Source of the DNA: an uncultured delta proteobacterium
GTDB lineage: Bacteria; Desulfobacterota; WTBG01; CAIYCZ01; CAIRTM01
Direction of reading: 5' to 3'
DNA: 64,000 bases
Assembly (NCBI GenBank): GCA_963804955.1
Contig: CAWDSQ010000007.1
Coordinates: forward strand, 352,001-416,000
Part shown: piece by piece, positions 1 to 64,000 of the stretch
Layout: the number at the start of each line of letters is the position of its first letter
How positions within the stretch are numbered: the first letter of the stretch is position 1
Program-made: the position numbers and the translations under genes
Notes under the pieces: model-generated
The model's database searches: none
The model's input: the letters and a program-made list of their open reading frames with translations, nothing else
What the model was told of the DNA's origin: nothing

Positions 1-233
1 ATGGAATTGAAACTCTTGCGGATATGATAAACTGTATTTTACAGAAAACAGGCCTGTTCAGATATGCTCATGTCGGTCCGGTGTCCGTCCAGGGTTCGAT
101 TCCTGCAGGCGACACAAAGCCCGTGCGCCGGATGTTTTGTTGTAATGCATTTGATTTCTTTTAACCGGCATGATTGATATATATCATGTCGCTCGCTCAT
201 GACATGCTGACAGAAAAAATTTAGCCTGAATGG

Positions 234-2184
234 ATGCCTATGACAACCGGCACAAACCGTAAAATGACATCATTATATGTTCGCCCGGAGCTTATTATCC
301 TGATGGTGCTTGTCTGTCTGACGCTTACCGTCTTCTTGCAAACCAGGAGCTTCGAATTCTGCAACTATGATGATAATGTCTATGTATATGAAAATCCCAG
401 AATTCGCGGCGGCCTTACCGCAGGAAATATCGCATGGGCATTTACAGAGATACATGAAGGCAACTGGCATCCGCTCACCTGGCTTTCGCATATGATCGAC
501 ATGCAGCTCTATGGCACGAATGCGGGCAACCATCACCTGACAAGCGTACTTTTGCACATTCTTAATGCGATTCTGCTGTTTACCGCTTTCAGCAGAATGA
601 CCGGACAACGCTGGCAAAGTTTTTTTCTTGCCGCCGTATTTGCGATTCATCCGCTGCATGTTGAATCCGTTGCATGGATTGCAGAGCGCAAAGATGTACT
701 GAGCACTTTTTTCATGCTGCTGGCGATGAACAGCTATGTCGGCTATGCGGCAAAGCCCGGCCTCATCAGATATCTGCCGATACTCGGCTTTTTCATATGC
801 GGCCTTTTATCCAAGCCCATGGTTGTAACCTTCCCCTTTATCCTGTTGCTTCTGGACTACTGGCCGCTGCAAAGGCTCGATAGCAAAACAGCCTGGCCAA
901 AACGCGCTCAGGCTTTGCTGATGGAAAAGGTTCCGTTGTTCGCATGCGCCGCCCTTGCGACGGTAATGGCCTTTATAGCCCAGCTCAAGGGCGGAACAGT
1001 AGCCTCACTGACGGATGCACCCCTGCAGCTTCGAGTTGCCAATGCAATTGTTGCCTATTGTGTCTATTTAAAAGACATGATTGCGCCCTTCCGGCTCGGA
1101 GTCTTTTACCCTTTGCCGCAGGATATTCCTTTAACCGGGACCTTGATTTCAGGCATGATACTGCTGGCCATAACCCTGGGCGTACTCAGAAAACGTGCTG
1201 TGCAGCCATGGCTGGCGGTTGGATGGCTGTGGTATATCGTGACCCTGCTGCCGGTAATCGGCATCATCAAAATCGGCTTGCAGGCGCGGGCTGACCGCTA
1301 CACCTATGCGCCCCTTATTGGAATAGGTTTCGGTGTTATATGGGGAATTTCATTTCTCTTGAAACGGGCAGGCAGGGCAATGGCTCTCGGAGTTTTCGGC
1401 GGGTCTCATTCTGATCAGCTTACTCGCCTTGCTGAGTTATCGGCAAGTAAGCTATTGGCGCACGAGCATTACCCTTTTCGAACATACTTTGTCGGTAACG
1501 CGCAACAATTTTATCGCCCATAACAATTTGGCACAGGCGCTGACCGAACAAGGAGATTCATCCGGCGCTATCACTCAGTGCCGGTTGGCGCTTGCTATAA
1601 ATCCCCGATGTGAGCAAACATATGTGAATCTTGGTCTCGCGTTTGCTCAGCAGGGAGACCGGGCACAGGCAATTCATAATTACCGCATGGCATTGGAGCT
1701 GAAGCCTGACTATGCCATAGCCCATAATAATTTGGGTAATATTCTGGGGCAGCAGGGCAAAACCGCAGAGGCGATTGAGCATTTTACCATGGCGATCCAA
1801 CGCAATCCGGATTATGCCGAAGCCTATAATAATCTGGGGACCGTCTTTCTTTACATGAATAAACCAGCTGAAGCACGCGACCAGTTTCTTTTTGCGATCA
1901 GGATCAATCCAGTCTATGCCGAAGCATACAGCAATCTCGGCAATGCCTTTACAATGCTGAAGGACTTTGATACGGCATTGATGCACCACCTGAACGCTGT
2001 TCGGCTTTTGCCCGCAAGTTCTAACATGTATTATAATCTCGGAAATACATATGCCTTAAAGGGTATGCTGTCTGAAGCCGTGCTCAGCTTTCAAACGGCA
2101 TTACAACTGAACCCGGCATCAGAGATGATCAGACAAAGACTGGCGGTAACGCTGGAGCTTCTCAATGCAGGCAAAGCGCCATAA
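234..2184 (+). CDS. TMTC-like membrane glycosyltransferase (GT-C, protein O-mannosyltransferase-like) with C-terminal TPR repeats; one frameshift near 1380-1430
   Basis: ORF 234..1523 has the motifs NYDD, WHPLTWLSH, HPLHVESVAWIAERKDVL and ADRYTY. ORF 1429..2184 continues with QVSYWR..LFEHTL and about 6 TPR repeats (AHNNLG, AYNNLG, AYSNLG). Confidence 0.85.
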
Positions 2185-2277
2185 GAAACATCATTCAGGC
2201 CTGCACCGGGCAGTACTGCCGCGCAGGAGGAAGTCGAAATTTTAAGATGAGGGACTGCCATCGGTGTGCTTTAAGCT

Positions 2278-2745
2278 TCACTTGCCCAGCAATGCATGGC
2301 TGTATGCCAGATCCGACACCTTAAGCCCGTTCTGCGTTTTTACAACCTTCACTGTCATAATGACCGGATCAGAGGCCTGCACACTGCTGAACTTCACAAA
2401 AAAATATATCTTGTAGCAGTCCGGATATGTTTCAATTTTGTTGACCTGGAGCTTTCCCGTTTCATACACCCCGATCGTCTTTGCAAACTGCTCTTTCAAA
2501 GCCGCAAGTTTCCCGGCGGTTATGGCGCCCCGCAGGTTATCGTCAAAATCCCGGCTATAGGCGGCATAATCTCCCGCAGCCAGGCCTGCCAGTATATTGC
2601 CTGCGATCGGCTCAGCCTCGGCCGCCACGCTGCGCGCATCCTGCTCGCGCGGGTCAACCTGCGCAGGCATGTCCGGCGCGATGCTCTTTGCCGAACAGGC
2701 GGCCAGCACAAGCAGCAGCGGCAGCAAAGCATATTTCTTCACCAT
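2278..2745 (-). CDS. lipoprotein, DUF3887-like
   Basis: Lipobox LAAC after a hydrophobic signal peptide; GGGGG RBS; small NTF2-like alpha/beta domain pattern. Confidence 0.7.
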   Translation of the reverse strand: MVKKYALLPLLLVLAACSAKSIAPDMPAQVDPREQDARSVAAEAEPIAGNILAGLAAGDYAAYSRDFDDNLRGAITAGKLAALKEQFAKTIGVYETGKLQVNKIETYPDCYKIYFFVKFSSVQASDPVIMTVKVVKTQNGLKVSDLAYSHALLGK

Positions 2746-2899
2746 ACATCCCCCCTTCTATGAACAGCCTTTTTTAATTTTGCGCAATTTGGGAACCATT
2801 TTAAGTATCTGCCGCCGGTCGCGCTCATAGTCTGCGACCGTCTTTTTCTTCGCAGGCTCCCGAATCTTTTTCCCCTTTGTCATGCAACGATCCTCATGC

Positions 2900-3084
2900 T
2901 AGAGCATTTTTCAAAATAGTATAGCCATATATGCACAGGTGAGCTTTTGGTGAGAGCAGCCCGTGCGGTTCGAGCGATGTACTTTCCATCATGACTGGCT
3001 TCTCTTGCGAGAATATAGCACGGGCAAACGAATCAAAAGCTCATCATAAGGCTGCATGATTACGACAAAAAGAAAAATGCTCTA
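2900..3084. mobile_element. 185-bp MITE-like element, copy 1, with perfect 13-bp terminal inverted repeats
   Basis: TAGAGCATTTTTC at 2900-2912 and GAAAAATGCTCTA at 3072-3084. The interior is homologous to 9905-10090. Confidence 0.75.
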
Positions 3085-3516
3085 TTAATGATCGTAGCTT
3101 TCGGTGCAGCGCCTGCCATAGGCGGCAAGCCGCTCTGCAAGCTTCGGCCCGAGGCCCCTTTTTTCTCCAAACCGCAGGAAAAGATCCTGCCCCAGGCGCC
3201 ATGCCTCGGCCTCAAAAGAGACTTTTTCCGGGCCTGTATCAAGAGCCATAAGACGTGCAAAGAGCTCTCCCCTGCCGCCTGCCTGCATCTGCCGCCACTG
3301 GCATGCATGCCCTGCTTCATGAAAGAGAAGGAACAGCGGCTCGGAAAAATCACGCTGCACCGGGTCATAAAAAAGCACGATCGACTGCAGGCCGCCTCCC
3401 GGCGGATAATAGTATGCTGCGGCATTCTGCAGCTCTACAAGCTGGATGGCAAGATCAGGGAACACGTCCCAGCACAGAAAAGCTTTTGCCGCATCAAGCA
3501 TTGTTTTGGGTATCAT
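3085..3516 (-). CDS. small HExxH zinc metallopeptidase-like protein (ImmA/IrrE-like)
   Basis: LFHEAGH motif and a downstream E (FEAEAW). The likely start is the ATG at 3516 (MIPKTML). Confidence 0.6.
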   Translation of the reverse strand: MIPKTMLDAAKAFLCWDVFPDLAIQLVELQNAAAYYYPPGGGLQSIVLFYDPVQRDFSEPLFLLFHEAGHACQWRQMQAGGRGELFARLMALDTGPEKVSFEAEAWRLGQDLFLRFGEKRGLGPKLAERLAAYGRRCTESYDH

Positions 3517-3522
3517 ATACCA

Positions 3523-3607
3523 CAAACGGGCTGACGGTTTGTATCTGACAGGGAATATACCACGATTGACAACAAACCGACAACCCGTTTGCACAGCAAA
3601 CCTGTCT
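3523..3607. repeat. hairpin-forming direct repeat, left copy
   Basis: CAAACGGGCTGACGGTTTG (3523-3541) is an imperfect inverted repeat of CAAACCGACAACCCGTTTG (3573-3591). The 21-mer at 3573-3593 is identical to 8924-8944. Confidence 0.8.
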
Positions 3608-3826
3608 TCTGCGACTCCAGGCGATAGGATACGCACCGTTGTCTTTACAGCCTTCCTGCTAAAAGCCTATACAATCTCCTAATAGTAATAAAAAATTCAG
3701 CTAAAAACAAACTGCTCGACAACCTTGCTAAAACTTGCAATAAACGTCTTTGGGCTCCAGACCAGAAATGAGAGTTTAATATGTTTATACCGTTTAAAAA
3801 GCATCCAGCAATGAAAGGCTCCGAGC

Positions 3827-6023
3827 TTGATAGAAAAAGATTTCGACATCTCGTTCATAGCCGACCTTGCACTGCGCAAAAACAGATTCAGCAGAACTAC
3901 CGGCCGATTATCGCGGTTCACAAGTGGTTTGCTCGAAGACCCGGAACACTGTTCCGAGGCTTGCTGCTTTCCGAATTTCTCGATAGGCCCCTTCACGAGG
4001 CATTTTATACGGCAAACAGTCTGCAAGGGCTGAAGGTTGGCGATCCCTTCATGGGTGGCGGGACGCCACTTATAGAAGCAAACAGGCTCGGCTGTGATAC
4101 TGCCGGATTCGACATCAACCCGATGTCCTACTGGATCGTCAAACAGGAAATCGAGCATCTCGATTTACCTGGCTATGTCAAGGCAGCCAATTCTTTACGC
4201 GGCCAGTTGGAAAAGGAAATCGGAGAGCTGTACCGTACACGCTGTGTTTTTTGCAACAATCAGGATGCCCATGTTAAGTATTTTCTGTGGGTCAAAACCA
4301 TAGCCTGCCGCACATGCAATACCGCAATTGATTTGTTCCCCGGCTACCTGGTGGCAACCGATGCACGACATCCAAAGAACGTCTTTGTCTGCCACGCATG
4401 CGGGCAATTGACGGAAACAATCGACCGGAGAAGTCCCGGGGCTTGCGAGCATTGCGGCACCGTGCTTTCAGTGGAAGGTCCCGCAAAACGCAGTCACTGC
4501 CAATGCCCCGACTGCGGCACAACCAATACATTTCCCAACAAGACCCTGGGGCCGCCACGGCATCGGCTTTTCGCTCTGGAATTCTACTGCCCGTCCTGCA
4601 AGGGCGCCATAGCGGCAGGTTCTTCAAGGTCCCGGATTCCGAGGATTGTAGCCAAGGCCACTCAGGCGGAAGAACGATGGTCAAAAACGCGGTCACGGTA
4701 TGTCCCGGATGACGAAATCCCGACCGGCGACGAGACAAACCGTCTCCATCGCTGGGGGTACAACCACTACCGGGAAATGTTCAATGGCCGGCAACTCCTG
4801 GGCCTGGAACTGTCGGCCCGGATGATAGCGCAAACAACCAACGAACGCGTTCGAAACGCTCTGGCAACCAATCTCTCCGATCTGCTGCGCTATCAGAACA
4901 TGCTCTGCCGCTATGACACCATGGCGCTGAAATCACTGGATATTTTTTCGGTTCACGGATTTCCGGTGGGGCTCATTCAATGTGAATCCAATTTCCTTGG
5001 CATAGTGCAGGAGCACTCGGAGTATCTGCGTGGGCAGCGGCGGCTGGGCGAATATCATCGAGAAGTTTCGCAAGGCAAGGCCTACTGCGACAGTCCGTTT
5101 GAAATCAGGCATCAGAGGGGAAAAAAGGAAATCGTTCCGATCAAGGGGAATGGATCGGCGACAACCCAAACGGGCAACATGCAGTCGGGCAGCCGCATCG
5201 TGGAGATGCACTGCGATGACGCGGCCCAAGCGGCCCTGGCGCCGGCCTCACTGGATGCGGTTTTGACCGATCCCCCGTATTTCGGCAACGTGCAATATGC
5301 GGAACTGATGGATTTCTGCTATGTCTGGCTCCGACGTCTGATCCATACCGAGCCCGGCGCATTTGCCAATCCTTCGACACGCCATCCCCAGGAACTGACG
5401 GGCAACGAAGACATGGGCAGGGGAATTGATCACTTTGCCCAAGGGCTGTCAGTCGGTCTTTCAGAAGATGGCAAAGGCCCTGAAGCCCGGTGCGCCGCTG
5501 GCATTTACCTATCACCACAACGACCTCGAGGCCTACTACCCGGTTGCCGTGGCCATCCTCGATGCCGGCCTGACCTGCTCGGCTTCGCTGCCCTGCCCGG
5601 CGGAAATGGGTGCTTCAATTCACATTAACGGTACAGGCTCTCAATCATCGACACTGTTTTTGTCTGCCGGTCGACCGGCACCTTTCCCGCGAAAGTGGAT
5701 TGTCGATTCACTGGATAAGGTCGCTGAACTTGTTGCAGAGGATCTGGCAAAACTGCGCTCCGGCAATGTCAAGCCAACGGCCGGAGACATGCGGTGCATT
5801 GCCTACGGCCATCTCATTCGTCTGGCAGTATGGAATCTTCGTGCAGACCTGGGACAAAAATGCCGATATCAACAAACGCTTGTCGGCGGTTGCCTCATGG
5901 ATTCAGGGATTTGGCGGATGGCCGGAAATCGAGAAACGCCTTTCACAGCCGGTAAAATCTATCCACAATGCGCCTTTGCTACGCCGTACGCGAAGATCAC
6001 GAACATTATGGAGCCACGTATGA
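3827..6023 (+). CDS. Zn-ribbon adenine-specific DNA methyltransferase (DUF1156-like); multiple frameshifts
   Basis: HKWFARRP, motif I DPFMGGGT, several CxxC pairs, motif IV TDPPYFGNVQYAEL, and FTYHH. Pieces lie in ORFs 3827, 3781, 5030, 5426 and 5610. Confidence 0.8.
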
Positions 6024-6939
6024 AGAAATATCCTTTTGAAGCGACCTTTGCCGAAATACAGCGAAATGCGGAAGCGTACGTTGATGCTGTATTCTCGTGT
6101 CTTGAGTCGGAATTTCTCGTAATGCCCAAGGGCGTTGGATTCGTTGAGTATCCGGCATTCGAACGCGGCTATGAAGCCTAAAAATCGCAACAAAAAGTTT
6201 TGCCAAGCTCGATCCGGCAAAAATACTGACAGCACCTGTAGCAGCGAGCCGATTTCTCTTGTGGTTCTTCGCACCATGCTCGGCTTTACGCCGCCTGAAT
6301 GGGCTTACGTGGCGACCCAGCGGACCGGGGTGAACGTTACGCAAGGCTTTGTCAGAACGCTCGACAGAAAGATCAGGATGTCGCCGGAAACTCCGCTCAA
6401 GGCAAACGGAGAAACCGGGGAAAGCTGAAAGCCTGTGGAAACAGCTTGTCTCATGCTCACGGAAGGCTCTGCCCACAGTTGAGGACTGACCAACTTCATC
6501 GTTTGAATAAGGCCGATACCAGGCAAGGGCTCGACAGCATAAAGAATACTGCCGCTATGGGTGTGCCCTATGCCATGCTTCTGTACGAACGTTTTCTCGG
6601 GCGGCCCTTTGCCGGTCATCGCGATTCGGTCAGCGAATTGATTGGTGACAGCCTCGAGTCGGCCATCGAGGATGTGCTCTCAAAGCCGGGATCAGTTATC
6701 GCAAAACGAAGCGGGCGGAACGAATCGAGGGGTTCGATCAAACTCCCGATTTCATCATCCCCAGCGAGTTCAACCCGCAGGTCATCATTGAAGCAAAGAT
6801 CACCGAAGACGACGGCACGGCTCGGGACAAGGTGACGCGCATTCAGCACCTCGGCGAATTGAGTCTTGCCGGTCGTGCGGCAGACAACCCAAAATATGAA
6901 GTCATCGCCTGCATAGGCGTGTTCATTATGATACATTAA
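6020..6939 (+). CDS. PD-(D/E)xK restriction endonuclease-like protein; frameshifted and probably 3'-truncated
   Basis: ATGA overlap with the MTase. Translating from 6721 gives TPDFIIPSEFNPQVIIEAKITEDDGTARDKVTRIQHL (PD...EAK). The sequence switches abruptly to AT-rich DNA at about 6920. Confidence 0.7.
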
Positions 6940-6976
6940 GATAAATATAAAAAAATATAGACGGAGCAAATAAATA

Positions 6977-7168
6977 ATGGCTGTAAAAGTCCAGCTGACA
7001 ATTGAGCAGATTGCAGATACGCTGCTTCACATGAAAAAGGATGAGCTTGATTCACTTGAGCTTCTTCTGGATAAAAAAACTGTTGCCGAGATAAAAAAAC
7101 GCCGCCAGGAAGCGCGGGCCGGCAAAACAGTTACCCTTCGCAACATGAAGTCCCTTCAGAATTTATGA
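6977..7168 (+). CDS. putative antitoxin (63 aa)
   Basis: Small ORF with GGAG RBS and the C-terminal pattern EARAGKTVTL; ATGA-coupled to a RelE-like ORF. Confidence 0.6.
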   Translation: MAVKVQLTIEQIADTLLHMKKDELDSLELLLDKKTVAEIKKRRQEARAGKTVTLRNMKSLQNL

Positions 7169-7383
7169 TCTGCCAGGCAACCTTTCATCCGAAGGTCGAT
7201 AAAGATCTATCAAGGCTTGACAAGCCTGTGCGGCTGCAAATCAGAGATCGTCATATCAGGGGTATCGCACGTGCTAAAAGATATCTTTCACGAATGCCTG
7301 CAATACTAGAAAATCCGCATAGTGCAGGCAGTCCCTTAACGGGAGTGCTGGCCGGGCTGCGAAGCTATCATTTCTCCGCTTGA
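7165..7383 (+). pseudogene. RelE/ParE-family toxin, C-terminally truncated, with an apparent in-frame insertion
   Basis: FHPKVDKDLSRLDK...ILENPHSAGSPLTGVLAGLRSYHF is RelE-like. It lacks the final YRIxY strands. Confidence 0.65.
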
Positions 7384-8812
7384 TTGATAGGGGAATAGAG
7401 CAATGTAAGATTTATGTTGAAAAGATGAGCATGGGCAGTCATCGCTTAGCTACGATCATAAATGATATGCAGTTAGTTAAATATAAGGGCAAATTATTTG
7501 TTCCGAAACCTGGCAATTACCAGATAAACCATGATTTTAACAAAGGCAGAACTTTATGGCTAATCACTGACAGGTCGATTTCAGGGGGGCAAACCAGAAA
7601 CCCAGGGAATAACAGATACTATATATGTTATGAGCAGTCCCTCAAGAATGACTCTCCTTTTTTCTTCTTTGACGAAAACAAACCAGCATGGAAATCACAT
7701 ACAACTCTGCCTCACAGTTTAACATCTGCCCTTATTAATATTGCAAGACCAATACCGACAGAAGGCGTCATATGTGACCCTTTTGCCGGAACTGGCACAA
7801 CTTGGATAGAGGTCAAACGACTACAATTACCCAATAAGGTGCATTCATCCGATCTCTCTCCTGCAACGGAATTATTACTATCTGACAATATTCGTTTTTT
7901 TAGTTTATCCTCAAATGAACTCATCAAACGGGTGGACAACCAAAAGCATCATTTATGATGCTCTCGCATGGCCAAGTGCGACTTGATCTCGGTGATGATA
8001 CAGCAATTTTTTCTTCATATGATATCGTTTTTCGTATGCTGAATAATTTGAAAATGAAACAAGCACAGGATGAAGACCGAGAATTTATTTTACCAGAGGC
8101 AGTAGTTAGAGAATTAATCGGGCTTCCATTTTTAACAAGACTTATTTTTTATATTGGATTGAGGGCTGAACTTAGATATCAAAGCGGTTTTAAAAGAAAA
8201 TCGCTTAAATATGAAGATGCATTTGCGAAATCACTTAACAAGCTTATAGAACAAATACACATGCTTATTGATTTAAAAAGAAAAGTTGAATTTCAAGTTA
8301 GCCCTAGCCATAATGGTCAACAAAACAATTCGTATATAAAATCAATCGCAACATATTCATTTCGCCTGACTCCAGCCATTATATTCAATAAGCCAGAAAA
8401 CCTCCTGAGCGGCATTGAATTTGAAGTGTTTTCTTCATTCGATGCACGCAATTTAAAACGTGCGTCTAATGATTTGATAATTTGCGACCCTCCTTATGGT
8501 TTTAATACAACTGAAGATGATAGCGGATTAGCGCAGTTATATTCCGAATTTATTGATAAAGCAATCGCATCCATTCGACCTAAAGGACAGCTTATTCTTT
8601 GTTTACCAGCAGAATCCTTTACTGGACGAGATTTGCCTTACTGTACGCGAAGCGATGTTATATCTCGTCAAATCCTTGTAAAGGCACATAAACAAGGTAG
8701 ACTCGTTTACCAACCCGCAAACAGCCTCCCACTCGCTTCTCTTTCGCCGCCATATTATTGGGAATCTGAGCGAGCCTTGAGGAGGTCAATTCTTCATTTC
8801 AGATTTTGTTAA
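7380..8812 (+). CDS. amino-methyltransferase (N6/N4 DNA MTase or Trm11/RlmL-like); AT-rich, frameshift near 7950, possibly 5'-truncated
   Basis: HTTLPHSLTSALINIA, motif I CDPFAGTGTT in ORF 7380..7958 and motif IV ICDPPYG in ORF 7955..8812. Confidence 0.7.
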
Positions 8813-8870
8813 GGGAGAAAAAGGTGTCAGGTCTACGTTTGACTTATGACAGTAATCAAAAGGGTGAAAT

Positions 8871-8959
8871 CAAACACGGGCGGAAGGTTTGAATCCGATC
8901 CTGGCAACGTACCATGATTGAACCAAACCGACAACCCGTTTGCAGAGCTATCCTCTCTC
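8871..8959. repeat. hairpin-forming direct repeat, right copy
   Basis: CAAACACGGGCGGAAGGTTTG ... TACCATGATTGAACCAAACCGACAACCCGTTTGCAGAGC aligns with 3523-3607. Confidence 0.8.
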
Positions 8960-9148
8960 TTTCCAGCTCAGCCTGCATAAGCCCCTCCATAACAGAGCCG
9001 CTGCTGCGCCATCCGGGTTTGCGTTTCGCAAAAAAACGGGCACATTCATATCACTTGCTTTTTTTTGTTATGGCTCGGATAATTGCGGCTGATGACAGGC
9101 CCTCTCAAGCGGATTTCCGGCACGTGAACCTTCATGCTGTGATGCACC

Positions 9149-9907
9149 ATGCACGATAAAATATGGTCTGAAACATTCCGGGCGCGCTATTATGAAGTCG
9201 GGCCTGACGGCTGCGTGACCATCCAGGCCCTGTGCAATTATTTTCAGGAAGCGGCAGGCAACCATGCCACCCGGCTGGGCGTGGGCATGCAGAAACTTAT
9301 GGAGCAGCGCCGGAGCTGGGTTCTGTCGCGCATGCTGGTAGAGATGTCGGTTTTCCCGGGCTGGCTCGATGAGGTGACGGTTGACACCTGGCCCGCAGGC
9401 ATTGAGCGCATGTTTGCCATACGCCTTTTCAGGCTTCGCTGCGGCGAGCGGATAATCGGCTGCGGATCAAGCGCATGGCTGCTGTTTGATCTTGACCGCC
9501 GCAGGCCCCTGCGCCCTGACTTCGTCCGCGATCTTGCCGTGGAGGGCCCTGAGCTGGGCCTGGCGGCAATGCTTTCCGGTAAGGTGGAGCCGCCGGGCCA
9601 GTGCCCGTGGCAGCGGCCATTCACCGTGCGCACGAGCGATCTTGACATGAATCAGCATGTCAACAATGTCAATTATATAGACTGGGCACTTGAAGCCGTG
9701 CCGCCGGATACCCGGCGCTCATGCCGCCTCCACCGGCTGCAGATCGAATTTCTGGCCGAATGCAGGGAAGATGAGCAGGTTGTCTCGAAATGCGCCCCTG
9801 ATGACAGCGCGGCAGGCGGCTGCTTTCGCCATGCCATATGCCGGTCCGACGGCAGCATCGCCGCAGCGGCCCTGAGCAGCTGGCAAGGCAGAGAAAATCG
9901 CGGCTAG
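9149..9907 (+). CDS. acyl-ACP thioesterase (FatA/FatM-like, double hotdog)
   Basis: FQEAAGNHA, WVLSRM and DLDMNQHVNNVNY motifs. Confidence 0.9.
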   Translation: MHDKIWSETFRARYYEVGPDGCVTIQALCNYFQEAAGNHATRLGVGMQKLMEQRRSWVLSRMLVEMSVFPGWLDEVTVDTWPAGIERMFAIRLFRLRCGERIIGCGSSAWLLFDLDRRRPLRPDFVRDLAVEGPELGLAAMLSGKVEPPGQCPWQRPFTVRTSDLDMNQHVNNVNYIDWALEAVPPDTRRSCRLHRLQIEFLAECREDEQVVSKCAPDDSAAGGCFRHAICRSDGSIAAAALSSWQGRENRG

Positions 9908-10090
9908 GGGATTTTTCAAAATGTTCCAGCCAGGGGCATGAGGAGAGTTTGTGGTGAGAGCAGCCTGTGCGGTTCGAGCGCTACACCCTCCTGCAATGCC
10001 GCGTTCTCCTGCGAGAACTTAGCACAGGCAAACGAATCACAAACTGACTCCATGCACATGCAGGGCGATGGCAAAAAGGAAAATGTTCTA
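9905..10090. mobile_element. 186-bp MITE-like element, copy 2
   Basis: Starts TAGGGGATTTTTCAAAAT (overlapping the thioesterase TAG) and ends GGAAAATGTTCTA. The interior is collinear with 2900-3084. Confidence 0.75.
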
Positions 10091-10129
10091 AAGCCGCTCA
10101 TGCATCAAACCAATATAAAGGAGGTCTCT

Positions 10130-10696
10130 ATGATACTCGGACTGTGCGGCAGCGGAAGAAAAGAAGGCAATACCGGCGCTCTGGTCGAGGCGGTAGTGCA
10201 GGGGGCGGGCGGCCCGTCAGAGCTTATCTGGCTCATCGACCTGAACATCGGGTACTGCACGGGCTGCCTGCGCTGCGCCTTTGAAGGCAAATGCTGGCAG
10301 CAGGACGGCATGACAGATCTCTACCAGAAGCTCATCGACTGCGACGCCATTGTGTTCGGATCGCCCTGCTATTACGGCAATGTATCCGGGCTTTTTAAAA
10401 GCTTTATGGACCGCAGCATCGCCCTGGGCTATATGGGCATCGGCAAGGAGTCCGAAATTGCCATGCACGGCCGCAAGCCCCTTGCCGGCAAACCCGCGGC
10501 CCTTGTATCGGCTGTGGCGGGCCATGGCGCGGACAGCGTGCTTGCAATAATGGAGAGTTATGCCGGCTACGGCGAAATGAACATCGTCGGAAAACTCGGC
10601 GCAGTGGCGGGCATGGATGATGTGCGGGATAAAAAGGAAATTATGGACCAGGCCCGGGAACTTGGCGCAAAGATGCGGCAGGCTCTAGAAAAATAA
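10130..10696 (+). CDS. iron-sulfur flavoprotein / NADPH-dependent FMN reductase family
   Basis: GSGRKEGNT, CxGCxxC...C, GSPCYYGNVSG..KSFMDR; AAGGAGG RBS before the ATG at 10130. Confidence 0.9.
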   Translation: MILGLCGSGRKEGNTGALVEAVVQGAGGPSELIWLIDLNIGYCTGCLRCAFEGKCWQQDGMTDLYQKLIDCDAIVFGSPCYYGNVSGLFKSFMDRSIALGYMGIGKESEIAMHGRKPLAGKPAALVSAVAGHGADSVLAIMESYAGYGEMNIVGKLGAVAGMDDVRDKKEIMDQARELGAKMRQALEK

Positions 10697-10707
10697 GAGG
10701 TGCTCAT

Positions 10708-10737
10708 AAGCCGCCTCAAATACGAGGCGGCTTTTTT
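10708..10737 (+). terminator. intrinsic terminator between convergent genes
   Basis: AAGCCGCCTC-aaatac-GAGGCGGCTT followed by a T run. Confidence 0.65.
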
Positions 10738-12000
10738 GTAAGCGTCAGCATAAGCGCGCCTCCGGCGGCAAGCATGCCGGCTAGAACAACCGATGCCCAG
10801 AGGAAGGAGCCTGTTGCATCCTTGACATACCCGTTCAGATACGGGCCGACATAGCCGCCCACATTACCGAAGGAATTGATGAGCCCCACGGCGCCGGCAG
10901 CTGCGGCCCCCGACAGAAAGGTCGTGGGGTAAGACCACCAGAGGCCGAAAGCGCCATATACGCCTATGGCGGTACAGCAGACAAACAAAAAATTAACCTT
11001 CGGGTCCTGGATAAAAGCCCCGGCGCCCATCCCCAGAGCTGCCACAAACAGGGGCACGGCGCCATGCCAGCGCTTCTCGCCCGTGCGCGATGATGATGCG
11101 CCGATATACATCATGGTAAACATCGATAGCACCATGGGGATGACGATCAGCCAGCCGATAGCAAGATTCGACCAGCCCGACAGCTCTTTGAGCGCTGTGG
11201 GCATCCAGTAATTGAATCCCCAAAAGCCGGTGCACCACAAAAAATAGATGCAGCAGAGCTTCAGCACCGTCGCGGTCCCGCAGGGCCTGCCACAGGGTGT
11301 AGTGGCGCGCGGCTTTTTTGGCAGCGGTTTCCTGCTCAAAGCAGGTGCTGAGATGCTCTTTCTCCTGCTCAGTCAGCCATGGGGCATCCCGTGGCCAGTC
11401 TGCAAGCACGAAGAGTATAATGACCCCGAAAGCCACTGCGGGAATGGATTCAAGCAGGAAAAGCATCTGCCAGCCATGCAGTCCGAAAGCCGCAGTGCCT
11501 AAAAGCCATCCGGCAAGGGGCGCGCCGAGGATCGTCGAGATCTGCAGAGAGGTGAGCATGAGGGCAATGGCTTGAGGCCGCTCCTGCGGTGTGAACCAGC
11601 GCGGTATGACGCTTGCGTATATGACAGGATAAAAGCTTGCCTCTGCCGCGCCCAGCAAAAAACGCACGAGGTAGAACTGCCGGGGCGTTTGCACGAAAGC
11701 CATGAAGCATGAAATAATGCCCCAGGTTATAAGTATGCGGGACAGCCAGATGCGTGGACTCCAGCGCTCGGCGATGATGGCGCCCGGCACCTCGAACATG
11801 ACATAGCCTATAAAAAAAACCCCTGCGCCGGCGCCGTAGACCTGCGCCGAAAAACCCAGGTCCGCATTCATCGTAAGGGCTGCATAGGCGATATTGACCC
11901 TGTCGAGATAGGCGATGACTGAGCCGATAAAGGCCGGCAGAATAATATGCAGGTATTTTTTTCGCACAAGGGATGCTGGCTGAACGCTCGAAAGTTTCAT
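10716..12000 (-). CDS. MFS transporter, anion:cation symporter family (TtuB/phthalate permease-like); frameshift near 11270
   Basis: AYLDRVNIAYAALTMNADLG, FEVPG, RFLLGAAEASFYP, GWQMLFLLE and GLINSFGNVGGYVGP. Confidence 0.88.
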
Positions 12001-12174
12001 TGATTCTGATTGGTTTGACAGGTTATCTCAACAGACAGATATGCGGCATCGCTTCTTCAGACACCAGAATCACTGGCGCAGGGAACCTGCAGAGATACGC
12101 CATTGCTGACGCAGCCTGTAATGGCCCGGCCAATAGCCGGCCGGGGCAGGTTCTCAAAGAGGATGGCACGGCCC

Positions 12175-13152
12175 TCAGCTTCCCGTATTGCGCGGTTTAG
12201 CACTATAGGATTCCTTCAGGGCCTGCACCGTGGCATCAAGAGCCGCCCGGGCTTTCTCCGATGCCAGCGCCCAGGGCACAACCGCATGCCCCTGGCCGGA
12301 AAGCAACACTGTTCGGACCCGCACCCCGCTTTTCTCAAGTGCCGCCCCATAGTGCAGCCCGTCATCACGGGCTACATCTTTTTCTCCAACTATTATAAGA
12401 GCCGGCGGCAGGCCGTGATGGTCGGCAGCCCGCAGCGGCGATGCGTACGAGTTCATGCGGTCTGCGGGGCCAGGCAGATACTGATCGCGAAAATAGACGG
12501 CTTTTTCGCGCGTAAGGCCGGCGCCGGGATTATTCTGACGATAGGAGTCCGTATCAAGTGATGCCAGATCGGTTGCGGCGAATGCCAGCACCTGCAAAAC
12601 AAGTCGCGGCCCGCCGCGATCGCGCGACGCAAGCGCAACGGCCGCTGCAAGATTGCCTCCGGAGCTGTCACCGGCAACGGCAATACGCTCCGGGTCGCTG
12701 TTCAGCCGTCCAGGATTGTTTCGAGCCCAGAGCGTCGCAGCATAGGCGTCTTCAAATGCTGCGGGGAATGTATGTTCGGGCGCGAGCCGGTAATCAACGG
12801 ACACGACGACGCACACGGCGCGGTTACATAAAAAACGGCACACATCGTCATGGGTTGCAGGGCTTCCGGCAGCCCAGCCGCCGCCATGGAAATACACCAG
12901 CACGGGAAAGGGCCCGGTGCCTGCGGGCGTATATATCCGCACCGGAATCGGCGCCTCCGGTCCTGGGATTTCAGTCTTGTCAACCCGCGCTACCGACCGT
13001 TCCCCGGCCGGCGCTTTTGCAAACTCTGCGCTGACGATGCTGCCCAGCATGTGCATGCTGGCGCAGCCTGAGCTCAGAACCACGCATGCAGCAAGGCCCA
13101 GTATGGCCGAAAGCTGCCGGTGCCGCACACACAATCCCCCTGCTCGCTTCAT
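12175..13152 (-). CDS. hormone-sensitive-lipase family esterase, probable lipoprotein
   Basis: HGGGW, DYRLAPEH and GDSSGG motifs; signal peptide ending LSSGC; GGAGGG RBS. Confidence 0.88.
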   Translation of the reverse strand: MKRAGGLCVRHRQLSAILGLAACVVLSSGCASMHMLGSIVSAEFAKAPAGERSVARVDKTEIPGPEAPIPVRIYTPAGTGPFPVLVYFHGGGWAAGSPATHDDVCRFLCNRAVCVVVSVDYRLAPEHTFPAAFEDAYAATLWARNNPGRLNSDPERIAVAGDSSGGNLAAAVALASRDRGGPRLVLQVLAFAATDLASLDTDSYRQNNPGAGLTREKAVYFRDQYLPGPADRMNSYASPLRAADHHGLPPALIIVGEKDVARDDGLHYGAALEKSGVRVRTVLLSGQGHAVVPWALASEKARAALDATVQALKESYSAKPRNTGS

Positions 13153-13177
13153 GTTACCCTCCTGCCGGTCCCGCAAA

Positions 13178-13894
13178 TCAGCCGTTGATGATTGCAAGCA
13201 TCTCGCGCACCGCGCGCTCCATGCCGACCAGCACCGCCCGCGCGATAATGCTGTGCCCGATGCTGTACTCCTGGATCTCTTTCAGAGGAACCAGGCGCTG
13301 CGTGTTGCGGTAATTAAGCCCGTGGCCCACATTGACGCCCAGGCCCAGGGAAACGGCATGAGCAATGCCCTGTTCGATTCGCTCAAACTCGGCATCTTCC
13401 TGCGCCCGGCTTTTGGCATCGGCATACCGGCCCGTATGAATTTCTATAAATTCAGCGCCTGTTTCACGGGCAGCCTTGATCTGCCCGGCCTCGGCATCGA
13501 TAAAAAGGCTCACCATAATGCCCGCCTCCTGCAGCCCCCGAACCGCCTCGGCTATGGGCTTGTAGGCGCCCGCAACATCAAGCCCGCCCTCCGTGGTGAG
13601 CTCCTGCCGTTTTTCCGGCACCAGGCATGACATGTCGGGCCGGATGCGCCGCGCAATTTCGACCATTTCCGGAACCGCGGCCATTTCGAGGTTGAGCCTG
13701 GTCGTAATCGTCCGGCGAAGGACCTCCACGTCGCGGTCCTGAATATGCCGCCGGTCTTCGCGCAGATGCACGATAATGCCCTGGCAGCCCGCAAGCTCGG
13801 CAAGCGCCGCTGCCGTGACCGGGTCAGGCTCATTTATAAGCCGCGCCTGCCGCACGGTTGCAATATGATCGACATTGACTGAAAGTTTCGCCAT
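13178..13894 (-). CDS. pdxJ: pyridoxine 5'-phosphate synthase
   Basis: LSVNVDHIATVRQAR, HLREDRRHIQDRD, ELTTEGGLD and GHGLNY. Confidence 0.97.
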   Translation of the reverse strand: MAKLSVNVDHIATVRQARLINEPDPVTAAALAELAGCQGIIVHLREDRRHIQDRDVEVLRRTITTRLNLEMAAVPEMVEIARRIRPDMSCLVPEKRQELTTEGGLDVAGAYKPIAEAVRGLQEAGIMVSLFIDAEAGQIKAARETGAEFIEIHTGRYADAKSRAQEDAEFERIEQGIAHAVSLGLGVNVGHGLNYRNTQRLVPLKEIQEYSIGHSIIARAVLVGMERAVREMLAIING

Positions 13895-13924
13895 AGCATA
13901 TCTCCTGTAAAGTACGCTGGTACA

Positions 13925-14813
13925 TCACCGGGCTTTTTTTATAGCCGCCGCAACCCGCGCAACATCGCGCATCATGGCAGCATTGTGCACACGCACGATA
14001 TGCGCGCCGTTATAGACTGCCACGGCAACAGCCGCAGCCGTGCCGTCATCGCGCTGCGCTGCCTCCCTGTTCGTGACCCTGCCGATGAATGCTTTGCGCG
14101 ATGGCCCTACGAGCACCGGCCTGCCGAGACCGGCAAATTCATGCAGCCGCTGCAAAATTAAAAAATTATCCATGTCGACCGATTTCCCAAAGCCGATGCC
14201 GGGATCGATAATAATTTTATCCTCGGCAATTCCAGCCGCAACCGCCGCTGTCAGGCGCTCATGAAAAAAGGCTGTCAGCACTTCGATCAGGCTTGCATAA
14301 GAGGTGTTCTGCTGCATGGTTGCGGGAGTGCCGCGCATATGCATGAGGACGACAGGCGCGCCGCTTTCGGCCACCACCCGGGCCATGGCCCCGTCAAACC
14401 GCAGGGCGCTCACATCGTTCACCATCTGGGCGCCTGCGGCAAGCGCCTGCCGGGCAACTTCGGCCTTGCGTGGTATCGATTGAAACAGGCACAGCCGTCT
14501 TTTCTGCAAGCCCCTGTATCACCGGCAGCACGCGGTCAAGCTCCTGGGCAAGCGGCACGGGAGCAGCGCCGGGCCGTGTCGACTCGCCGCCGACATCGAT
14601 AATGTCAGCTCCCCGGGCGGCAAGCTCAATGCCGCTGGCGACTGCTGCCTGCGCGTCCGGATAGGTTCCGCCATCGGAAAAAGAATCAGGGGTCACATTA
14701 AGGATGCCCATAATGAACGGGCCCTGGGCAAAGTCGAACGTGCGGCTGCGGCAGACCAGGGGAGGGGGCGATTGCGGATTGCGGATTGCGGATTGCGGAT
14801 TTTGGCTTGTCAT
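13925..14813 (-). CDS. folP: dihydropteroate synthase; frameshift near 14480
   Basis: MGILNVTPDSFSDGG, IDVGGESTRPG, VLMHMRGTP, IDPGIGFGK, SRKAFIG and IVRVHN. Confidence 0.93.
14770..14804. repeat. heptanucleotide tandem repeat (GATTGCG)4 plus one degenerate unit
   Basis: Directly visible. It encodes QNPQSAIRNPQS at the FolP N-terminus. Confidence 0.9.
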
Positions 14814-14905
14814 TATGGGTTCAATCTGTTTTCTTCACACCGAAATCCGCACTAGCACAGCCGGCTTGCAGTCCAAAAGCTGCGCTCTACACAACTCAAA
14901 TCATT

Positions 14906-16792
14906 TCAGGTTTGCGTATCAACGGCCTGCACTGACGGTTTCTCTTCAGGTGCAGGCTGCTCTTTGAGCGCAGGCTTCTCTTCGGGTACGGGTTTCGGCT
15001 CAAGCTTTTTGCCGCTGACGATAGCGTTCACATCATCGGTATCAAGCGATTCGCGTTCAAGAAGATTTTCCGCAAGCCGCTTGAGGGTCTCGATATTCTC
15101 ACTCAGCAGCTTTGTGACTATCGTGTGACTCTCCTCGATGATACGCCTGACCTCGGCGTCGATCTCGACCGCCGTTGCTTCGCTGAAATCGCGGTGCTGT
15201 GCGATTTCGCGCCCGAGGAATATCTGCTCCTCTTTCTTGCCATAGGTGATCGGCCCGAGCTTTTCGCTCATGCCCCAGGCGCAGACCATCTTGCGGGCCA
15301 GATCGCTTGCGCGCTCGATGTCATTGCCGGCGCCGGTTGTCACATCGTTGAAAATCAGCTCTTCGGCCACCCTGCCGCCAAGCAGTATGGCGATCTGGTT
15401 GTTGAGATAGTCCTTCTTGTAGGTGTGCTTCTCATCAATAGGAAGCTGCTGCGTGAGCCCCAGGGCCATGCCGCGGGGGATGATCGTGACCTTGTGAATA
15501 GGGTCGGTGCCGGGAAGCATGATTGCCACAAGCGTATGCCCGGCTTCATGATAGGCAGTGAGATTTTTCTCCTGCGGGCTGATGATCAGGCTTTTGCGTT
15601 CGGCGCCCATGAGAACCTTGTCCTTGGCATGCTCAAAATGCCGCATGCCGAGCTTGTCAGATTCCTCGCGAGCGGCGAGAAGGGCCGCTTCGTTCACGAG
15701 ATTCGCAAGATCCGCTCCGCAAAACCCCGGCGTGCCCCGGGCAATTACGGTCAGGTCAACATCTTCGGCAAGGGGGGTCTTCTTTGTATGCACTTTCAGT
15801 ATGCCTTCGCGGCCCCGGACATCGGGTATCGGCACTATGATACGGCGGTCAAACCGCCCGGGGCGCAGCAGCGCCGGGTCGAGCACGTCGGGCCGGTTGG
15901 TCGCGGCCACCAGAATAACGCCCTCGTTTGACTCAAAGCCGTCCATTTCCACGAGCAGCTGGTTCAGGGTCTGTTCGCGCTCGTCATGCCCGCCCCCGAG
16001 GCCAGCTCCGCGATGCCGGCCCACGGCATCGATTTCATCGATAAAAATAATGCAGGGGGCATTTTTCTTGCCCTGGGTGAACAGATCGCGCACGCGCGCA
16101 GCTCCTACGCCCACAAACATCTCCACAAAGTCCGAGCCGCTGATGCTGAAAAACGGCACGCCCGCCTCACCGGCAATGGCCCGGGCAAGAAGGGTTTTTC
16201 CGGTTCCCGGCGAGCCGATAAGAATCACGCCCTTGGGAATTTTGCCGCCGAGCTTGGTGAATTTTTTCGGGTCTTTCAAAAACGAGATAATCTCCTCAAC
16301 CTCGTTCTTGGCCTCTTCGATGCCCGAAACATCTTCGAAAGTTATCTTCTGCTGGTTTTCGGCAAGCAGCTTGGCGCGGCTCTTGCCGAAGGACATGGCC
16401 TTGCCGCCGCCCGACTGGACCTGGCGCATGAAAAACACCCACACGCCGATAAGCAGCAGCATGGGGAACCACGAAATCATAAGCTGCATCCACCACGAAG
16501 ACTGCTCGTCGGGCCGCACATCAACGGTCACGCCCTTGCCGACCATTTCCCGCACAAGATCAGAGTCGGCAATGGCATAGGTTTTAAATTCCTTGTTGTT
16601 GGTGAACCGGCCATAGATATTGTTGCCCTGAATATTTGCTTCCTGAATCTCGCCGCGGTCAAGAGCGGTTTTGAATTCGCTGAAAAGCACTTTCTGCCGT
16701 ACGCCCTTTGGCTGGCTGAACAGATTAAACAGCAGGATAACTATCAGCACGATTGAAAGCCAGATGGCTATATTCTTATGTAATGGATTCAT
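14906..16792 (-). CDS. ftsH: ATP-dependent zinc metalloprotease FtsH
   Basis: Two TM segments, Walker [22 protein letters not shown] region and HEAGH. Confidence 0.98.
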
Positions 16793-16871
16793 AGAGGCCC
16801 TCGCCGTAAACAGAGATAAAATCAGTTGGTTTCAGTTTTCATCCTTATTGTATAACACAAGCGCACACCCG

Positions 16872-18324
16872 CTACAATATCAAATGCGCGCTGCGGGCTG
16901 CAGAGTCACCTTGAGCGCGGCAGTCGCTGCCCGGCAGAATTTTAAAGCGTTCATCAAGGCGCAGCCCGCAGACCCAGGCGATGCGCTCCCCGAACAGCAG
17001 CACCGGCACATGCCGGCGCTCAGGCGGCGGAATCTTCAGGTCGCTAAACAAATCCTTGAGCTTTTTGCTGCCCGGAGCCCCCAGCGGGTAAAAAACATCA
17101 CCCGGCTGCCACTGCCTTACCGTCACCGGCCCCACAGCCTTGTCAGCGGCAATATGGGCAGACCAGCGTATCGGCATTGTCAAACACCGCCCTGCTGTCG
17201 GCAAGCGGCACGGTCTCAAATCGCAGGCTCACGCCGAGCTCGGCAATAGCAAGTCAATGCCGGAATCTCATCAGCTCGTATAGTAAAATGACTCCGGCTC
17301 AGCGTCTGCGCCGGGCAAAAACAAGCGAGCCGTACTGCCTGCGCACGCACCACGGGCCCGGCAGCTGCACCGTGCGCGAGGGGCCCGGATTTTCGATAAG
17401 CCGGATAACGGCTGCAATATGCTTTTCCGTCAGCTCCCGCGTATCCCCTTTAAGCCCGGCAATGATCCGCCGCACGAGCCGTCCATACAGGTCAGGGCCT
17501 GCTTCCTGAAGCGCCGCTATGGCAATAGTATGCTCGTCCTGCCGTATTTCAACATGGCTGCTCACCATGTCTTCCACCAGCGTTTCCAGCGCCTGCTCAT
17601 CCTGCCGCACAAGAGCCGCTGTGCGGCCAAGTGTTGCGACAATGCCGGGATTATACTCTTCGCGCAGCAGCGGCAGGAGCTGGTGGCGAATTTTGTTTCT
17701 CAGGTAGTGCTGCTCGCCGGCCGACGTGTCGGGAACAAACGCAATGCCGCGCTCGCGCAGCCAGGCTTCAATCTCGCGCCGCTCAACGCAGATAAGGGGC
17801 CGTATGATATACCCGTCGCGGCATGCCGGTATGCCGGCAAGGCCTTTCAGCGATGCGCCCCGAACAAGGCGCATGAGAACGGTTTCGGCCTGATCATCTG
17901 CATGATGGGCAAGGGCGAGCTTGTTTGCCCCTGTTGCAGCCATGGCATCTCGAAAAAACCCGTAGCGCACTTCGCGGGCGGCCTCCTGCAGCGAAAGCCC
18001 GCTTGCGCCTTTGTAGCCCGGCACATCCCGCGCCTCGGCCACGCAGGCAATGCCGAGCCGCCCGGCAAGCTCCTGCACAAAAACGGCCTCGCGCCGCGCC
18101 TCCTCGCCCCTGATGCCGTGGTCCATATGGGCAACTGCTGAGCTGTATGCCTCAGTCGCTCTTTCAGCCGTGCAGAGCATATGCAGCATGGCCACGGAAT
18201 CCGCCCCGCCCGACACGGCCGCCAGCACATGATCTCCCGGGCTGATCATCCCATATTTTTTGATGGTGCGCAGGACCCGCTGCTCAAGCGGGGATAGCAA
18301 TTTTTCAAACGTCAGTATACGCAT
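16872..18324 (-). CDS. tilS: tRNA(Ile)-lysidine synthetase; frameshifts at about 17150-17310
   Basis: AVSGGADS, AHMDHGIRG, AHHADDQAETVLMRL, RNKIRHQLLP and a C-terminal SKKLKDLFSDLKIP; lies directly upstream of ftsH. Confidence 0.93.
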
Positions 18325-18436
18325 GGTTCCTTAAAATAAGCAGGAGCTGTTTCACTTTGTTAAATCCGGAATCTTAAATTTTGAATGCATTGTACTCCGC
18401 GAACTCTGAACGCGCACCCGCACTGCGCCACCACTG

Positions 18437-18468
18437 ACTCCGAACTCCGAACTCTGAACCCCGAACCC
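18437..18468. repeat. degenerate heptanucleotide tandem repeat (ACTCCGA)n
   Basis: ACTCCGA ACTCCGA ACTCTGA ACCCCGA ACCC. Confidence 0.7.
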
Positions 18469-18469
18469 T

Positions 18470-18829
18470 TTACATCACTTCCTCATCCTCCTGCCTCCAG
18501 GCCGGATCGACAATGCACAAAAAACTAAGATCCATAGAGCCTGAATTATACAGGCTCTGCACAGCATGCGGGGGAATATAGATTGCCTGCCCCGGCCCCA
18601 CAGGGGCGGTTTCATCATTAATATGCATGAGGCCCTCACCTGCCAGTATATAATATACTTCGGAGGTGCGCAGCCGGTGCCGAAGACTTGTCTGCCCGGG
18701 CTCAACCACGGCATGGGCGAGGCTATAGTTTATTTTAAGGTCTGCCTTGTCAGGATGCAAAAGCTCCCGCAGGTGCGTTGCATCACCGGCCAAAAACGGC
18801 TCGCATGCGCTTAAGTCCTTGATAAACAT
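18470..18829 (-). CDS. cupin domain protein
   Basis: SLAHAVVEPGQTSLRHRL..SEVYYILAGEG and IYIPP motifs; AGGAG RBS. Confidence 0.88.
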   Translation of the reverse strand: MFIKDLSACEPFLAGDATHLRELLHPDKADLKINYSLAHAVVEPGQTSLRHRLRTSEVYYILAGEGLMHINDETAPVGPGQAIYIPPHAVQSLYNSGSMDLSFLCIVDPAWRQEDEEVM

Positions 18830-19040
18830 ATCTTTTCTCCTAAAAAATAGCCCTTTGCACCAGTATTTCATCTTATAGCGAATAAGCCCGGCAGGCAAAC
18901 AAAATCAGGCTTTTTTGAACTATTTATATATATATTGTTCATGAGTATTGACAAAATGCCGAAAATACAATAAGTTACGACTTGGTCGCATTAAGGTTTA
19001 CGAAACATTCCTAAAAATCAACCTTATAAAGGAGTCGTTT

Positions 19041-20121
19041 GTGGAGCGCAAACACGGTGGGAACATCTATCAGGTTGCCCGTCAGCTGGGCGTTAAACCC
19101 GAAACCATCATTGACTTCAGCGCAAGCATCAACCCGCTCGGGTATGCCCCTCGGGTCAAGAAAGCCCTTGCAGCTCCCGACACAGCCGTGCTTAACTATC
19201 CGGACCCCAACGCTGAGGCCTTTATCAATGCTCTTGCGGCATACCACAAACTCCCGGCCGGCCATTTTATCGCGGGCAACGGATCAAGCGAGTTCATACA
19301 CCTGCTGCCCTATACTCTGAAACCCAAAAGCGTGCTGATCGTCGCGCCGGCCTTCACCGAGTATGAGCACACCTATCAGCGCGCCAAGGGCGTGGTGTTC
19401 TTCTTTACCACAACCGAAAAAGACGGCTTTGCGATTCAGGAAAAAGCCCTGTTTGATGAGCTCAGGCGCGGCTACAGCGCCGTATACTTCTGCAATCCCG
19501 GCTGCCCAACCGGCGTGCTGCATCCGCCCAAAATGCTCCGGGAGCTGGTCGCCGTTGCCGCAAAAAAAAGCACTGCCGTTATCCTGGATGAAACCTTCAT
19601 TGATTTTGCCGAAGAAAATTCACTGAAGGAAGAAACAGCGCGCTTTGAAAACCTTTTGATCCTTCGGTCTATGACCAAATTTTTCGCCCTGCCCGGGCCT
19701 TCGGGCAGGCTATGCGATCACCCATCCTAAAAACGTTGAAAAATGGCGCGAGCAGCTGCCGCCCTGGAGCATGAACGCCCTGGCTCAGCGCGCGGCAACC
19801 GAAAGCCTGCTGGATGCCACGCATATCCAGAAAACCCTGCAGTTCATACAGGAAAACCGCGACGCCCTTGCCGCCGATCTGAAAGCACTGCCGCACCTGA
19901 CCGTATTCAAAAGCAGCGCGAATTTCCTTCTCGTCAAGCTTGCCGACGCGGCTCGCCTCAATGCTCCGCAACTGGCGGAGAAGCTGCTCGCCAAAGGCAT
20001 ACTCATCCGCTCCTGCGAAGACTTTCAGGGCCTGACCGACCGCTATTTCCGCGTGGCCGTGAAGAAAAAAATCGAAAACAAAAAGCTCTGCTCAGAGCTG
20101 AAAAAGCTTCTGGGCAAGTAA
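19041..20121 (+). CDS. cobD: threonine-phosphate decarboxylase (class I/II PLP aminotransferase); frameshift near 19700
   Basis: HGGNIY, DFSASINPLG, GNGSSE, DETFIDF, LRSMTKFFALPG, PWSMN and YFRVAVK. Confidence 0.85.
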
Positions 20122-20428
20122 GCCAACGTTCAGTCAGCTCATGCCGAAAAATTCACAGGCGGACAGAACCTTGTCCGCCTGTTGTACATTCCGGGCAGCC
20201 CGGCTGTGCTGCTTGCTTTGCACTCAGGCTCGTCTGACATGCGTCTGCCTTTTGCAGCACCTTAACAGAGCAGCCTGCTATGATCGAGGTCTGTGCCAGT
20301 AGAGCGCTCTGCCACATAGGTATATCAGAGCGGCAGAGCGCAGCACCGTAGGAGCCCATGATCACGGCAGCACTTCTTCAGAGGCGTATCGACGGGGATA
20401 CTCAATCAAATACTACGAGCATACACTA

Positions 20429-21134
20429 ATGACTCAGGAAAAATTTCAGATAGAGCTTGACGACAGACGCATCGATGGTGTTCTGCACCTGTGCGAAAAA
20501 AGGGCTCCGGCGGTTATCACCTGCCATGGGCTTTTCAGCAGCAAGCAAAGCGACAAGTTTCTCCAAATAGCCGAGTCATTCTCTCGAGAAGGCTTTGCAG
20601 TAGCGCGGTTTGACTTCGGCGGCTGCGGTGAAAGCACGGGCGATATCGCCGACACCACGGTCACCCGCCGCCTGAAGGAGCTGGAAGCCGTGATGCATCA
20701 TCTATCCGGCCATGCACAACTGTCGGGCAGGTACGGCATACTGGGCAGCTCCCTTGGGGGCTATGCGGGGCTTCTGTACGCAGCCCGGCATCCCGTTGCA
20801 CGCCCTCTCCGTATGGGCGACGCCCTGCGATCTGCTGTCGATAAGCAAAAACATACCGCAGGCAGACCTGCACAAACTCAGGCAGGAATTTTTCTCCGAC
20901 GCCCGCACGTATAATCTGCCGGCGGCTGTTTCAGGCATGCGATCAGTGCAGGTCATTCAGGGGCGGAAGGATGAAATTGTGCCATGGCGCCATGCAGAAC
21001 TGATCCACCAGGCTTTGCATGACCCGAAGGAGCTGATCTTTCTGCCGGAAGCCGATCATTCCATATCGCAGCCGCAACAGCGCCGGCAGGCAATCGCGCA
21101 CAGCCTGGCATGGTTCAAACGGCGCCTGCTGTAG
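20429..21134 (+). CDS. alpha/beta hydrolase; frameshift near 20800
   Basis: CHGLFS, RFDFGGCGES, GSSLGG, QGRKDEIVP and ADH. Confidence 0.85.
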
Positions 21135-21141
21135 CAGGCGT

Positions 21142-21353
21142 GAGAGCGTTTTTATTTTTACTATAGTCCAAACAATAGCGCGCACAAAAAGCCCGCAATG
21201 TCTCTTCCCGTCATGCCGGCGAAAGCCGGCATCCAGTGGTTTAAGAATCAGCTTTTTTCTGGACCCCGGTTTTCACCGGGGTGACGACTCTTCAAAACTT
21301 AATCACATAATTCAACGAACATGAGCGGCTGCACTATATTGAAAAATGCTTTA
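21142..21353. mobile_element. degenerate third member of the 185-bp MITE family (reverse orientation; only the ends are conserved)
   Basis: GGCTGCACTATATTGAAAAATGCTTTA (21327-21353) matches the reverse complement of the copy-1 left end. GAGAGCGTTTTTATTTTT (21142) matches the reverse complement of its right end. Confidence 0.55.
21209..21286. repeat. REP-like inverted doublet (GTCATNCCGGCGAAAGCCGG type)
   Basis: CGTCATGCCGGCGAAAGCCGGCATCCAG ... CTGGACCCCGGTTTTCACCGGGGTGACG: two hairpins in inverted arrangement between convergent genes. Confidence 0.75.
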
Positions 21354-21371
21354 GGGTGTCCGCTTGCTTCT

Positions 21372-22103
21372 TTAATCAACAATCCTCTCAATAATATCGG
21401 CAATCCGCCCGGCCACCAGCCGGACATTTCTTTTCAGCCGCAGCGCCCGCAGAATTTCTCCGGGATGCTGTATAAAATAAGCGCTTGTTCCCCTGCGGCC
21501 GGCTTTTTTTTTACACGCATAAAAAGCTTCAATATTAAATGCATCCTCCCTGGCCGTATCTGAGACGATGCGTATATCCAGAAACGCTACTCCCGCAGCG
21601 CAGAACCGTTTGGCAAGCGAAGCGCTTTCCATATCGATCACCCCGGCGCCGGTATGTGCAAAAATGCGCTGCTTCTGGCCGGCTGTATGGATAAATGTGC
21701 CGACGGTGAAGCAGTCGCCCCGGTATACCGGCATAGCCGCAGCGCTCAGATGGGCGGTGACGCGCTCGGACCGAAGCGCGTCGGCTGCAAAACAGCCTCC
21801 CGCATGGTGTAAAATATTTTTTATTATGACGATATCTCCCACCTGCAGCGCCGGGTCAGCCGCGCCTGCCGCCCCGATGGACATGACCGCTTGCGGAGCA
21901 TACTCTTTCAAAATCCTGTTTGCCGCAGCACCGGCCTTTTTCGGGCCCACGCCGGTCTGCACAAGAAGCAGGTCCCGGCTGTTGATGCGACCGTAAAAAC
22001 AATGCATGCCCGGGCGGCTTTCACGGCGAACCTGCCTCATTCGCTTCAGCACGCCGTTCAGCTCTTCATCTGTCGCAGCGATAATCACAAACACTGTCAG
22101 CAT
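21372..22103 (-). CDS. PNP/UDP phosphorylase family protein (MTA/SAH nucleosidase or HpnG-like)
   Basis: IAATDEE, TGVGPKKA, SIGAAGA, IDMESA and RIVSD. Confidence 0.85.
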   Translation of the reverse strand: MLTVFVIIAATDEELNGVLKRMRQVRRESRPGMHCFYGRINSRDLLLVQTGVGPKKAGAAANRILKEYAPQAVMSIGAAGAADPALQVGDIVIIKNILHHAGGCFAADALRSERVTAHLSAAAMPVYRGDCFTVGTFIHTAGQKQRIFAHTGAGVIDMESASLAKRFCAAGVAFLDIRIVSDTAREDAFNIEAFYACKKKAGRRGTSAYFIQHPGEILRALRLKRNVRLVAGRIADIIERIVD

Positions 22104-22234
22104 CCTTATATTTTGTTGCTCAAAGCTACGGCATGTCGGCATGAAATGCAATGGCAAAAAAAGGTTTTATGCAGCGGCAAGTTATGGTAAACATAACAAT
22201 TCAACGCTGCAATAAACACATTAAGGAGCATTTC

Positions 22235-23110
22235 ATGAAGGGCATAATACTTGCCGGCGGTTCCGGCACCAGGCTGCATCCCGTAACGCGGGCGGTCAGC
22301 AAACAGCTTCTCCCGGTATATGACAAGCCGCTTATCTATTACCCCCTGTCTCTCCTGATGCTGGCCGGCATACGCGATATTCTCATCATTTCAACGCCTC
22401 ATGATCTTCCCAATTTCCGAAGCCTGTTCGGCGACGGATCGCAGATCGGGGTCTCGTTTTCCTATAAAGAACAGCCCCGGCCTGAGGGCATAGCGCAGGC
22501 CTTCATCATCGGCAAGTCCTTTATCGGCAGCGACAGGGTCTGCCTTGTGCTTGGCGACAACCTTTTTTACGGCCACGGATTTCCGGAAACCCTGCACACC
22601 GCAGCGCAGCTTGAAAAGGGCGGGCTTATCTTCGGCTATCCGGTGAAAGACCCTGAGCGCTACGGTGTTGTGGAATTTGACGATACGGGCAGGGTGCTGT
22701 CCATCGAGGAAAAGCCCGGCCACCCCAAATCGCACTTCGCCGTGCCCGGCCTTTACTTTTTCGATAACAGCGTCGTTGACATTGCCGAAAACATGAAGCC
22801 GTCGGCGCGCGGCGAACTGGAGATAACGGATGTGAATCTGGAATACCTGAGACGGGGCGAGCTTCGGGTACAGCTGCTGGGCCGCGGGCTTGCCTGGCTC
22901 GACACCGGCACGCATGAGGCCATGCAGCAGGCGTCAAGCTATGTGCAGGCCATTGAGGAACGGCAGGGCCTTAAAATTGCCTGCATCGAGGAGATAGCCT
23001 ATCGCCGGGGCTTCATCGACAGGGCGCAGGTCGCAAAGCTTGCCGGAGAAATGAAAAACAGCACGTACGGCAGATATCTGCTGGATATGCTGGCAGACGA
23101 GGAGGCATAA
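22235..23110 (+). CDS. rfbA: glucose-1-phosphate thymidylyltransferase
   Basis: [37 protein letters not shown] and WLDTGT. Confidence 0.97.
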
Positions 23111-23113
23111 CCG

Positions 23114-23677
23114 GTGGCGCTTAAAATTACGCAAATGGCTATACCTGACGTGTGCATCATCAAACCCGATGTGTTCCGCGACAGCCGCGGTTTTTTCATG
23201 GAAACCTATCAGCTTCAAAAATATGAGCAGCTGGGCATAACCAGGCCTTTTGTGCAGGATAATCACTCCCGCTCCTCTAAGGGCATTCTGCGCGGCATGC
23301 ACTATCAGCTCAACTTTCCCCAGGCAAAACTGGTATCGGTGCTGCGGGGAGAAATTTTCGACGTGGCCATTGACATACGCAGGGGATCGCCTTCCTTTGG
23401 CCGCTGGGTGGGCGAGGTGCTGTCCGAAGATAACAATTACCAGCTGTTTATCCCTGAGGGGTTTGCCCACGGTTTCTGCGTGCTGAGCGACACCGTCGAT
23501 CTCTTCTATAAATGCACTGAGTACTACCACCCGGAAGACGACCGGGGCATCAACTGGGCGGATGAGGCCGTGGGGATCACCTGGCCGCAGCGCACAGCCC
23601 TGACCTCAGACAAGGACAGCCGCCTGCCCTTTCTTGAAAATGTTCCGCCGGAGCTCCTGCCTGTGTACAAGCCCTAG
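23114..23677 (+). CDS. rfbC: dTDP-4-dehydrorhamnose 3,5-epimerase
   Basis: DSRGFFME, FVQDNHSRS, LRGMHYQ and IPEGFAHGF. Confidence 0.96.
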   Translation: MALKITQMAIPDVCIIKPDVFRDSRGFFMETYQLQKYEQLGITRPFVQDNHSRSSKGILRGMHYQLNFPQAKLVSVLRGEIFDVAIDIRRGSPSFGRWVGEVLSEDNNYQLFIPEGFAHGFCVLSDTVDLFYKCTEYYHPEDDRGINWADEAVGITWPQRTALTSDKDSRLPFLENVPPELLPVYKP

Positions 23678-23707
23678 CCGATCGTCTCTGTGTCGTTACG
23701 CCGCGCT

Positions 23708-23736
23708 TGACAGCAGGAGTTATTTTTCACATAATG
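23708..23736 (+). promoter_or_regulatory. sigma70 promoter upstream of the tRNA-Leu remnant
   Basis: TTGACA-17 bp-CATAAT. Confidence 0.65.
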
Positions 23737-23772
23737 CGGCATGATAATTTTTACAGGCAAGGCATCACCTAT

Positions 23773-23810
23773 GCCGGTGTGGTGGAATTGATAGAGCAGA
23801 GGACTCAAAA
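23773..23810 (+). pseudogene. 5' half of a degenerate tRNA-Leu(CAA)
   Basis: GCCGGTGTGGTGGAATTGATAGAGCAGAGGACTCAAAA resembles the tRNA-Leu pattern GCCG..GTGGTGGAATTGGTAGAC...GACTCAAAA. No T-arm or 3' acceptor strand follows. Confidence 0.6.
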
Positions 23811-23817
23811 GGCAGTG

Positions 23818-23942
23818 GGGGTGTTGAAAAAGTGTCATCCTGAACGAAGTGAAGGATCTCTGGTTATTCGGGCTTATAAAATTCAACAAGATAGAGATTC
23901 TTCGCTGCGCTCAGAATGACTTTAGGGGGTTTTCAACCCCCC
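23818..23942. mobile_element. 125-bp MITE with 13-bp TIRs, 6-bp target duplication GCAGTG and an internal REP-like doublet
   Basis: GGGGTGTTGAAAA / TTTTCAACCCCCC (1 mismatch); GCAGTG at 23812-23817 and 23943-23948; interior GTCATCCTGAACGAAGTGAAGGATCT...AGATTCTTCGCTGCGCTCAGAATGAC. Confidence 0.8.
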
Positions 23943-24073
23943 GCAGTGTCTACCTTGTAATTTTCTGTTCCCTGTCCTGAAAACCATGACCACCGATGCA
24001 CATACCCCTTTCAAAGCCAGCCATCCGACTAACGCCCTTCATGAATGACTGCTACAGCCTTCTGATAATTTAT

Positions 24074-24119
24074 TTGACAGCAGCATGGAAACAATGATAG
24101 TAGTATTCCATATGAATAA
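24074..24119 (+). promoter_or_regulatory. promoter with 17-bp palindromic operator
   Basis: TTGACA at 24074-79; GTATTC-catat-GAATAA at 24103-24119. Confidence 0.55.
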
Positions 24120-24261
24120 TACATTCTAAAGACATACTCTCTTACAAGAACGCTACCGTTTAAACAATAACCATTTTACAGACAAGGGAAAAAACATATG
24201 CGACACCGCCGCAACACTCACTGAGGAGCAGCTCTATAATGAAATTATTGAGTATCTTGAA

Positions 24262-24744
24262 ATGAATAATATATGCACCCTGGCATTTGCGTACAGCAAT
24301 GTTCCCCGTGCGACCCCTGTTGAATACCGTAATGACGGGGCCAACATCTATGTTGTCTCTGAAGGGATGAGTCATCAGATGTATGCAGCAGGACAAAAAA
24401 ATAAGGTTGTGGAGTGGAAAAAAATGTTTATCGAACGAAACCCTCTCTGCTCCGTAGGTCTTATCTCTCCGTACTTCGGTTTCAAGTCAACACGCGGTCT
24501 GCGGATATGGGGGCGCGCGCAGGTCTTCCACAAAGGAGATGCGGAATGGGGAAAAGGCTGCGAGCTGCTGCATGTTGCAAGGAGCCTGCCTGATTTTAAT
24601 CAGACGGAAATCCCTGACTTTCTCATAGTCATTAAAATTGTACCGGAAATGATGCAGTATTTTAATCTGCCCAGGGGTATTAAGCGTGCCCGGTGGTTAG
24701 CTCCCGGAGTAAACCCCGACTCATGGAACTGCCCCTGGGAATAA
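24262..24744 (+). CDS. pyridoxamine 5'-phosphate oxidase-like split-barrel flavin/heme-binding protein; the true start may be upstream
   Basis: ICTLA..NVPRATPVEY, NPLCSV and RGLRIWGRA. The open frame extends upstream (LTEEQLYNEIIEYLE) to a TAA at 24127. Confidence 0.75.
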   Translation: MNNICTLAFAYSNVPRATPVEYRNDGANIYVVSEGMSHQMYAAGQKNKVVEWKKMFIERNPLCSVGLISPYFGFKSTRGLRIWGRAQVFHKGDAEWGKGCELLHVARSLPDFNQTEIPDFLIVIKIVPEMMQYFNLPRGIKRARWLAPGVNPDSWNCPWE

Positions 24745-24821
24745 TTGAAACTGATAAGCCCTCACTTCGGAATGGGCAGAATAGAAATGAAGGATGATGG
24801 TGTGCCAGGGTTAGAGCATTT

Positions 24822-25214
24822 TTAAGGCTTCGAATGCTGCAACAGATTGAGCCGCAGGGAGGTCATCAGCGGATAAAGCAGTTCATGGGTTTCTCTCAAT
24901 AAAACGCTGCCCAGCTTGGTTAACATATAATATTTCCTTTGAGCACCTCGGGCTGAAGGTTCCATGTGACTTTTCAGCACACCATCGCTTTCCAGGGAGC
25001 GCAATTTTTTATACAGATTATTCCTATCGATATCAAAGCCGCCTCTTGTCTGTTTAAGAATCTCCGCCTTGATCTCGTAAACATATTTCGGGCTTTCGCT
25101 TATGATGACGAGAGTAATAAATTGCAAAAAGCCTCTTTTCAAATCAAAGACTATCTGGTCGTGGTACTTTTCCTTGATTTTCTGCTTTGGCATTTCAACT
25201 TTTTTATTTTTCAT
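24822..25214 (-). CDS. PadR-family transcriptional regulator
   Basis: LKRGFLQ, YVYEI, LYKKLRSLESDG and RKYYMLTKLG. Confidence 0.9.
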   Translation of the reverse strand: MKNKKVEMPKQKIKEKYHDQIVFDLKRGFLQFITLVIISESPKYVYEIKAEILKQTRGGFDIDRNNLYKKLRSLESDGVLKSHMEPSARGAQRKYYMLTKLGSVLLRETHELLYPLMTSLRLNLLQHSKP

Positions 25215-25672
25215 AGTGTTCCCATCATATTTTTTAATTCGATAAAAAAACTCCCTGCCCGCTATACCGAATTTATTTTACCATACGTATTGTGATTTTG
25301 TATATATTTTTAAAGGCTGCAGGCAAACAACGCCGAAAAACCCGCATGAAATAAGCATTGGGCAGGTTGCGCCCTCGGTGCATCAGCAAACATGCCGTTG
25401 CAAATCTCTGGTATTGCGTATTATGACAGATGGGCATTCTGCCTGTGCGGCACTGGCATTTGCATATCACAGGCGTTAAATATCCGGCTATAAGTATTCT
25501 TTGAGCAGTTCGCCGGTGCGGACAAGCATTAATATGCCCGGAACAGTCGGCCTTTGAAGCTCCCTGCGGGCAGAGGGTACTGTGGTAATAATAACTTTTT
25601 TATTGACACAAAAGCTTAACGGTATTATTCTAATACATTATTACTTAATAAAAATTTATTACAGGAAGTCCT

Positions 25673-26047
25673 ATGATTTCAGATCAAAAAATAATTGAAA
25701 AACATTTGCAGCAATTGCTCTTTGATATAAAGCGCGGTTTTTTGCAGTATGTTGTCCTGTCGCTTATTGATCAGGGGCCCCAATACGCTTATGAAATCAA
25801 AGAAAAAGTATACGCTGTAACAGGAGGCACGTTCGATATCGATCGCAACAACCTGTATAAAAAGCTAAGAACTCTTGAGCATGAAGGGATACTGAAAAGC
25901 CTTGAAAAACCTTCGGATCACGGCGCTAACAGAAAATATTATTCACTTACCCCTTTTGGCAAAAATTTTCTAAAAGAAGTCTCATCCCTGATGCAGCCTG
26001 TAATAGAATCATTCTATAACCGCATGCGGGATCTTGATATTGGCTGA
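25673..26047 (+). CDS. PadR-family transcriptional regulator (paralog)
   Basis: IKRGFLQ, YAYEI, LYKKLRTLEHEG and RKYYSLTPFG. Promoter TTGACA-17-TATTCT at 25603-25631. Confidence 0.9.
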   Translation: MISDQKIIEKHLQQLLFDIKRGFLQYVVLSLIDQGPQYAYEIKEKVYAVTGGTFDIDRNNLYKKLRTLEHEGILKSLEKPSDHGANRKYYSLTPFGKNFLKEVSSLMQPVIESFYNRMRDLDIG

Positions 26048-26234
26048 ACCCTCCGTCTTGCCTGGCTTTCTTATGAGCCACAGGCTCCGGCGGTCTCCTC
26101 CGGGCATCTGCTGTACCATGATTATACAACAGCCTCCATGCATGGGGCCTATTCAACCCTTTTGACCTTCAACAAGCTCTTTTCAAGCATCCCCTCAGAG
26201 AATACAAAACAAAAAATTATTACTTATTTTTTTC

Positions 26235-26302
26235 TTGACAATTTCAGTATGCCAGTAGTATCTTAAGGGTATACTTCTAAAGTTATTAGTTCTTAGAATT
26301 AC
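26235..26302 (+). promoter_or_regulatory. promoter of the redox operon with degenerate operator
   Basis: TTGACA at 26235-40, TATCTT at 26259-64, TTAGTT-cttag-AATTAC at 26286-26302. Confidence 0.5.
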
Positions 26303-26363
26303 TAAATTGCGGTCTTTCCAAAAAAAACAATTGTTTACCTGTTCACATTTTGAAAGAACAGCA

Positions 26364-27689
26364 ATGAAGCAAAAATATGATCTCGTAGTAGTTGGGGGCG
26401 GCACATCGGGGCTTGAAGCGGCGAAAACCGCCGCACAGAACGGTTTAAAAGTTGCCTTGATTGAGCGAAAAACAGACCCGGCAAAGATTCAGCGATCATG
26501 CGCTCAGATGTTTCTCTTGAATATGGATTCCTTCTACAATGAGCACATGTATTTTTCCCGCGAGCAGAAGCGGTGGGTTTTTCCGGTAAACAACTTTTCC
26601 GTTAATTATCCGGGGGATTACCGCGAGTTTTATGCGCTCCATTTCACAGCACCCAATGGCGTTGACCGTATTGAAATCGGCGATTACGAAAAAAATGCTT
26701 CCGGAAAGGGTGTGCCTGCTGTTGTTTTTGACAAAGGCGCGCTGCTTGGCGGACTTTATGCGGAAGGCCGGCAGGCGGGCGTGGATTACTATCTGGGCCG
26801 CAATGTGGTGGATGCCCGAAATACATCGCAGGGGGTACGCGTGAAAACCGCTGAAGGGGATTCTTTGACAGGGTCCTTCTGTATCGCTGCCGACGGTATT
26901 AACTCAAGACTTGCAAGAATTTCCGGACTGAACCGTGACCGGGTGTTTATCAATACCGGCCGCGCCAACAGTTATTATATTACCGGGGTTGAGTTTGAGC
27001 GTTCTGAAATGATCGCCCTGGGCCTCTGTTACGGCCCGGGTCAGCTGGGTACGATTATGTTCTGCATGCTACCCAGTGTTTACCGGAAAGATGAATACTG
27101 GCTGTATATTCAGGGCAAGGAACGGCTTGAATATCTGACCCGGCAAAGCAACTACCGGCACTGGTTTAAAAATGTCGAGATTACCCATGAACGCTGTGCC
27201 GTGGTGAGCAACTGGAGTCCGGCCAAAGAACCTTTTAAGGATAATATTATATTTGTCGGAGACAGCTGCTGGTTTGCGGAAGCGGAAAATACCGGCGCCC
27301 TGCTGTCAGGGCATAAAGCGGCAAATGCCGTGTGTGCAGCCCTTCATACGGGGCAGGTAAGCCGTGAAGGGGTAAAGGATTATATTGACTGGTGGCAGAA
27401 GAACTGGGCGGAAACCCATGATTATAAAGAATTTGTCATGTATCCGGTATTTAACCGGCTGTTTAATGAAGAAGAACATAACTACCTGCATAAAATCATT
27501 GACACGAAGCTTCCCTGGACCATGAATCCTTTTTTGATGTACCGGGGCCTCAGTGAAGGCTTAAAACCTCATCTGGATACCATACGAAAAGAACGTCCGG
27601 TTATTGCCAAAAAAATCGAAATGTTTACACCGGAAATGGCGGCTTTGCTGATGAGTAAAGCAAGCAGGATGGGATATCCCTGCTATTAA
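26364..27689 (+). CDS. geranylgeranyl reductase/FixC-family FAD-dependent oxidoreductase
   Basis: YDLVVVGGGTSG, IAADGINSRLAR and FVGDS. Confidence 0.85.
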   Translation: MKQKYDLVVVGGGTSGLEAAKTAAQNGLKVALIERKTDPAKIQRSCAQMFLLNMDSFYNEHMYFSREQKRWVFPVNNFSVNYPGDYREFYALHFTAPNGVDRIEIGDYEKNASGKGVPAVVFDKGALLGGLYAEGRQAGVDYYLGRNVVDARNTSQGVRVKTAEGDSLTGSFCIAADGINSRLARISGLNRDRVFINTGRANSYYITGVEFERSEMIALGLCYGPGQLGTIMFCMLPSVYRKDEYWLYIQGKERLEYLTRQSNYRHWFKNVEITHERCAVVSNWSPAKEPFKDNIIFVGDSCWFAEAENTGALLSGHKAANAVCAALHTGQVSREGVKDYIDWWQKNWAETHDYKEFVMYPVFNRLFNEEEHNYLHKIIDTKLPWTMNPFLMYRGLSEGLKPHLDTIRKERPVIAKKIEMFTPEMAALLMSKASRMGYPCY

Positions 27690-27755
27690 TAATTCCAGGA
27701 ATAATTGAGGGCATCCGCAGGTAAAAAATTTAAACAACTTATCAAGCAGATAAAA

Positions 27756-28046
27756 ATGAAAAAACAAGCCCCTACAGCATTTGGATCCGTTATCCCCATT
27801 ACTGAAAATTTTCAAAAAAATGATGACTGGCGTTTTGAAAGACCTGTATGGGACACAGAGAAGTGTGTCCGGTGCGGCATATGTTATGTGTCCTGCCCGG
27901 ACGGCGCCATTTATCAAAATAAAGACGGATACTATGAGGCGGATTTACAGTACTGCAAGGGCTGCGGTCTTTGTATCCGGCAATGTGTTACAGGATGCAT
28001 ATCACTGGAAATAGCTGTAGAACGTGCTCCGTGGCTGGCTAAATAA
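27756..28046 (+). CDS. PorD-like 2x[4Fe-4S] ferredoxin (2-oxoacid:Fd oxidoreductase delta subunit)
   Basis: DWRFERPVWDTEKCVRCGICYVSCPD and DLQYCKGCGLCIRQC. Confidence 0.85.
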   Translation: MKKQAPTAFGSVIPITENFQKNDDWRFERPVWDTEKCVRCGICYVSCPDGAIYQNKDGYYEADLQYCKGCGLCIRQCVTGCISLEIAVERAPWLAK

Positions 28047-28069
28047 TATGTTCAGGAGGCAACTCATTC

Positions 28070-28999
28070 ATGGATAGGTTCTCAGTATTTGCACCAAAAA
28101 TTTTACCCCGTCAGGAACGCTTTCTTAGTGGAAGGCGGTCCTGTAAGGGATGTGCGAAATCCCTGGCCGCGCGGCTTGTTTCCAAAATATCCGATTCCGC
28201 TGACCCTGCACTGGGTGGGCTAAACGGTCAAAATGACGGGCTAAGCGCAAACAGCTTTTCACATGACCGTGTCACTACGGCAGATACGCTTGAAAAACTT
28301 ATTTCAAGCATAGACAGCTTTAATGAAAAGTCTGCCAGGCAGTCCCGGACAGCGCATGTGCCGGTTAAAAAGCCGGTCATTGCAATTGACCGGAAAATAC
28401 TAAATACGGATTACGTTGTGCTTCAGCGCATTTTAAAAAATAAAAATGTCGTGATTGTCTGTTTCGACAATGAACCCGCAATTGATTCTCTGATCCGCAA
28501 AGCCATTCCCCGGCCATTTGTCCACAATGATAGAAACCACCCGGTTACCGGGAAGGATGTTAGGGCTGCCGTGCGGGAAAAGAACATCCCGGCAGTCATG
28601 GCCAAAGAAGATTTCGCATACATTGCAACGGCCTGTCCCAGCTATCCTTTCGACCTGATTGAAAAGGTTCGCCAGGCCCGGAAATGTTCCGCTAATGCGT
28701 TTATTTTAGTCATGACACCCTGCCCTACCGGATGGATGTTTGCTCCGAACCAGACACTTACTGTCGGCCACCGTGCAGTCTTAACCGGATACTTTCCGTT
28801 GTTTGAAGTTAAAGACGACAAGATACGTCTAACCGTGCAACCGAAAAACCGCAAACCGGTTCAGGAATATCTGGCTCTGCAAAAGCGTTTTTTCACCTTT
28901 CCGCCGAGTCTGATACCTGCGCTACAGGCGGCCGTTGATGAATTTTATGATGACCTTCAAAAAACAGGAACAATCCATGAAATTGCCACGAAAAAATAA
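28070..28999 (+). CDS. degenerate PorB-like protein lacking the TPP-binding GDG motif
   Basis: SGRRSCKGC, VCFDNE, YIATACPSYPFDLIEKV, TPCPTGW, TGYFPLFE and PVQEYLALQKRF are PorB-like. The GDGG region reads AIDRKI. Confidence 0.75.
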   Translation: MDRFSVFAPKILPRQERFLSGRRSCKGCAKSLAARLVSKISDSADPALGGLNGQNDGLSANSFSHDRVTTADTLEKLISSIDSFNEKSARQSRTAHVPVKKPVIAIDRKILNTDYVVLQRILKNKNVVIVCFDNEPAIDSLIRKAIPRPFVHNDRNHPVTGKDVRAAVREKNIPAVMAKEDFAYIATACPSYPFDLIEKVRQARKCSANAFILVMTPCPTGWMFAPNQTLTVGHRAVLTGYFPLFEVKDDKIRLTVQPKNRKPVQEYLALQKRFFTFPPSLIPALQAAVDEFYDDLQKTGTIHEIATKK

Positions 29000-29453
29000 G
29001 GTTGATCAAATAATTGAAAATTACAAAAAAGACCAGGGCACACTGATTTCACTGCTTCAGGATATTCAGTCTGAGTTCGGCTATCTACCGAAGGACGTTC
29101 TGTCGTATGCAGGCGAATCAGCAAATGTCCCGCTCAGCAAACTTTTTGCTGTTGCTTCTTTTTATCATTCATTCAGCCTGGAACCCCGGGGGAAACACCT
29201 GGTCAGCGTATGCACAGGTACTGCATGCCATGTAAAGAATGCGGGCAACCTGGCGCAGAGCGTTTCCCGTGAACTCGGTCTTGAAAAAGATGAAGGCACC
29301 AGTGCTGACGGTACATTCACCTTAAAGAAAGTCCGCTGCCTCGGATGTTGCAGTATGGCTCCGGTGGTAAAAATCAATGACGATATCCACGGCGGCATGA
29401 CACAAGTCAAAACAGGAAAATTACTTCACCACTATAGAAAAGACAGCACATGA
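28977..29453 (+). CDS. NuoE/HydC/BamG-like [2Fe-2S] subunit
   Basis: LQDIQSEFGYLP, VCTGTACHVK and CLGCCSMAPV. Confidence 0.92.
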   Translation: MKLPRKNKVDQIIENYKKDQGTLISLLQDIQSEFGYLPKDVLSYAGESANVPLSKLFAVASFYHSFSLEPRGKHLVSVCTGTACHVKNAGNLAQSVSRELGLEKDEGTSADGTFTLKKVRCLGCCSMAPVVKINDDIHGGMTQVKTGKLLHHYRKDST

Positions 29454-31312
29454 TGAAGAGTAAAACCTTTACGCATCTGGAGAAACTGGAAAAATCCGGA
29501 CAGGCCTCGCTCTTCCCGAATCGAATCAAGATTACGGTGGGATTTGCTTCCTGTGGCGTTGCTGCAGGTGCACAGGCCGTCCTGAACGCTTTTACAACAG
29601 GAATCAAAAAACGCAAACTGGATGTTCAGCTACAAAAGGCCGGCTGCGGCGGCATGTGTCATCAGGAACCACTGGTTGATATCTGGATCCCCGGAAAGGT
29701 CCGTCTGACTTATGGCAAGGTAACCCCGGACAATGCACAGTCCATACTGGCTGCAATCAAATCGGATATGATTCCTGAAGGGGCTCTTTTTAAAACACCG
29801 TTAGGGCCATCATCCTGCTGTGAAGATGTAGGGGACACTACCAGCCATCCATTTTACCGGAAACAGCAGCGGGTAGCGCTTCGTAACTGCGGCGTGATCG
29901 ATCCTGAAAACATTAAGGAATATATTGCCCTTGAGGGATATCAGGGCTTGGCTGTTGCGTTGAGTGAAAAAACACCCCTGCAGGTGATCAGTGAAGTAGA
30001 AAAATCCGGCTTGCGTGGACGCGGCGGCGGCGGTTTCCCAACCGGATTGAAGTGGAAGACCTGCCGTAAAGCCAAAGGAAAACAAAAATATATCATCTGC
30101 AATGCCGATGAAGGTGATCCAGGCGCATATATGGATAGAAGCATCCTTGAAGGCGACCCGCATGCAGTGATTGAAGGTATGCTGCTTGCCGGTTATGCGG
30201 TTGGAGCATCCCGGGGGGTTATTTATGTAAGAGACGAATATCCCCTTGCAATCCAGCGCCTGGAGATTGCTCTTGAACAGGCGCGTAAAAACGGGATACT
30301 GGGCGATTCTGTCCTGGAATCCGACTTCAGCTTTGCTATTCGCATCAGCCGCGGCGCCGGGGCATTTGTCTGCGGCGAAGAAACGGCCCTGATTCAGTCT
30401 GTTGAAGGCGAGTGCGGTGAGCCCCGTCAAAGACCGCCATATCCTGCGGTTGAAGGTTTATACGGCTGTCCGACGATCATTAATAATGTTGAAACGCTGG
30501 CAAATGTATCCGCTCTGATAAAAAGGGGCGCCAGTCAGTTTTCAGCAGTTGGAACTGAAACCAGTAAAGGGACAAAAGTCTTTTCCCTGGTGGGGAAAAT
30601 AAACAACGTGGGACTTGTTGAAGTCCCCATGGGCATCACACTCCGTGAAATCATCTTTGATATCGGCGGCGGCATTCCCGGGGGTAAGGCCTTCAAGGCG
30701 GTTCAGACCGGCGGCCCGTCAGGCGGCTGTATTCCCGAACATCTGATCGATCTGCCGGTGGACTATGATGAACTGGCCAAAACCGGATCCATTATGGGGT
30801 CCGGCGGCTTGATCGTCATGGATGAAAAAACATGCATGGTTGATGTGGCCCTTTATTTTCTCAGGTTCCTTGAAGATGAGTCCTGCGGCAAGTGTACGCC
30901 CTGCAGGGTCGGCGTTACAAGAATGAGAGAAATTCTTGAGGATATCTGCGAGGGCCGGGGAACGGTCAAGGACCTTGCGCTCCTGGAAAAACTGGGCGGC
31001 ATCATCAAGGATTCAGCATTGTGCGGCCTCGGACGAACAGCACCGAACCCTGTTCTGTCGACGTTGAAATATTTTAAAAAAGAGTACCTGGCCCACATTA
31101 AGGACAAAAAATGTCCGGCCGGTGTATGCCGGGAACTTGTCACGTATTCAATTGACAAAAAGACCTGTATTGGCTGCGGCGCCTGTGTAAAGGCCTGTCC
31201 CACTGCGGCCGTCAGCGGGACAAAAAAGAAACCGCATAAGATCAATCAAAAAAAATGCATTAAGTGCGGCGCCTGTTCAGAGATTTGTCCTGTGGGCGCG
31301 ATAGCAACCTGA
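29450..31312 (+). CDS. NuoF/HydB/BamH-like NADH-binding FMN/Fe-S subunit (long, bifurcating-type architecture)
   Basis: N-terminal thioredoxin-like Fe-S domain, GLRGRGGGGFPTG, NADEGDPGAYMDR, GAFVCGEETAL, ESCGKCTPCR and a C-terminal 2x[4Fe-4S] domain. Confidence 0.93.
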   Translation: MMKSKTFTHLEKLEKSGQASLFPNRIKITVGFASCGVAAGAQAVLNAFTTGIKKRKLDVQLQKAGCGGMCHQEPLVDIWIPGKVRLTYGKVTPDNAQSILAAIKSDMIPEGALFKTPLGPSSCCEDVGDTTSHPFYRKQQRVALRNCGVIDPENIKEYIALEGYQGLAVALSEKTPLQVISEVEKSGLRGRGGGGFPTGLKWKTCRKAKGKQKYIICNADEGDPGAYMDRSILEGDPHAVIEGMLLAGYAVGASRGVIYVRDEYPLAIQRLEIALEQARKNGILGDSVLESDFSFAIRISRGAGAFVCGEETALIQSVEGECGEPRQRPPYPAVEGLYGCPTIINNVETLANVSALIKRGASQFSAVGTETSKGTKVFSLVGKINNVGLVEVPMGITLREIIFDIGGGIPGGKAFKAVQTGGPSGGCIPEHLIDLPVDYDELAKTGSIMGSGGLIVMDEKTCMVDVALYFLRFLEDESCGKCTPCRVGVTRMREILEDICEGRGTVKDLALLEKLGGIIKDSALCGLGRTAPNPVLSTLKYFKKEYLAHIKDKKCPAGVCRELVTYSIDKKTCIGCGACVKACPTAAVSGTKKKPHKINQKKCIKCGACSEICPVGAIAT

Positions 31313-31390
31313 CAGGATACATACTTGATTTATGAAACAGGAAGGGTTCCGGATAGCCGAATCTCTTCCTTATCTTCCCAAGGAGTTACC

Positions 31391-32152
31391 ATGGTAACAC
31401 TGAAAATTGATGAAATTCCGGTTCAGGTTCCTGAAGGATCAACGCTGCTTCAGGCAGCTCAAAAGCTCGGTATCTGGATCCCGACTTTATGTCATCATGA
31501 ATCCCTTACCCCCACCGGCGGCTGCAGGCTGTGCGTGGTGGAAATAAAGAGGGATACTACGACTCAAGTTGTCAGCTCCTGTGTGTATAAAGCTGAGGAA
31601 GGTCTTGAGGTGCAGACCGCCACTGAGAAAATCCTGGGTATTCGGCGCTGCATCATTGAACTGCTGCTGGCTGAAGCGCCCGGGGCAGAAGGGCTTCAGG
31701 ACCTGGCCCGTGACCTGGGGGTTAAACCGGTCAAACGTTTTGCCCCAAGAAATGAACTCTGTATTGCCTGCGGCAGATGTGTGCGCGCCTGCAGCGAACT
31801 TGTTGGCGTGAGCGCTATCGGATTCGCCAAACGCGGCTATGAAAAACTGGCGGTATCGCCGTTTTATGAACGGGCAGAGAATTGTATCGGATGCGGCACC
31901 TGTGCGGAAGTCTGCCCGACCGGAGCAATACGTCTTACAGATATCGCTGAAGGTGAAACCGCACGTGCAGCCGACGGAACGACGATTCAGGGACCCGCCC
32001 GGATCATCGAGAACTGGAAAGTAGCCCTGCAACTTAAAACGTGTAAAGAATGCGGAGAAGCTTTTGCACCGGAAAACCAACTGGCGTATTTCTCTAAAAA
32101 AGCCGGGCTGCCTGAGAATTATTATGATGTATGCCGGCATTGCCGTACATGA
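31391..32152 (+). CDS. short NuoG/HydA-N/BamI-like Fe-S subunit with no catalytic domain
   Basis: IPTLC..GGCRLCVVE..SC, CIACGRCVRAC, CIGCGTCAEVCP and a C-terminal CxxC..CxxC; AGGAG RBS. Confidence 0.88.
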   Translation: MVTLKIDEIPVQVPEGSTLLQAAQKLGIWIPTLCHHESLTPTGGCRLCVVEIKRDTTTQVVSSCVYKAEEGLEVQTATEKILGIRRCIIELLLAEAPGAEGLQDLARDLGVKPVKRFAPRNELCIACGRCVRACSELVGVSAIGFAKRGYEKLAVSPFYERAENCIGCGTCAEVCPTGAIRLTDIAEGETARAADGTTIQGPARIIENWKVALQLKTCKECGEAFAPENQLAYFSKKAGLPENYYDVCRHCRT

Positions 32153-32192
32153 CCGGTAAGCACTATTAACTTAAAAAAACATTGGGTAGGTT

Positions 32193-32426
32193 ATGAAAGT
32201 AGATCGTGAAATATGCGTAGGCTGCGGAGCCTGTGTAAATCTCTGTCCGCGGTTGGCCATTCGTCTTATCGATGACAAGTCTTTTATTGATCAGGTTTCC
32301 TGTATCGAGTGTGGCACCTGCAGGGCTGGCTGCGGTGTGGATGCAATTTTCTGTGACTGCCGCTTTCCTGAAATACTCTTGCTTAATCTCACAAGCGATA
32401 CCTACGAACAAGGGGAGCGCTCATGA
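32193..32426 (+). CDS. 2x[4Fe-4S] ferredoxin
   Basis: CVGCGACVNLCP and CIECGTCRAGC. Confidence 0.9.
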   Translation: MKVDREICVGCGACVNLCPRLAIRLIDDKSFIDQVSCIECGTCRAGCGVDAIFCDCRFPEILLLNLTSDTYEQGERS

Positions 32427-33736
32427 AAAAAATCTATGATTTTATTGTAGTTGGAGCAGGACCCGCAGGGTTGATGATCGCAAAAGAGCTGTCAGCAGCA
32501 AGGCAGGATGTGCTTCTGATTGATATAAAGAAGGAAATATCGAAAGTTCACCGTTCCTGCTGTACCATGCTGATCAATGAACCCAATACACACGGGGAAA
32601 CCGTTCGCTTTGTTGATAATGATCTTTATTTTGAAAAAACCGGCATTACGGTCAAATACGGGCATCCCTATGTTAAGCTGGTTAAAAGCTCCAGAATGTC
32701 CACCGGCGGAAATAAGCTGACCATGGTCAACCGTGAAAACGGTGTGGCGCTGCCATATACCAAAGAGATCATCCTGCGTAATCTCCTGGAAGAATCCCTG
32801 GCGAACGGTGTTGATATCTTAACCGAAACAGCCGGTATTCGGGCGGAAAATATTGACGGTAAAGTAAAAGTTACTATTCGCGACAACCATACACGAACAC
32901 TCAAAGAAGTCTGGTGCAGGGTTTGTTTCGCGGCGGACGGTTGCAACTCACAGATTGTTACGGGCCTGGAGCTGTTCAGGACCCGGAAATATTTTGGTTC
33001 ATATCGGGTGGCCTCCTATTTCCTGGATGAAGTGGATTATCCGAACTGGGACTCATGGATTACCTGTGTGGGAAAAGGGCATACCCCCTGGGGCAAAGGT
33101 CAGATCTATATGGTCCCCAAATATCTAGCGGATGCAAAAAAAGGAGATAAACCTATTCTTGATGTGTTCTGCGGGACCCCCTGCGGTTTACCGGCCAAAA
33201 TGGGCCTGGACTGGTTCTTAACAGAAGGCCCGTTTAAAGAATGGTTCCATAATGCTAAAATTGTACATAAGGCAGCATGTGTGCTAAACTTTTACACCTG
33301 TATTATGAATCCGGTAGAGGGAAATATTGTGGTGGTGGGTGATGCCGCCGCCTTTATTGAAACCTACTGTCAGTCGGCATTAATGTACGGATATCTGGCA
33401 GCACAGGCCGCGCTGAAAGTCCTGAGTACCGGAAAAGGGTATGATGATTATACCAATTTTTGGCGGGAAAGCTTTGAGTACTGCCATCCCGGTGAAATTG
33501 AAAAGGCACTGCAGGCTTTTGGTCTCGGGCGACTTGAGGATGAACAGCTGAATTATATTTTCAGCCTGACCAATAATGAGGAATATGCCGGATACGTCAG
33601 CGAAAACACGGCCGGCTATGTGATGCAAAAGGCCATCATGGGTCATATTGCCCAGATCAAAAAAGAACGTCCCGATATTGCGGCTGTAATTGAACAACAC
33701 TGGAAAGCGTCGGCGGAAGACATCGTGGATCAATAA
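32423..33736 (+). CDS. second geranylgeranyl reductase/FixC-family FAD-dependent oxidoreductase
   Basis: YDFIVVGAGPAG, FAADGCNS and VVGDAA; paralogous to 26364..27689. Confidence 0.85.
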   Translation: MKKIYDFIVVGAGPAGLMIAKELSAARQDVLLIDIKKEISKVHRSCCTMLINEPNTHGETVRFVDNDLYFEKTGITVKYGHPYVKLVKSSRMSTGGNKLTMVNRENGVALPYTKEIILRNLLEESLANGVDILTETAGIRAENIDGKVKVTIRDNHTRTLKEVWCRVCFAADGCNSQIVTGLELFRTRKYFGSYRVASYFLDEVDYPNWDSWITCVGKGHTPWGKGQIYMVPKYLADAKKGDKPILDVFCGTPCGLPAKMGLDWFLTEGPFKEWFHNAKIVHKAACVLNFYTCIMNPVEGNIVVVGDAAAFIETYCQSALMYGYLAAQAALKVLSTGKGYDDYTNFWRESFEYCHPGEIEKALQAFGLGRLEDEQLNYIFSLTNNEEYAGYVSENTAGYVMQKAIMGHIAQIKKERPDIAAVIEQHWKASAEDIVDQ

Positions 33737-33750
33737 CAAAAGAGGTTTGT

Positions 33751-34296
33751 GTGCCGAACATACTGCTGCCAACAATGAGCCAGGCGAGGAAGGAGTCTTT
33801 TGCACATCGCGGCATACATCTCGTTGAATCCATTACCGCCCCGGAGTTCGAGCAGGTTATTACGGACTACCTCGCCGGCCATAATGTTCTGCACCTTGCA
33901 ACCTGCAAGAGCAATGAGGTGCGCAGCACAACCTTAGAATATTTCAACAACAAGCTGACGGTGTATATCTTGTCTGAAGGCGGCGGAAAACTGGCAAACC
34001 TGAAAGCAAATGCAAATGTCAGCTATACCATTGCAGACCCCTATAGCCCGGAAAAGGATTTCTTCGGTGCTTCCGGCCTCCAGGTTTGGGGCAGGGGCAC
34101 TGTATTTAGAAAAAATGATGCTCCGGAAATGTTTGCCTCAATTAACCGCTATGCCCGAACTGCAGACAGCCTTGAGCAGCAGGACCTGAAGGCAAAGGCT
34201 GCCGCTGTAAATTTTTATGTTATCACCATTGAGCCTGACAAAATTATTTATCTTAACTACCGGCAGGGATATCGCAAAGCTACGTGGGAGCGTTAG
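33751..34296 (+). CDS. pyridoxamine 5'-phosphate oxidase-like split-barrel protein
   Basis: VLHLAT..VRSTTLEY, SEGGGKLANLKANANVS and GLQVWG. Confidence 0.8.
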   Translation: MPNILLPTMSQARKESFAHRGIHLVESITAPEFEQVITDYLAGHNVLHLATCKSNEVRSTTLEYFNNKLTVYILSEGGGKLANLKANANVSYTIADPYSPEKDFFGASGLQVWGRGTVFRKNDAPEMFASINRYARTADSLEQQDLKAKAAAVNFYVITIEPDKIIYLNYRQGYRKATWER

Positions 34297-34433
34297 CGCA
34301 GGATGCCTCAATGCAGGCGGCTTATGGAGCTGACCCGTTTGCCTGCTCTGTTATGGGGGACCGGGGAGCTTTCAACATACATAGTGGGATGAACTAACAA
34401 CCACTGAAACTGTTTTTTACAAAGGCGGTGCTT

Positions 34434-35117
34434 ATGCAAAACGTGACGAGAAGACAATTCACGCAAAAAACAGTGCTTTTTTCATTTGCTGCCGCACTGG
34501 TTCCGGCTATTGCGTCCGCTGCCGGCCCTCCGGCAGGCATGACCGCAGAAAAGGCTTCCGCGATGCTGGACAAGCTCAAAAACAATGCTTTCGCGAACAG
34601 GAATGATCTCTCCGACGCCATCAAATCCCTGTACATGACCTATGATACAACCAGCCCCTATCCCCATAAGTTCAATGAAGTCCTGACCAAGCAGCAACTG
34701 AGAAGCCTGCAATTCTACATTAATAACGGTGCTGAAAAGGAGTATGTGAACCACTGTATCACAACAGCCGAGCCCCTTCTCAAAAAAATAAAATCCATTG
34801 TTGAGAAGGAAGGCGGCGAGCAGGGCCTGCACAACATGTTTGAAGGCACTTCAACGTCATATCAGCTCTTTGAACATATTAATGTAATGCCCGGGAGCAG
34901 ATCATTCCCCTGCCCGTATAAAGAACTGCTCGCAAACTGCAAAAAATACCTGCTCACGTTTTCAATGGAGTGGAGTGATGTCTGTACAAAATTATGCACT
35001 CCCCTATGGACAGGAATAGGTGAAACGCTAGGCATCAGCCTTTCCGTTCAGCCAGGGGATACGTGTACCGTTGCCCTCAAGACAAACGGCAAGAAGCCTG
35101 AAGGAGGTGCTGCATGA
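34434..35117 (+). CDS. Tat-exported protein with V4R/ATC-hydrolase-like four-Cys motif
   Basis: TRRQF twin-arginine signal; CPYK, WSDVCTKLC and PGDTC. Confidence 0.6.
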   Translation: MQNVTRRQFTQKTVLFSFAAALVPAIASAAGPPAGMTAEKASAMLDKLKNNAFANRNDLSDAIKSLYMTYDTTSPYPHKFNEVLTKQQLRSLQFYINNGAEKEYVNHCITTAEPLLKKIKSIVEKEGGEQGLHNMFEGTSTSYQLFEHINVMPGSRSFPCPYKELLANCKKYLLTFSMEWSDVCTKLCTPLWTGIGETLGISLSVQPGDTCTVALKTNGKKPEGGAA

Positions 35118-35776
35118 ATACGCATAAAAATCAAAACCCGGGCTCGGAACAATTGCCAATGGTTGAAGATACACAGCGCAGAAACTTCTTTAAAAAATTC
35201 TCTCTTGCCGGCCTGCTTTCAGCAGGATTGCTCCTGGGCCTGCCCCGCAGAGCAGCGGCCTGGCTGGATGGTAAATTCCAAGAGCGGCAGGATCTTGCCG
35301 ATGCCTTTAAAGTTCTACAAAAAACCTACAGCGATGTCAGCCCCTATCCCCATAAGTTCAATGATGCTTTGGTAAAGCTCCAGCTTCGGGATCTCGATTT
35401 TGCTGTTAAAAAAGGCTTTGACAAAGAATTTGCCGATCATTATGTCCTCACCCTTGGTGTGCCGATTGAGCGGCATATCAAACCCGCTATTGGAATGCTT
35501 GGCAAAGATTGTTTCCTGTGGGGGATTTTTGAACGCACAAGCTGTTCCTATCAGCTGTATGAACACATTAATATAGCTACAAAAAACGAGCGTTCATTCC
35601 CCTGCCCGTACAAGTCTATTCTCGGGCATATTCAGGGCACTGATGTGAACTATGTGATCAAGTGGAAAGATGTATGCGAAAAATGGTGTTCAAGGACCTG
35701 GAACGGTTTTGCTGATACTGCTGGTGTAAAAATTAAAATTATGCCGGGGGAAACCTGTAAGGTCAAAGTAATCTAG
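35114..35776 (+). CDS. Tat-exported paralog of the preceding protein
   Basis: QRRNFF signal; shared SPYPHKFN, SYQL.EHIN, RSFPCPYK, W.DVC.K.C and PG.TC. Confidence 0.6.
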   Translation: MNTHKNQNPGSEQLPMVEDTQRRNFFKKFSLAGLLSAGLLLGLPRRAAAWLDGKFQERQDLADAFKVLQKTYSDVSPYPHKFNDALVKLQLRDLDFAVKKGFDKEFADHYVLTLGVPIERHIKPAIGMLGKDCFLWGIFERTSCSYQLYEHINIATKNERSFPCPYKSILGHIQGTDVNYVIKWKDVCEKWCSRTWNGFADTAGVKIKIMPGETCKVKVI

Positions 35777-35832
35777 GGTTATAATTTTTTTAATCGGAGG
35801 CGGAAGATTCAGCCGGTGAAAGGAGTTGCCAT

Positions 35833-36570
35833 ATGAGCAGGAAATCCCTGCCGGAAGCGTGTTTTGAAATACTGACGCAGAAAATAGAGCTGAGCAGAAT
35901 CCCGGGATTTGAAGATCTGGAGCAGGTTAAGCTGCTAAACGGCGATGCCGGGGGCGGATTAAAAATATATACAGGTGATAAAATCAACCGCGTTGTTATG
36001 GTTGATTTCAAGCTCGGGGAGGGCGTGCCGATTCCGCACCATGAAAACCGGCCGTCAGTAGGCGCGGAAATATTTCAAATTGCCCCGGATTTCAATTACA
36101 AGCTGCCGATATTTGGAATTAATTCCGTTATCATGAAGGATGGCACCTATTATTTTGATACTGACTTTTCATTCGGCTTTGATCTCGTCAGGGACTATGA
36201 TTTTGTGGCAAAATACATTGAGCCCATCCAGGATATGTATACTAAATTTTCACTGCATCCCGATTTTAAGATCATCCCCCTTTCGGAAATGACGACATGG
36301 GTGAGAACGTATATTTCGCCTTTGTTCATTACCGCAATTACCACGGTTGATAAAGTCCAGACGGTATTTGATCTTGCATCGGAATATATAAACCTTTGGG
36401 CGAAAATGCACACAGAAGCAGCGCCTGTCACCGGAGATTTCAAAGAGCTTCAGCAGTCACGAATACAGGCGCAGTATGCCGGCATGAAAAATACCGACAG
36501 GATGGGCAAAGTGCTGCTGAATGCTTTCGGCAAAGAAACGTTCAGCAAATTTTTCAAAGCCATGTCATAA
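35833..36570 (+). CDS. ferredoxin-dependent bilin reductase / RCC reductase-like protein 1
   Basis: PDFNYKLPIFGIN, FDTDFS..DL...FVAKYIEP, YISPLF, EYINLWAKM and DRMGKVLLNAFGKE follow the PebA/PebB/RCCR motif order; 245 aa. Confidence 0.7.
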   Translation: MSRKSLPEACFEILTQKIELSRIPGFEDLEQVKLLNGDAGGGLKIYTGDKINRVVMVDFKLGEGVPIPHHENRPSVGAEIFQIAPDFNYKLPIFGINSVIMKDGTYYFDTDFSFGFDLVRDYDFVAKYIEPIQDMYTKFSLHPDFKIIPLSEMTTWVRTYISPLFITAITTVDKVQTVFDLASEYINLWAKMHTEAAPVTGDFKELQQSRIQAQYAGMKNTDRMGKVLLNAFGKETFSKFFKAMS

Positions 36571-36612
36571 AAACCGCGAATCTGGCCCTCGGTATCACCA
36601 CCCTTTCTGTGC

Positions 36613-36645
36613 CAGCCGCCCGCTTGACCGGGCGGCTGTTTTTTT
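36613..36645 (+). terminator. intrinsic terminator ending the 26.3-36.6 kb operon
   Basis: CAGCCGCCCG-cttgac-CGGGCGGCTG-TTTTTTT. Confidence 0.85.
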
Positions 36646-36836
36646 CTGGCGTTAAAGTGTTAAGCATCCATGGGTATCTAAGTATGGACAATCAGACAAC
36701 GCTTCCAAATGCTACCGCTCCATGCCTGCAGAAACAGCCGACCTTGCTCAGGTTCGGCTGTTTCTGTTAAAAAGGAAAGAATGGATACAAACGACGTGTT
36801 GCTCATACAACAGGTTCGCGCAGGGAAACGGTTGCT

Positions 36837-37064
36837 CTACGATGCTTGTTGCGTTACCTTGATAAGACTGACATCAAATGCGCCAAGAGCCCGCGCGCAT
36901 GTCTGTCTGTAGCCATTCATACGCATTACATATGAAATAAAACCATCCTTTTTCGGCTGCGCGAGCAGGTTCGCTGCAAGCCGTGTTTCAGCAATGTGAA
37001 TAGTACCTGCATTGTTTAGAATTGCACTAACCAGCTCCTGTCTTGTTCTAACTTCAGTGCTCAT
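36837..37064 (-). CDS. hypothetical protein (75 aa)
   Basis: AAGGAG RBS and ATG; no recognisable motif. Confidence 0.45.
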   Translation of the reverse strand: MSTEVRTRQELVSAILNNAGTIHIAETRLAANLLAQPKKDGFISYVMRMNGYRQTCARALGAFDVSLIKVTQQAS

Positions 37065-37169
37065 ATCTGCTCTCCTTGTTTGCTCGATAGTACAGAAAAA
37101 TCAGTTCTGGGATGCAAGGGAAATCCTCCCCGGTTTATCTCAAGATCAAACCTAAAGCTAAATTCCTGA

Positions 37170-37850
37170 TTACGGTCCGCCAGGAGCAGCATATTTATTG
37201 ACCGCTACTGAATTCAAAATTTTGCTAATCGCAGCCGCCTCAATTTGCTCAGTTGACAGCCCCTCTGTAGCAATATGGAAATGCTGTATGATGTCGGCAT
37301 TTGAACTTTTCGCAAGATTCAGCATTCCTTTTCTATTGTCTCTCAAATAATCCCTTAAAAATTTTTTTATAAATGGTGCATCATCGCCAAAACCTTCATA
37401 TTTCTTAATATCAATATTGGCCGTCGTCACTATCGTCATTTTTTTTCCCTGAAGATTTGAATTATGAAGCAAAGTACGCATGGGAACACTAAGCTTCCAA
37501 TTCCAAATAGGAGTGACAAGATAAACATTTTTATATTGTGAAAAATTAATCGTTTCCGGTTCGATTTGCGTGTACTTCCCCATCTGCGAATCGTATGCAG
37601 CGCCGATAAATCCGAACCAGCCGGACCTTTCTTTGGCATCCTTGATTTCTAAAATTTCTGCGCCGCTGGCAGATGCCATTGCTTTTGCCACTACCTCGCT
37701 TTTTCCCGTTCTGGAATAATAAACGACCACTGTATCAGTGGCGGCATTACTCTGCACAAACGAAAACAGTAAAATCATCAAGAAAAAGATACCTGATAAA
37801 AAAAATGCCCTGAAACCGCTTCGATAATGTAGTCTGGTATGCATACTCAT
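37170..37850 (-). CDS. exported or membrane-anchored flavodoxin-like protein
   Basis: N-terminal hydrophobic segment, VVYYSRTGKS and VTPIWNW; AAGGAGG RBS. Confidence 0.8.
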   Translation of the reverse strand: MSMHTRLHYRSGFRAFFLSGIFFLMILLFSFVQSNAATDTVVVYYSRTGKSEVVAKAMASASGAEILEIKDAKERSGWFGFIGAAYDSQMGKYTQIEPETINFSQYKNVYLVTPIWNWKLSVPMRTLLHNSNLQGKKMTIVTTANIDIKKYEGFGDDAPFIKKFLRDYLRDNRKGMLNLAKSSNADIIQHFHIATEGLSTEQIEAAAISKILNSVAVNKYAAPGGP

Positions 37851-37926
37851 TGACCTCCTTTAAAAATTCTACGCTTTATGAAGCGCTATTTTGATCCTGT
37901 ATTGCTGCGCATGAATGACGATGCAT

Positions 37927-38064
37927 TTAATGCCATAGCAGCTGCGATATCCACGCGTGAGTTGAAAGTCTCAACAATAAAACAATCAGAAAAACCATTA
38001 CTAGACCGGCGATACCGTAAGCGATTTTATTAAAAAAACAATTGTTGTTTGTTTTCATATTCAT
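37927..38064 (-). CDS. small single-pass membrane peptide (45 aa)
   Basis: GGAGG RBS; IAYGIAGLVMVFLIVLLL TM segment. Confidence 0.45.
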   Translation of the reverse strand: MNMKTNNNCFFNKIAYGIAGLVMVFLIVLLLRLSTHAWISQLLWH

Positions 38065-38338
38065 TTTTGCGGCCTCCTGTAAAATTTCTTTTCTGCTGTG
38101 CTCGCACCTGCGTGTACTGAGCTTCCCCACCCGTTGAAAACCATTGAGTCTGCGTCACGCAACCGGCAAAGCGGTTCCTGTGAAACCGGGAGCCTTCATG
38201 GGCACACGAGATCAGCAAAATATCTGGTGCCATCCCCGTGAATTGCACACGCTTGCACATGCGAACCGGCACTTTAACGCAAGCGTCTGATTGTATGGGA
38301 TAGTGAGTTAAAAGGCGCCCAGGCAACTCATTAGAGGA

Positions 38339-38650
38339 TCATAGATTGAGTCGCATCGAGACTTGGAATGGTGAAGGGCTGTTGACTAGAGGAAGTAGCT
38401 CACTGATACAAAGGCGGTTTGAGGCAGGTGTTGAAAATAAATTTTGGGCTGAATTTAAAACAGGTGAAGGGCTGATGTCTTGCTTAAAATGCGCCTGACA
38501 GTATTTCTTTTTCAGTTCAGCACGTGAGAATACGCTGCAGCTAAGCTGCAGCGTATTCTCAGTAAAAGCGCTTGCTCTCGGGCAACCGAATAATAAATTA
38601 ATTGCCACTATGAAAAGCACGATATGAAATATTTTATGCTTTGGCATCAT
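38339..38650 (-). CDS. hypothetical protein with signal peptide
   Basis: N-terminal hydrophobic stretch ending LLFGC; otherwise unsupported. Confidence 0.3.
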   Translation of the reverse strand: MMPKHKIFHIVLFIVAINLLFGCPRASAFTENTLQLSCSVFSRAELKKKYCQAHFKQDISPSPVLNSAQNLFSTPASNRLCISELLPLVNSPSPFQVSMRLNL

Positions 38651-38711
38651 AACCTGGTCGTGTAATTAGATTTTGATTGCTACATTATTTTAGAATATGC
38701 CCGGCGTGACC

Positions 38712-40155
38712 TCAACGCTTTTTTGAGAGAACAGAATCAATGGACAGATAGAATGCCTCTGTCACATTTTTCTGATATTTGCCGACGGGAACGCCATTAT
38801 AAATGACCCGCGTTTTGCCCTGCTGAAATTCCCGCGTGTACGGAATTGACCAGTCGGGGTAATCGATCTGTTCATAGACGTCATAGCCTTCAAATCCATG
38901 ATAATTTTTCAGTGCGTGATGAAACAGTGTATCTGAATTTTCTGCAAAAAACTCTATGGGCAAACCGATGACATAGTCATAGCCTTCCTTGATAGCCTGC
39001 AAATATGCCCGGTTTGTCGAAAGATATTTTTCTTTCGGGTCCCACACCGGGTCGGCGAATTCATCCTGACAGATAACAACATTGGTCCTGCCGAAGGCAT
39101 ATGATTTCAAGAGCCCTTTCACATCCTCAACAAGCTTATCGCGGTATTGCGGAGCCAGCTCAAGCCAGGCTTCCCAGCTGAAGTGATCCCACGGCATGCC
39201 ATGCACGGTCACCGCAACGGTAACACTGGAACTCTTCGGGAGGGTATCAAGCCTGTCTTTAAGCATATCTACAAAGGCCTGGCGCATCGGCTGAAATTGG
39301 CCCATGGGGGGGGCCATGATGACTTTGACTTTTTTACCCGGATGCTCGGCTTTCCACTCATTGATATATTCCATGCTGTGCCGGAAGCTTGAGTTAAACT
39401 CTTCAAAATGCGAATAGATCGGCATCGGGGCGGCAAGTACTATTGTTTCGCATCCTTCATCGAGCAATTCGAAAAGCTTTTTTTTCATATTATAGTAGTC
39501 AAGGCTGCTTTCCGCACGAAAGGCGATAGTGCTGTATTTCGAGCGGATTTTATCCAGCGCGCCGTTTATTACTTCAAATGATCCCTGCCAGTGAGGCAGT
39601 TTCTGCTGTTTTATGCCGCGGTTGTAGTACCAGATATTGGCTTTATTCATTGTTTTACCACTCAGGGAGGGCAAGCCGGCCTTATGGCCGGTAAAAAGAA
39701 AATAGCCATGATCGAGATAAATTCTCTTGGACGGCGGCTGCCAGACAACCTCCCCTTTTTTGTATTTTTCAATAAAAGGCTCACCATCTATGTCGTTGTC
39801 ATTGCCATATTGATCAACCAGGCGCGTAGGCTTAAATTCTTCGTGCTCATGATATTTAACGGCATCCAGCAGGGCTACTCCTTTATCGATCTTGGAAAAA
39901 AGCCGAAATGGCCACGGAATAATAGCATTAAAAATTTTCAAAGTTATATTATAGAAAAACGGATATTCCATTTTCTCAGGCATTATCAGGCCGGTTACAA
40001 ATATTCCGACCTTCCCTTCCGGCACACGAATCCTGTATTTTATAATATTCTTCATAATAGTCCGGCTTCTGACGCCGGTTTTTGTATTTTGCAAGGACAG
40101 TATAAAAAACCGATACGGCAATAATGAATACTACAAAGCCCAGTAGAATTTTCAT
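38712..40155 (-). CDS. membrane-anchored class II chelatase (ferrochelatase/CbiX fold)-like protein; frameshift near 40030
   Basis: An alternative-frame N-terminus MKILLGFVVFIIAVSVFY joins KVGIFVTG. Contains LLDEGCETIVLAAPMPIYS, VAVTVHGMPWD and LPIEFFAENSDTL, matching the HemH patterns P.YS, SAHSLP and PIGFVSDHLETL. Confidence 0.65.
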
Positions 40156-40179
40156 ATATGCATCCTTTCAATGTATAAT

Positions 40180-40936
40180 TCAAAGACTCCCAAGAAAATC
40201 TGTAGCAGCTTTCAGTATCGCCTGCTGCTGCTGAGCGTACGGAATTGACGCCGGTTTGTCTCCGCGATATAAGCTGTCTTTATTTGACAATGCACAAAAC
40301 TGCGAGTGATTGCCTCCCGGAATCTCAACAAACTGCGTTTCTGCCGGGAGGTGCTGTTTTGATGCTTCAATATCACTTAATTTTGTCAGCCCGTCACTGG
40401 TCCCGAAAATTGATAAAGCCTTCAATGTCATATGTTCAACCCTGAATCTGTGTGACGGATATGATGCCAGCAAAATCAAGCCGGAGATTTTCTCAGCGCT
40501 TGATCTGACATACCGGCATGCCATAACACCGCCCAGAGAGTGCCCGCCAAGAGCCCATTTCTCAATTTCAGGATATCTGCTCATAAGTATGCCTGCTCTC
40601 GTATAGCCAAGCACGGCAAGGTCAAGGGGCATGGATACTATAATGGCCAGATAGCCTTCCGCGGCAATGGCCTGCATTAATGGGGCATATGCCCTTGGAT
40701 CTACCAGCCCTCCGGGATACAGAATAAATCCCTTTTTTTTGATCCGTGCTTCGATCGGGAAGAAACACATAATGGGTCCCGGCCCACCCCAAATCGATTG
40801 TCTGTGCGCTTTTGCTCGTGCCTATAATATCCAGCGCCTCTTGAGCCGGTTTATAAGAAAATGGCTTTGCCCATAGCATATAGCCGGTCAGCAGCAGTAA
40901 AAAAACCCCTGACGCAAGCAGCATTCTGTATTTCAT
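40180..40936 (-). CDS. exported alpha/beta hydrolase; frameshift near 40760
   Basis: Signal peptide; ILYPGGLVDPRAY, GGHSLGG, GTSDGL and GGNHSQF. Confidence 0.85.
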
Positions 40937-41153
40937 CGGCGCTTAATACATTCTGTAATTGCTCATCTGTCTGTATCCAAGCAGAACAAATGACTAAAAC
41001 CAGTGTCATGCATTAGGCAACACAGACCTTGTCCCGGATTCGGAATATTTTTCGGCACCCAGCGTCTAGCATGCTGCGTCTGCGCTACACTCTCCTGTCA
41101 ATGTCGGATACATCATTTAGTCCAGTCTTTAGCCGTGCCTTTTGGCACATGGT

Positions 41154-42437
41154 TTAATACGCCTGCTGGAGATACGAAATAGTAAACATGCTTTTATCAA
41201 CCTTTTCCGTCCCGACCTCATAAATTTCCTGCAGCGGAAGCGATGCATGGGTGCGCTGAAAATCCAGGAGCATAACCCCGACAATCATGTTTTTCATTTC
41301 ACCCTTCTTGGTCTTGAAGTCCGCATGGAGATATTCAAAGCACTTCCAGGGCCGTTTCAGCTCGTCATACAGTTCGGTATACAGCACTAAATAGGTCTCG
41401 GGATCAACATACCAAACCCGCTTTGAATAAATGTAATTCGGGTCTTTGCTCTTTACTTCAACCACATAGGTCGAAATCCGCTCGCGGGTTACGTTGTTCG
41501 GGATCGCCTGGCCCGGTGCACGCTGAAACATTTTAATGTCCGTATGCCGGGAGCAGAGCATTTCTTTTTTTCCGATCAGCTGATAGGTATTGCGCTGGAT
41601 ATGGCCGTCCCAGCCGTATTCATCGTCATAAATCATATCAGTGCCGTCAATGGTATCGGTGCGCTGGCCGACATTAATGCGCCTGATTCTGCGAAAGGGC
41701 GCATACCACATGTAGCCGTCATCTTCTTTATTCTTGTCAATGTAGCGCAGGTTAAAAAACCGCGAATTCTGGCTTTCCGGCGGATCGTACAGATGCAGAA
41801 ACAAGCCCCCGGTGAATGCCCTTTTCGTTTTTCGTCATATGCCGGAATCGGCTCAACATCGGTACGGTGAATCCAGTACAGCTCCCACTGGTCCTGATGC
41901 GTGGTCCGCTCTATTGCGACGCCGGGCGAAATAACCGGGCCTTTCCGCGCATAGTGGTTGGCATCGCCATGGGTGTTGAAGTCATAGTTCCAGGCGATCT
42001 CAAGCCCGTTTTTTGGATTGGGGAACGGCACGCCTGCAATTTCGGCATAGTTTACGATGTCGCCATCGGCATTCACCTTGACGATCGGGGCATACTTCTT
42101 TGTTGCCGCGATCACTCCTGTTCGTCTCAATCACCTGCGTGATAGGGGGTGATGGAAAAAAACAGGCCGTCCTTCTCGGGGCGCCCCATTTTTTCGGATC
42201 CTTGTACAGCTGAACAATCTGCTCGGGAAGAAATTGCGCGACCTGATCAATATTGCTTTTATCAATCTTCTTGCCGGCCCATGTCTTTTCCCACTCCTGA
42301 ACTTTAGCAAGCTCATCAGCCTTGTATGCTGCAACAGGATACTGCACATCCTGGGCCTGAGCTGCGCCGCAAAACAGAAACATCATGCCGGCTGCCGCTA
42401 TGGATGCTAATGATTTTTTTAATTGTTGTGCTGACAT
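41154..42437 (-). CDS. DUF1329 periplasmic protein (LolA-like lipid-sorting fold); several frameshifts
   Basis: Signal peptide, IDKSNID, GVPFPNPKNGLEIAWN, WYAPFRRIRR, GTDMIYDD and YIYSKRVWYVDPET. Confidence 0.8.
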
Positions 42438-42469
42438 ACAGCCTCCTTATTTTTTATGATTAATACAGA

Positions 42470-44017
42470 TTAAAATTCATAGCGAATTCTGAACAGTATG
42501 CTGTCCTTGTCATGCAGCCCCATATTGGTGCTTGTGGTAGAGCCGTATATGGGAAGAGCCAGCTCCCAGCGCCAGTGGCGCCCGGGGGCATAGGACAAAA
42601 TGGGGCAGAGAAAATATTTTCCTATGGGGTTGTAGCTGCCGGTGAACATGGCCATCACCTGGGAATTGAACAGCTGCTGCGAAACGCTCCAGACAAACTC
42701 GGTGGCGTGGCTGTCACCGGCGCGATGTCCTCTGCCGCTTTCATAAATGATAATATCGTGGAAGTCACCCAGCACTTTTTCATAAAACATGCTCAGGCTT
42801 ATGCTCATTTTTTTGTCATCGGCAAGATTATGGGTGAACCAGGGAATCGTAAACCGGTCGGAATACACAAGGCCCCCGCCGACCGTGTCGCGCTCACACT
42901 CAGCATATATCTCGCTGGACTCATGATTGGTGCCCTTATTGAAATGATTGCCCATTTCATAGAACCATTCAAAGCGCCATTCAGAACCGTGCAGGCTCTC
43001 GATAATCGTCTGTGCGGTTCCGCCGAGCACTTCATAGCGCTTGTAATTAAAAACCTTATAGCCCGGGAACTTGGGGTCTATTTCGGATCCGGTCAGTATC
43101 GATTTAATGCCTGAAAATACATAGGTATTGGCAAATTTACTGAAGTTATCGTTGGCGGTCGGTGAATCGCTGCGGGTATTGAAATAGAATGCGGACCAGT
43201 CTATATCCCAGGCATAGCCCCTGATTTTAAAGCCGACCTCGGTATTTCTCAAAGCCCATCCCGGCGCATCCCGGCGCGCCTTTTCCTGCACCCACTCATA
43301 AATCCCGAACCCCTTGCCCGGATTAAATGAAGTTGCGGCAGGGCTGGGGCCATAATGCGTTCCTTCAATCGGCACCCGGGCATACTTGAAATCGCCGGGA
43401 ATGACAAGCATCTCGAACATGAGATTCCCCGGAAGGTCTGTCTGATAAAATCCCCGCAGCATCCAGAGGCCAAGCTTAATGCTTTCCCAGTCCTCCGTGC
43501 CGGGAGAGCCCTGCCGGACGTCGACCGGATTAATGACATCGGCGGTCCGCTTGATATCGGTTTCCCCCCACACGACTATCTGCTTGCCCGCCCTGAGCTC
43601 GAAGGGGCCCTTGATAAAATGAACATATGCTTCAGTTATAAAATCCTCATCACGGGGGCGCGTATAGTCCTTGTAGGCAAAATCAGGGATTGCCCGCTTC
43701 AGCTGGCTGTCAATCTTCGGCGTATGCTCCCACCAGTACCGCACGCCGGCGAAGAGGTTAATGGTCATGTCCTCCGCCTCATGCAGCTTGTAGAGCGATT
43801 CCAGCATGGCGCTGGTGCGGACAAAATCAAAATTTGACTTGTGAAACCGGTCCTCTTCTTTCGGTATATCCAGGCGCAGAAAAGCCTGCTCCTTGACATA
43901 CCCGTTCATCTGAAGCTTCCCGTCCATGAGAAAAACAGTTGCCTGTGAGGCAGGCGCGGCCAGAAACAGATACACACATCCGAAAATCATACAGGCTGTT
44001 GCTAGTGTTTTTTTCAT
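42470..44017 (-). CDS. DUF1302-family outer-membrane beta-barrel
   Basis: Signal peptide, EAYV..LRAGKQIVVWGETD..ADVINPVD, and a C-terminal IRYEF beta-signal. Confidence 0.8.
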   Translation of the reverse strand: MKKTLATACMIFGCVYLFLAAPASQATVFLMDGKLQMNGYVKEQAFLRLDIPKEEDRFHKSNFDFVRTSAMLESLYKLHEAEDMTINLFAGVRYWWEHTPKIDSQLKRAIPDFAYKDYTRPRDEDFITEAYVHFIKGPFELRAGKQIVVWGETDIKRTADVINPVDVRQGSPGTEDWESIKLGLWMLRGFYQTDLPGNLMFEMLVIPGDFKYARVPIEGTHYGPSPAATSFNPGKGFGIYEWVQEKARRDAPGWALRNTEVGFKIRGYAWDIDWSAFYFNTRSDSPTANDNFSKFANTYVFSGIKSILTGSEIDPKFPGYKVFNYKRYEVLGGTAQTIIESLHGSEWRFEWFYEMGNHFNKGTNHESSEIYAECERDTVGGGLVYSDRFTIPWFTHNLADDKKMSISLSMFYEKVLGDFHDIIIYESGRGHRAGDSHATEFVWSVSQQLFNSQVMAMFTGSYNPIGKYFLCPILSYAPGRHWRWELALPIYGSTTSTNMGLHDKDSILFRIRYEF

Positions 44018-44048
44018 ACTGCCCCCTTTAGTTAATGGTGTATGATTT

Positions 44049-46388
44049 TTATTTTCTGCCGACGATAAATGACGGCTTAATAAGGAGGATCAGGCTCGGA
44101 ACAACCAGAAGTGCGCCTATCATGTTCAGCGTCAGCATTACCGCAAGAAGAAGGCCCATGAGGGCCTGAAACATCATTTTTGACAGAAACCAGAAAACGA
44201 TCCCGACAATAAGCGTTGTCGCTACATAAATAACCGCCTTGCCGGTGGTGCCCATGGCTATGGTAACCGCCTCGGACAGGCTTTTTCCGGCCTTGCACTC
44301 CTCGATCATCCGGCTCGCGAGATATATCCCGTAATCAACGCCAAGGCCTATGCCGACTGCCGAAACCGGCAGTATTGCCGTGGTCAGGGGAAGCGGCGGA
44401 TTATTGAGCACCATGAAGGCGCCGGTGAGGAAATTGGAAAGTATAAGAGGTGCGATCATGATGAAGCCTGCAACAAATGACCTGAAAGCCCCTACGCAAA
44501 ATAAAAAAACTATGAACAGCGAGAGAAACAGCGTCAGCAGCTGATATTCCGTAAGCGTTTCATTAATGCCTGCCTGCACCCCGACAGCGCCTCCGGCAAG
44601 CCGGTATTTCATACCTGTACCGGCGATGGTTGATTTGTCTTTTATATATTCATGAATCCTGCCCATAACTTCGCTGATGGTCTGGGCTGTCTTGTCCCTG
44701 CATAAAATAACGATATTCGTATTTTGATCTCCCATGTCGACAAATTTATCAAAGCTTCCCGGGCCGCCCATCTGCATGGCGGAGCGGTAGAGAAACTCGG
44801 TCTGGCTGTCATCTGTCGGGAGAAATTTCCAGCGCGGATCCTGCTCGCGCATCCCGCTGTGTATTCCCGGTATGCGCCCCTGCAGGGTTTGGACCATAAC
44901 GACTTTTTTATTGGGGGTCTGCTTCATATAGCGGGAAAAATTTGCCACTTCGCGGGTTACCGCCGCCCGGGCAACGCCCTGAGCCTTGCCGGTATCCAGC
45001 ACGATATAGAGCGGATTCAGCAGCGGCATTGAAAATGTTATCCTGAAGCTGTCGACATTGTAGCGGTGAAATGGCCAGAGCACCTCTGAGCCGGGGACTG
45101 CGCTGCCGATGGTGATTTTATCCATATAGGTGGCTCCCCAGATGCACAGTGCAACGGCTGCAGCAGTGACTACGTATTTTCCGCTCCGGTTCAGCCACCC
45201 GCCAGTAAGCATAAGAGTCTTATCAAGAAGGCTGCGCTTCTGCGTCTCTGCCTTGAGCGGCATGTATGCAAGCAGCACCGGTATAAACATCAGGGCGACT
45301 ATGATGGTAATAAATGACCAGAATGCGCAGGAAAGGGTGATTTTCTGCAAAATTGCTATGGGCGTGATGGCAATAATAACAATCCCTGAAGCATCGGTGA
45401 GAATGCCGGCCAGGCCGGGTACAAAAAGGCTTTGAATAACCTTTTTGCACGCTACCAGATTATCCCCTGTCTTGCCGGCCTCTTCCTGATAGCGCTTGAT
45501 CACCTGGGTTGAGTGGGATGCCGCCATGGCCGCAATCAGAAACGGGAAGACCAGCACAAGGGGATCAAGGTTGAAATTCAGCAGGCTCAGAAACCCCAGC
45601 CCCCAGATTGCGCTGATGGCCGCTGCCGCTACCGGCAGCAGCATGCCCCGCTTTGAACGAAAGAAAAAATAAAAAACAGCCAGCATGGCAAGGATGGTAT
45701 AGGATACAATTTTTACCACATCGCCCACATAGCTGTCGATATAGCCAAGGTGCATGGGCTCGCCGGCGATAGCTATTATATGGTTGCCATCCTCTGCTTT
45801 TTTGCGCAGCTCCTGCAGCTCTTTAAAGCAGGTTGCATAGTTAATCTGCTCTTCAAAAAAATCCACCATGACAAGAGCGCTCTTGCTGTCAAGGGAGACA
45901 AGCCCGGGATAGCAGGCCGGATTTCCGTAGATATCAAGCTTGAGCTTGTGCAGCTGCTCTTCGGTTTTTGGAACATCGGGCCACATGACCGGCTCTGAAA
46001 CATAGCCCTTACTGGTGAGCTGCATGTTCCTTATTTTTTTCTCTGCTATGGACAGAATTTTATACCGGTCGACGCCTTGAAATTTTTTGAGCTCATCGTT
46101 AATGAATTTAACTTTACCCAGCGTGTCCGGGTTGAAGATATCCTTGTACTTTCCTCCCTTTGCAGGATCCTTCACCTGCACCATGATCAGGACCTGGTTG
46201 GATCCCCCGAAAACATTTCGTATTTCATTGTGAACGTTGATATAGGGATGATTTTGCGGCAGCAGGTCGGTATAGATGGTTTTAACGCTTATTTTGCTTG
46301 CAAAATAGCCGAAAAACAGGGTTGCAATTATAACAAAGCTGAGTACATAATGCCGCCTGTCTATAATGAAATTTGCAATGCGTTCCAT
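44049..46388 (-). CDS. MMPL/RND-family inner-membrane transporter
   Basis: DLLPQNHPY, two 6-TM repeats, GIGLGVDYGIY and TTGKAV. Confidence 0.92.
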   Translation of the reverse strand: MERIANFIIDRRHYVLSFVIIATLFFGYFASKISVKTIYTDLLPQNHPYINVHNEIRNVFGGSNQVLIMVQVKDPAKGGKYKDIFNPDTLGKVKFINDELKKFQGVDRYKILSIAEKKIRNMQLTSKGYVSEPVMWPDVPKTEEQLHKLKLDIYGNPACYPGLVSLDSKSALVMVDFFEEQINYATCFKELQELRKKAEDGNHIIAIAGEPMHLGYIDSYVGDVVKIVSYTILAMLAVFYFFFRSKRGMLLPVAAAAISAIWGLGFLSLLNFNLDPLVLVFPFLIAAMAASHSTQVIKRYQEEAGKTGDNLVACKKVIQSLFVPGLAGILTDASGIVIIAITPIAILQKITLSCAFWSFITIIVALMFIPVLLAYMPLKAETQKRSLLDKTLMLTGGWLNRSGKYVVTAAAVALCIWGATYMDKITIGSAVPGSEVLWPFHRYNVDSFRITFSMPLLNPLYIVLDTGKAQGVARAAVTREVANFSRYMKQTPNKKVVMVQTLQGRIPGIHSGMREQDPRWKFLPTDDSQTEFLYRSAMQMGGPGSFDKFVDMGDQNTNIVILCRDKTAQTISEVMGRIHEYIKDKSTIAGTGMKYRLAGGAVGVQAGINETLTEYQLLTLFLSLFIVFLFCVGAFRSFVAGFIMIAPLILSNFLTGAFMVLNNPPLPLTTAILPVSAVGIGLGVDYGIYLASRMIEECKAGKSLSEAVTIAMGTTGKAVIYVATTLIVGIVFWFLSKMMFQALMGLLLAVMLTLNMIGALLVVPSLILLIKPSFIVGRK

Positions 46389-46397
46389 CCCGACCCT

Positions 46398-47477
46398 TTA
46401 TTCTATGATGTTTTTTTCAAGGCCTTCCGGCATTTTGAAACCCTCAAAGATATAGGACATCCCGGAGCAGAAACTCCATGTTTCACCTGCATCGACAGTT
46501 TTAAGAACAGTTCCTGCTGCGCCCACTATCCAGCCCTTCTCCTGGCTGCTGAAAAAAATATCCGCAAGAAGCAGCTTCGACTTAATGGTCTCATCCTGCT
46601 TCTCCCAGGTCAAACCGCCGTCGCGAGACAGCAGGTACGTGCCCTTATTGCCCACAGCCACCCCGCGGTTTCCCTTGATAAATATATTGTAAATCGGCTC
46701 GCCCTTTTTGGTTTTCAATATTTCCCAGGTAGCGCCGCCATCGGCTGTTCGCATGATTGTGGAGTCCATGCCGCATATCCAGCCATGCTGCGCATCGCTG
46801 AAATGCAGGCCGAACAGCGTCGGCCGGGGATTATCGTATTCATCCTCAAGAGTTTCCCGTTTGAAAAACTCCGGAACCACAGGCTCCCAGGTCGCCCCGC
46901 TGTTTGCGGTGCGCAGCAGAATGCCGCCCTCACCGACAATCCAGCCGTTTTCCCGGTCTACAAAACAAACTTTATTGTATATTTTATCCTTTTCACTGCT
47001 TTGCTTTATCCAGGTGTTCCCGCCGTCTTTCGTGTGCAGAATGGTTGAATATTCACCCACCGCCCAGCCCAGGTCCTTGTCTGCAAACCAGACCGCCATC
47101 AGGTGCCGGTTTGTTCCCGTATCCTGGCGCTTCCAGGTGGCGCCGCCGTCAGCAGTGTGCAGCATCACTCCTTTTATGCCGGCGACCCAGCCGTTTTTAT
47201 CGTCTATGAACATGCTGTCGCACAGAAGGCTGTCAACCCCGGATTTTTGCTCCACCCAGGTCTCCCCGCTGTCTGCGGAGTGGTATATGACGCCGAAATC
47301 ACCTGCAATCCATACATTTTTATCATCGGGAGCTGAAACAGAGATCACATCATCGGAGGTGACCATTTTTATATTGGGCATTTTCATTTTTTCCTTGGCC
47401 TTGCCGCACCCCTGCATGACAATACATGCAGTGCTTATGGCGATAATTGCCGCCAAGTGTACATATCGTTTACACAT
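46398..47477 (-). CDS. YCF48/BNR-repeat beta-propeller lipoprotein
   Basis: Lipobox MQGC; repeated GW.VG..G.ILHT.DGG.TW. Confidence 0.9.
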   Translation of the reverse strand: MCKRYVHLAAIIAISTACIVMQGCGKAKEKMKMPNIKMVTSDDVISVSAPDDKNVWIAGDFGVIYHSADSGETWVEQKSGVDSLLCDSMFIDDKNGWVAGIKGVMLHTADGGATWKRQDTGTNRHLMAVWFADKDLGWAVGEYSTILHTKDGGNTWIKQSSEKDKIYNKVCFVDRENGWIVGEGGILLRTANSGATWEPVVPEFFKRETLEDEYDNPRPTLFGLHFSDAQHGWICGMDSTIMRTADGGATWEILKTKKGEPIYNIFIKGNRGVAVGNKGTYLLSRDGGLTWEKQDETIKSKLLLADIFFSSQEKGWIVGAAGTVLKTVDAGETWSFCSGMSYIFEGFKMPEGLEKNIIE

Positions 47478-47546
47478 ACCCCGGTCCCCTTAGCATTGGT
47501 TGCCCACCTTTTCCCGTTCCTTCAACGACCAGATGCGCACCCGCCA

Positions 47547-47753
47547 TTATTCTTCAGTAATGGTTATCGCCTCTTCCGGGCAGGCATCACGGCATGCCAG
47601 GCACATGTGGCACATATCCTTTGCTTCCTCAATCACCTGCGCCCGCTTTTTGCCGTTATCGGTATCGACTAATGTCCAAAGCTCAAGGCCGCACATTTCA
47701 ACACATTTGCCGCAGCCGCGGCATTTAACGGGATCAACAGTATGCCTGACCAT
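47547..47753 (-). CDS. 2x[4Fe-4S] ferredoxin
   Basis: CRGCGKCVEMC and CHMCLACRDACP. Confidence 0.9.
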   Translation of the reverse strand: MVRHTVDPVKCRGCGKCVEMCGLELWTLVDTDNGKKRAQVIEEAKDMCHMCLACRDACPEEAITITEE

Positions 47754-47768
47754 AACAAAACTCCCTGT

Positions 47769-48176
47769 TCATAGTGCTGCCTTAACGGCATCAACTGCGT
47801 TTTTAAATTCCTGATCCTGCTCGTACAGCCGGACCATGGCATCAAAAAAAGGAAAAAGCGCCATGAAATGAACTGCCGTATTGGGATCGGTCTTGTCGCC
47901 TTTGATAATTTCTCCCTTTTCCCGGATCTCCATGAGGTCGTAGCTGTTGTCGATCGCGCCACACAGGTCGATATCGGTCATCGCATGGCCGCATGGCAGT
48001 CCTCGCGCATGCCGACTTTCAAGCATAACGGTGCCGTCTTTTATGACGATCGTTGTCTCATCTTTATCCAGCTTCATCCCGACTTTATGGTCCTTGAAAT
48101 CAGCCAGCATCTCCTGAGCGGCGGGGTCGGAATTCGCAAAGCGTACGCCCTGCTGAAGCACATCGATCATTGTCAT
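47769..48176 (-). CDS. SCP2 (sterol carrier protein)-like lipid-binding domain protein
   Basis: About 135 aa; TIVIKDGTV...D....ID...DLMEIREKGEIIKGD is the SCP2 pattern; GGGAG RBS. Confidence 0.55.
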   Translation of the reverse strand: MTMIDVLQQGVRFANSDPAAQEMLADFKDHKVGMKLDKDETTIVIKDGTVMLESRHARGLPCGHAMTDIDLCGAIDNSYDLMEIREKGEIIKGDKTDPNTAVHFMALFPFFDAMVRLYEQDQEFKNAVDAVKAAL

Positions 48177-48193
48177 GGCGGAAATTCTCCCTT

Positions 48194-48907
48194 TCAAAAG
48201 AAAATTTCGGGTAGCTGTTCGGAGCCAGGGCAGCGCCACATGCCTTGCCTGCGGGGCGGCAGCTGGATTTTCGAAATACTCCTTCAGCATTGTTTTGACG
48301 CACTGAATTTTCCGCTGCATCTCCTTCCGTTTTGCCGCGATCCTCCGCGGCTGCAGCGGATGCGCAATACTCAATATAGCTTTTCAGGTACTCCGTGTGG
48401 GGCGCAAGCGCGGCAAGCCGCATGCCTTCCCGCTCGATCGGGATGACGGCTGCCGTATACACTATGGAGCGCAGGCCCGCAGGTCGTCGTCCTCTTCCGG
48501 CGTTATGCCGGGCAGGCTTGCAATTTTTCCCACAGGGGGCCGAGCGGCTCGCAAATATTTCTTTCTGTACGGCTCATCAACCAGGCATGTCAACCGTCGG
48601 GATCAGGTCGACGAAAATGCCGACGCTGCTCTTGTCTTCTGTCCCAGCGGGAAAAGAATATCGGCAGTTCATAGCCCTCTGCGGGAATAATCGAGCAGAG
48701 GCCCAGGTTTGCAGACTCGTCGGGAATATTTTGCCCAAGAACAATTTTTTCAATCTTCTCGGCGGTAAAAGCCTGAATGGTTCGCGCTGCCGGGCAGTTC
48801 CGCAGCGCAATATCCCTGCCTTGTAGCTTTTTCGTCCCGGCCAGGGCAAGCGCTTCGAGAACCTCTTTCATTTTTTCAACATACGGCGTCCATGTGATCT
48901 CAGCCAT
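48194..48907 (-). CDS. ferredoxin-dependent bilin reductase / RCC reductase-like protein 3; multiple frameshifts
   Basis: IEKIVLG, SIIPAEGYELPIFFSRW, IFVDLIPTVD, EPYRKKY and EYLKSYIEY spread over several frames; paralogous to 48923..49695. Confidence 0.6.
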
Positions 48908-48922
48908 TATCCTGCCCTCCCT

Positions 48923-49695
48923 CTAGAAAATAAGACTGACGAATAGTTTCATTTTTTCCTCGCCGAAAAGCTTTTTGATCACCTCTCCGCCCGGATCAAG
49001 GTCGCGGTAGTATTTCTGCAAGGCCCGCTTTCTCGTGAGCATTTCCTGCTTATAGGCGGGATCACGGATGGGCTCGGCTTTTTTCATCATCTCAAGCCAG
49101 ACACGGGCATAGTCGACGACGGCATCAAGCACGGCGAGGCGGTCCTCGGGCTCCTCAACGCGGCCGTCAATCGGGTAGGGGAGAGGGTCGCGCGGGCCCA
49201 TGGCCACGGGGCATACCGGCTTTGCACCAGGCAGCGGCCGTCTTTGGTAAAGCCCGGGAATGGCTGCGGTATTTGCGCCACAGCATCTCGCTACGGGGTT
49301 CGAGATATTTTTTACGGTATTCCGGATGAACGGCGATATCCACGACCGGCATGAGGTCAAGGGTAATGCTGAGCCGCGGCGCGCTCTCGTCGAATTCGCA
49401 GGCCATGATCGGCAAATCATAGTCATCGCTGCAGGTAAAGTTGAGGGCGCAATACTTGGCCCTGCCCATGTAGTGGAGTTCGCCATAGGTTATTTTTTCT
49501 ATTTTGTCCGACCCTTTCAGCACAAAGGGTTTGTAAAACCCGCTGGCAAGGGGCGTCTTGAACTCCCAGGCAGGCCGCGTGTCCACGCCGCATATATGTT
49601 TCCAGCGGCTCCAGCTCCAGTCCCTCGAACATTTTTCGATTCACTACCAGTTCATCTGTAAAGCGAATCATGTCTTTGAAATCAACCCGCGCCAT
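48923..49695 (-). CDS. ferredoxin-dependent bilin reductase / RCC reductase-like protein 2; multiple frameshifts
   Basis: IEKITYG, DYDLPIMACEF, ITLDLMPVVDIAVHPEYRKKYLEP, DYARVWLEMM and YYRDLDPGGEVIKKLFGEE; GGAGG RBS. Confidence 0.75.
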
Positions 49696-49739
49696 AGGCA
49701 CTCCTCCCGCGTGAAATTGTTTGCTGCAACACTGCTCCC

Positions 49740-50025
49740 GGCTATACGATCGACCGCGCCACAAGCTCTGCGAGCATCAATAAGCTTCAGCGGTACGGCA
49801 TATTCCTGCTTCGCGTCGCTGAAATTTTCAATGCACAGCGGACATGCCGCTATCAGCACCTCAGCGCCGGTTTGAACGTCCTTGTCACGCCGTTCACGAT
49901 GCCGCTGTCAACGGGCATACTCTTTTGCCCAGACGCCCGGCCACCGGCCCCGCAGCACCAAGCGTCCCGGCAGCTGCGCTTCATCTGTATAAACCCCGCT
50001 ATGTCTTCCCGGCAGGCAGGGCGCA
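49740..50025 (-). pseudogene. remnant of a CCG-domain Fe-S oxidoreductase C-terminus
   Basis: QMKRSCRDAWCCGAGG and LIAACPLCIENFSDA in different frames; homologous to the end of 54462..55743. Confidence 0.7.
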
Positions 50026-50045
50026 TGGTAAGTAACCTTTCAAAT

Positions 50046-50101
50046 GTATTCCTTAAGACTACTACGTTGAGGATGATAGTCTTTGAAATACAACTTGTCA
50101 A
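50046..50101 (-). promoter_or_regulatory. promoter with operator driving the FDBR-uptake-hydrolase-chelatase operon
   Basis: Minus-strand TTGACA (50096-101)-17-TATCAT (50073-78); GTATTC-cttaa-GACTAC at 50046-50062. Confidence 0.7.
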
Positions 50102-50420
50102 GAAAAAAGTTTTGTTTTTTAGCAGCCGAATTGACTCAAATTAAATGTAACCCGGGGGATGTTCTGAACGAGCAAAAAAGGTATCGTTGCGTCATATAAC
50201 CGGCAGCCAAAAGGAGTCCATGCATTATGCCCTTACGGTCCAGAAAAGAATATCGCCAGATCACCACACAGCGCTATCAAACAACAGATTGTTGTTTTTA
50301 GATTTCAGGCGCACTAAACATATATAGGGCGATATTTTATATTTATGGGGATAATTGATCGGCTGGAAGAAACAACATGCTTAAAAAAATGATGCGGGAA
50401 AAGCTGCTGCACAAAACATT

Positions 50421-50900
50421 CTACCGGCGGCGGGAGTTGGCAGGGGCGGTGGCCTGTTCCTCTTTGCGTTCCACAGGCCGATGTGCTTCAGGATTTTTTT
50501 GATCAGCTCCGGCAGCTCGATGAACGCAATAACTTTCATTGCACCCCGGCACGTGAGACAGCACAGCGGATCGACTTCCTATATTTTCTGTCTCAGGCGC
50601 GCCCATGTTTTGCGCTGTGCAGGAGACAGTCTGCCGCCTTCGATGATGTGCAAGATACCATCATCTGAGTTTTCTTTTTTTCGTTTACCCCGTGATACGC
50701 AGCGGTACTACCCGTACCAGAGGACCATCTGCTTCCCGCGGTTGGGAACAGGGGAGCACATGGCTCCAATCCATTCCCGGGCATCAAAGGTCTTGAGCTT
50801 TTTGCCCTTTTTTGCTTGATAAACACCCTCAGACCGCTTCCTGATGTATGTCCTGCGCTCCGGTAAAAAGGAGGCCCGAATAATGTAACGGGCACTGTTT
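50421..50900 (-). mobile_element. IS91-family transposase C-terminal remnant (pseudogene)
   Basis: Minus-strand reading FDAREWIGAMCSPVPNRGKQMVLWYG*..TWARLRQKI*EVDPLCCLTCRGAMKVIAFIELPELIKKILKHIGLW, with stops. Confidence 0.75.
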
Positions 50901-50902
50901 TT

Positions 50903-51901
50903 TTAACCGGGCAGAAGCTCCTTGAGCTTATCTTTAAACGCAGGCAGCACCTTTTTCCAGTCGCCGACAACACCAAAATCGGCATAGTTGAAAATAGGCG
51001 CCTCGGGGTCTTTATTTATGGCGATGATACTCTTGGACTGGGCGCAGCCGCTCAAATGCTGTATGGAGCCGGAAAGTGCTATGGCAATATAAATATCGGG
51101 GTTGACAATTTTTCCGGTAATCCCAACCTGCCGGTTGGGGGCCAGCCAGCGATTATCGCAGGCGGGCCTTGAAGCGCCAACCGCGCCGTTCAACAGTGTT
51201 GCCAGCTCCTGCAGTTGATTAAATCCCTCGGCACTGCCGATGCCTCTGCCGCCGCTGACTATTATAGAAGCCTCTTCAAGCCGTACCCCTCCTTCATTTT
51301 CCGTTACCCGTTTCAACAATCTGGCTCGTATGGCTGAAGGGTCCAGGCCGGCATCAATAATAATGACCTCTCCCTGCTTTGAGGCATCGGGCTCCGGGGG
51401 CGGCATGAGCTTGTCCCGCACTGTAGCTATCTGCGGACAGGAGTCGGAGGTGAAGGTAGCCTGGGCATTTCCGCCAAAGACATTTTTAATTTGCAGCAGC
51501 AGCTTTGTGTCAGGGTCAATAGCAAGGCCGACACAATCCAGAGTGGCCGTTGTGTCAAGCCGAAAGGCCAGCATGGGAGCCAGGTCGCGACCGACAGATG
51601 TCTGCCCTAAGATGAGGATCCGGGGCATTACCTGCCTGACTACTTTTTCCATCACTGACAGGTATGCATCTGTCTGGTACTCTTTCAGCAGCGGATCATC
51701 AACAACATATACTGTATCGGCGCCTGAGGCGATAGCCTCTTGAGCCAAACTTCCCACATCACTTCCGACCAGCACCGTGCATAATTCCTGCCCCAGGTCA
51801 TCGGCCAGCTTTCTGCCGAAGCCCAATACCTCCCGGGAAATCGAAGGCAGTGTGCCTTCGGCGATCTCGCAATACGTCATAATGCCGTTATATTCAGCCA
51901 T
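50903..51901 (-). CDS. etfA: electron transfer flavoprotein alpha subunit
   Basis: IVSGGRG, VGASRPA, QVGITGKIV, ALSGSIQHLSG and AINKDPEAPIF. Confidence 0.95.
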   Translation of the reverse strand: MAEYNGIMTYCEIAEGTLPSISREVLGFGRKLADDLGQELCTVLVGSDVGSLAQEAIASGADTVYVVDDPLLKEYQTDAYLSVMEKVVRQVMPRILILGQTSVGRDLAPMLAFRLDTTATLDCVGLAIDPDTKLLLQIKNVFGGNAQATFTSDSCPQIATVRDKLMPPPEPDASKQGEVIIIDAGLDPSAIRARLLKRVTENEGGVRLEEASIIVSGGRGIGSAEGFNQLQELATLLNGAVGASRPACDNRWLAPNRQVGITGKIVNPDIYIAIALSGSIQHLSGCAQSKSIIAINKDPEAPIFNYADFGVVGDWKKVLPAFKDKLKELLPG

Positions 51902-52004
51902 GAGATTTACCTTTTTCAGATTAGCTCGCTTCGCTTTTTTCTGCACATACAGTTTGTTTCACAACCTCTAGTCGATCAAGGCTGATGCACTGCCTGATTC
52001 CGGA

Positions 52005-52796
52005 TTACAGGAGCTTGGCTTCCTTCACTTTCTGGGCCAGATTAGCTCCTGCCTCCTCCGGCGTTTCACCTCCTATGATCTGGCACTCGGTTTTCCGGCG
52101 CGGGGGCTCAGCCAGCCTGACGAGGTTCAATCTCTTCAGTCCGGCTGCGTCAATTCCCAGCGCTTGCGCACTGCGCACCGTGATGGGCATCTTCTGAGCT
52201 GCCTGAAGGTCCTTCAACTTGGGGTATCGCAAATCGCCGATCTCGCTGCTCGCGGTAACCAGGGCCGGCAGGGGAGCCTCAACTACTTCATAGCCGTCCG
52301 ACACCACCCGCTCAACCAGCACCTTCCCATCGCTGAGTTCCACTTTGCAGGCAGCAGTAATGCAGGGAATCTTCAAAATCTCGGCAATACCGGAACCCAC
52401 CTGGCCGGCATCCGTATCCGCCGCCTGCCTTCCGCAGAGGATAAGATCGTATTCGCCAATCTCCCGTATGGCGGCGACTAACAGGTGAGCTGTTGCATAG
52501 CTGTCGAGCTTTTCAAAGGCATTGTCTTCCAGCAGGATCAGCTCATCAGCACCCGAAGCTAAAGATTTCCTCAGTACCGGCTTCGCGAGGTTTCGCCCGG
52601 CGCTTATCACCGTTATCCTGGCGCCGTGAGCATCCTTTATCTTGATGGCAGCTTCCAGTGCATTCTCATCGTAGGGACTCATCACCGGCGGGGTGCCTTG
52701 CGGCACTATCACCCGCATTGCTTCAGAGTCGACTTTAGTGCCCGAGGAGGAAGCCTGCGGATCAGGCACCTGTTTAATACAGACGATTATTCTCAT
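52005..52796 (-). CDS. etfB: electron transfer flavoprotein beta subunit
   Basis: IIVCIKQVPD, PYDENALEAA, CGRQAADTDAGQVG and LRYP. Confidence 0.95.
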   Translation of the reverse strand: MRIIVCIKQVPDPQASSSGTKVDSEAMRVIVPQGTPPVMSPYDENALEAAIKIKDAHGARITVISAGRNLAKPVLRKSLASGADELILLEDNAFEKLDSYATAHLLVAAIREIGEYDLILCGRQAADTDAGQVGSGIAEILKIPCITAACKVELSDGKVLVERVVSDGYEVVEAPLPALVTASSEIGDLRYPKLKDLQAAQKMPITVRSAQALGIDAAGLKRLNLVRLAEPPRRKTECQIIGGETPEEAGANLAQKVKEAKLL

Positions 52797-54445
52797 GTTC
52801 CTTCTCCCTCTTGTGACGGCTCCGCTCCCCAGAAGTAGTTACCACTCCCAACTCCGTTAGGGTCAAGCGCTGCCTTGAGCTTGCGCTGCCAATTGTATTC
52901 CGGCGACCGTGAAAGCTTCTTGGCGCGAGCATCTGCGTCGGCATGCGTAGCCCGTGCCAGCCCGAACAGCATCCCTCCGGGAGGGCGGCCCTGTGCAGCT
53001 TTTAATCTGTCCCCTTCGTCTGAACACTCCGCTGCAGCCTTTGATGAATCAGGGTCCTGTGGATCATAGAAAACAAAATCCTCCCATCCGGTGACACCTC
53101 CGCCGCCTTGTCCACCGACGGGTCCCATCGCCTGGTCACCGGCATCAGCGATTCTGCCGGCATATTTCTTCAATAGCGCCTTGCCGGCTTCGATTTCCCC
53201 GGATGCCCACACATCCGGTGTTGCTACCGAGTTATAGGTATCAATAAAACCGCCGGTGGCCGTGAAATTGACGCTTTTGAAGCAGAGCTTCAGCATGAAC
53301 AAGAGCACGTACTGCTGCATAGCCGGCTCATCTACTACTGCTATGTTCCATCCACCGGTCTCACTCAGTATCTGGTCCAGAACTTTCTTCTGGTACTCAA
53401 GGTCCCGTGGCGTCATACCGACCATAATAAGCTGGAAATTGCGCTGCATCTCTTCAGTCAGCTTTTGTATTTCCGGCGTGTCCAGCAGTTCCGGAATATC
53501 GCAGAGCTGCTTCGTAGGATCGGTTACTATTCTCAGAAAAGCGGCCTGCAGCTCATCGCCCCACATGACGAACTGCCGGTGAGCGATATAGCCTATTTCC
53601 GAGTCGTAGATTCTGTAGATCGCATCAGCAAAGGCCTGCAGGCTGGGGAAGGCCGGGAACGCAGCTTTGAAAAGGTCCTCCGGAAGCTGCGACTTATAGG
53701 ACGGCACGGTACCTTCAATGGCAATCTGCGCCGGGCCGGGCCAATGAACGAGCCGTATGGCAATCTTGGTCACAACGCCCCACCCCCCGGCGCCTCCCAG
53801 GGAGCCCCTGATGATTCCCTGCGTGCTCGGGCCCGGCCCCTCGGCGCAGAACCAGCCGAGGCCTGAACCCTGAGAGCCTGTCCTGAGGATGTCACCCGTA
53901 GGCATGACCCACTCTATGGAAAGAATACTGTCCTGAGGAGAAGCAAAATAGATGACATCCGGCCCCCCGCCCTGAAAACAGCAGGCATTGGCAAGGACCG
54001 AAGTTCCTGCGCCGGCGCCACTGATATGATTGTTCAAACCAACCTTCATGGCTTCGGCCTGAAGCTGCGCAGCAACCACATACGGCTCAACCACGGCAAA
54101 CATATTTTGCTCGTCTATTTCCAGTATTTTATCCATCCGCCTCAGGTCCATGAGGATCTGCCCCTTGGCCGGCACGGCAGCCCATGGTCCCCACCCCGTA
54201 CTGAAGCAATGATACTGTATCTTATAGCGGTTGCAGGCTTTAACAATAGCCTGAACATCCTCCGTACTTCCCGGCATAAGCACGGCCTCGGGCCTGTCAA
54301 AGAACTTGCTGCCGCCGGTTACGTCGGTTACGAGCTCAGCCATCCATTGATAAGCATATGAATCCAGCGTCGCCGGCTCCTCCGTGATATTATCCGGCCC
54401 CACAATACCTTCCAGGGTTTCATATACTTCTCTGGGTAATGCCAT
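52793..54445 (-). CDS. FAD-binding oxidoreductase (VAO/PCMH, GlcD-like)
   Basis: PEAVLMPGSTEDVQAIVK, DLRRMDKILEIDE..AVVEP, EWVMPTGDILRTGS and LKAALDPNG. Confidence 0.88.
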   Translation of the reverse strand: MALPREVYETLEGIVGPDNITEEPATLDSYAYQWMAELVTDVTGGSKFFDRPEAVLMPGSTEDVQAIVKACNRYKIQYHCFSTGWGPWAAVPAKGQILMDLRRMDKILEIDEQNMFAVVEPYVVAAQLQAEAMKVGLNNHISGAGAGTSVLANACCFQGGGPDVIYFASPQDSILSIEWVMPTGDILRTGSQGSGLGWFCAEGPGPSTQGIIRGSLGGAGGWGVVTKIAIRLVHWPGPAQIAIEGTVPSYKSQLPEDLFKAAFPAFPSLQAFADAIYRIYDSEIGYIAHRQFVMWGDELQAAFLRIVTDPTKQLCDIPELLDTPEIQKLTEEMQRNFQLIMVGMTPRDLEYQKKVLDQILSETGGWNIAVVDEPAMQQYVLLFMLKLCFKSVNFTATGGFIDTYNSVATPDVWASGEIEAGKALLKKYAGRIADAGDQAMGPVGGQGGGGVTGWEDFVFYDPQDPDSSKAAAECSDEGDRLKAAQGRPPGGMLFGLARATHADADARAKKLSRSPEYNWQRKLKAALDPNGVGSGNYFWGAEPSQEGEGT

Positions 54446-54461
54446 AGGTAATTCCTTCCTG

Positions 54462-55743
54462 TTAGAGTGCTTCGCGCACAAGATCTAAAATGTCATACAC
54501 TTTCATCGTTTCATTACGATCCGTAACGGCATCAAGAAAATTTCGCTCACAATGGGGACAGGCGCTCACGATCGCCTCGGCGCCCGTGGCCTGTGCCTCT
54601 GCAATCCTCTCTCCGGCAGTCCATGAGGAGAATTCCGGGTACCGTTCCCGCACCCCTGCGCCGGCGCCGCAACACCACGCATATTCCCTGTTTCTTTCCA
54701 TCTCGACGAGCTTGATACCCGGAATGCTTCTCAGTACATTCCGCGGCGTGTCATACACTACCCTGTGCTCCGTTATACCGGGGCTTGCGTGGCTCCCATA
54801 CCAGGATCTGCCCGCGAATTTTCTTCTGCTCGCCCTTCCAGGGCACATGGGGTTCTCCGCGTCTTCCCAGATGGCAGGGATCATGATAGGTGACCGTCAG
54901 GGGAACTTCTTTTGTAAATTTCAGCTTGCCTTCATTAATAAGCCGTTCAAGAAATTCCGTGATGTGAATGACCTCGAACTTATAATTTTTCAACTCATCA
55001 GGATACAGGCGCTTGAATGCATGGTAGCAATCGGAGCAGCCGGTAACCACTGTTTTTACCCCTGCAGTAGTCCAGGCTTCTTGATTATTCTCAGCATATT
55101 TGAGAAATTCCCCCCGATAGCCCATATCACAAACCCTGCCGCCGCAGCAGTTCTCATCTCGCCCCATGATGCCGAAATCAATGCCGGCATTTTTAAGCAG
55201 GCCCACCACCGTTCTGGGTATCCTCCAGAGCTCCTTATCAAAACTGTATCGACAGCCGACGTGGAACACAACTTCAGCCTTCTCCCGGGTGAGATCTTTT
55301 ACCTCCAGACCCTCGGCCCAGTTGGCGCGATCAGCCTTGGGCTCCATCATCATGTTGTCCTCCTTGCGGAGGTGCTCTATGAGGGGAATATCCTGAAACG
55401 GGAAGCAGCCTTTGTCTATCATTTCAAATCGTAATTGACGCATCACCTCTACGGGTTCCAGATCATACCGGTTAACCTTGCAGGCAACGTCACAGCACCC
55501 GTCCAGCATGCATTTGAAAACGATGTCCACCAGCCCTTCATCAAAGTAACTGCTCCTCTCCTCGAGAAGGGACAGGGACGTGCTTAATCGTCCACTGGCC
55601 GAATAGCTCTGAAACTTGTTATACTCTATGCTGGGACAGCCTTTTGCAAAGCGCCAACTCTTCACATGGGCAAGCGGGATCCATTTGCAGTATGAGCACT
55701 TGGCGCATCGTGCTGCGGTTGCCCTATAATCTTCCAGTGCCAC
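54462..55743 (-). CDS. Fe-S oxidoreductase (GlcF/HdrD-like; 4Fe-4S plus two CCG domains); frameshift near 54760
   Basis: CAKCSYC, CMLDGCCDVAC, ENCCG, TYHDPCHLGR, WCCGAGAG and SACPHC. Confidence 0.9.
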
Positions 55744-55773
55744 TTTATACCTCCTGTTTGGTTTAGCCCCGGC

Positions 55774-57289
55774 CTAAAAACAAAGCTTGCCGGGGTTCAA
55801 TACATTATTGGGATCGAATAGTGCCTTCAGCTGCTTTGACAGAGCCGTATGCTCGGGATTTCTACCATAGGCCATGTCTGACCAAATTCCGTATGGGCGG
55901 GTATAGAAGGCTCCCTGGTTTGACAGTTTTTCACTGGCCTTGGCGAACAGCCCCTGAACCATGGCTACCTCCTTCTCGTCGCCCGGATCATAGGGCAGAC
56001 TAAATTCCACATGGCAGCTTGTTCCCATGTGCGTCGGCTGAATATACATGCCCAGATCCGGTAGCGGATAGCTGGAGGCTTCCGCCAATTCGCTCATCGT
56101 CGCTGTGAACTCGGGCGCTCTGTTCAGTGTGGTGAGAAAAAAGATGTCCTGGCAGCCGCCCTTGTTGCGAAGTTTCCAGTACGGTTCTTTTGAGGGATTA
56201 AGCACTGCTTCCGCCACCTGTCCGCCTGTTGCCCCGGGAATTGCCGACTCCGGACGCACGTTACATTGCTGAGCTATATCGGTAATATCCTTTTCGAGAA
56301 ATTCAACCCGTTCCTGCGCAAGTGATGTCACGCCCGGTCACACCCAAAACGAGCGTCCACGGGGGCAACTCTTTGCGCAAGGACATAACCTGCTCAGTTT
56401 CTTCTCCCAGGAGAGACGCTAAAGCGGATCTGTTTATCAGCATTAATTCATCATGAAACCGTATCCGCAAGAGCTTATAAGCAAAGCCGATAAGAGTTTC
56501 AAGCCCATCAGCAGGCACCAGGAAAAACTTTTGAGCCTTGGGCAGCACTTCGCATCTCAGCGATGCCCAGGTGACAATACCCATGGTTCCCTGGGCTGCC
56601 GACACCAGTTTATGATAATTAAACTGCCCGGGGCCATATTGGTAGAGCGCCGTACCCTGTATTTTTTTTTGTTTTTCAAGCAGTTCTTCTATCGGGACGA
56701 GTTTCTCCTCCTCCCTGGTGGAGGTGCTGACACCGGCGCCGGCAAGCTCACCGGTCCGAAACATCTCTCCGTTGCCCATGACCGTTTCAATACACCGCAG
56801 CGGCTCATTCAGCGACCAGGCATACCGGGGGTTCGTTATCGGCTCTCGTTCCAAAACACTGCCCAGCACGGATTTAGTGGCACGCGGTTTCAATGGCATG
56901 GAAAGTCTCAGGCCTTGCTTGGCCAGTTCCGGCTGAAGCTGGCTAAAGGTCACCCCTGGCTCAATAAGAGCCACCCGGTTCCTCCGGTCCATCATGATAA
57001 TCCGCTTCATTCCGCTCAGGTCCACAATAACCGCCCCCTCTGAGGCGGGAACACTGTCGCCACGGAAGTGCGGCGGCCCTGAGCTTACCGGAACCAGCGG
57101 CGTTTTTGTCTGGTTGGCCCACTTTACTATACCCTGCACTTCATCGGCATTCTTAGGCCTTACCACCATCAGGGGCTTCCTTGACGGGACAAAGCTGTGG
57201 TCCCTGGAGTACTCATCCAATGTAGCCGGATCATCGATTACATTCTCCGCACCAACAATCTTTATGAGCTCATCTTTTTTTTCGGCCAT
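55774..57289 (-). CDS. FAD-binding oxidoreductase (GlcD/E-like); frameshift near 56320
   Basis: VVRPKNADEVQ, VDLSGMKRI, IEPGVTF, AQGTMGIVT and LFDPNNVLNPGKL. Confidence 0.88.
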
Positions 57290-57477
57290 GTATACCTCAC
57301 TGTATCCTCTGAAATTTTCTTATTCTTATCTGCGGCAGGGATCTAAAAAGCTATCGACAGTGCTTCAGTCCAGGCCAATGCAACCTGCAATGGATGCATT
57401 CGACATATTTAAACTTGAGAAATACACTTCGCCGAAAATATCCAGTTCGGGTCTGATACATAATTAATTTTTTATAT

Positions 57478-57533
57478 GTAGTCTCTAAGACTACATCTAA
57501 AGGGATTATAAGTTGATTTTTAAAACTTGTCAA
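57478..57533 (-). promoter_or_regulatory. consensus sigma70 promoter with perfect palindromic operator
   Basis: Minus-strand TTGACA (57528-33)-17-TATAAT (57505-10); GTAGTC-tctaa-GACTAC at 57478-57494. Confidence 0.8.
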
Positions 57534-57744
57534 GATAAAAATCCGGCAGGAACGCGTGCAGCGTTCTATAGTTTGTCTAAAACAACCCTGCATGACGGTC
57601 CTTCGAGTTACCCACAGAGACGGCTGCATGAAAAATCCGGATATACGCGGAGATTAATTCCGGGTTATTCCGGTCAACGCACGTTTTATTCCGGCTCAAC
57701 TTTGGGCCCCGGAGCATCATGGCCGGCTGGGGCAATTTTGTTTT

Positions 57745-57951
57745 CTACACCGGTGTTTGCATAAAAAGTTTCTGTACAAGTGCTTTTTCCCACAATCCCA
57801 TAAGCGTGCACCTTTCGGGCTTTGTATTTTCATAGCCGGCAAGAGCTGGTTTCATTTTCACAAGCGGTTTTAGCAAAACAACTTTTTGAACGAGGGCATT
57901 TTCCCACAATTTCATGAGCACAATGAGACTTTGCATGTTTATTTCCGCCAT
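57745..57951 (-). CDS. 68-aa protein with duplicated LMxLWExALVQK motif
   Basis: GGAGG RBS, its own promoter, and an internal repeat at both protein and DNA level. Confidence 0.55.
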   Translation of the reverse strand: MAEINMQSLIVLMKLWENALVQKVVLLKPLVKMKPALAGYENTKPERCTLMGLWEKALVQKLFMQTPV

Positions 57952-58022
57952 ACGGCCTCCTGTAAAAGTTACGGTGTACACAGATAATCTAAAAGCAGTG
58001 CAAAGCAAATGCTGCTGGCAAA

Positions 58023-58064
58023 GTATGCTTAAAGAATAATACCATTAACCTTATAGCATGTCAA
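58023..58064 (-). promoter_or_regulatory. promoter with operator overlapping -10
   Basis: Minus-strand TTGACA (58059-64)-17-TATTAT (58036-41); GTATGC-ttaaa-GAATAA at 58023-58039. Confidence 0.65.
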
Positions 58065-58799
58065 GAAAAACATGGGTGTTTTAGAGCCCCCGGATACCAT
58101 GACCAATAAGCGGCAGGGCGGTGGTTCACATTTCAAAAACAAACGCGCTCGTTTAATAATTCTTTATAAAAGCTGTGTTTTTTGAGGTTGTCATTTTAGC
58201 CGGCTGTTTTTACAGAGGTCCGGTCGAGAAGCACTGGTTAAAGCCATATAATATTTTGAAATTCAAACCATTTAAATATCGTAATAATACGAAGCCGGTT
58301 CCCTGTCAAGCTTTTTTTAAAATATTTTAATATATTCAGGGCCAGTGTCTGGAAGCGCCAGCCGGACGAGGCAGGCAGGTCAGGCGGGCTTTTTATCGCT
58401 GGTGATTAATCCCGGTTAAAAAATGGACCTTAGTAGAAACCGGAAAGAAACAGTACCATAATCAGAGGAATGGCTTTCGGCGGAGCTTTTTCCTGCTTGC
58501 TGTGCTTTCAGATCCTTCATCGGGCGTAAGTCTTGCGCGCACAGGCAGTTCCTGGCAGCCGTTTATAGCTACCATGGGAACAGGTTGCTTGATTCCGGGC
58601 GATGGGAAGGGGCATACAGTAAGCAAACGCTGCAATTGCATGCTTCAGACACAATCCAATCACAGCATGTCTCAAAGGAGCCGTCGGCGGCTCCGGGGCA
58701 AAGAGACTGTTCTTGCTTTACGCGTTAAAATAAACCACGGAATACTTGACTCCACCGGCATTTTTCTTATCCGTTATCTGCGCATACCCATGTGGCTTT

Positions 58800-59279
58800 T
58801 TATCGTGATCGTGTTATCCTGAAGCAGCACTCATTGTCGCCTGCGGGCTTATGTTTCATTCTTTCCCATTTTGCAACTTTGTATTTTCCCCCCAAAACAC
58901 AGTCCATATCACAGATAATCGGGCAGGGATCGGGCAGGTTGCGCTTCCTTGTTGCCTCAAGATGCGGACAGTGCTCAAGATGTTCATACCAGACCGGCTC
59001 GCCGTTTTCTTCACCCTTTTCTATCCATATTTTCCATCCGTTGGCGGGAAACATATCGATTTCGTACATCATGATATCGCCGATATCTTTGCCCTCAAAT
59101 ATCTTTATTCTTTTCTTAAAATTGGATTCAAACAAATCATGATAAATTGCTGAGCCTTTTTCTTGCCCGTAACAATCCAGAAGGTTTTGATACAGCAGGG
59201 GAAGCTTGAGGGCATTCTGCGCAACGAGCAAATCGCGCTGCTTTTCAATAGGCATTTCTTTCCCTATAACTTTTTCCAT
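58800..59279 (-). CDS. ATC-hydrolase/V4R-like four-Cys protein
   Basis: HCPHLEA, DPCPIICDMD and GDNECCFRI; AAGGAGG RBS. Confidence 0.7.
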   Translation of the reverse strand: MEKVIGKEMPIEKQRDLLVAQNALKLPLLYQNLLDCYGQEKGSAIYHDLFESNFKKRIKIFEGKDIGDIMMYEIDMFPANGWKIWIEKGEENGEPVWYEHLEHCPHLEATRKRNLPDPCPIICDMDCVLGGKYKVAKWERMKHKPAGDNECCFRITRSR

Positions 59280-59619
59280 ACACAATCCTCCTTGTGTGTA
59301 ATTATTTTTTATTTGGATAAGCGTGACGCCGCTTTTACAGATACTTCTCTCTGTTGACAGGGGCACATGTACGTGAGGCATGCAAAACATTACCGCACAG
59401 AGCTCGCCAGCCCTCGGTCAATCGAGGGAAAACGCCCCCAAAACACTCGCTTGTTTTTAAGGGCTCCACGACGTCAAGCACTTTGTCGATTTTATCTTCC
59501 GGTGTTATCGCCCTGAGCGCAGCAATTATATTTTCTTCCCGTATCGAACGGCCATCGCCAGCAGTATATTCTACGGCACGGGCTCCGCCGCTGCTGGCGG
59601 AGCCGCTCAAGGCTTGTCT

Positions 59620-59660
59620 AAAGTCGTACAGACTATAAATAATGCAATGTACTTTGTCAA
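59620..59660 (-). promoter_or_regulatory. promoter with operator overlapping -10
   Basis: Minus-strand TTGACA (59655-60)-17-TATAGT (59632-37); AAAGTC-gtaca-GACTAT at 59620-59636. Confidence 0.6.
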
Positions 59661-59788
59661 CATAATACCTTATAAACAGTTCTGTGTGAATAATTCCACT
59701 TAAATATTTTTTGGACGCAGGCGGTGATTTCTTGTATGTGTATTTTAGCGCAGCTCAAGGGGCTCTGCTCAGCTTGCATGTATCGGGC

Positions 59789-60592
59789 TCATAATCCGAA
59801 CTCCCCGAGAAGATTCCGGGAGGCATATTCATCGGAATTAAATCTCTCTGCTGCCTTTTCATCGGTCAGCCAGTCGATTTTTGAGCCTGTTGTGGTATTA
59901 GACAATATATTCTCCACCAGAAACGGCGTTACGGTTTCAACCTTGTCTGCAAGTATATTGTAGATCATTCGAACCTTCTCATACTCTTCCTTAGGCATTT
60001 TCTTCATGTTTTCAATCAAAAAATCCGTTATCACGATACCGGGGCCAAGGGTGCCGACCTGAACAGGGGTTTCCGCAGTTTCCCTGACAAGGGATTCAGT
60101 AAAATATCTCAGGGCGCGTTTCGTAGTTCCGTAAACAGTAAATCCCGCCCGCATATTGTCATTGCTTCCCATGCCCTCCATATTATAAATCTGGCCCCCG
60201 CCCTGCCCCAGCATCCCTTGTAATGCGACATGGGTGCCGTACATAAGGCCAAGAATATTGGTATTGACGACTGCTGCAATCTCAGCAGGGTCAAGCTCCC
60301 AGTAGCGCACTGCCGTATTCATTATGCCGGCATTGTTGATCCATATGTCAACACGGCCGAATGAACGGGTCGCCTCATCCCATAAAAAGCGTGCCTGGTT
60401 GAGGTCGGTAATATCGCAGGGCACAGCTATAACGAACCCATCACCGAATTCATCAGCAAGCTTTTTTCGTTCTGCTTCCAGCCTTTCAGTGCCGCGGGCA
60501 CTGAGCGCCACCCGGCAGTTCCGTTTGAGAAATTCTCGTGCCAGCCCTAAGCCAATGCCCTGGCTGCTTCCGGTAATAACTACTGACTGCAT
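59789..60592 (-). CDS. short-chain dehydrogenase resembling chlorophyll(ide) b reductase (NOL/NYC1 subfamily)
   Basis: TGSSQGIG..LAREFL, DIWINNAG, TNILGLM, GGQIYNMEGMGS, YGTTKR, PGIVITDFL and NILADKVETV. Confidence 0.75.
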   Translation of the reverse strand: MQSVVITGSSQGIGLGLAREFLKRNCRVALSARGTERLEAERKKLADEFGDGFVIAVPCDITDLNQARFLWDEATRSFGRVDIWINNAGIMNTAVRYWELDPAEIAAVVNTNILGLMYGTHVALQGMLGQGGGQIYNMEGMGSNDNMRAGFTVYGTTKRALRYFTESLVRETAETPVQVGTLGPGIVITDFLIENMKKMPKEEYEKVRMIYNILADKVETVTPFLVENILSNTTTGSKIDWLTDEKAAERFNSDEYASRNLLGEFGL

Positions 60593-60731
60593 AATAAGCC
60601 CCCTGGTGATTTTTTAATCCTGTTACTACAGCGATCAAGAAAGCCTTAATACGCGAAAGTATGCGGCTGCAACAATGAATGCCCGGTCTTATACTTGTGC
60701 AAGCGTTTCCCGGTTCACATTGTATGGCTGG

Positions 60732-60781
60732 CATAATGCGAGAGGGAGCCCAGGGATCTCCTGGCTCCCTCTCGCATTATG
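60732..60781. repeat. perfect 19-bp inverted repeat (hairpin)
   Basis: CATAATGCGAGAGGGAGCC-N12-GGCTCCCTCTCGCATTATG. Confidence 0.85.
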
Positions 60782-60891
60782 TATGGCAACTTGAGCGGCG
60801 CAACAGCCAGACAGTTAACCAGTGATAAAAGTTTTATATTTCTCCTGTTGCAAACCCATAGCGCACACTGCTTTGAGCTTTAATTAAAACA

Positions 60892-63125
60892 TTACTGCTG
60901 AAGTTGATTTTTAGCCGCCCGGAGAACATATTTCGCCAGCAGCGGGCCAACCCCGGGATCATTATTGGGCGGTTTCCACAAGGCCCATGTCCCGGTATAT
61001 TGATTTTGTATCGGCTGATTTACATCAGGGGCTGACACGCTTTGATCATACCCCAGATGCCCCGTATTCGCAGACGTCATAGGCAAGAGAAGGATCCATG
61101 GCGCTGATCTTGGAAGTAAGTGCTGTTTGGCGCGGCGGCGGATACGGGCGCCCGTCGCTGCAGCCGCCCATTTCAAAACAGCACGGCTGTCCGCCGCAAG
61201 TCAGCATTGGCCCAGTTGCCCCAGTAATCAGCAAAGGGATGGCCTATGCCCGGATACGTTCCGGTATCTCCCGCAGCCCAATACAGCCAGTTTTTGAAGC
61301 CGATTTCTTTCGCAATCTGATTGGGTACTTCGACAAGATTCAGAACGGAATCGGTTGCAATCTGCGGAAATGCAACAACGACATGCTTTACGCCCCTGTT
61401 TTTCAAATATTCAAGGGCATCCCAGTACAAGTACCCCCATTCTCCCGAGGGTAATTGCTTAGTGCTCTGGTAGAGCCACGCATCGCCAAGATTCTCTCCG
61501 CGCATCTGCCGGGTTCTCTCAATAAGGCCATTTGCAGGGTTTAATGCTGGACGCCCCATCCAGGCGCCGATAATATTTCCCGGATTTATGCCCGGATGCT
61601 TCGCGAGCAGCTGAGATTTAATGTTCTGATTAACGATGAGCGTGTCATTGGTCTTTGGATCAAAAAATTCTTTATAATCATTAATTGGATGATTTAAAAG
61701 GATGACCCCCACATCAGCATCCGGCACATTCTGGTTTAAAACAGCTTCAATGCCCGTTACATGCATTGCGGCGAGCGCCGGATCAATGGCAACGGGATTC
61801 CCGGTGCCGTTGTCATAGGCGACGTTTGCATCTGTTGTCGGAAGGCCCAGCGTAGCGGTCCATCCGGCGGGTGCGGTGGGGAATGACCTTTCCATCAGAT
61901 TCGTGTAGTCATTTACCCAGATAAGAGGAATAGAGGTTGCATGTTCAGCATTCCACTTAGTAAGGGCCCTTTTTGACATCTGGATCACATCGTAGGTCTT
62001 TGAAAAGCGAACCCCGCCGACAACCAGATCAATGGCAATTATTTTCGTCACCCCTTGTTTCAGAAGCCGTTCCACCGGGCCATCAACATTATATCTTTGG
62101 GGATTACAGTCGGGCCAGGGCCCGCCGGGTTCCAGCTCGCCGCAATAGGTGCAGTTGTCTCCTGTGCCGGAGGGCGGCAGGTACATATACCGGGGATAGG
62201 GGTAGTGCTCGGTATCATCACCGATCATCCAGGCGGCCCAGTCATACACAAATGAAAGACCATATTCCTGGTTGAGCACTTGTTGCATGGCGTTCATTTG
62301 CTGCCTGGTGATTTCCATAAACGGGTCGGTGCCGCCAATCCGCTGATACTCGAATGCATATTTCAACATATACTGTACTGAGGTTTCCACCGTCAGAACA
62401 GCTCCCCACAATGAAGCATTATGTAAAAATAATTTATTAACCGGGTGATTCGGATCATAGGAAAATTGCTGCATGGAGGCATCCCAGACACCTTGCTGTG
62501 ACATCTCATCAAACCCGCCATGGACAACAAATAAAACACCCACCTTTTCATTACAAGCCCAATCACAGGCAGGCTGTCCGCTGCCGCCACAACCGGGCGC
62601 CGGGTCACACACATCGCCTATGCCATCACCATCGGCATCAAGCTGAGCGTAATTACAGGTGGCCGGACAATTGTCAACGTTATCAGCATAATAATCATTG
62701 TCTGTATCAACCTGCCCTTCACAGCTTGTCTGGCCGCACCCGCCGCCGCAACCGGGCGTGCTGTCGCACGCATCACCTATGCCGTCACTATCGGCATCAC
62801 GCTGAAGGGGATTGGCAATGGCCGGACAGTTATCATAATAATCAGAAATTCCGTCGGTATCTATATCAAAAGACTCGCAGACAGGCTGGCCGCAGCCGCT
62901 GACGAGGCCACAGCCGGGGGTTAGATCGCACACATCACCTGTGCCGTCCAAATCAGCATCCAGCTGAAGGGGATTGGCAATGGCCGGGCAGTTATCGATG
63001 GCATCATCAATGCCGTCACCATCACTATCGGCAGCCCATGAAACCCCCTGCCCGATAAAAATAAATAAAAATGAAGCTGCTACGGCCAGGGACTTGAGTG
63101 TTTTTCTTAGCCCGGTTTCTCTCAT
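60892..63125 (-). CDS. secreted protein: thrombospondin type-3 Ca-binding repeats plus class II chelatase-like domain; frameshifts near 61200 and 61070
   Basis: Signal peptide; D.DGDG..D..DNCP...N..Q.DAD.DG.GD.CD repeats; [29 protein letters not shown] and [24 protein letters not shown]. Confidence 0.65.
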
Positions 63126-63190
63126 AACTGGTTTCCTCCTTTTGAAAATTTATTGTTTTCGCCAAGGGGCGTTGAGCTTGAATTAAGGCC

Positions 63191-64000
63191 TTACTGCTGC
63201 AGTTTATTCTGCGCAGCCAGCAGCACATATTTAGCCAGCAGCTTGCCAACCCGGCGATTATCATTGGGCGGCGCCCACATGGCCCAGGTCCCGGTGTACT
63301 GATTTTGCACGGGCTGATTCACATCGGGAGCGGAAACGCTTTGATCATAGCCCAGGTGCCCGTACTCGCACACGTCATAGGCAAGAGAAGGATCCATGTC
63401 ACCGCGCTTGGAGCCAAGTGGCGTTTGGCGAACCGGCGGATACGGGCGTCCGTCGCTGCACCCGCCCATTTCAAAGCAGCATGCCTGTCCGCCGCAATCC
63501 GTATCGACCCAGTTGCCCCAGTACTCAGCAAAGGGATGGCCTATGCCCGGATACGCTTTGTCATCACCGGCAGCCCAATACAGCCAGTTTTTGGCGCCGA
63601 TTTCTTTGGCAATCTGATTGTGTACTTCGACAAGGTTTAAAACGGAATCGGTTATAATCTGCGGGAAGGCAACAACGATATGCTTTACCCCCCTGTTTTT
63701 CAAATATTCAAGGGCATCCCAGTATACGTACCCCCATTCTCCCGAGGGCTTTTGCTTATTGCTCTGATAGAGCCATGCATAGCCGAGGTCCTCTCCGCGC
63801 ATTGCCCGCGTTCTCTCCACCAGGCCGTTTTCGGAATTTGTTTCTTTGACCCCCATGAAAGCGCCGATAATATTTCCCGGATCCAGGTCAGGGTGCTGCT
63901 GAATCAATCGGGATTTAATGTTCTGGTTGAGAATAATTGTATCGTCAATCTTGGGATCAAAAAACTCATTATAATCATTGATCGCATGATTAAGAAGCAG
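63191..64000 (-). CDS. tandem paralog of the chelatase-like protein (5' part outside the window)
   Basis: Near-identical C-terminal region ([56 protein letters not shown]). Confidence 0.75.
   Translation of the reverse strand: MLLNHAINDYNEFFDPKIDDTIILNQNIKSRLIQQHPDLDPGNIIGAFMGVKETNSENGLVERTRAMRGEDLGYAWLYQSNKQKPSGEWGYVYWDALEYLKNRGVKHIVVAFPQIITDSVLNLVEVHNQIAKEIGAKNWLYWAAGDDKAYPGIGHPFAEYWGNWVDTDCGGQACCFEMGGCSDGRPYPPVRQTPLGSKRGDMDPSLAYDVCEYGHLGYDQSVSAPDVNQPVQNQYTGTWAMWAPPNDNRRVGKLLAKYVLLAAQNKLQQ

Follow-up and report, generated by a model that had tools for sequence, protein, structure and literature searches.

An earlier note, made from the sequence of the 64,000-nucleotide stretch of DNA analysed here (the window), had proposed that a gene island in it encodes anaerobic uptake and catabolism of tetrapyrrole pigments. 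The question is which of the island's genes belong to tetrapyrrole-specific families, and whether their company points to breakdown of a pigment or to some other handling of it.

Host and extent of the island

The host is an uncultured, oxygen-avoiding bacterium of freshwater or sediment, and runs labelled as freshwater and sediment metagenomes contain near-identical DNA. The island spans about 47 kb, from 24.2 kb in the window to about 7.4 kb beyond the window end, and at least six such paralogous islands, this one included, occur in the source genome. At its edge, in the region of 24262, GC content drops from 0.54 to 0.42. The edge gene (24262..24744, plus strand) encodes a weak PNPOx-like split barrel (17.4 bits against PNPOx_N, under the 28.1 cut-off) whose paralogues adjoin FDBR-like genes on C14 and C5. 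Two divergent PadR-family regulators follow, at 24822..25214 (minus strand, 55.4 bits) and 25673..26047 (plus strand, 63.1 bits); a paralogue of the former heads the C14 island and an orthologue of the latter heads the syntenic locus L025. The palindrome said to be shared by the island's promoters was not recovered, the best candidate, AAACAA-N7-TTGTTT, being exact only at 38036 and 50279 and at none of 35 other loci, orthologous loci included.

FDBR-like genes and small ferredoxins

Each of the three claimed FDBR-like genes was found; one is intact, and two are frameshifted in the assembly but have intact orthologues. The intact gene (35833..36570, plus strand, 245 aa) scores 42.3 bits against Fe_bilin_red (cut-off 31), matches the PDB bilin reductase 6qwq by phmmer (E 9e-6) and has orthologues in seven MAG contigs at 57-94% identity. 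FDBR-A (48926..49707, minus strand) was recovered as four tblastn pieces with 82-90% identity to L031:1621-2403, an intact 260-aa orthologue from a genome of the same genus; the window piece scores 30.5 bits and the orthologue 48 bits, over the cut-off. FDBR-B (approximately 48223..48907, minus strand) was located by tblastn against its intact 240-aa orthologue L031:2419-3141 from a same-genus genome, which scores 20.5 bits (E 4e-4), below the cut-off. Directly or through intact orthologues, two of the three window genes thus exceed the Pfam threshold. Compared with an orthologue, about 12 indels break the reading frame in FDBR-A and FDBR-B; these may reflect assembly errors or decay. The RCC reductase identity suggested by the earlier note was not borne out, all RCCR scores falling below cut-off.

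On C20, one paralogue naturally joins a 2x[4Fe-4S] ferredoxin to an FDBR domain in a single protein (Fer4 53.6 bits, Fe_bilin_red 48.3 bits), and the window FDBR-like copies are flanked by small ferredoxin genes; both arrangements agree with ferredoxin-driven catalysis. Four ferredoxins are counted in the island, among them the genes at 27705, 32193-32426 and 47547-47753. That at 47547..47753 (minus strand, 68 aa) is an ORF with two Cys motifs, whose orthologue in L032 scores 32 bits against Fer4. Downstream of the FDBR pair lies a 135-aa orphan (47772..48176, minus strand; 87% identity to L031:3157-3564) that has no match in Pfam, NCBIfam or PDB and keeps its position after the pair in G011. 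On the other side, a small frameshifted CCG-domain gene (49830..50111, minus strand) was matched by tblastn to L032:2539-2910, which scores 66.7 bits against CCG.

The putative central catalytic Asp column is acidic in all eight very divergent FDBR-like paralogues (Asp in seven, Glu in one). Their identity to the window copy is only 15-24%, and FDBR-B is below the Pfam cut-off, so the substrates of the FDBR-like proteins may have shifted away from tetrapyrroles. One report (PMC13446030) describes how FDBR-fold proteins can be shifted from binding linear tetrapyrroles to binding cyclic ones.

Chelatase-fold genes

Three class II chelatase-like ORFs had also been claimed, and structure prediction with Foldseek confirms all three, two of them through a 68%-identical homologue. 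They belong to two separate, strongly conserved families, A2 and A3. The A2 gene (38712..40121, minus strand, about 480 aa, cytoplasmic type) scores 26.3 bits against Ferrochelatase (cut-off 27). Its AlphaFold (AF2) model has a pLDDT of 89.5, and Foldseek against PDB returned ferrochelatases at all of ranks 1-44, then SirB, FetB and CbiK; periplasmic CbiK and FetB are among its structural neighbours. A2 has 426 relatives at E<=1e-5, and among the matches listed 119 others share 62-98% identity. His285 and Asp375, in the motifs TVHGMP and ENSDTL, are invariant; E. coli HemH has the similar motifs SYHGIP and DCLETL, the active-site correspondence being judged by eye. Of the active-site motifs of ferrochelatase, A2 keeps both the His and the acidic residue.

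The A3 genes are a tandem pair on the minus strand encoding exported proteins. The first (60892..63125; leader judged by eye) carries TSP_3 repeats (72.3 bits) and scores 21 bits against Ferrochelatase, below cut-off; its C-terminus is frameshifted, and its intact 743-aa orthologue P0121 is 96% identical. The second (63191..64000, 72-74% identity to its neighbour) crosses the window end and runs on to about C7:416854. The A3 fold was assigned from a model of the 68%-identical homologue P0122 (pLDDT 88.2; 44 of 44 structure matches with E<=0.001 are ferrochelatases). At the sequence level the relation of both families to ferrochelatase is weak (26.3 and 21 bits; hhalign probability <1%).

Envelope genes and other island proteins

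RND pumps of the MMPL/HAE3 kind are chiefly known as exporters. One lies in the minus-strand set at 41154..47477, where Pfam found all the genes claimed for a hydrophobic-solute system: DUF1329 (frameshifted), DUF1302, the MMPL/HAE3 RND transporter and a BNR/Ycf48-like propeller. By family content this is a four-gene envelope set for hydrophobic compounds, and the genome has at least five paralogous sets. For such genes two reports (10.1101/072470; 10.1101/2020.07.04.188060) give cofitness and a requirement on fatty esters, and propose roles in envelope-component export and in fatty-ester use. A classical receptor for heme or corrinoids is absent.

The exported alpha/beta hydrolase (40180..40936, minus strand) matches Abhydrolase_5 at 166.7 bits and has an N-terminal hydrophobic leader, judged by eye, on a piece at 40622-40936 that a frameshift separates from the catalytic domain; its paralogues lie in the C5 and C14 islands, but a dephytylase-specific match was not obtained. 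A small putative lipoprotein (38339..38650, minus strand) has a lipoprotein-type leader by eye and orthologues in L021 and L027. Two paralogous orphans of 229 and 220 aa (34428..35776, plus strand; mutual identity 40%) bear twin-arginine leaders (RRQF and RRNF, by eye) and have no match in Pfam or PDB; a third copy adjoins an FDBR-like gene on C30, and a search of 1.84 billion representatives gave the family only 49 relatives. An ATC_hydrolase-family protein (58800..59390, minus strand; PF14196 37.8 bits, cut-off 28.1) has a paralogue immediately upstream of the ferredoxin-FDBR fusion on C20. The supposed NOL-like gene (59789..60592, minus strand) is a classical short-chain dehydrogenase (adh_short 135.7 bits), but its best NCBIfam matches are generic, below their own cut-offs, and not NOL. 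The three V4R-like proteins could not be found: a six-frame search of the window (E<=1) and the Pfam scans (E<=5) were both negative.

Electron-supply genes

The NADH/ferredoxin module is present on the plus strand. Beside it lies GGR-family FAD flavoprotein A (26307..27689), probably the substrate reductase of the module, to which 24 tblastn segments elsewhere in the genome match (E<=1e-5), many on C22. A 2x[4Fe-4S] ferredoxin (27705..28046, Fer4 41.5 bits) and a PorB-like protein (28070..28999) follow; the latter resembles an orphan beta subunit of the 2-oxoacid:ferredoxin oxidoreductase type (NF008819 150.7 bits, cut-off 405; no Pfam family). NuoE-, NuoF- and HoxU/NuoG-N-like subunits (28935..32152), named from Pfam and NCBIfam, form a Bfu-type NADH/ferredoxin module (2Fe-2S_thioredx 157.9, Complex1_51K 164.9, NADH_4Fe-4S 110 and Fer2_4 68.6 bits), with a ferredoxin domain at the C-terminal end of the NuoF-like subunit; the Bfu family is described in PMC9304861. 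A 77-aa ferredoxin ORF with Cys motifs (32193..32426, plus strand), kept in L022, L025 and G011:C2, lies directly upstream of GGR-family FAD flavoprotein B (32423..33736, plus strand; orthologues in L021, L022, L025 and G011). Both flavoproteins score 66.9 bits against TIGR02032 (cut-off 158.8), by which they are distant GGR-family members; a ChlP-specific match was lacking. Of the two split-barrel proteins claimed, the PNPOx-type flavoprotein at 33751..34296 (plus strand) stood (PNPOx_N 34.8 bits, cut-off 28.1), the edge gene was weak, and neither gave a HugZ-specific match. A flavodoxin-like protein (37170..37850, minus strand; Flavodoxin_5 28.8 bits) has an N-terminal hydrophobic leader by eye; the C5 and C22 islands hold paralogues of it.

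The ETF/FAD/CCG module was likewise found, on the minus strand: ETF alpha and beta subunits (50903..52796; ETF 132 and 134 bits, ETF_alpha 109 bits), then, by Pfam, a 562-aa VAO/GlcD-type flavoprotein, a CCG/Fe-S protein and a second VAO/GlcD-type flavoprotein (52793..57289; FAD_binding_4 66.8 and 72.5, CCG 55.5 and 51.1, FAD-oxidase_C 29.4 bits), the last two frameshifted. Paralogous VAO/CCG sets occur on C7, C20, C22, C24 and C30.

Recurrence in the genome and among relatives

The families co-occur elsewhere, in the paralogous islands and in four related bacterial families, where FDBR-like genes adjoin transporter, chelatase-like and reductase genes. A single row on C14 holds PadR, the RND set, an exported chelatase-like gene, an FDBR-like gene and PNPOx; the C5 island holds the RND set, PNPOx, an FDBR-like gene and an A2 gene. 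Within 15 kb of an FDBR-like match in the source genome lie 5 of 7 chelatase-fold, 4 of 6 DUF1302 and 3 of 3 Tat-leader orphan genes, a neighbourhood covering 6.7% of the genome, with copies in one island not independent; this co-localisation exceeds chance. Gene order is kept in L025 (64% identity), all parts lie within 20 kb in G011:C2, and in families f2, f4 and f5 FDBR-like genes adjoin the RND set, GGR, VAO/CCG or A2. Across five genomes, 9 of 25 DUF1302 genes have an FDBR-like gene no more than 15 kb away.

Of 41 related genomes, 31 have FDBR-like matches (6-22 per positive genome) and 32 have A2; both are absent from f3 (0/8) and f6 (0/1). This shared pattern is weak as independent evidence, because it is largely one clade split. 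None of 146 sampled genomes, which represent 71 other families in the phylum, gave an FDBR-like match. The island belongs to a lineage-specific system present in several copies, of which folds, gene order, paralogy, conservation and phyletic restriction are all observed.

Proposed function

By sequence and model, the FDBR and ferrochelatase/class II chelatase folds are specific to tetrapyrrole chemistry and stand beside predicted envelope transport and electron input; the other island families are, by sequence, generic. With two robust folds, each present three times, the earlier argument from many independent folds therefore shrinks to two. The plant chlorophyll-breakdown analogy is not supported, resting as it does on generic folds without a NOL, dephytylase, ChlP or HugZ-specific match. 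As the note had stated, Pfam scans of the window ORFs contain no photosynthesis or phytochrome family. No heme oxygenase was found in the genome at E<=1, and with it no endogenous bilin source. A ring-opening enzyme was likewise not found: besides heme oxygenase, ChuW/HutW gave nothing over cut-off and a Stay-Green gene was missing. Pfam scans of the island ORFs contain no CoA ligase or beta-oxidation genes. The island's content does not resemble ring opening or downstream carbon catabolism; it is closer to reductive transformation than to plant-like breakdown. Tetrapyrrole folds with transport and electron modules remain from the original proposal, and "reductive transformation" is a better fit than "catabolism" because the content is mostly reductases and electron supply.

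We tentatively propose, at a little under an even chance, that the island serves uptake and ferredoxin/flavin-driven reduction, perhaps with demetallation, of exogenous tetrapyrroles or bilins, a substrate class that we infer. The detritus of anoxic freshwater or sediment would supply bilins, chlorins, porphyrins or their esters, which the cell would take up and transform reductively. Extracellularly or in the periplasm, the pigment would be bound or demetallated by the exported chelatase-fold proteins, which carry calcium-binding repeats, and the leader-bearing hydrolase would cleave off an ester tail. The DUF1302 barrel, DUF1329 LolA-like lipoprotein, BNR propeller and RND pump would carry the greasy molecule across the envelope, and cytoplasmic A2 would act on the metal centre. 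Cofactor-free FDBR-like enzymes, fed by the adjoining small ferredoxins, would reduce conjugated C=C bonds, and GGR-family and PNPOx-type flavoproteins additional double bonds. Electrons would come from NADH via the Bfu-type, possibly bifurcating NuoE/NuoF/HoxU module, and from or to the ETF/VAO/CCG module. The pigment may in effect be an electron sink, or be primed for breakdown. Literature searches found no published description of such a system, as the note had also held; if the proposal is true, the island would represent an undescribed route for handling pigment remains without oxygen.

Extent and gene content of the island

Housekeeping genes (FtsH, TilS, PdxJ, FolP, RmlA and RmlC) were found by a Pfam scan of the open reading frames between 1 and 23.7 kb of the window, and at about 24 kb the GC content drops from 0.54 to 0.42, marking the start of the island. 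The window corresponds to G000:C7:352001-416000 of the source genome (G000; 4.26 Mb, 36 contigs, 87% complete), and the island ends beyond it, at about 423.4 kb of contig C7, where ptsI, dnaG and rpoD follow. Past the window end lie the second gene of the exported chelatase-like pair, an MFS transporter gene and genes for an aldehyde:ferredoxin oxidoreductase and a further paralogue of the geranylgeranyl reductase (GGR) family, the last two lying just past the window at G000:C7:419114-423390 (L033:4114-8390). Public records label close relatives of this genome as uncultured Deltaproteobacteria or Thermodesulfobacteriota MAGs.

The island starts on the forward strand with a gene for a weakly matching PNPOx-like protein, next to a divergent pair of PadR regulators, one per strand. 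GGR-A, a ferredoxin, an orphan PorB-like protein and NuoE-like, NuoF-like and HoxU/NuoG-N-like proteins are encoded within 26307-32152 (+), and from 32193 (+) these are followed by a 77-aa ferredoxin, GGR-B and a PNPOx-type split barrel. A pair of paralogous orphans bearing twin-arginine leaders (34428-35776, +) precedes an intact gene of about 245 codons, FDBR-like 1 (35833-36570, +), one of three genes resembling ferredoxin-dependent bilin reductases (FDBR). The reverse strand carries a leader-bearing alpha/beta hydrolase, a chelatase-like protein of 447-469 aa that we call A2 (38712-40121), a small lipoprotein and a leader-bearing flavodoxin-like protein; a BNR propeller, an MMPL-type RND pump, DUF1302 and DUF1329, hereafter the RND set (41154-47477); a 68-aa ferredoxin (47547), an orphan 135-aa protein, FDBR-B, FDBR-A and a small CCG protein; a VAO/GlcD-type flavoprotein, a CCG/Fe-S protein, a second VAO-type flavoprotein, ETF beta and ETF alpha; a short-chain dehydrogenase (SDR, 59789-60592) with an ATC_hydrolase-family protein; and a tandem pair of exported chelatase-like genes with thrombospondin type 3 repeats, family A3. 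The segments 32153-32422 and 47478-47768 are not intergenic but encode the small ferredoxins. Genes for beta-oxidation or CoA ligases were absent from Pfam scans of the island reading frames.

Upstream of the VAO/CCG/ETF genes lies a low-GC stretch of about 1.5 kb (57290-58800) with no convincing reading frame and a short CCG-protein-like remnant at 57448-57549. Outside the island, at 10993-13197 (-), an esterase (Abhydrolase_3, 236 bits) also matches Chlorophyllase as a secondary hit (30.6 bits, cut-off 26), and the MFS transporter beside it has a secondary PucC match (26.4 bits, cut-off 21); both secondary matches are probably generic superfamily echoes.

FDBR-like proteins and their ferredoxins

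FDBR-like 1 matches the Fe_bilin_red family (PF05996) with 42.3 bits, above the Pfam gathering score of 31 used as cut-off, and matches the solved plastid bilin reductase 6qwq with E 9e-6. Of the three FDBR-like reading frames proposed in the earlier note, this one and FDBR-A hold at profile level, the intact 260-aa counterpart of FDBR-A at L031, a locus of a same-genus genome, scoring 48 bits; the 240-aa counterpart of FDBR-B at the same locus reaches only 20.5 bits (E 4e-4), below the cut-off. The 135-aa orphan is also intact at L031; neither Pfam nor NCBIfam nor the PDB supported a relation of this protein to SCP2.

In the window itself, 47.7-50.1 kb consists of many short broken frames, with about 12 frameshifting 1-2-base indels within 1.5 kb relative to the L031 orthologue. 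The folP gene (Pterin_bind, 13925-14813, -) is likewise split into two overlapping frames, suggesting that single-base indel errors are spread through the G000 assembly, and in other parts of the genome many tblastn matches are broken into successive pieces. For these two reasons assembly error is the likelier cause of the frameshifts in FDBR-A and FDBR-B, with gene decay as the alternative.

The source genome contains 11 Fe_bilin_red matches, eight of them over the cut-off. Eight FDBR-like paralogues share an acidic residue (Asp in seven, Glu in one) in one column about 15 residues after a conserved (L)P(I/V)(F/L) strand. In PcyA the catalytic acidic residue on the central sheet is Asp105 (numbering of PMC10151467), and we read the conserved column as its putative equivalent.

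The small ferredoxin genes at 32193 and 47547 accompany the FDBR-like genes of the window, and on contig C20 a 2x[4Fe-4S] ferredoxin domain is fused to an FDBR-like domain in a single 329-aa protein (G000:C20:76598-77587; L006:1015-2004). From this genomic arrangement, ferredoxin is the putative electron donor of the FDBR-like proteins. A 55%-identical ferredoxin-FDBR fusion occurs in a related genome (G018:C4), where it adjoins an A2 chelatase-like gene.

A further type, at G000:C32:76082-76861 (L003:1378-2157), has by eye an N-terminal hydrophobic helix and adjoins an RND set; this neighborhood is kept in the related families f1 and f4. The best FDBR match of the genome (115 bits, full length, G000:C22:17101-17853; L037:7101-7853) lies outside the RND islands among genes for a GDSL lipase, an FMN reductase, an ABC/FtsX exporter, a polyprenyl synthase fragment, a methyltransferase and YceI, and heme oxygenase, V4R and globin genes were all absent from its vicinity.

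Point changes can convert proteins of the FDBR fold from binding linear to binding cyclic tetrapyrroles, according to the parts of PMC13446030 consulted, so the fold leaves a role on macrocycles possible.

Two chelatase-fold families

The earlier note had also called three class II chelatase-like reading frames, and this was borne out at the level of fold, because the A2 and A3 models match ferrochelatases. A2 has 426 relatives at E<=1e-5, the 119 other matches listed being 62-98% identical, and many of its homologues bear a precomputed PF00762 label. Its own PF00762 score straddles the cut-off of 27 bits, at 26.3 for the reading frame and 27.3 in the six-frame scan. The AlphaFold model of A2 (pLDDT 89.5, pTM 0.89) was compared with the PDB by Foldseek; ranks 1-44 were all ferrochelatases (E down to 2e-9, target-normalised TM 0.6-0.7), and SirB, FetB and periplasmic CbiK came next. 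In the A2 family alignment His285 (TVHGMP) and Asp375 (ENSDTL) are invariant, and E. coli HemH, matched by eye, has SYHGIP and DCLETL at these places. In ferrochelatases an active-site His and Glu are catalytic, and His183 and E343 appear as variants in PDB titles. An hhalign comparison of A2 with E. coli HemH gave no significant match, with only 45 columns of domain 1 aligned; the pairwise alignment was misled by the internal domain duplication.

Family A3 has 674 relatives and two invariant histidines, H37 and H317, each after the first strand of its domain. The protein encoded at 61173 scores 21 bits against PF00762 (cut-off 27). The model of a 68%-identical member (pLDDT 88.2) gave 44 Foldseek matches at E<=0.001, all 44 of them ferrochelatases, and a protein language-model search of A3 likewise led towards ferrochelatase. 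No sequence relation between A2 and A3 (61173) was detectable by hhalign. Sequence searches of the PDB were uninformative for the proteins encoded at 38712, 61173 (for which only the TSP3 repeats were matched), 34428 and 47769 and for the A2 and A6 profiles.

Both families thus share the two-domain fold of ferrochelatases and other class II chelatases (HemH/CpfC, SirB, CbiK, FetB), with Foldseek E values of about 1e-9, and in A2 the invariant His after the first strand of domain 2 and the invariant acidic residue in a D/E-T-L helix motif are putative counterparts of the ferrochelatase active-site residues. A2 is of the cytoplasmic type. They differ from these enzymes in size (480 aa for A2 and about 580-740 aa for A3, as against about 310-360 aa), in a sequence similarity that lies at or below the Pfam cut-off and in having no heme or cobalamin pathway context; A3 differs further in being exported and in its thrombospondin-type repeats. 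A dechelating or binding role is putative for both families.

The proposed plant-type breakdown of chlorophyll

The specific version of the proposal in the earlier note made the island an anaerobic bacterial counterpart of plant chlorophyll breakdown, with a NOL-like reductase of chlorophyll b, a dechelatase, a dephytylase, a ChlP-like enzyme reducing the phytol chain and an RCC-reductase-like step. One representative of each fold class is indeed present, the chelatase and FDBR folds are confirmed, and FDBR-A and the C20 fusion have weak RCC_reductase (PF06405) matches of 16-18 bits. These matches nevertheless stay below the cut-off of 24.9 bits throughout, the best being 17.6 and 14.2 bits in G000 and 18 bits for the FDBR-A orthologue, so that an assignment to RCC reductase is not supported. 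The substrate of that enzyme in plants, RCC, is the product of an O2-dependent ring opening, of which there is no analogue here. ChlP/BchP fares no better: the two GGR-family proteins score 29.3 and 19.1 bits against TIGR02023 (cut-off 343.3) and 66.9 bits against TIGR02032 (cut-off 158.8). The SDR is a classical one (adh_short, 135.7 bits) whose best NCBIfam matches are generic and below their cut-offs and support no NOL-like label beyond the SDR superfamily. A Stay-Green dechelatase was not found. The V4R proteins (PF02830) claimed for the region were absent from the window both in the six-frame scan (E<=1) and in scans of the reading frames (E<=5), the sole G000 match over cut-off being at C1:110216, and a HugZ-specific assignment of the split-barrel proteins was not confirmed. 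Half of the folds that had been cited as linked to tetrapyrroles are generic, and we regard a plant-like pathway as very improbable. What survives of the broader interpretation as tetrapyrrole uptake and catabolism is the joint presence of the FDBR and chelatase folds and their clustering; the plant-pathway details do not.

A palindrome was also said to be shared by the promoters of the island. AAACAA-N7-TTGTTT has two exact occurrences in the window and in none of 35 other loci, which speaks against a shared element. No 10-base k-mer was common to three or more intergenic regions, and the 11-mer ATTATTACTTA was found in only two promoters, a number reached by 14 of 100 shuffles, and is absent from the related locus L025 as a conserved element.

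Redox module, envelope set and orphan proteins

The NuoE-like, NuoF-like and NuoG-N/HoxU-like subunits are adjacent and carry their cofactor domains, as in the Bfu (HydABC-type) family. That family includes a predicted Por-Bfu type, and 18 of its 57 clades are uncharacterised (PMC9304861, consulted in part). The window module resembles it in having NuoE-like, NuoF-like and truncated NuoG/HoxU-like proteins in a row together with extra subunits that would act on a third substrate. Here the extra subunits are the orphan PorB-like protein, the ferredoxin and the GGR-family flavoprotein, a type that does not appear in the parts of PMC9304861 consulted. The NADH/ferredoxin module is thus of the Bfu type in its subunits and putatively bifurcating.

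All four families of the RND set are adjacent at 41154-47477, and the set is repeated on contigs C5, C14, C22 and C32. The same four families are adjacent in Proteobacteria, where, in the portions of 10.1101/072470 and 10.1101/2020.07.04.188060 consulted, the genes show cofitness and are needed on fatty esters; the four-gene set is also present in islands for phenanthrene and p-cresol, and its function and transport direction are unsettled in the model organisms too. The sets here differ from the Proteobacterial one in being multiplied (at least five sets) and tied to FDBR-like genes.

The orphans with twin-arginine leaders have 49 matches at E<=0.001 among 1.84 billion representative proteins and share a conserved motif, P-Y-x-H-x-F-N-D-A-L-V-K. 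They have no Pfam or PDB relative, and no family member matches a relevant Pfam family. The ESM Atlas gave leads to DUF6144 (0.90) and ATC_hydrolase (0.89), and BLASTP against the ATC_hydrolase protein of the window returned nothing.

The association of the RND set with fatty esters and with the phenanthrene and p-cresol islands is one argument for a second explanation, in which the islands act on other greasy unsaturated molecules (isoprenoid quinones, carotenoids, polyprenols, steroids, polyene or aryl-polyene lipids, fatty esters), the FDBR and chelatase folds having been recruited as C=C reductases or binders while GGR, VAO and OYE reductases do most of the chemistry. GGR paralogues are in fact the most expanded part of the system, with 24 tblastn segments elsewhere in G000 for the protein at 26307; the SDR, alpha/beta hydrolase, aldehyde:ferredoxin oxidoreductase and VAO-type enzymes would suit isoprenoid or lipid chemistry; and the FDBR-like paralogues are very divergent, one type, that of C32, having a membrane helix. 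Against this, two unrelated folds specific to tetrapyrroles, FDBR and ferrochelatase (the latter as two families), recur together, which would be difficult to account for if neither acted on a tetrapyrrole. The His and acidic motifs of the chelatases are moreover invariant, and we know of no characterised FDBR or class II chelatase that acts on a non-tetrapyrrole. We consider a non-tetrapyrrole substrate rather unlikely.

Paralogous islands and conservation across genomes

Searching the source genome with the window proteins by tblastn revealed at least five more islands with the same components. On C14 (L034; G000:C14:205001-225000) genes for PadR, the RND set, an exported chelatase-like protein, an FDBR-like protein and PNPOx follow one another, and an OYE-family reductase and an NmrA-like protein are encoded upstream. 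C5 carries alpha/beta hydrolases, the RND set and PNPOx, FDBR-like, A2 chelatase-like and flavodoxin-like genes, and on C22 the RND set is accompanied by a series of GGR paralogues and another PorB-like/NuoE/NuoF/HoxU set. VAO/CCG, GGR, SDR and ATC_hydrolase genes accompany the ferredoxin-FDBR fusion and a second FDBR-like gene on C20; C32 combines the RND set with the membrane-anchored FDBR-like gene, and on C30 an orphan Tat-leader protein adjoins an FDBR-like gene. A 286-aa protein of the C14 island weakly matches PCP_red, the C-terminal family of protochlorophyllide reductase (24.7 bits, cut-off 32.5).

Regions within 15 kb of an FDBR-like match make up 6.7% of the source genome and hold five of its seven chelatase-fold genes, four of six DUF1302 genes, five of nine DUF1329 genes and all three Tat-leader orphans, copies in one island not being independent in this count. 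Among relatives, nearly the whole gene order is kept at L025, whose FDBR-like protein is 64% identical, and in the related genome G011 (contig C2) FDBR-A, FDBR-B, the 135-aa orphan, the RND set, a third FDBR-like gene, A2, the hydrolase, a ferredoxin, both Tat-leader orphans, A3, PNPOx, GGR-B and HoxU lie within 20 kb. Three other families keep parts of the arrangement: an FDBR-like gene by the RND set and GGR (f4), by VAO/CCG and the RND set (f5), or by A2, GGR, SDR, VAO/CCG and PNPOx (f2). By-eye counting in five genomes placed 9 of 25 DUF1302 genes within 15 kb of an FDBR-like gene.

Of 41 relatives, G000 among them, 31 have FDBR-like matches, 6-22 in each positive genome; by family, matches are present in 15 of 16 genomes of f1, 4 of 4 of f2, 10 of 10 of f4, the one genome of f5, none of 8 of f3 and not in the one genome of f6. 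The A2 profile is found in 32 of the 41 and is distributed over the families in the same way. When the phylum was sampled evenly and scanned at E<=1e-5, 5 of 151 genomes had an FDBR-like match, all of them f1 or f2, and the other 71 families had none (0/146). As relatives share history, this pattern amounts to one or a few gains and not to statistical proof of functional linkage. The expectation that the gene families would co-occur in other genomes is upheld, FDBR-like genes standing beside transporter and reductase genes, and in some cases A2, across f1, f2, f4 and f5. A link to tetrapyrroles is plausible and better founded than chance.

The multiplicity of islands also bears on a third explanation, that the system makes, modifies or exports a pigment, cofactor or envelope lipid of the cell's own, with the RND set working outward and the FDBR-like and chelatase-fold proteins serving envelope upkeep or some pathway to a tetrapyrrole-derived cofactor. 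Going by model names, RND/MMPL relatives (HpnN, MmpL3, BstA) move lipids outward, and export of a cell-wall component has been proposed for the four-gene set (Price et al., in the part consulted). A canonical ferrochelatase was not found in G000, so the chelatase-fold proteins could have a biosynthetic role. Against this, at least six paralogous islands, with their own transporters and in some cases PadR or sigma-54 regulators, look like loci for the use of particular substrates and not like one biosynthetic pathway. Pfam scans of the window reading frames revealed no genes of tetrapyrrole biosynthesis (hem, cob, ahb), the A3 proteins are exported and bear repeats of an extracellular type, and heme oxygenase (PF01126), which would provide an endogenous source of bilins, had no match at E<=1 in the 87% complete genome. 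An endogenous role is in our judgement distinctly unlikely.

Habitat and expression

Near-identical DNA (0.21-0.46 of sampled words) was present in 17 sequencing runs from 16 studies, labelled as freshwater or sediment metagenome in 13, hot-springs in one and unspecified in two, with one unlabelled; the run with the highest share may be the source sample. One metatranscriptome-labelled run yielded short contigs of 90-99% likeness on GGR-B, PNPOx, one Tat-leader orphan, FDBR-like 1 and the A2 gene. Since DNA carry-over is possible in such a run, this is a weak hint that island genes are expressed in relatives.

Comparison with known tetrapyrrole routes

The nearest described systems are the pre-PcyA bilin reductase clusters of heterotrophs (PMC10151467; PMC13446030, both consulted in part), whose reductases the FDBR-like proteins resemble in belonging to PF05996, in being small and cofactor-free and in having ferredoxin genes nearby, in one case fused. 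Two settings are described there for pre-PcyA genes, one with heme oxygenase, a pair of V4R proteins, an Fe-S protein and a BBAG globin, the other with a globin and a B12-binding protein. These genes are reported from other phyla and Myxococcota, and 'Desulf' is absent from the consulted portions of both texts. In contrast to those clusters, the islands lack heme oxygenase and V4R genes, and no Pfam scan found a globin family. The hosts differ as well, being anaerobic Thermodesulfobacteriota-type MAGs with several to many copies each and with transporters and reductases adjoining.

BilR, the gut bilirubin reductase, provides an oxygen-free route for bilirubin. ChuW/ChuY carry out anaerobic heme degradation (as covered in PMC10151467), and both systems resemble the present one in handling heme-derived tetrapyrroles reductively and without oxygen. 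They differ in their enzymes, which are of the radical SAM or OYE type, whereas the islands have FDBR and chelatase folds. The best match to ChuW/HutW (TIGR04107, cut-off 400 bits) in G000 was 152.8 bits, a HemN-like level, and lies outside the islands. The OYE/FadH-family protein of the C14 island has as its best NCBIfam match the long form of bilirubin reductase (NF045599; 398 bits, cut-off 750), tied with BaiCD. No description of such a system was found in the published literature at abstract level, for bilin reductases in this phylum or for genes of anaerobic chlorophyll degradation, and the gene system matches nothing described.

Proposed function and significance

The reading that we favour, at a little short of an even chance, is that external tetrapyrrole-type pigments would be taken up and then reduced by ferredoxin- and flavin-driven enzymes, with the metal handled by the chelatase-fold proteins; substrate, direction and every reaction are here deduced from gene content. 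The process would be a reductive transformation, perhaps an electron sink, and not a breakdown of the plant type. In their multiplicity the islands resemble loci for the use of particular substrates, as would fit the mixture of chlorins, porphyrins and bilins that detritus contains.

A bolder and unlikely extension of this uptake-and-reduction reading is 'pigment respiration', in which every island would be devoted to the import of a single kind of pigment (chlorin, porphyrin or bilin), the metal of the pigment would be removed by chelatase-fold enzymes working in reverse, and its conjugated system would serve as terminal electron acceptor through a new Bfu-type complex that couples NADH oxidation to GGR- or FDBR-like C=C reduction and to ferredoxin reduction. 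The remains of chlorophyll, heme and phycobilins are among the most abundant coloured organic molecules reaching anoxic sediments, where their derivatives serve as geochemical markers, and we know of no genes for their turnover without oxygen.

The analysis supplies candidates for such chemistry in FDBR-like reductases of about 245 aa, two new chelatase-fold families and a possible new type of bifurcating reductase, within a clade-wide, multi-copy system whose basis is the only two enzyme folds that are otherwise reserved for tetrapyrroles. Such a system would extend the range of reactions known for the FDBR and class II chelatase superfamilies, and it bears on the origin of bilin reductases before their photosynthetic use. 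Were the substrate not a tetrapyrrole, the recruitment of both folds to other chemistry would itself be new. If pigment respiration is real, it would be the first oxygen-free turnover route for chlorophyll- and phycobilin-derived tetrapyrroles in sediments, and a clade of uncultured freshwater and sediment Thermodesulfobacteriota would live partly on dead pigments.

Follow-up and report, generated by a model that had tools for sequence, protein, structure and literature searches.

What would a bacterium do with chelatase-like proteins that it sends out of the cytoplasm? This question is raised by one end of a 64,000-nucleotide stretch of DNA from an uncultured delta proteobacterium (the window), where two similar genes lie in tandem and one of them joins calcium-binding repeats to a large chelatase-like domain. 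The original prediction read this domain as a two-lobed, chelatase-like fold with a histidine in each lobe, exported and engaged with tetrapyrroles. We here examine the gene layout, the fold, the residues at the putative active site and the gene context, and weigh the functions that these features suggest.

Gene layout and paralogs

Copy 1 occupies positions 60892-63125 on the minus strand and is composed of a signal peptide, three thrombospondin (TSP) type-3 repeats and a domain of ~550 aa (Table 1). The predicted signal peptide, three TSP3 blocks and PGCG linkers were all borne out. As read from the sequence, the N-terminus has a hydrophobic core without a twin arginine, and its cleavage site is of the Ala-X-Ala type, without a lipobox-like Cys. 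The repeats match the Pfam family TSP_3 (PF02412) in 3 stretches (E 2.6e-20, 72.3 bits against a cut-off of 25), with DNCP at aa 44, 98 and 151, and each is followed by a PGCG..CGQ..C linker (PGCG at aa 70, 124 and 177); the NCBIfam model throspo3_MtsC also matches, at 2.5e-23, under its family cut-off. Copy 1 thus carries three D-rich Ca-binding repeats as do TSP3 surface proteins (PF02412; NCBIfam MtsC-type), but unlike in the usual proteins of this kind the repeats are an N-terminal add-on to an enzyme-like domain. This module accounts for 60 of copy 1's 67 matches within the genome, and may be a Ca-binding tether or spacer that the genome puts on many secreted proteins.

Table 1. Parts of the two gene copies within the window
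Feature	Position	Strand	Basis or remark
Copy 1, signal peptide, aa 1-31, ..GVSWA|ADSD	63033..63125	-	read from sequence
Copy 1, N-terminal module, three TSP type-3 Ca-binding repeats, aa 32-194	62544..63032	-	Pfam TSP_3
Copy 1, ferrochelatase-fold domain (predicted), main-frame part, aa 195-650	61173..62543	-	56% identity to C14 paralog + fold/residue mapping
Copy 1, Cys-rich stretch (CCFEMGGC), second frame	61046..61234	-	ORF list
Copy 1, end, ~60 codons, third frame	60892..61176	-	ORF list; homologous part from about 61055 down
Copy 2, C-terminal 269 aa inside window	63191..64000	-	gene goes on to C7:416995, about 995 bases beyond window end

The second copy was expected to be highly similar over its visible part, and indeed it shares 73% identity with copy 1 over copy 1 aa 288-645. 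Reading past position 64000 revealed that copy 2 begins with a signal peptide of its own and lacks TSP3 repeats, and the whole genome holds four paralogs rather than the two first seen: the two in or at the window, an intact one of 598 aa at C14:216818-218611 (the C14 paralog) and a fourth at C11:91898-93943 (copy 4). These genes belong to a family of >600 proteins, all from uncultured MAGs and none with a Pfam domain. Genomes of the lineage hold 3-7 family matches each, which fall in distinct subclades of the tree; the gene amplification proposed earlier is therefore that of an old multi-copy family, to judge from the tree, and is not recent. Conservation is strong, with ~28 invariant columns among 40 family sequences, many of them charged (R156, D258, D340, K342, D345 and R390), and the same charged invariants hold in three bacterial classes. 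Six Cys are also conserved.

Fold and active-site residues

Family profiles by themselves gave little. The intact C14 paralog had no family match at E<=1 in Pfam and NCBIfam, and copy 1 reached neither the cut-off of the Ferrochelatase family PF00762 (21.0 vs 27 bits, at aa 240-297) nor that of TIGR00109 hemH (18.5 vs 124.6 bits). Sub-threshold PF00762 matches recurred in 7 of 59 longer relatives (20.7-23.3 bits), and apart from these and TSP_3 no Pfam match was found in copy 1 or the C14 paralog; the CbiK/CbiX families PF06180 and PF01903 in particular were unmatched by copy 1 at E<=0.01 and by the C14 paralog at E<=1. When the family alignment was run as a profile against PDB sequences, it retrieved local matches only, at E~0.8, to the B. 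subtilis ferrochelatase at its IGG motif; this was too weak to serve as sole evidence and was replaced by fold searches. When the family was aligned with 9 canonical HemH sequences, hhalign returned a probability of 82% and E 1.2e-6 over 314 columns. In the ESM Atlas the protein matched its own "hypothetical protein" cluster first (706 members, score 0.95) and then ferrochelatase clusters at 0.83-0.84, which we took as a lead only.

Structure work was done on the intact C14 paralog, to which the copy 1 domain is 56% identical, using an AF2 model (pLDDT 85.7, pTM 0.87). Foldseek placed ferrochelatases at every rank from 1 to 43 (E 7e-9 to 2e-6; TM 0.62-0.74 normalised by target), and the haem/porphyrin protein FetB came next at 7e-4. 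In VIA-align the model superposed on CpfC/HemH with Z 25.8 and an rmsd of 2.6-2.8 A, with 296-304 of ~308 residues aligned, ahead of human FECH (23.9), SirB (17.0), periplasmic CbiK (15.7) and FetB (15.3); the alignment extends to residue 592-597 of the model. The two-lobed class II chelatase fold covers the whole ferrochelatase in the model. The chelatase-like C-terminal domain of the original prediction therefore models as a ferrochelatase fold and not as an unrelated one, and the family is, as modelled, a HemH/CpfC-type class II chelatase scaffold about doubled in size by four insertions. These lie at roughly 140-200, 260-300, 375-415 and 494-575 of the C14 paralog and hold four of the six conserved Cys. 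Insertions of this size might alter the shape of the cleft between the lobes or even shut it, which would speak against tetrapyrrole binding there.

The family shares with ferrochelatase HemH/CpfC (PF00762; PDB 1AK1, 6SV3, 8AW7, 1HRK) the whole two-lobed fold as well as the motif Y..IGG..P...T..Q, the catalytic His, the GDP-type motif that follows this His (here FDPK) and the Glu at the E347 position. It differs in being exported, in its length (about 580-600 aa vs about 310-360), in the four insertions and six conserved Cys, and in residues of the active site. To describe the latter we used a conservation set of 74 full-length members from three bacterial classes. By hhalign and residue mapping, His330 of the C14 paralog (His479 of copy 1, in LLNHP) aligns with the catalytic His of the human (H263) and B. 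subtilis (H183) enzymes, and is kept in all 74 members. His40 (His202 of copy 1, in VVHGG) aligns with human M76 (the M76/Y13 position of ferrochelatases), and is kept in 69/74 members, the remaining 5 being gaps. Glu450 aligns with human E347, and Leu446, kept in 70 of the 74, with E343; in place of H341 the family has Ser, Asn or Thr. Copy 1 further carries RIGGTDPF (aa 262-269) and His581, and its aa 590-599 occupy the place of the ferrochelatase pi-helix motif.

According to the available text of PMC9133952, M76 lies opposite H263 at the iron-binding face of human ferrochelatase. A histidine was indeed present in both lobes of copy 1 as predicted, and by homology mapping the two invariant His would face each other across the porphyrin site, in agreement with the pocket-lining role proposed for them. 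The same text assigns E343 and H341 roles in proton abstraction and describes the E343K variant as inactive and co-purifying with bound protoporphyrin, with E343D too impairing the enzyme. This pi-helix acid and His are absent from the family, and since the E343-type acid has been lost, its members are not ordinary (iron-inserting) ferrochelatases.

Export, gene neighborhood and candidate functions

Export, as first proposed, is supported across the family: by heuristic signal calls, 88 of the 102 members with the HGG motif have a hydrophobic, signal-like N-terminus, and a single one has a twin-arginine-like motif. In 62 of 88 members whose domain starts <=45 aa from the N-terminus, the first strand is preceded by a Cys at a distance of <=15 aa (e.g. 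..LSC, ..IAC, ..SAC), many of these sites deviating from the canonical lipobox L-[AS]-[GA]-C. Surface-type add-ons are common among the 59 longer members, with TSP_3 in 6 (at either protein end), IPTL-CTERM in 3, and also dockerin, PKD, Flg_new_2 and Y_Y_Y. These features support export of the family, as judged from N-termini and domain content, and its members may often be lipid-anchored or surface-tethered.

The gene neighborhood offers partial hints. The window cluster contains Fe_bilin_red-like genes, esterases, an SDR, a ferredoxin, ETF and an AmeABCD-like RND set, and a Fe_bilin_red gene (55.4 bits) directly follows the intact C14 paralog; neighbors of family genes also include MFS genes. 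FDBR-like genes adjoin 17 of 47 Thermodesulfobacteriota loci and none of the 31 gamma- and alphaproteobacterial loci, where the neighbors are FAD_binding_4, DUF1838, MFS, CN_hydrolase and Na/Ala symporter genes. A Chlorophyllase-family esterase (PF07224, 60.6 bits) was found in 5 of 9 alphaproteobacterial loci, its match being partial (profile positions 7-133 of 301) in a stretch that also matches PETase and PAF-AH. Since the best-shared neighbor cluster appears in only 14 of 78 loci, many of them short, the context is clade-specific. Identity with the pre-PcyA clusters, which in the available text of PMC10151467 comprise haem oxygenase, an Fe-S protein, V4R proteins and BBAG globins, was rejected, that gene set being unlike the neighborhood here.

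Taken together, we give an even chance to the reading that these are exported tetrapyrrole-binding or metal-removing proteins, predicted to engage the central metal. Their ligand, their chemistry and their placement in the periplasm or at the cell surface are read from the fold, the residues and the partial gene context. The protein would cross the inner membrane unfolded through Sec, and its six conserved Cys would probably form disulfides or a metal site. A (metallo)tetrapyrrole might then be held in the cleft between the lobes, between the two invariant His, one at the catalytic position and the other on the opposite, metal-side face. The central metal could be removed, exchanged or simply ligated, and the pigment or metal may be handed to transporters encoded nearby.

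Exported proteins with a class II chelatase fold have precedents in CbiK(P) of Desulfovibrio vulgaris (PDB 2XVX) and FetB of Porphyromonas gingivalis (PDB 9B86), which we compare here by fold and by their extracytoplasmic location. The available text of PMC13065792 describes both as exported proteins that bind metalated porphyrins, and links FetB to Mn-protoporphyrin formation. Unlike these proteins of the ~260-aa CbiK type, the family members are twice as large and closer to HemH/CpfC in the structural comparison.

These precedents, together with the nearby MFS or RND genes, would also suit a pure binding or shuttle lipoprotein, hemophore-like, in which the two His ligate haem iron six-coordinately (or provide a fifth ligand to Mg) and no metal chemistry takes place. 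The loss of the E343 and H341 positions points the same way, as does the human E343K variant, inactive yet retaining its protoporphyrin. Against this stand the enzyme-like conservation, with charged residues among the invariant columns in all three classes, and the multiple matches per genome in distinct subclades; we regard a pure shuttle as a possible, though somewhat unlikely, description of the family.

A bolder and rather unlikely reading, which we put forward tentatively, is that the proteins are extracytoplasmic dechelatases. Anchored in the periplasm or on the cell surface, they would use the two facing His to pull Mg, Fe, perhaps Ni or Co from environmental chlorophyll-, haem- or geoporphyrin-type pigments, and thereby start an oxygen-independent route of pigment catabolism and metal scavenging. 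Later steps would fall to the products of neighboring genes: the esterases, the SDR, the flavin and bilin-reductase-like reductases, and the transporters. In plants, the Mg-dechelatase SGR (stay-green) removes the central metal early in pigment breakdown, inside the plastid, and the pathway also uses SDR, alpha/beta-hydrolases and an FDBR-family reductase (RCCR). RCCR is grouped with the FDBR family in the available text of PMC10151467. The likeness to SGR would be functional only, and only if our proteins are dechelatases, as the family and fold are unrelated.

It is quite unlikely that the fold has been co-opted for a ligand other than a tetrapyrrole, for example a hydrophobic isoprenoid or some other compound handled by the products of the neighboring RND, MFS and oxidoreductase genes. 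The generic character of the gamma- and alphaproteobacterial neighbors would fit such a ligand, as would the nearest studied relative of the RND set, AmeABCD, which handles monoterpenes and not pigments (PMC6394551), and the two-lobe plan shared with periplasmic binding proteins, one of which (1apb, Z 10.3) is the first unrelated fold in VIA-align. However, all solved proteins of this fold with Z >=14 in VIA-align have tetrapyrroles as substrates or ligands, the invariant residues fall exactly at the two porphyrin-facing positions, and FDBR-like and chlorophyllase-like genes recur as neighbors.

Very unlikely, in our view, is a working forward chelatase that inserts metal into scavenged porphyrin outside the cytoplasm, as for FetB making Mn-protoporphyrin. 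The fold and the catalytic His are kept, FetB is credited with chelatase activity in the available text of PMC13065792, and this genome has no canonical hemH, the top PF00762 match being a 463-aa protein at 32.7 bits. The pi-helix acid needed by ferrochelatases is nevertheless replaced by Leu almost throughout the family, even the conservative E343D change is harmful to the human enzyme, and no porphyrin-synthesis genes were seen beside the family gene in the examined loci.

Frame changes in the window copies and meaning of the family

Copy 1 had been taken as a complete gene; it is not one open frame. Its main-frame ORF (650 aa, 61173-63125, minus strand) ends at 61173, and CCFEMGGC and the last ~60 codons lie in two other frames. 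DNA alignment with copy 2, whose tail is in one frame and which served as the reference, revealed two 1-nt insertions in the last ~110 codons of copy 1, one near 61200 and the other within a run of G near 61058; without them its span comprises 744 codons. The Cys-rich stretch, first described as a tail, is in fact an insertion ahead of the last core helix, out of frame in this assembly, and that helix lies by homology in the third-frame end.

None of the contigs from runs X1, X2 and X4 that cover 61058-61060 has the extra base there, and most of those that cover 61198-61202 lack the other one (in X2 about 10.9 of a depth of 13.7, in X4 all, in X1 a part); the source strain itself was not found in the sequencing runs, none of which contained more than 0.27 of the sampled words. 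Because contigs of close relatives are without either base, both are probably assembly errors. A programmed frameshift was rejected, as each site is a plain 1-nt insertion that related contigs lack. That the window copies are decaying pseudogenes with real frameshifts, leaving only the C14 paralog working, is very unlikely: although copy 1, copy 2 (near C7:416,540-416,620) and copy 4 (spread over three frames) have two frame changes each, and the copy 1 ORF as truncated would miss the last core helix, amino-acid conservation is fully kept in the downstream frames, the related contigs lack the extra bases as described, and many unrelated neighbors are likewise split (a DUF1329 gene in 3 pieces, a CCG protein, an FAD oxidase, an FDBR-like gene and an MFS gene), a pattern that fits indel errors of the assembly.

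Narrow term searches of open-access text, covering chlorophyll-degradation clusters in heterotrophs, exported ferrochelatase-like proteins and DUF1838, retrieved nothing on this family. Few cofactors reach sediments in such amounts as chlorophylls and haems, and we know of no bacterial oxygen-free route by which they are degraded or their metals recovered. The family described here is large, strongly conserved and apparently exported, with an active site that, from the aligned residues, seems to have changed from His+Glu to His+His. Adjoining bilin-reductase-like and esterase genes, it provides a specific candidate, amenable to expression, for the first step of such a route; if the proteins are dechelatases, the multiple paralogs per genome would be tuned to different pigments. 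Even as haem or porphyrin shuttles they would add a HemH/CpfC type to the small CbiK type among exported proteins with a chelatase fold, and more than 600 "hypothetical proteins" would thereby receive a name.

A ferrochelatase fold behind a common surface module

As the original prediction described, copy 1 opens with a signal-like segment (aa 1-31), followed by three TSP_3 repeats (Pfam, E 2.6e-20, 72.3 bits, 3 stretches) with DNCP cores at aa 44, 98 and 151, each trailed by a PGCG..CGQ..C linker (PGCG at aa 70, 124 and 177). The signal peptide and TSP3/PGCG-linker module recurs in 60 other places of the source genome, on many contigs and at 50-79% identity, including arrays of three or four (e.g. 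C10:49450-51183), and 60 of the 67 rows matching copy 1 in its own genome fall within query aa 1-202. The module is therefore a common cassette of this organism's secreted proteins, not peculiar to the chelatase-like gene. The large domain begins at about aa 195, and its sole family signal was sub-threshold (Ferrochelatase PF00762 at aa 240-297, 21.0 bits versus a cut-off of 27; TIGR00109, 18.5 bits).

Searching with the intact paralog on contig C14 retrieved 632 proteins at E<=1e-3 (7476 candidates). The best 120 of these are 49-87% identical to it, and those annotated at source are hypothetical, except for one "protoheme ferro-lyase" (JGI); no precomputed Pfam family for the domain was found among the relatives. 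Among 1.84 billion 50%-identity representatives, 168 clusters matched (47 at E<=1e-30), many of them fragments, and none of the 150 listed could be recognised as a canonical ferrochelatase, in a library that carries no names. The family is therefore tight and distinct. No publication on it was found in open-access text using narrow terms.

Structure prediction, which had been proposed as a check on the two-lobed chelatase-like domain, recovered a ferrochelatase fold. In Foldseek searches against the PDB, an AF2 model of the intact paralog (pLDDT 85.7, pTM 0.87; 40-sequence alignment) had ferrochelatases at ranks 1-43 (human, yeast, B. subtilis and Listeria CpfC; E 7e-9 to 2e-6, TM 0.59-0.74 by target), with P. 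gingivalis FetB next (7e-4). VIA-align superposed 296-304 of the ~308 residues of CpfC/HemH (Z 25.8, rmsd 2.6-2.8 A), followed by human FECH (Z 23.9), SirB (17.0), D. vulgaris periplasmic CbiK (15.7), FetB (15.3) and CbiK (14.1), the first unrelated fold being a periplasmic binding protein (10.3). The domain thus embeds a complete ferrochelatase that is interrupted by four insertions (around residues 140-200, 260-300, 375-415 and 494-575). What was previously taken for a tail, the Cys-rich stretch with CCFEMGGC, is an insertion preceding the last helix of the fold.

Most of the family appears to be exported, as judged by a heuristic applied to 120 listed relatives, 102 of which carry the ..HGG motif. 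Of these 102, 88 have a hydrophobic N-terminal segment, 88 start the domain within 45 aa of the N-terminus (62 of them with a lipoprotein-like Cys just upstream of the domain), 14 carry longer N-terminal add-ons, and one shows a twin-arginine-like motif. Add-ons among 59 longer members are surface modules: TSP_3 in six (at either end), IPTL-CTERM in three, and also dockerin, PKD, Flg_new_2, Y_Y_Y, SdrD_B and CarboxypepD_reg.

A rebuilt His/His site

To place the active-site residues we used nine HemH genes from same-phylum genomes as the canonical reference (family versus HemH profile, hhalign: probability 82%, E 1.2e-6, 314 columns), one HemH being aligned to human ferrochelatase chains including E343Q, E343D and E343K. 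Human numbering equals the SEQRES index + 64, which agrees with the chain ranges in the structural alignment. His40 of the C14 paralog (His202 of copy 1) falls on human M76 (VLHGG versus LNMGGP), and His330 (His479) on H263 (LFNHP versus FSAHSLP); the predicted histidines in both lobes are present. Asn444, which is Ser in most members (Ser593 in copy 1), corresponds to H341, Leu446 (Leu595) to E343, and Glu450 (Glu599) to E347.

In 74 full-length members (47 Thermodesulfobacteriota, 19 gammaproteobacterial and 8 alphaproteobacterial loci), His330 and His432 are kept in all 74, His40 in 69 (the other five being gaps), Leu446 in 70, Glu450 in 72, and six Cys (180, 192, 494, 499, 500 and 506) in 68-72. 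According to a review of ferrochelatase (PMC9133952), M76 faces the catalytic H263 on the iron-binding side, the network that abstracts protons consists of E343 and H341, and the E343K enzyme lacks activity and is purified together with protoporphyrin. The mapping and conservation therefore indicate that the family kept the porphyrin-facing His, gained another His on the side of the metal and dropped the acid.

In its fold, and probably in its working, the family resembles a HemH/CpfC-type class II chelatase, but it departs from ferrochelatases in two features: it scores below the family cut-offs and lacks the E343/H341 network. It is no ordinary ferrochelatase. The His/His geometry would suit ligating, perhaps extracting, a central metal, a step that we infer. 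Periplasmic CbiK and FetB are exported chelatase-fold proteins for which binding of metalated porphyrins is reported, FetB also having a link to Mn-protoporphyrin (PMC13065792); both belong to the small CbiK type.

Copies, frames and distribution

The source genome is a 4.26-Mb MAG (36 contigs, 87% complete). Reading beyond position 64000, which had been proposed for counting paralogs, completed copy 2, and two further paralogs lie elsewhere in the genome. The expected similarity within the tandem pair was borne out (73% identity over aa 288-645), but copy 2 has its own signal peptide and no TSP3 repeats; it contains two frame changes within ~75 nt. Copy 4 carries a C-terminal extension of ~100 aa (C11:93167-93943) with an Ig/PKD-type look by eye.

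Copy 1, earlier regarded as complete, is not a single open frame: its main ORF ends in ..[17 protein letters not shown], and the rest lies in two other frames. Are these frameshifts real? Probably not. The tail DNA of copies 1 and 2 is 91% identical, and copy 1 has precisely two extra single bases, one near 61200 and one in a G run near 61058; without them 60892-63125 reads as 744 codons. No public sequencing run contained this strain (top share of sampled words 0.27), and we compared contigs of four runs (X1-X4) at >=88% likeness, some of which may derive from paralogs or other organisms. A 1-letter deletion at 61058-61060 accounted for 11.05/11.1 (X1), 14.2/14.2 (X2) and 3.98/3.98 (X4) of covering depth, and one at 61198-61202 for 10.9/~13.7 (X2), 3.98/3.98 (X4) and part of X1 (5.6 of 7.6-17.3); neither position was usefully covered by X3. 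One 550-nt X4 contig across 60892-61443 showed 19 differing letters and exactly two gaps. The structural alignment extends as far as residues 592-597 in the model of the paralog, so that truncation at 61173 would remove a core helix. Many unrelated genes in the vicinity show the same kind of splitting (DUF1329 in three pieces, a CCG protein, a FAD oxidase, an FDBR-like gene and an MFS gene). Because the assembly seems to hold frequent single-base indels, ORF-based annotation will under-call genes in this genome.

Coordinates of features (window positions unless a contig, genome or locus is named)
Feature	Position	Strand	Details
Copy 1, main-frame ORF	61173-63125	-	650 aa
Copy 1, CCFEMGGC stretch	61046-61234	-	second frame (ORF list)
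Copy 1, last ~60 codons	60892-61176	-	another frame (ORF list)
Copy 2, full gene	C7:415194-416995		window part 63191-64000, read beyond window end
Intact paralog	C14:216818-218611		598 aa, single frame
Copy 4	C11:91898-93943		split over three frames
Ferrochelatase-like protein	38712-40121	-	469 aa, without signal peptide, PF00762 26.3 bits (cut-off 27)
Ferredoxin ORF	47550-47768		small, 2x[4Fe-4S] type, followed by Fe_bilin_red-like sequence
Fe_bilin_red-like coding sequence	47772-49776	-	Pfam match for one piece alone, 48923-49486
Split-frame neighbours (DUF1329, CCG protein, FAD oxidase, MFS)	41154-42437, 54462-55743, 55774-57289; C7:417280-418693		
Tight FAD_binding_4 > chelatase-like > DUF1838	L098:7821-12546; L105:8226-12677; L071:8392-12651		Gammaproteobacteria MAGs
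Chlorophyllase-family esterase adjoining or near chelatase-like gene	L094:7261-8241; also L056, L082, L084, L085		Rhodospirillaceae MAGs
Permuted-order paralogs	G141:C37:26829-28520; G172:C167:6759-8465; G108:C5:10639-12090		

Across the phylum, 6 of 201 sampled genomes encode the family (3-7 matches each): the source genome, 4/4 others of its taxonomic family and 1/1 of another family in the same order, with none in the remaining 195. One-per-species genome contigs yielded 171 stretches encoding relatives, from which 78 loci were retained, all from uncultured MAGs of Thermodesulfobacteriota or "delta", Gammaproteobacteria (including Chromatiales, Steroidobacteraceae and Ca. Foliamicus) and Rhodospirillaceae. 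In a FastTree phylogeny of the 78 sequences (midpoint root), copy 2 groups with an ortholog in a related MAG, copy 1 is sister to that small clade, and the remaining two copies (3 and 4) belong to other subclades. In L072, a related MAG, another copy with TSP3 repeats likewise follows immediately downstream. On this tree, copies 1 and 2 appear to stem from an older duplication inside an old multi-copy family; the proposed gene amplification holds in that sense, not as a recent event. In one paralog in each of three related genomes, profile positions 161-239 are encoded ahead of 25-162, with 237-578 afterwards, which suggests a rearranged or circularly permuted N-lobe and first insertion.

Genomic context

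Both tandem copies belong to a ~26-kb cluster of genes on one strand, whose window part begins at 38.7 kb. From there it encodes a ferrochelatase-like protein (PF00762 profile positions 102-289 covered, His retained in VTVHGMPW), Abhydrolase_5, DUF1329, DUF1302, MMPL and PSII_BNR, and also a ferredoxin, Fe_bilin_red-like genes (possibly two in tandem, the upstream one over three frames), ETF alpha and beta, FAD_binding_4, CCG proteins, ATC_hydrolase and SDR. Beyond the window follow an MFS gene, a small secreted protein and a flavoprotein that looks geranylgeranyl-reductase-like by eye, its matching neighbour cluster having generic FAD-binding Pfam matches only. The cluster's RND set of four genes is similar to AmeABCD, a Castellaniella defragrans system that has been linked to monoterpene tolerance (PMC6394551). 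Contig C5 holds two more ferrochelatase-like relatives (32.7 and 22.9 bits); no canonical hemH was found in the source genome, where PF00762 matches peak at 32.7 bits.

The intact C14 paralog is directly followed by a Fe_bilin_red gene (55.4 bits) and then by PNPOx-, flavin-reductase- and MFS-like genes (by eye). Neighbour counts over the 78 loci are lower bounds, because many loci are short. FDBR-like neighbours occur at 17/47 Thermodesulfobacteriota, 0/22 gammaproteobacterial and 0/9 alphaproteobacterial loci, and the first group also has PNPOx (11/47) and a flavoprotein cluster labelled GGR-like (8/47). Gammaproteobacterial loci have FAD_binding_4 (9/22) and DUF1838 (11/22), frequently flanking the chelatase-like gene in that order; two papers that mention DUF1838 both place it in antibiotic gene clusters. 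Alphaproteobacterial loci have MFS (6/9) and alpha/beta-hydrolases (6/9), with a partial Chlorophyllase-family match in 5/9 (PF07224, 60.6 bits). In Rhodospirillaceae this esterase shares a conserved island with MFS, CN_hydrolase, DUF1838, methyltransferase and glyoxalase genes. The link of the neighbourhood to tetrapyrroles is real in one clade and suggestive in another, but not universal.

Apart from the broken frame, the missing TSP3 repeats of copy 2 and the placement of the Cys stretch, the original prediction was largely right. Its proposal of extracellular or surface tetrapyrrole-binding or demetallating enzymes is partly supported: the analysis shows an exported family that has the ferrochelatase fold and a rebuilt His/His site, and the ligand part is putative, with tetrapyrrole binding or demetallation as the best inference for the family's function.
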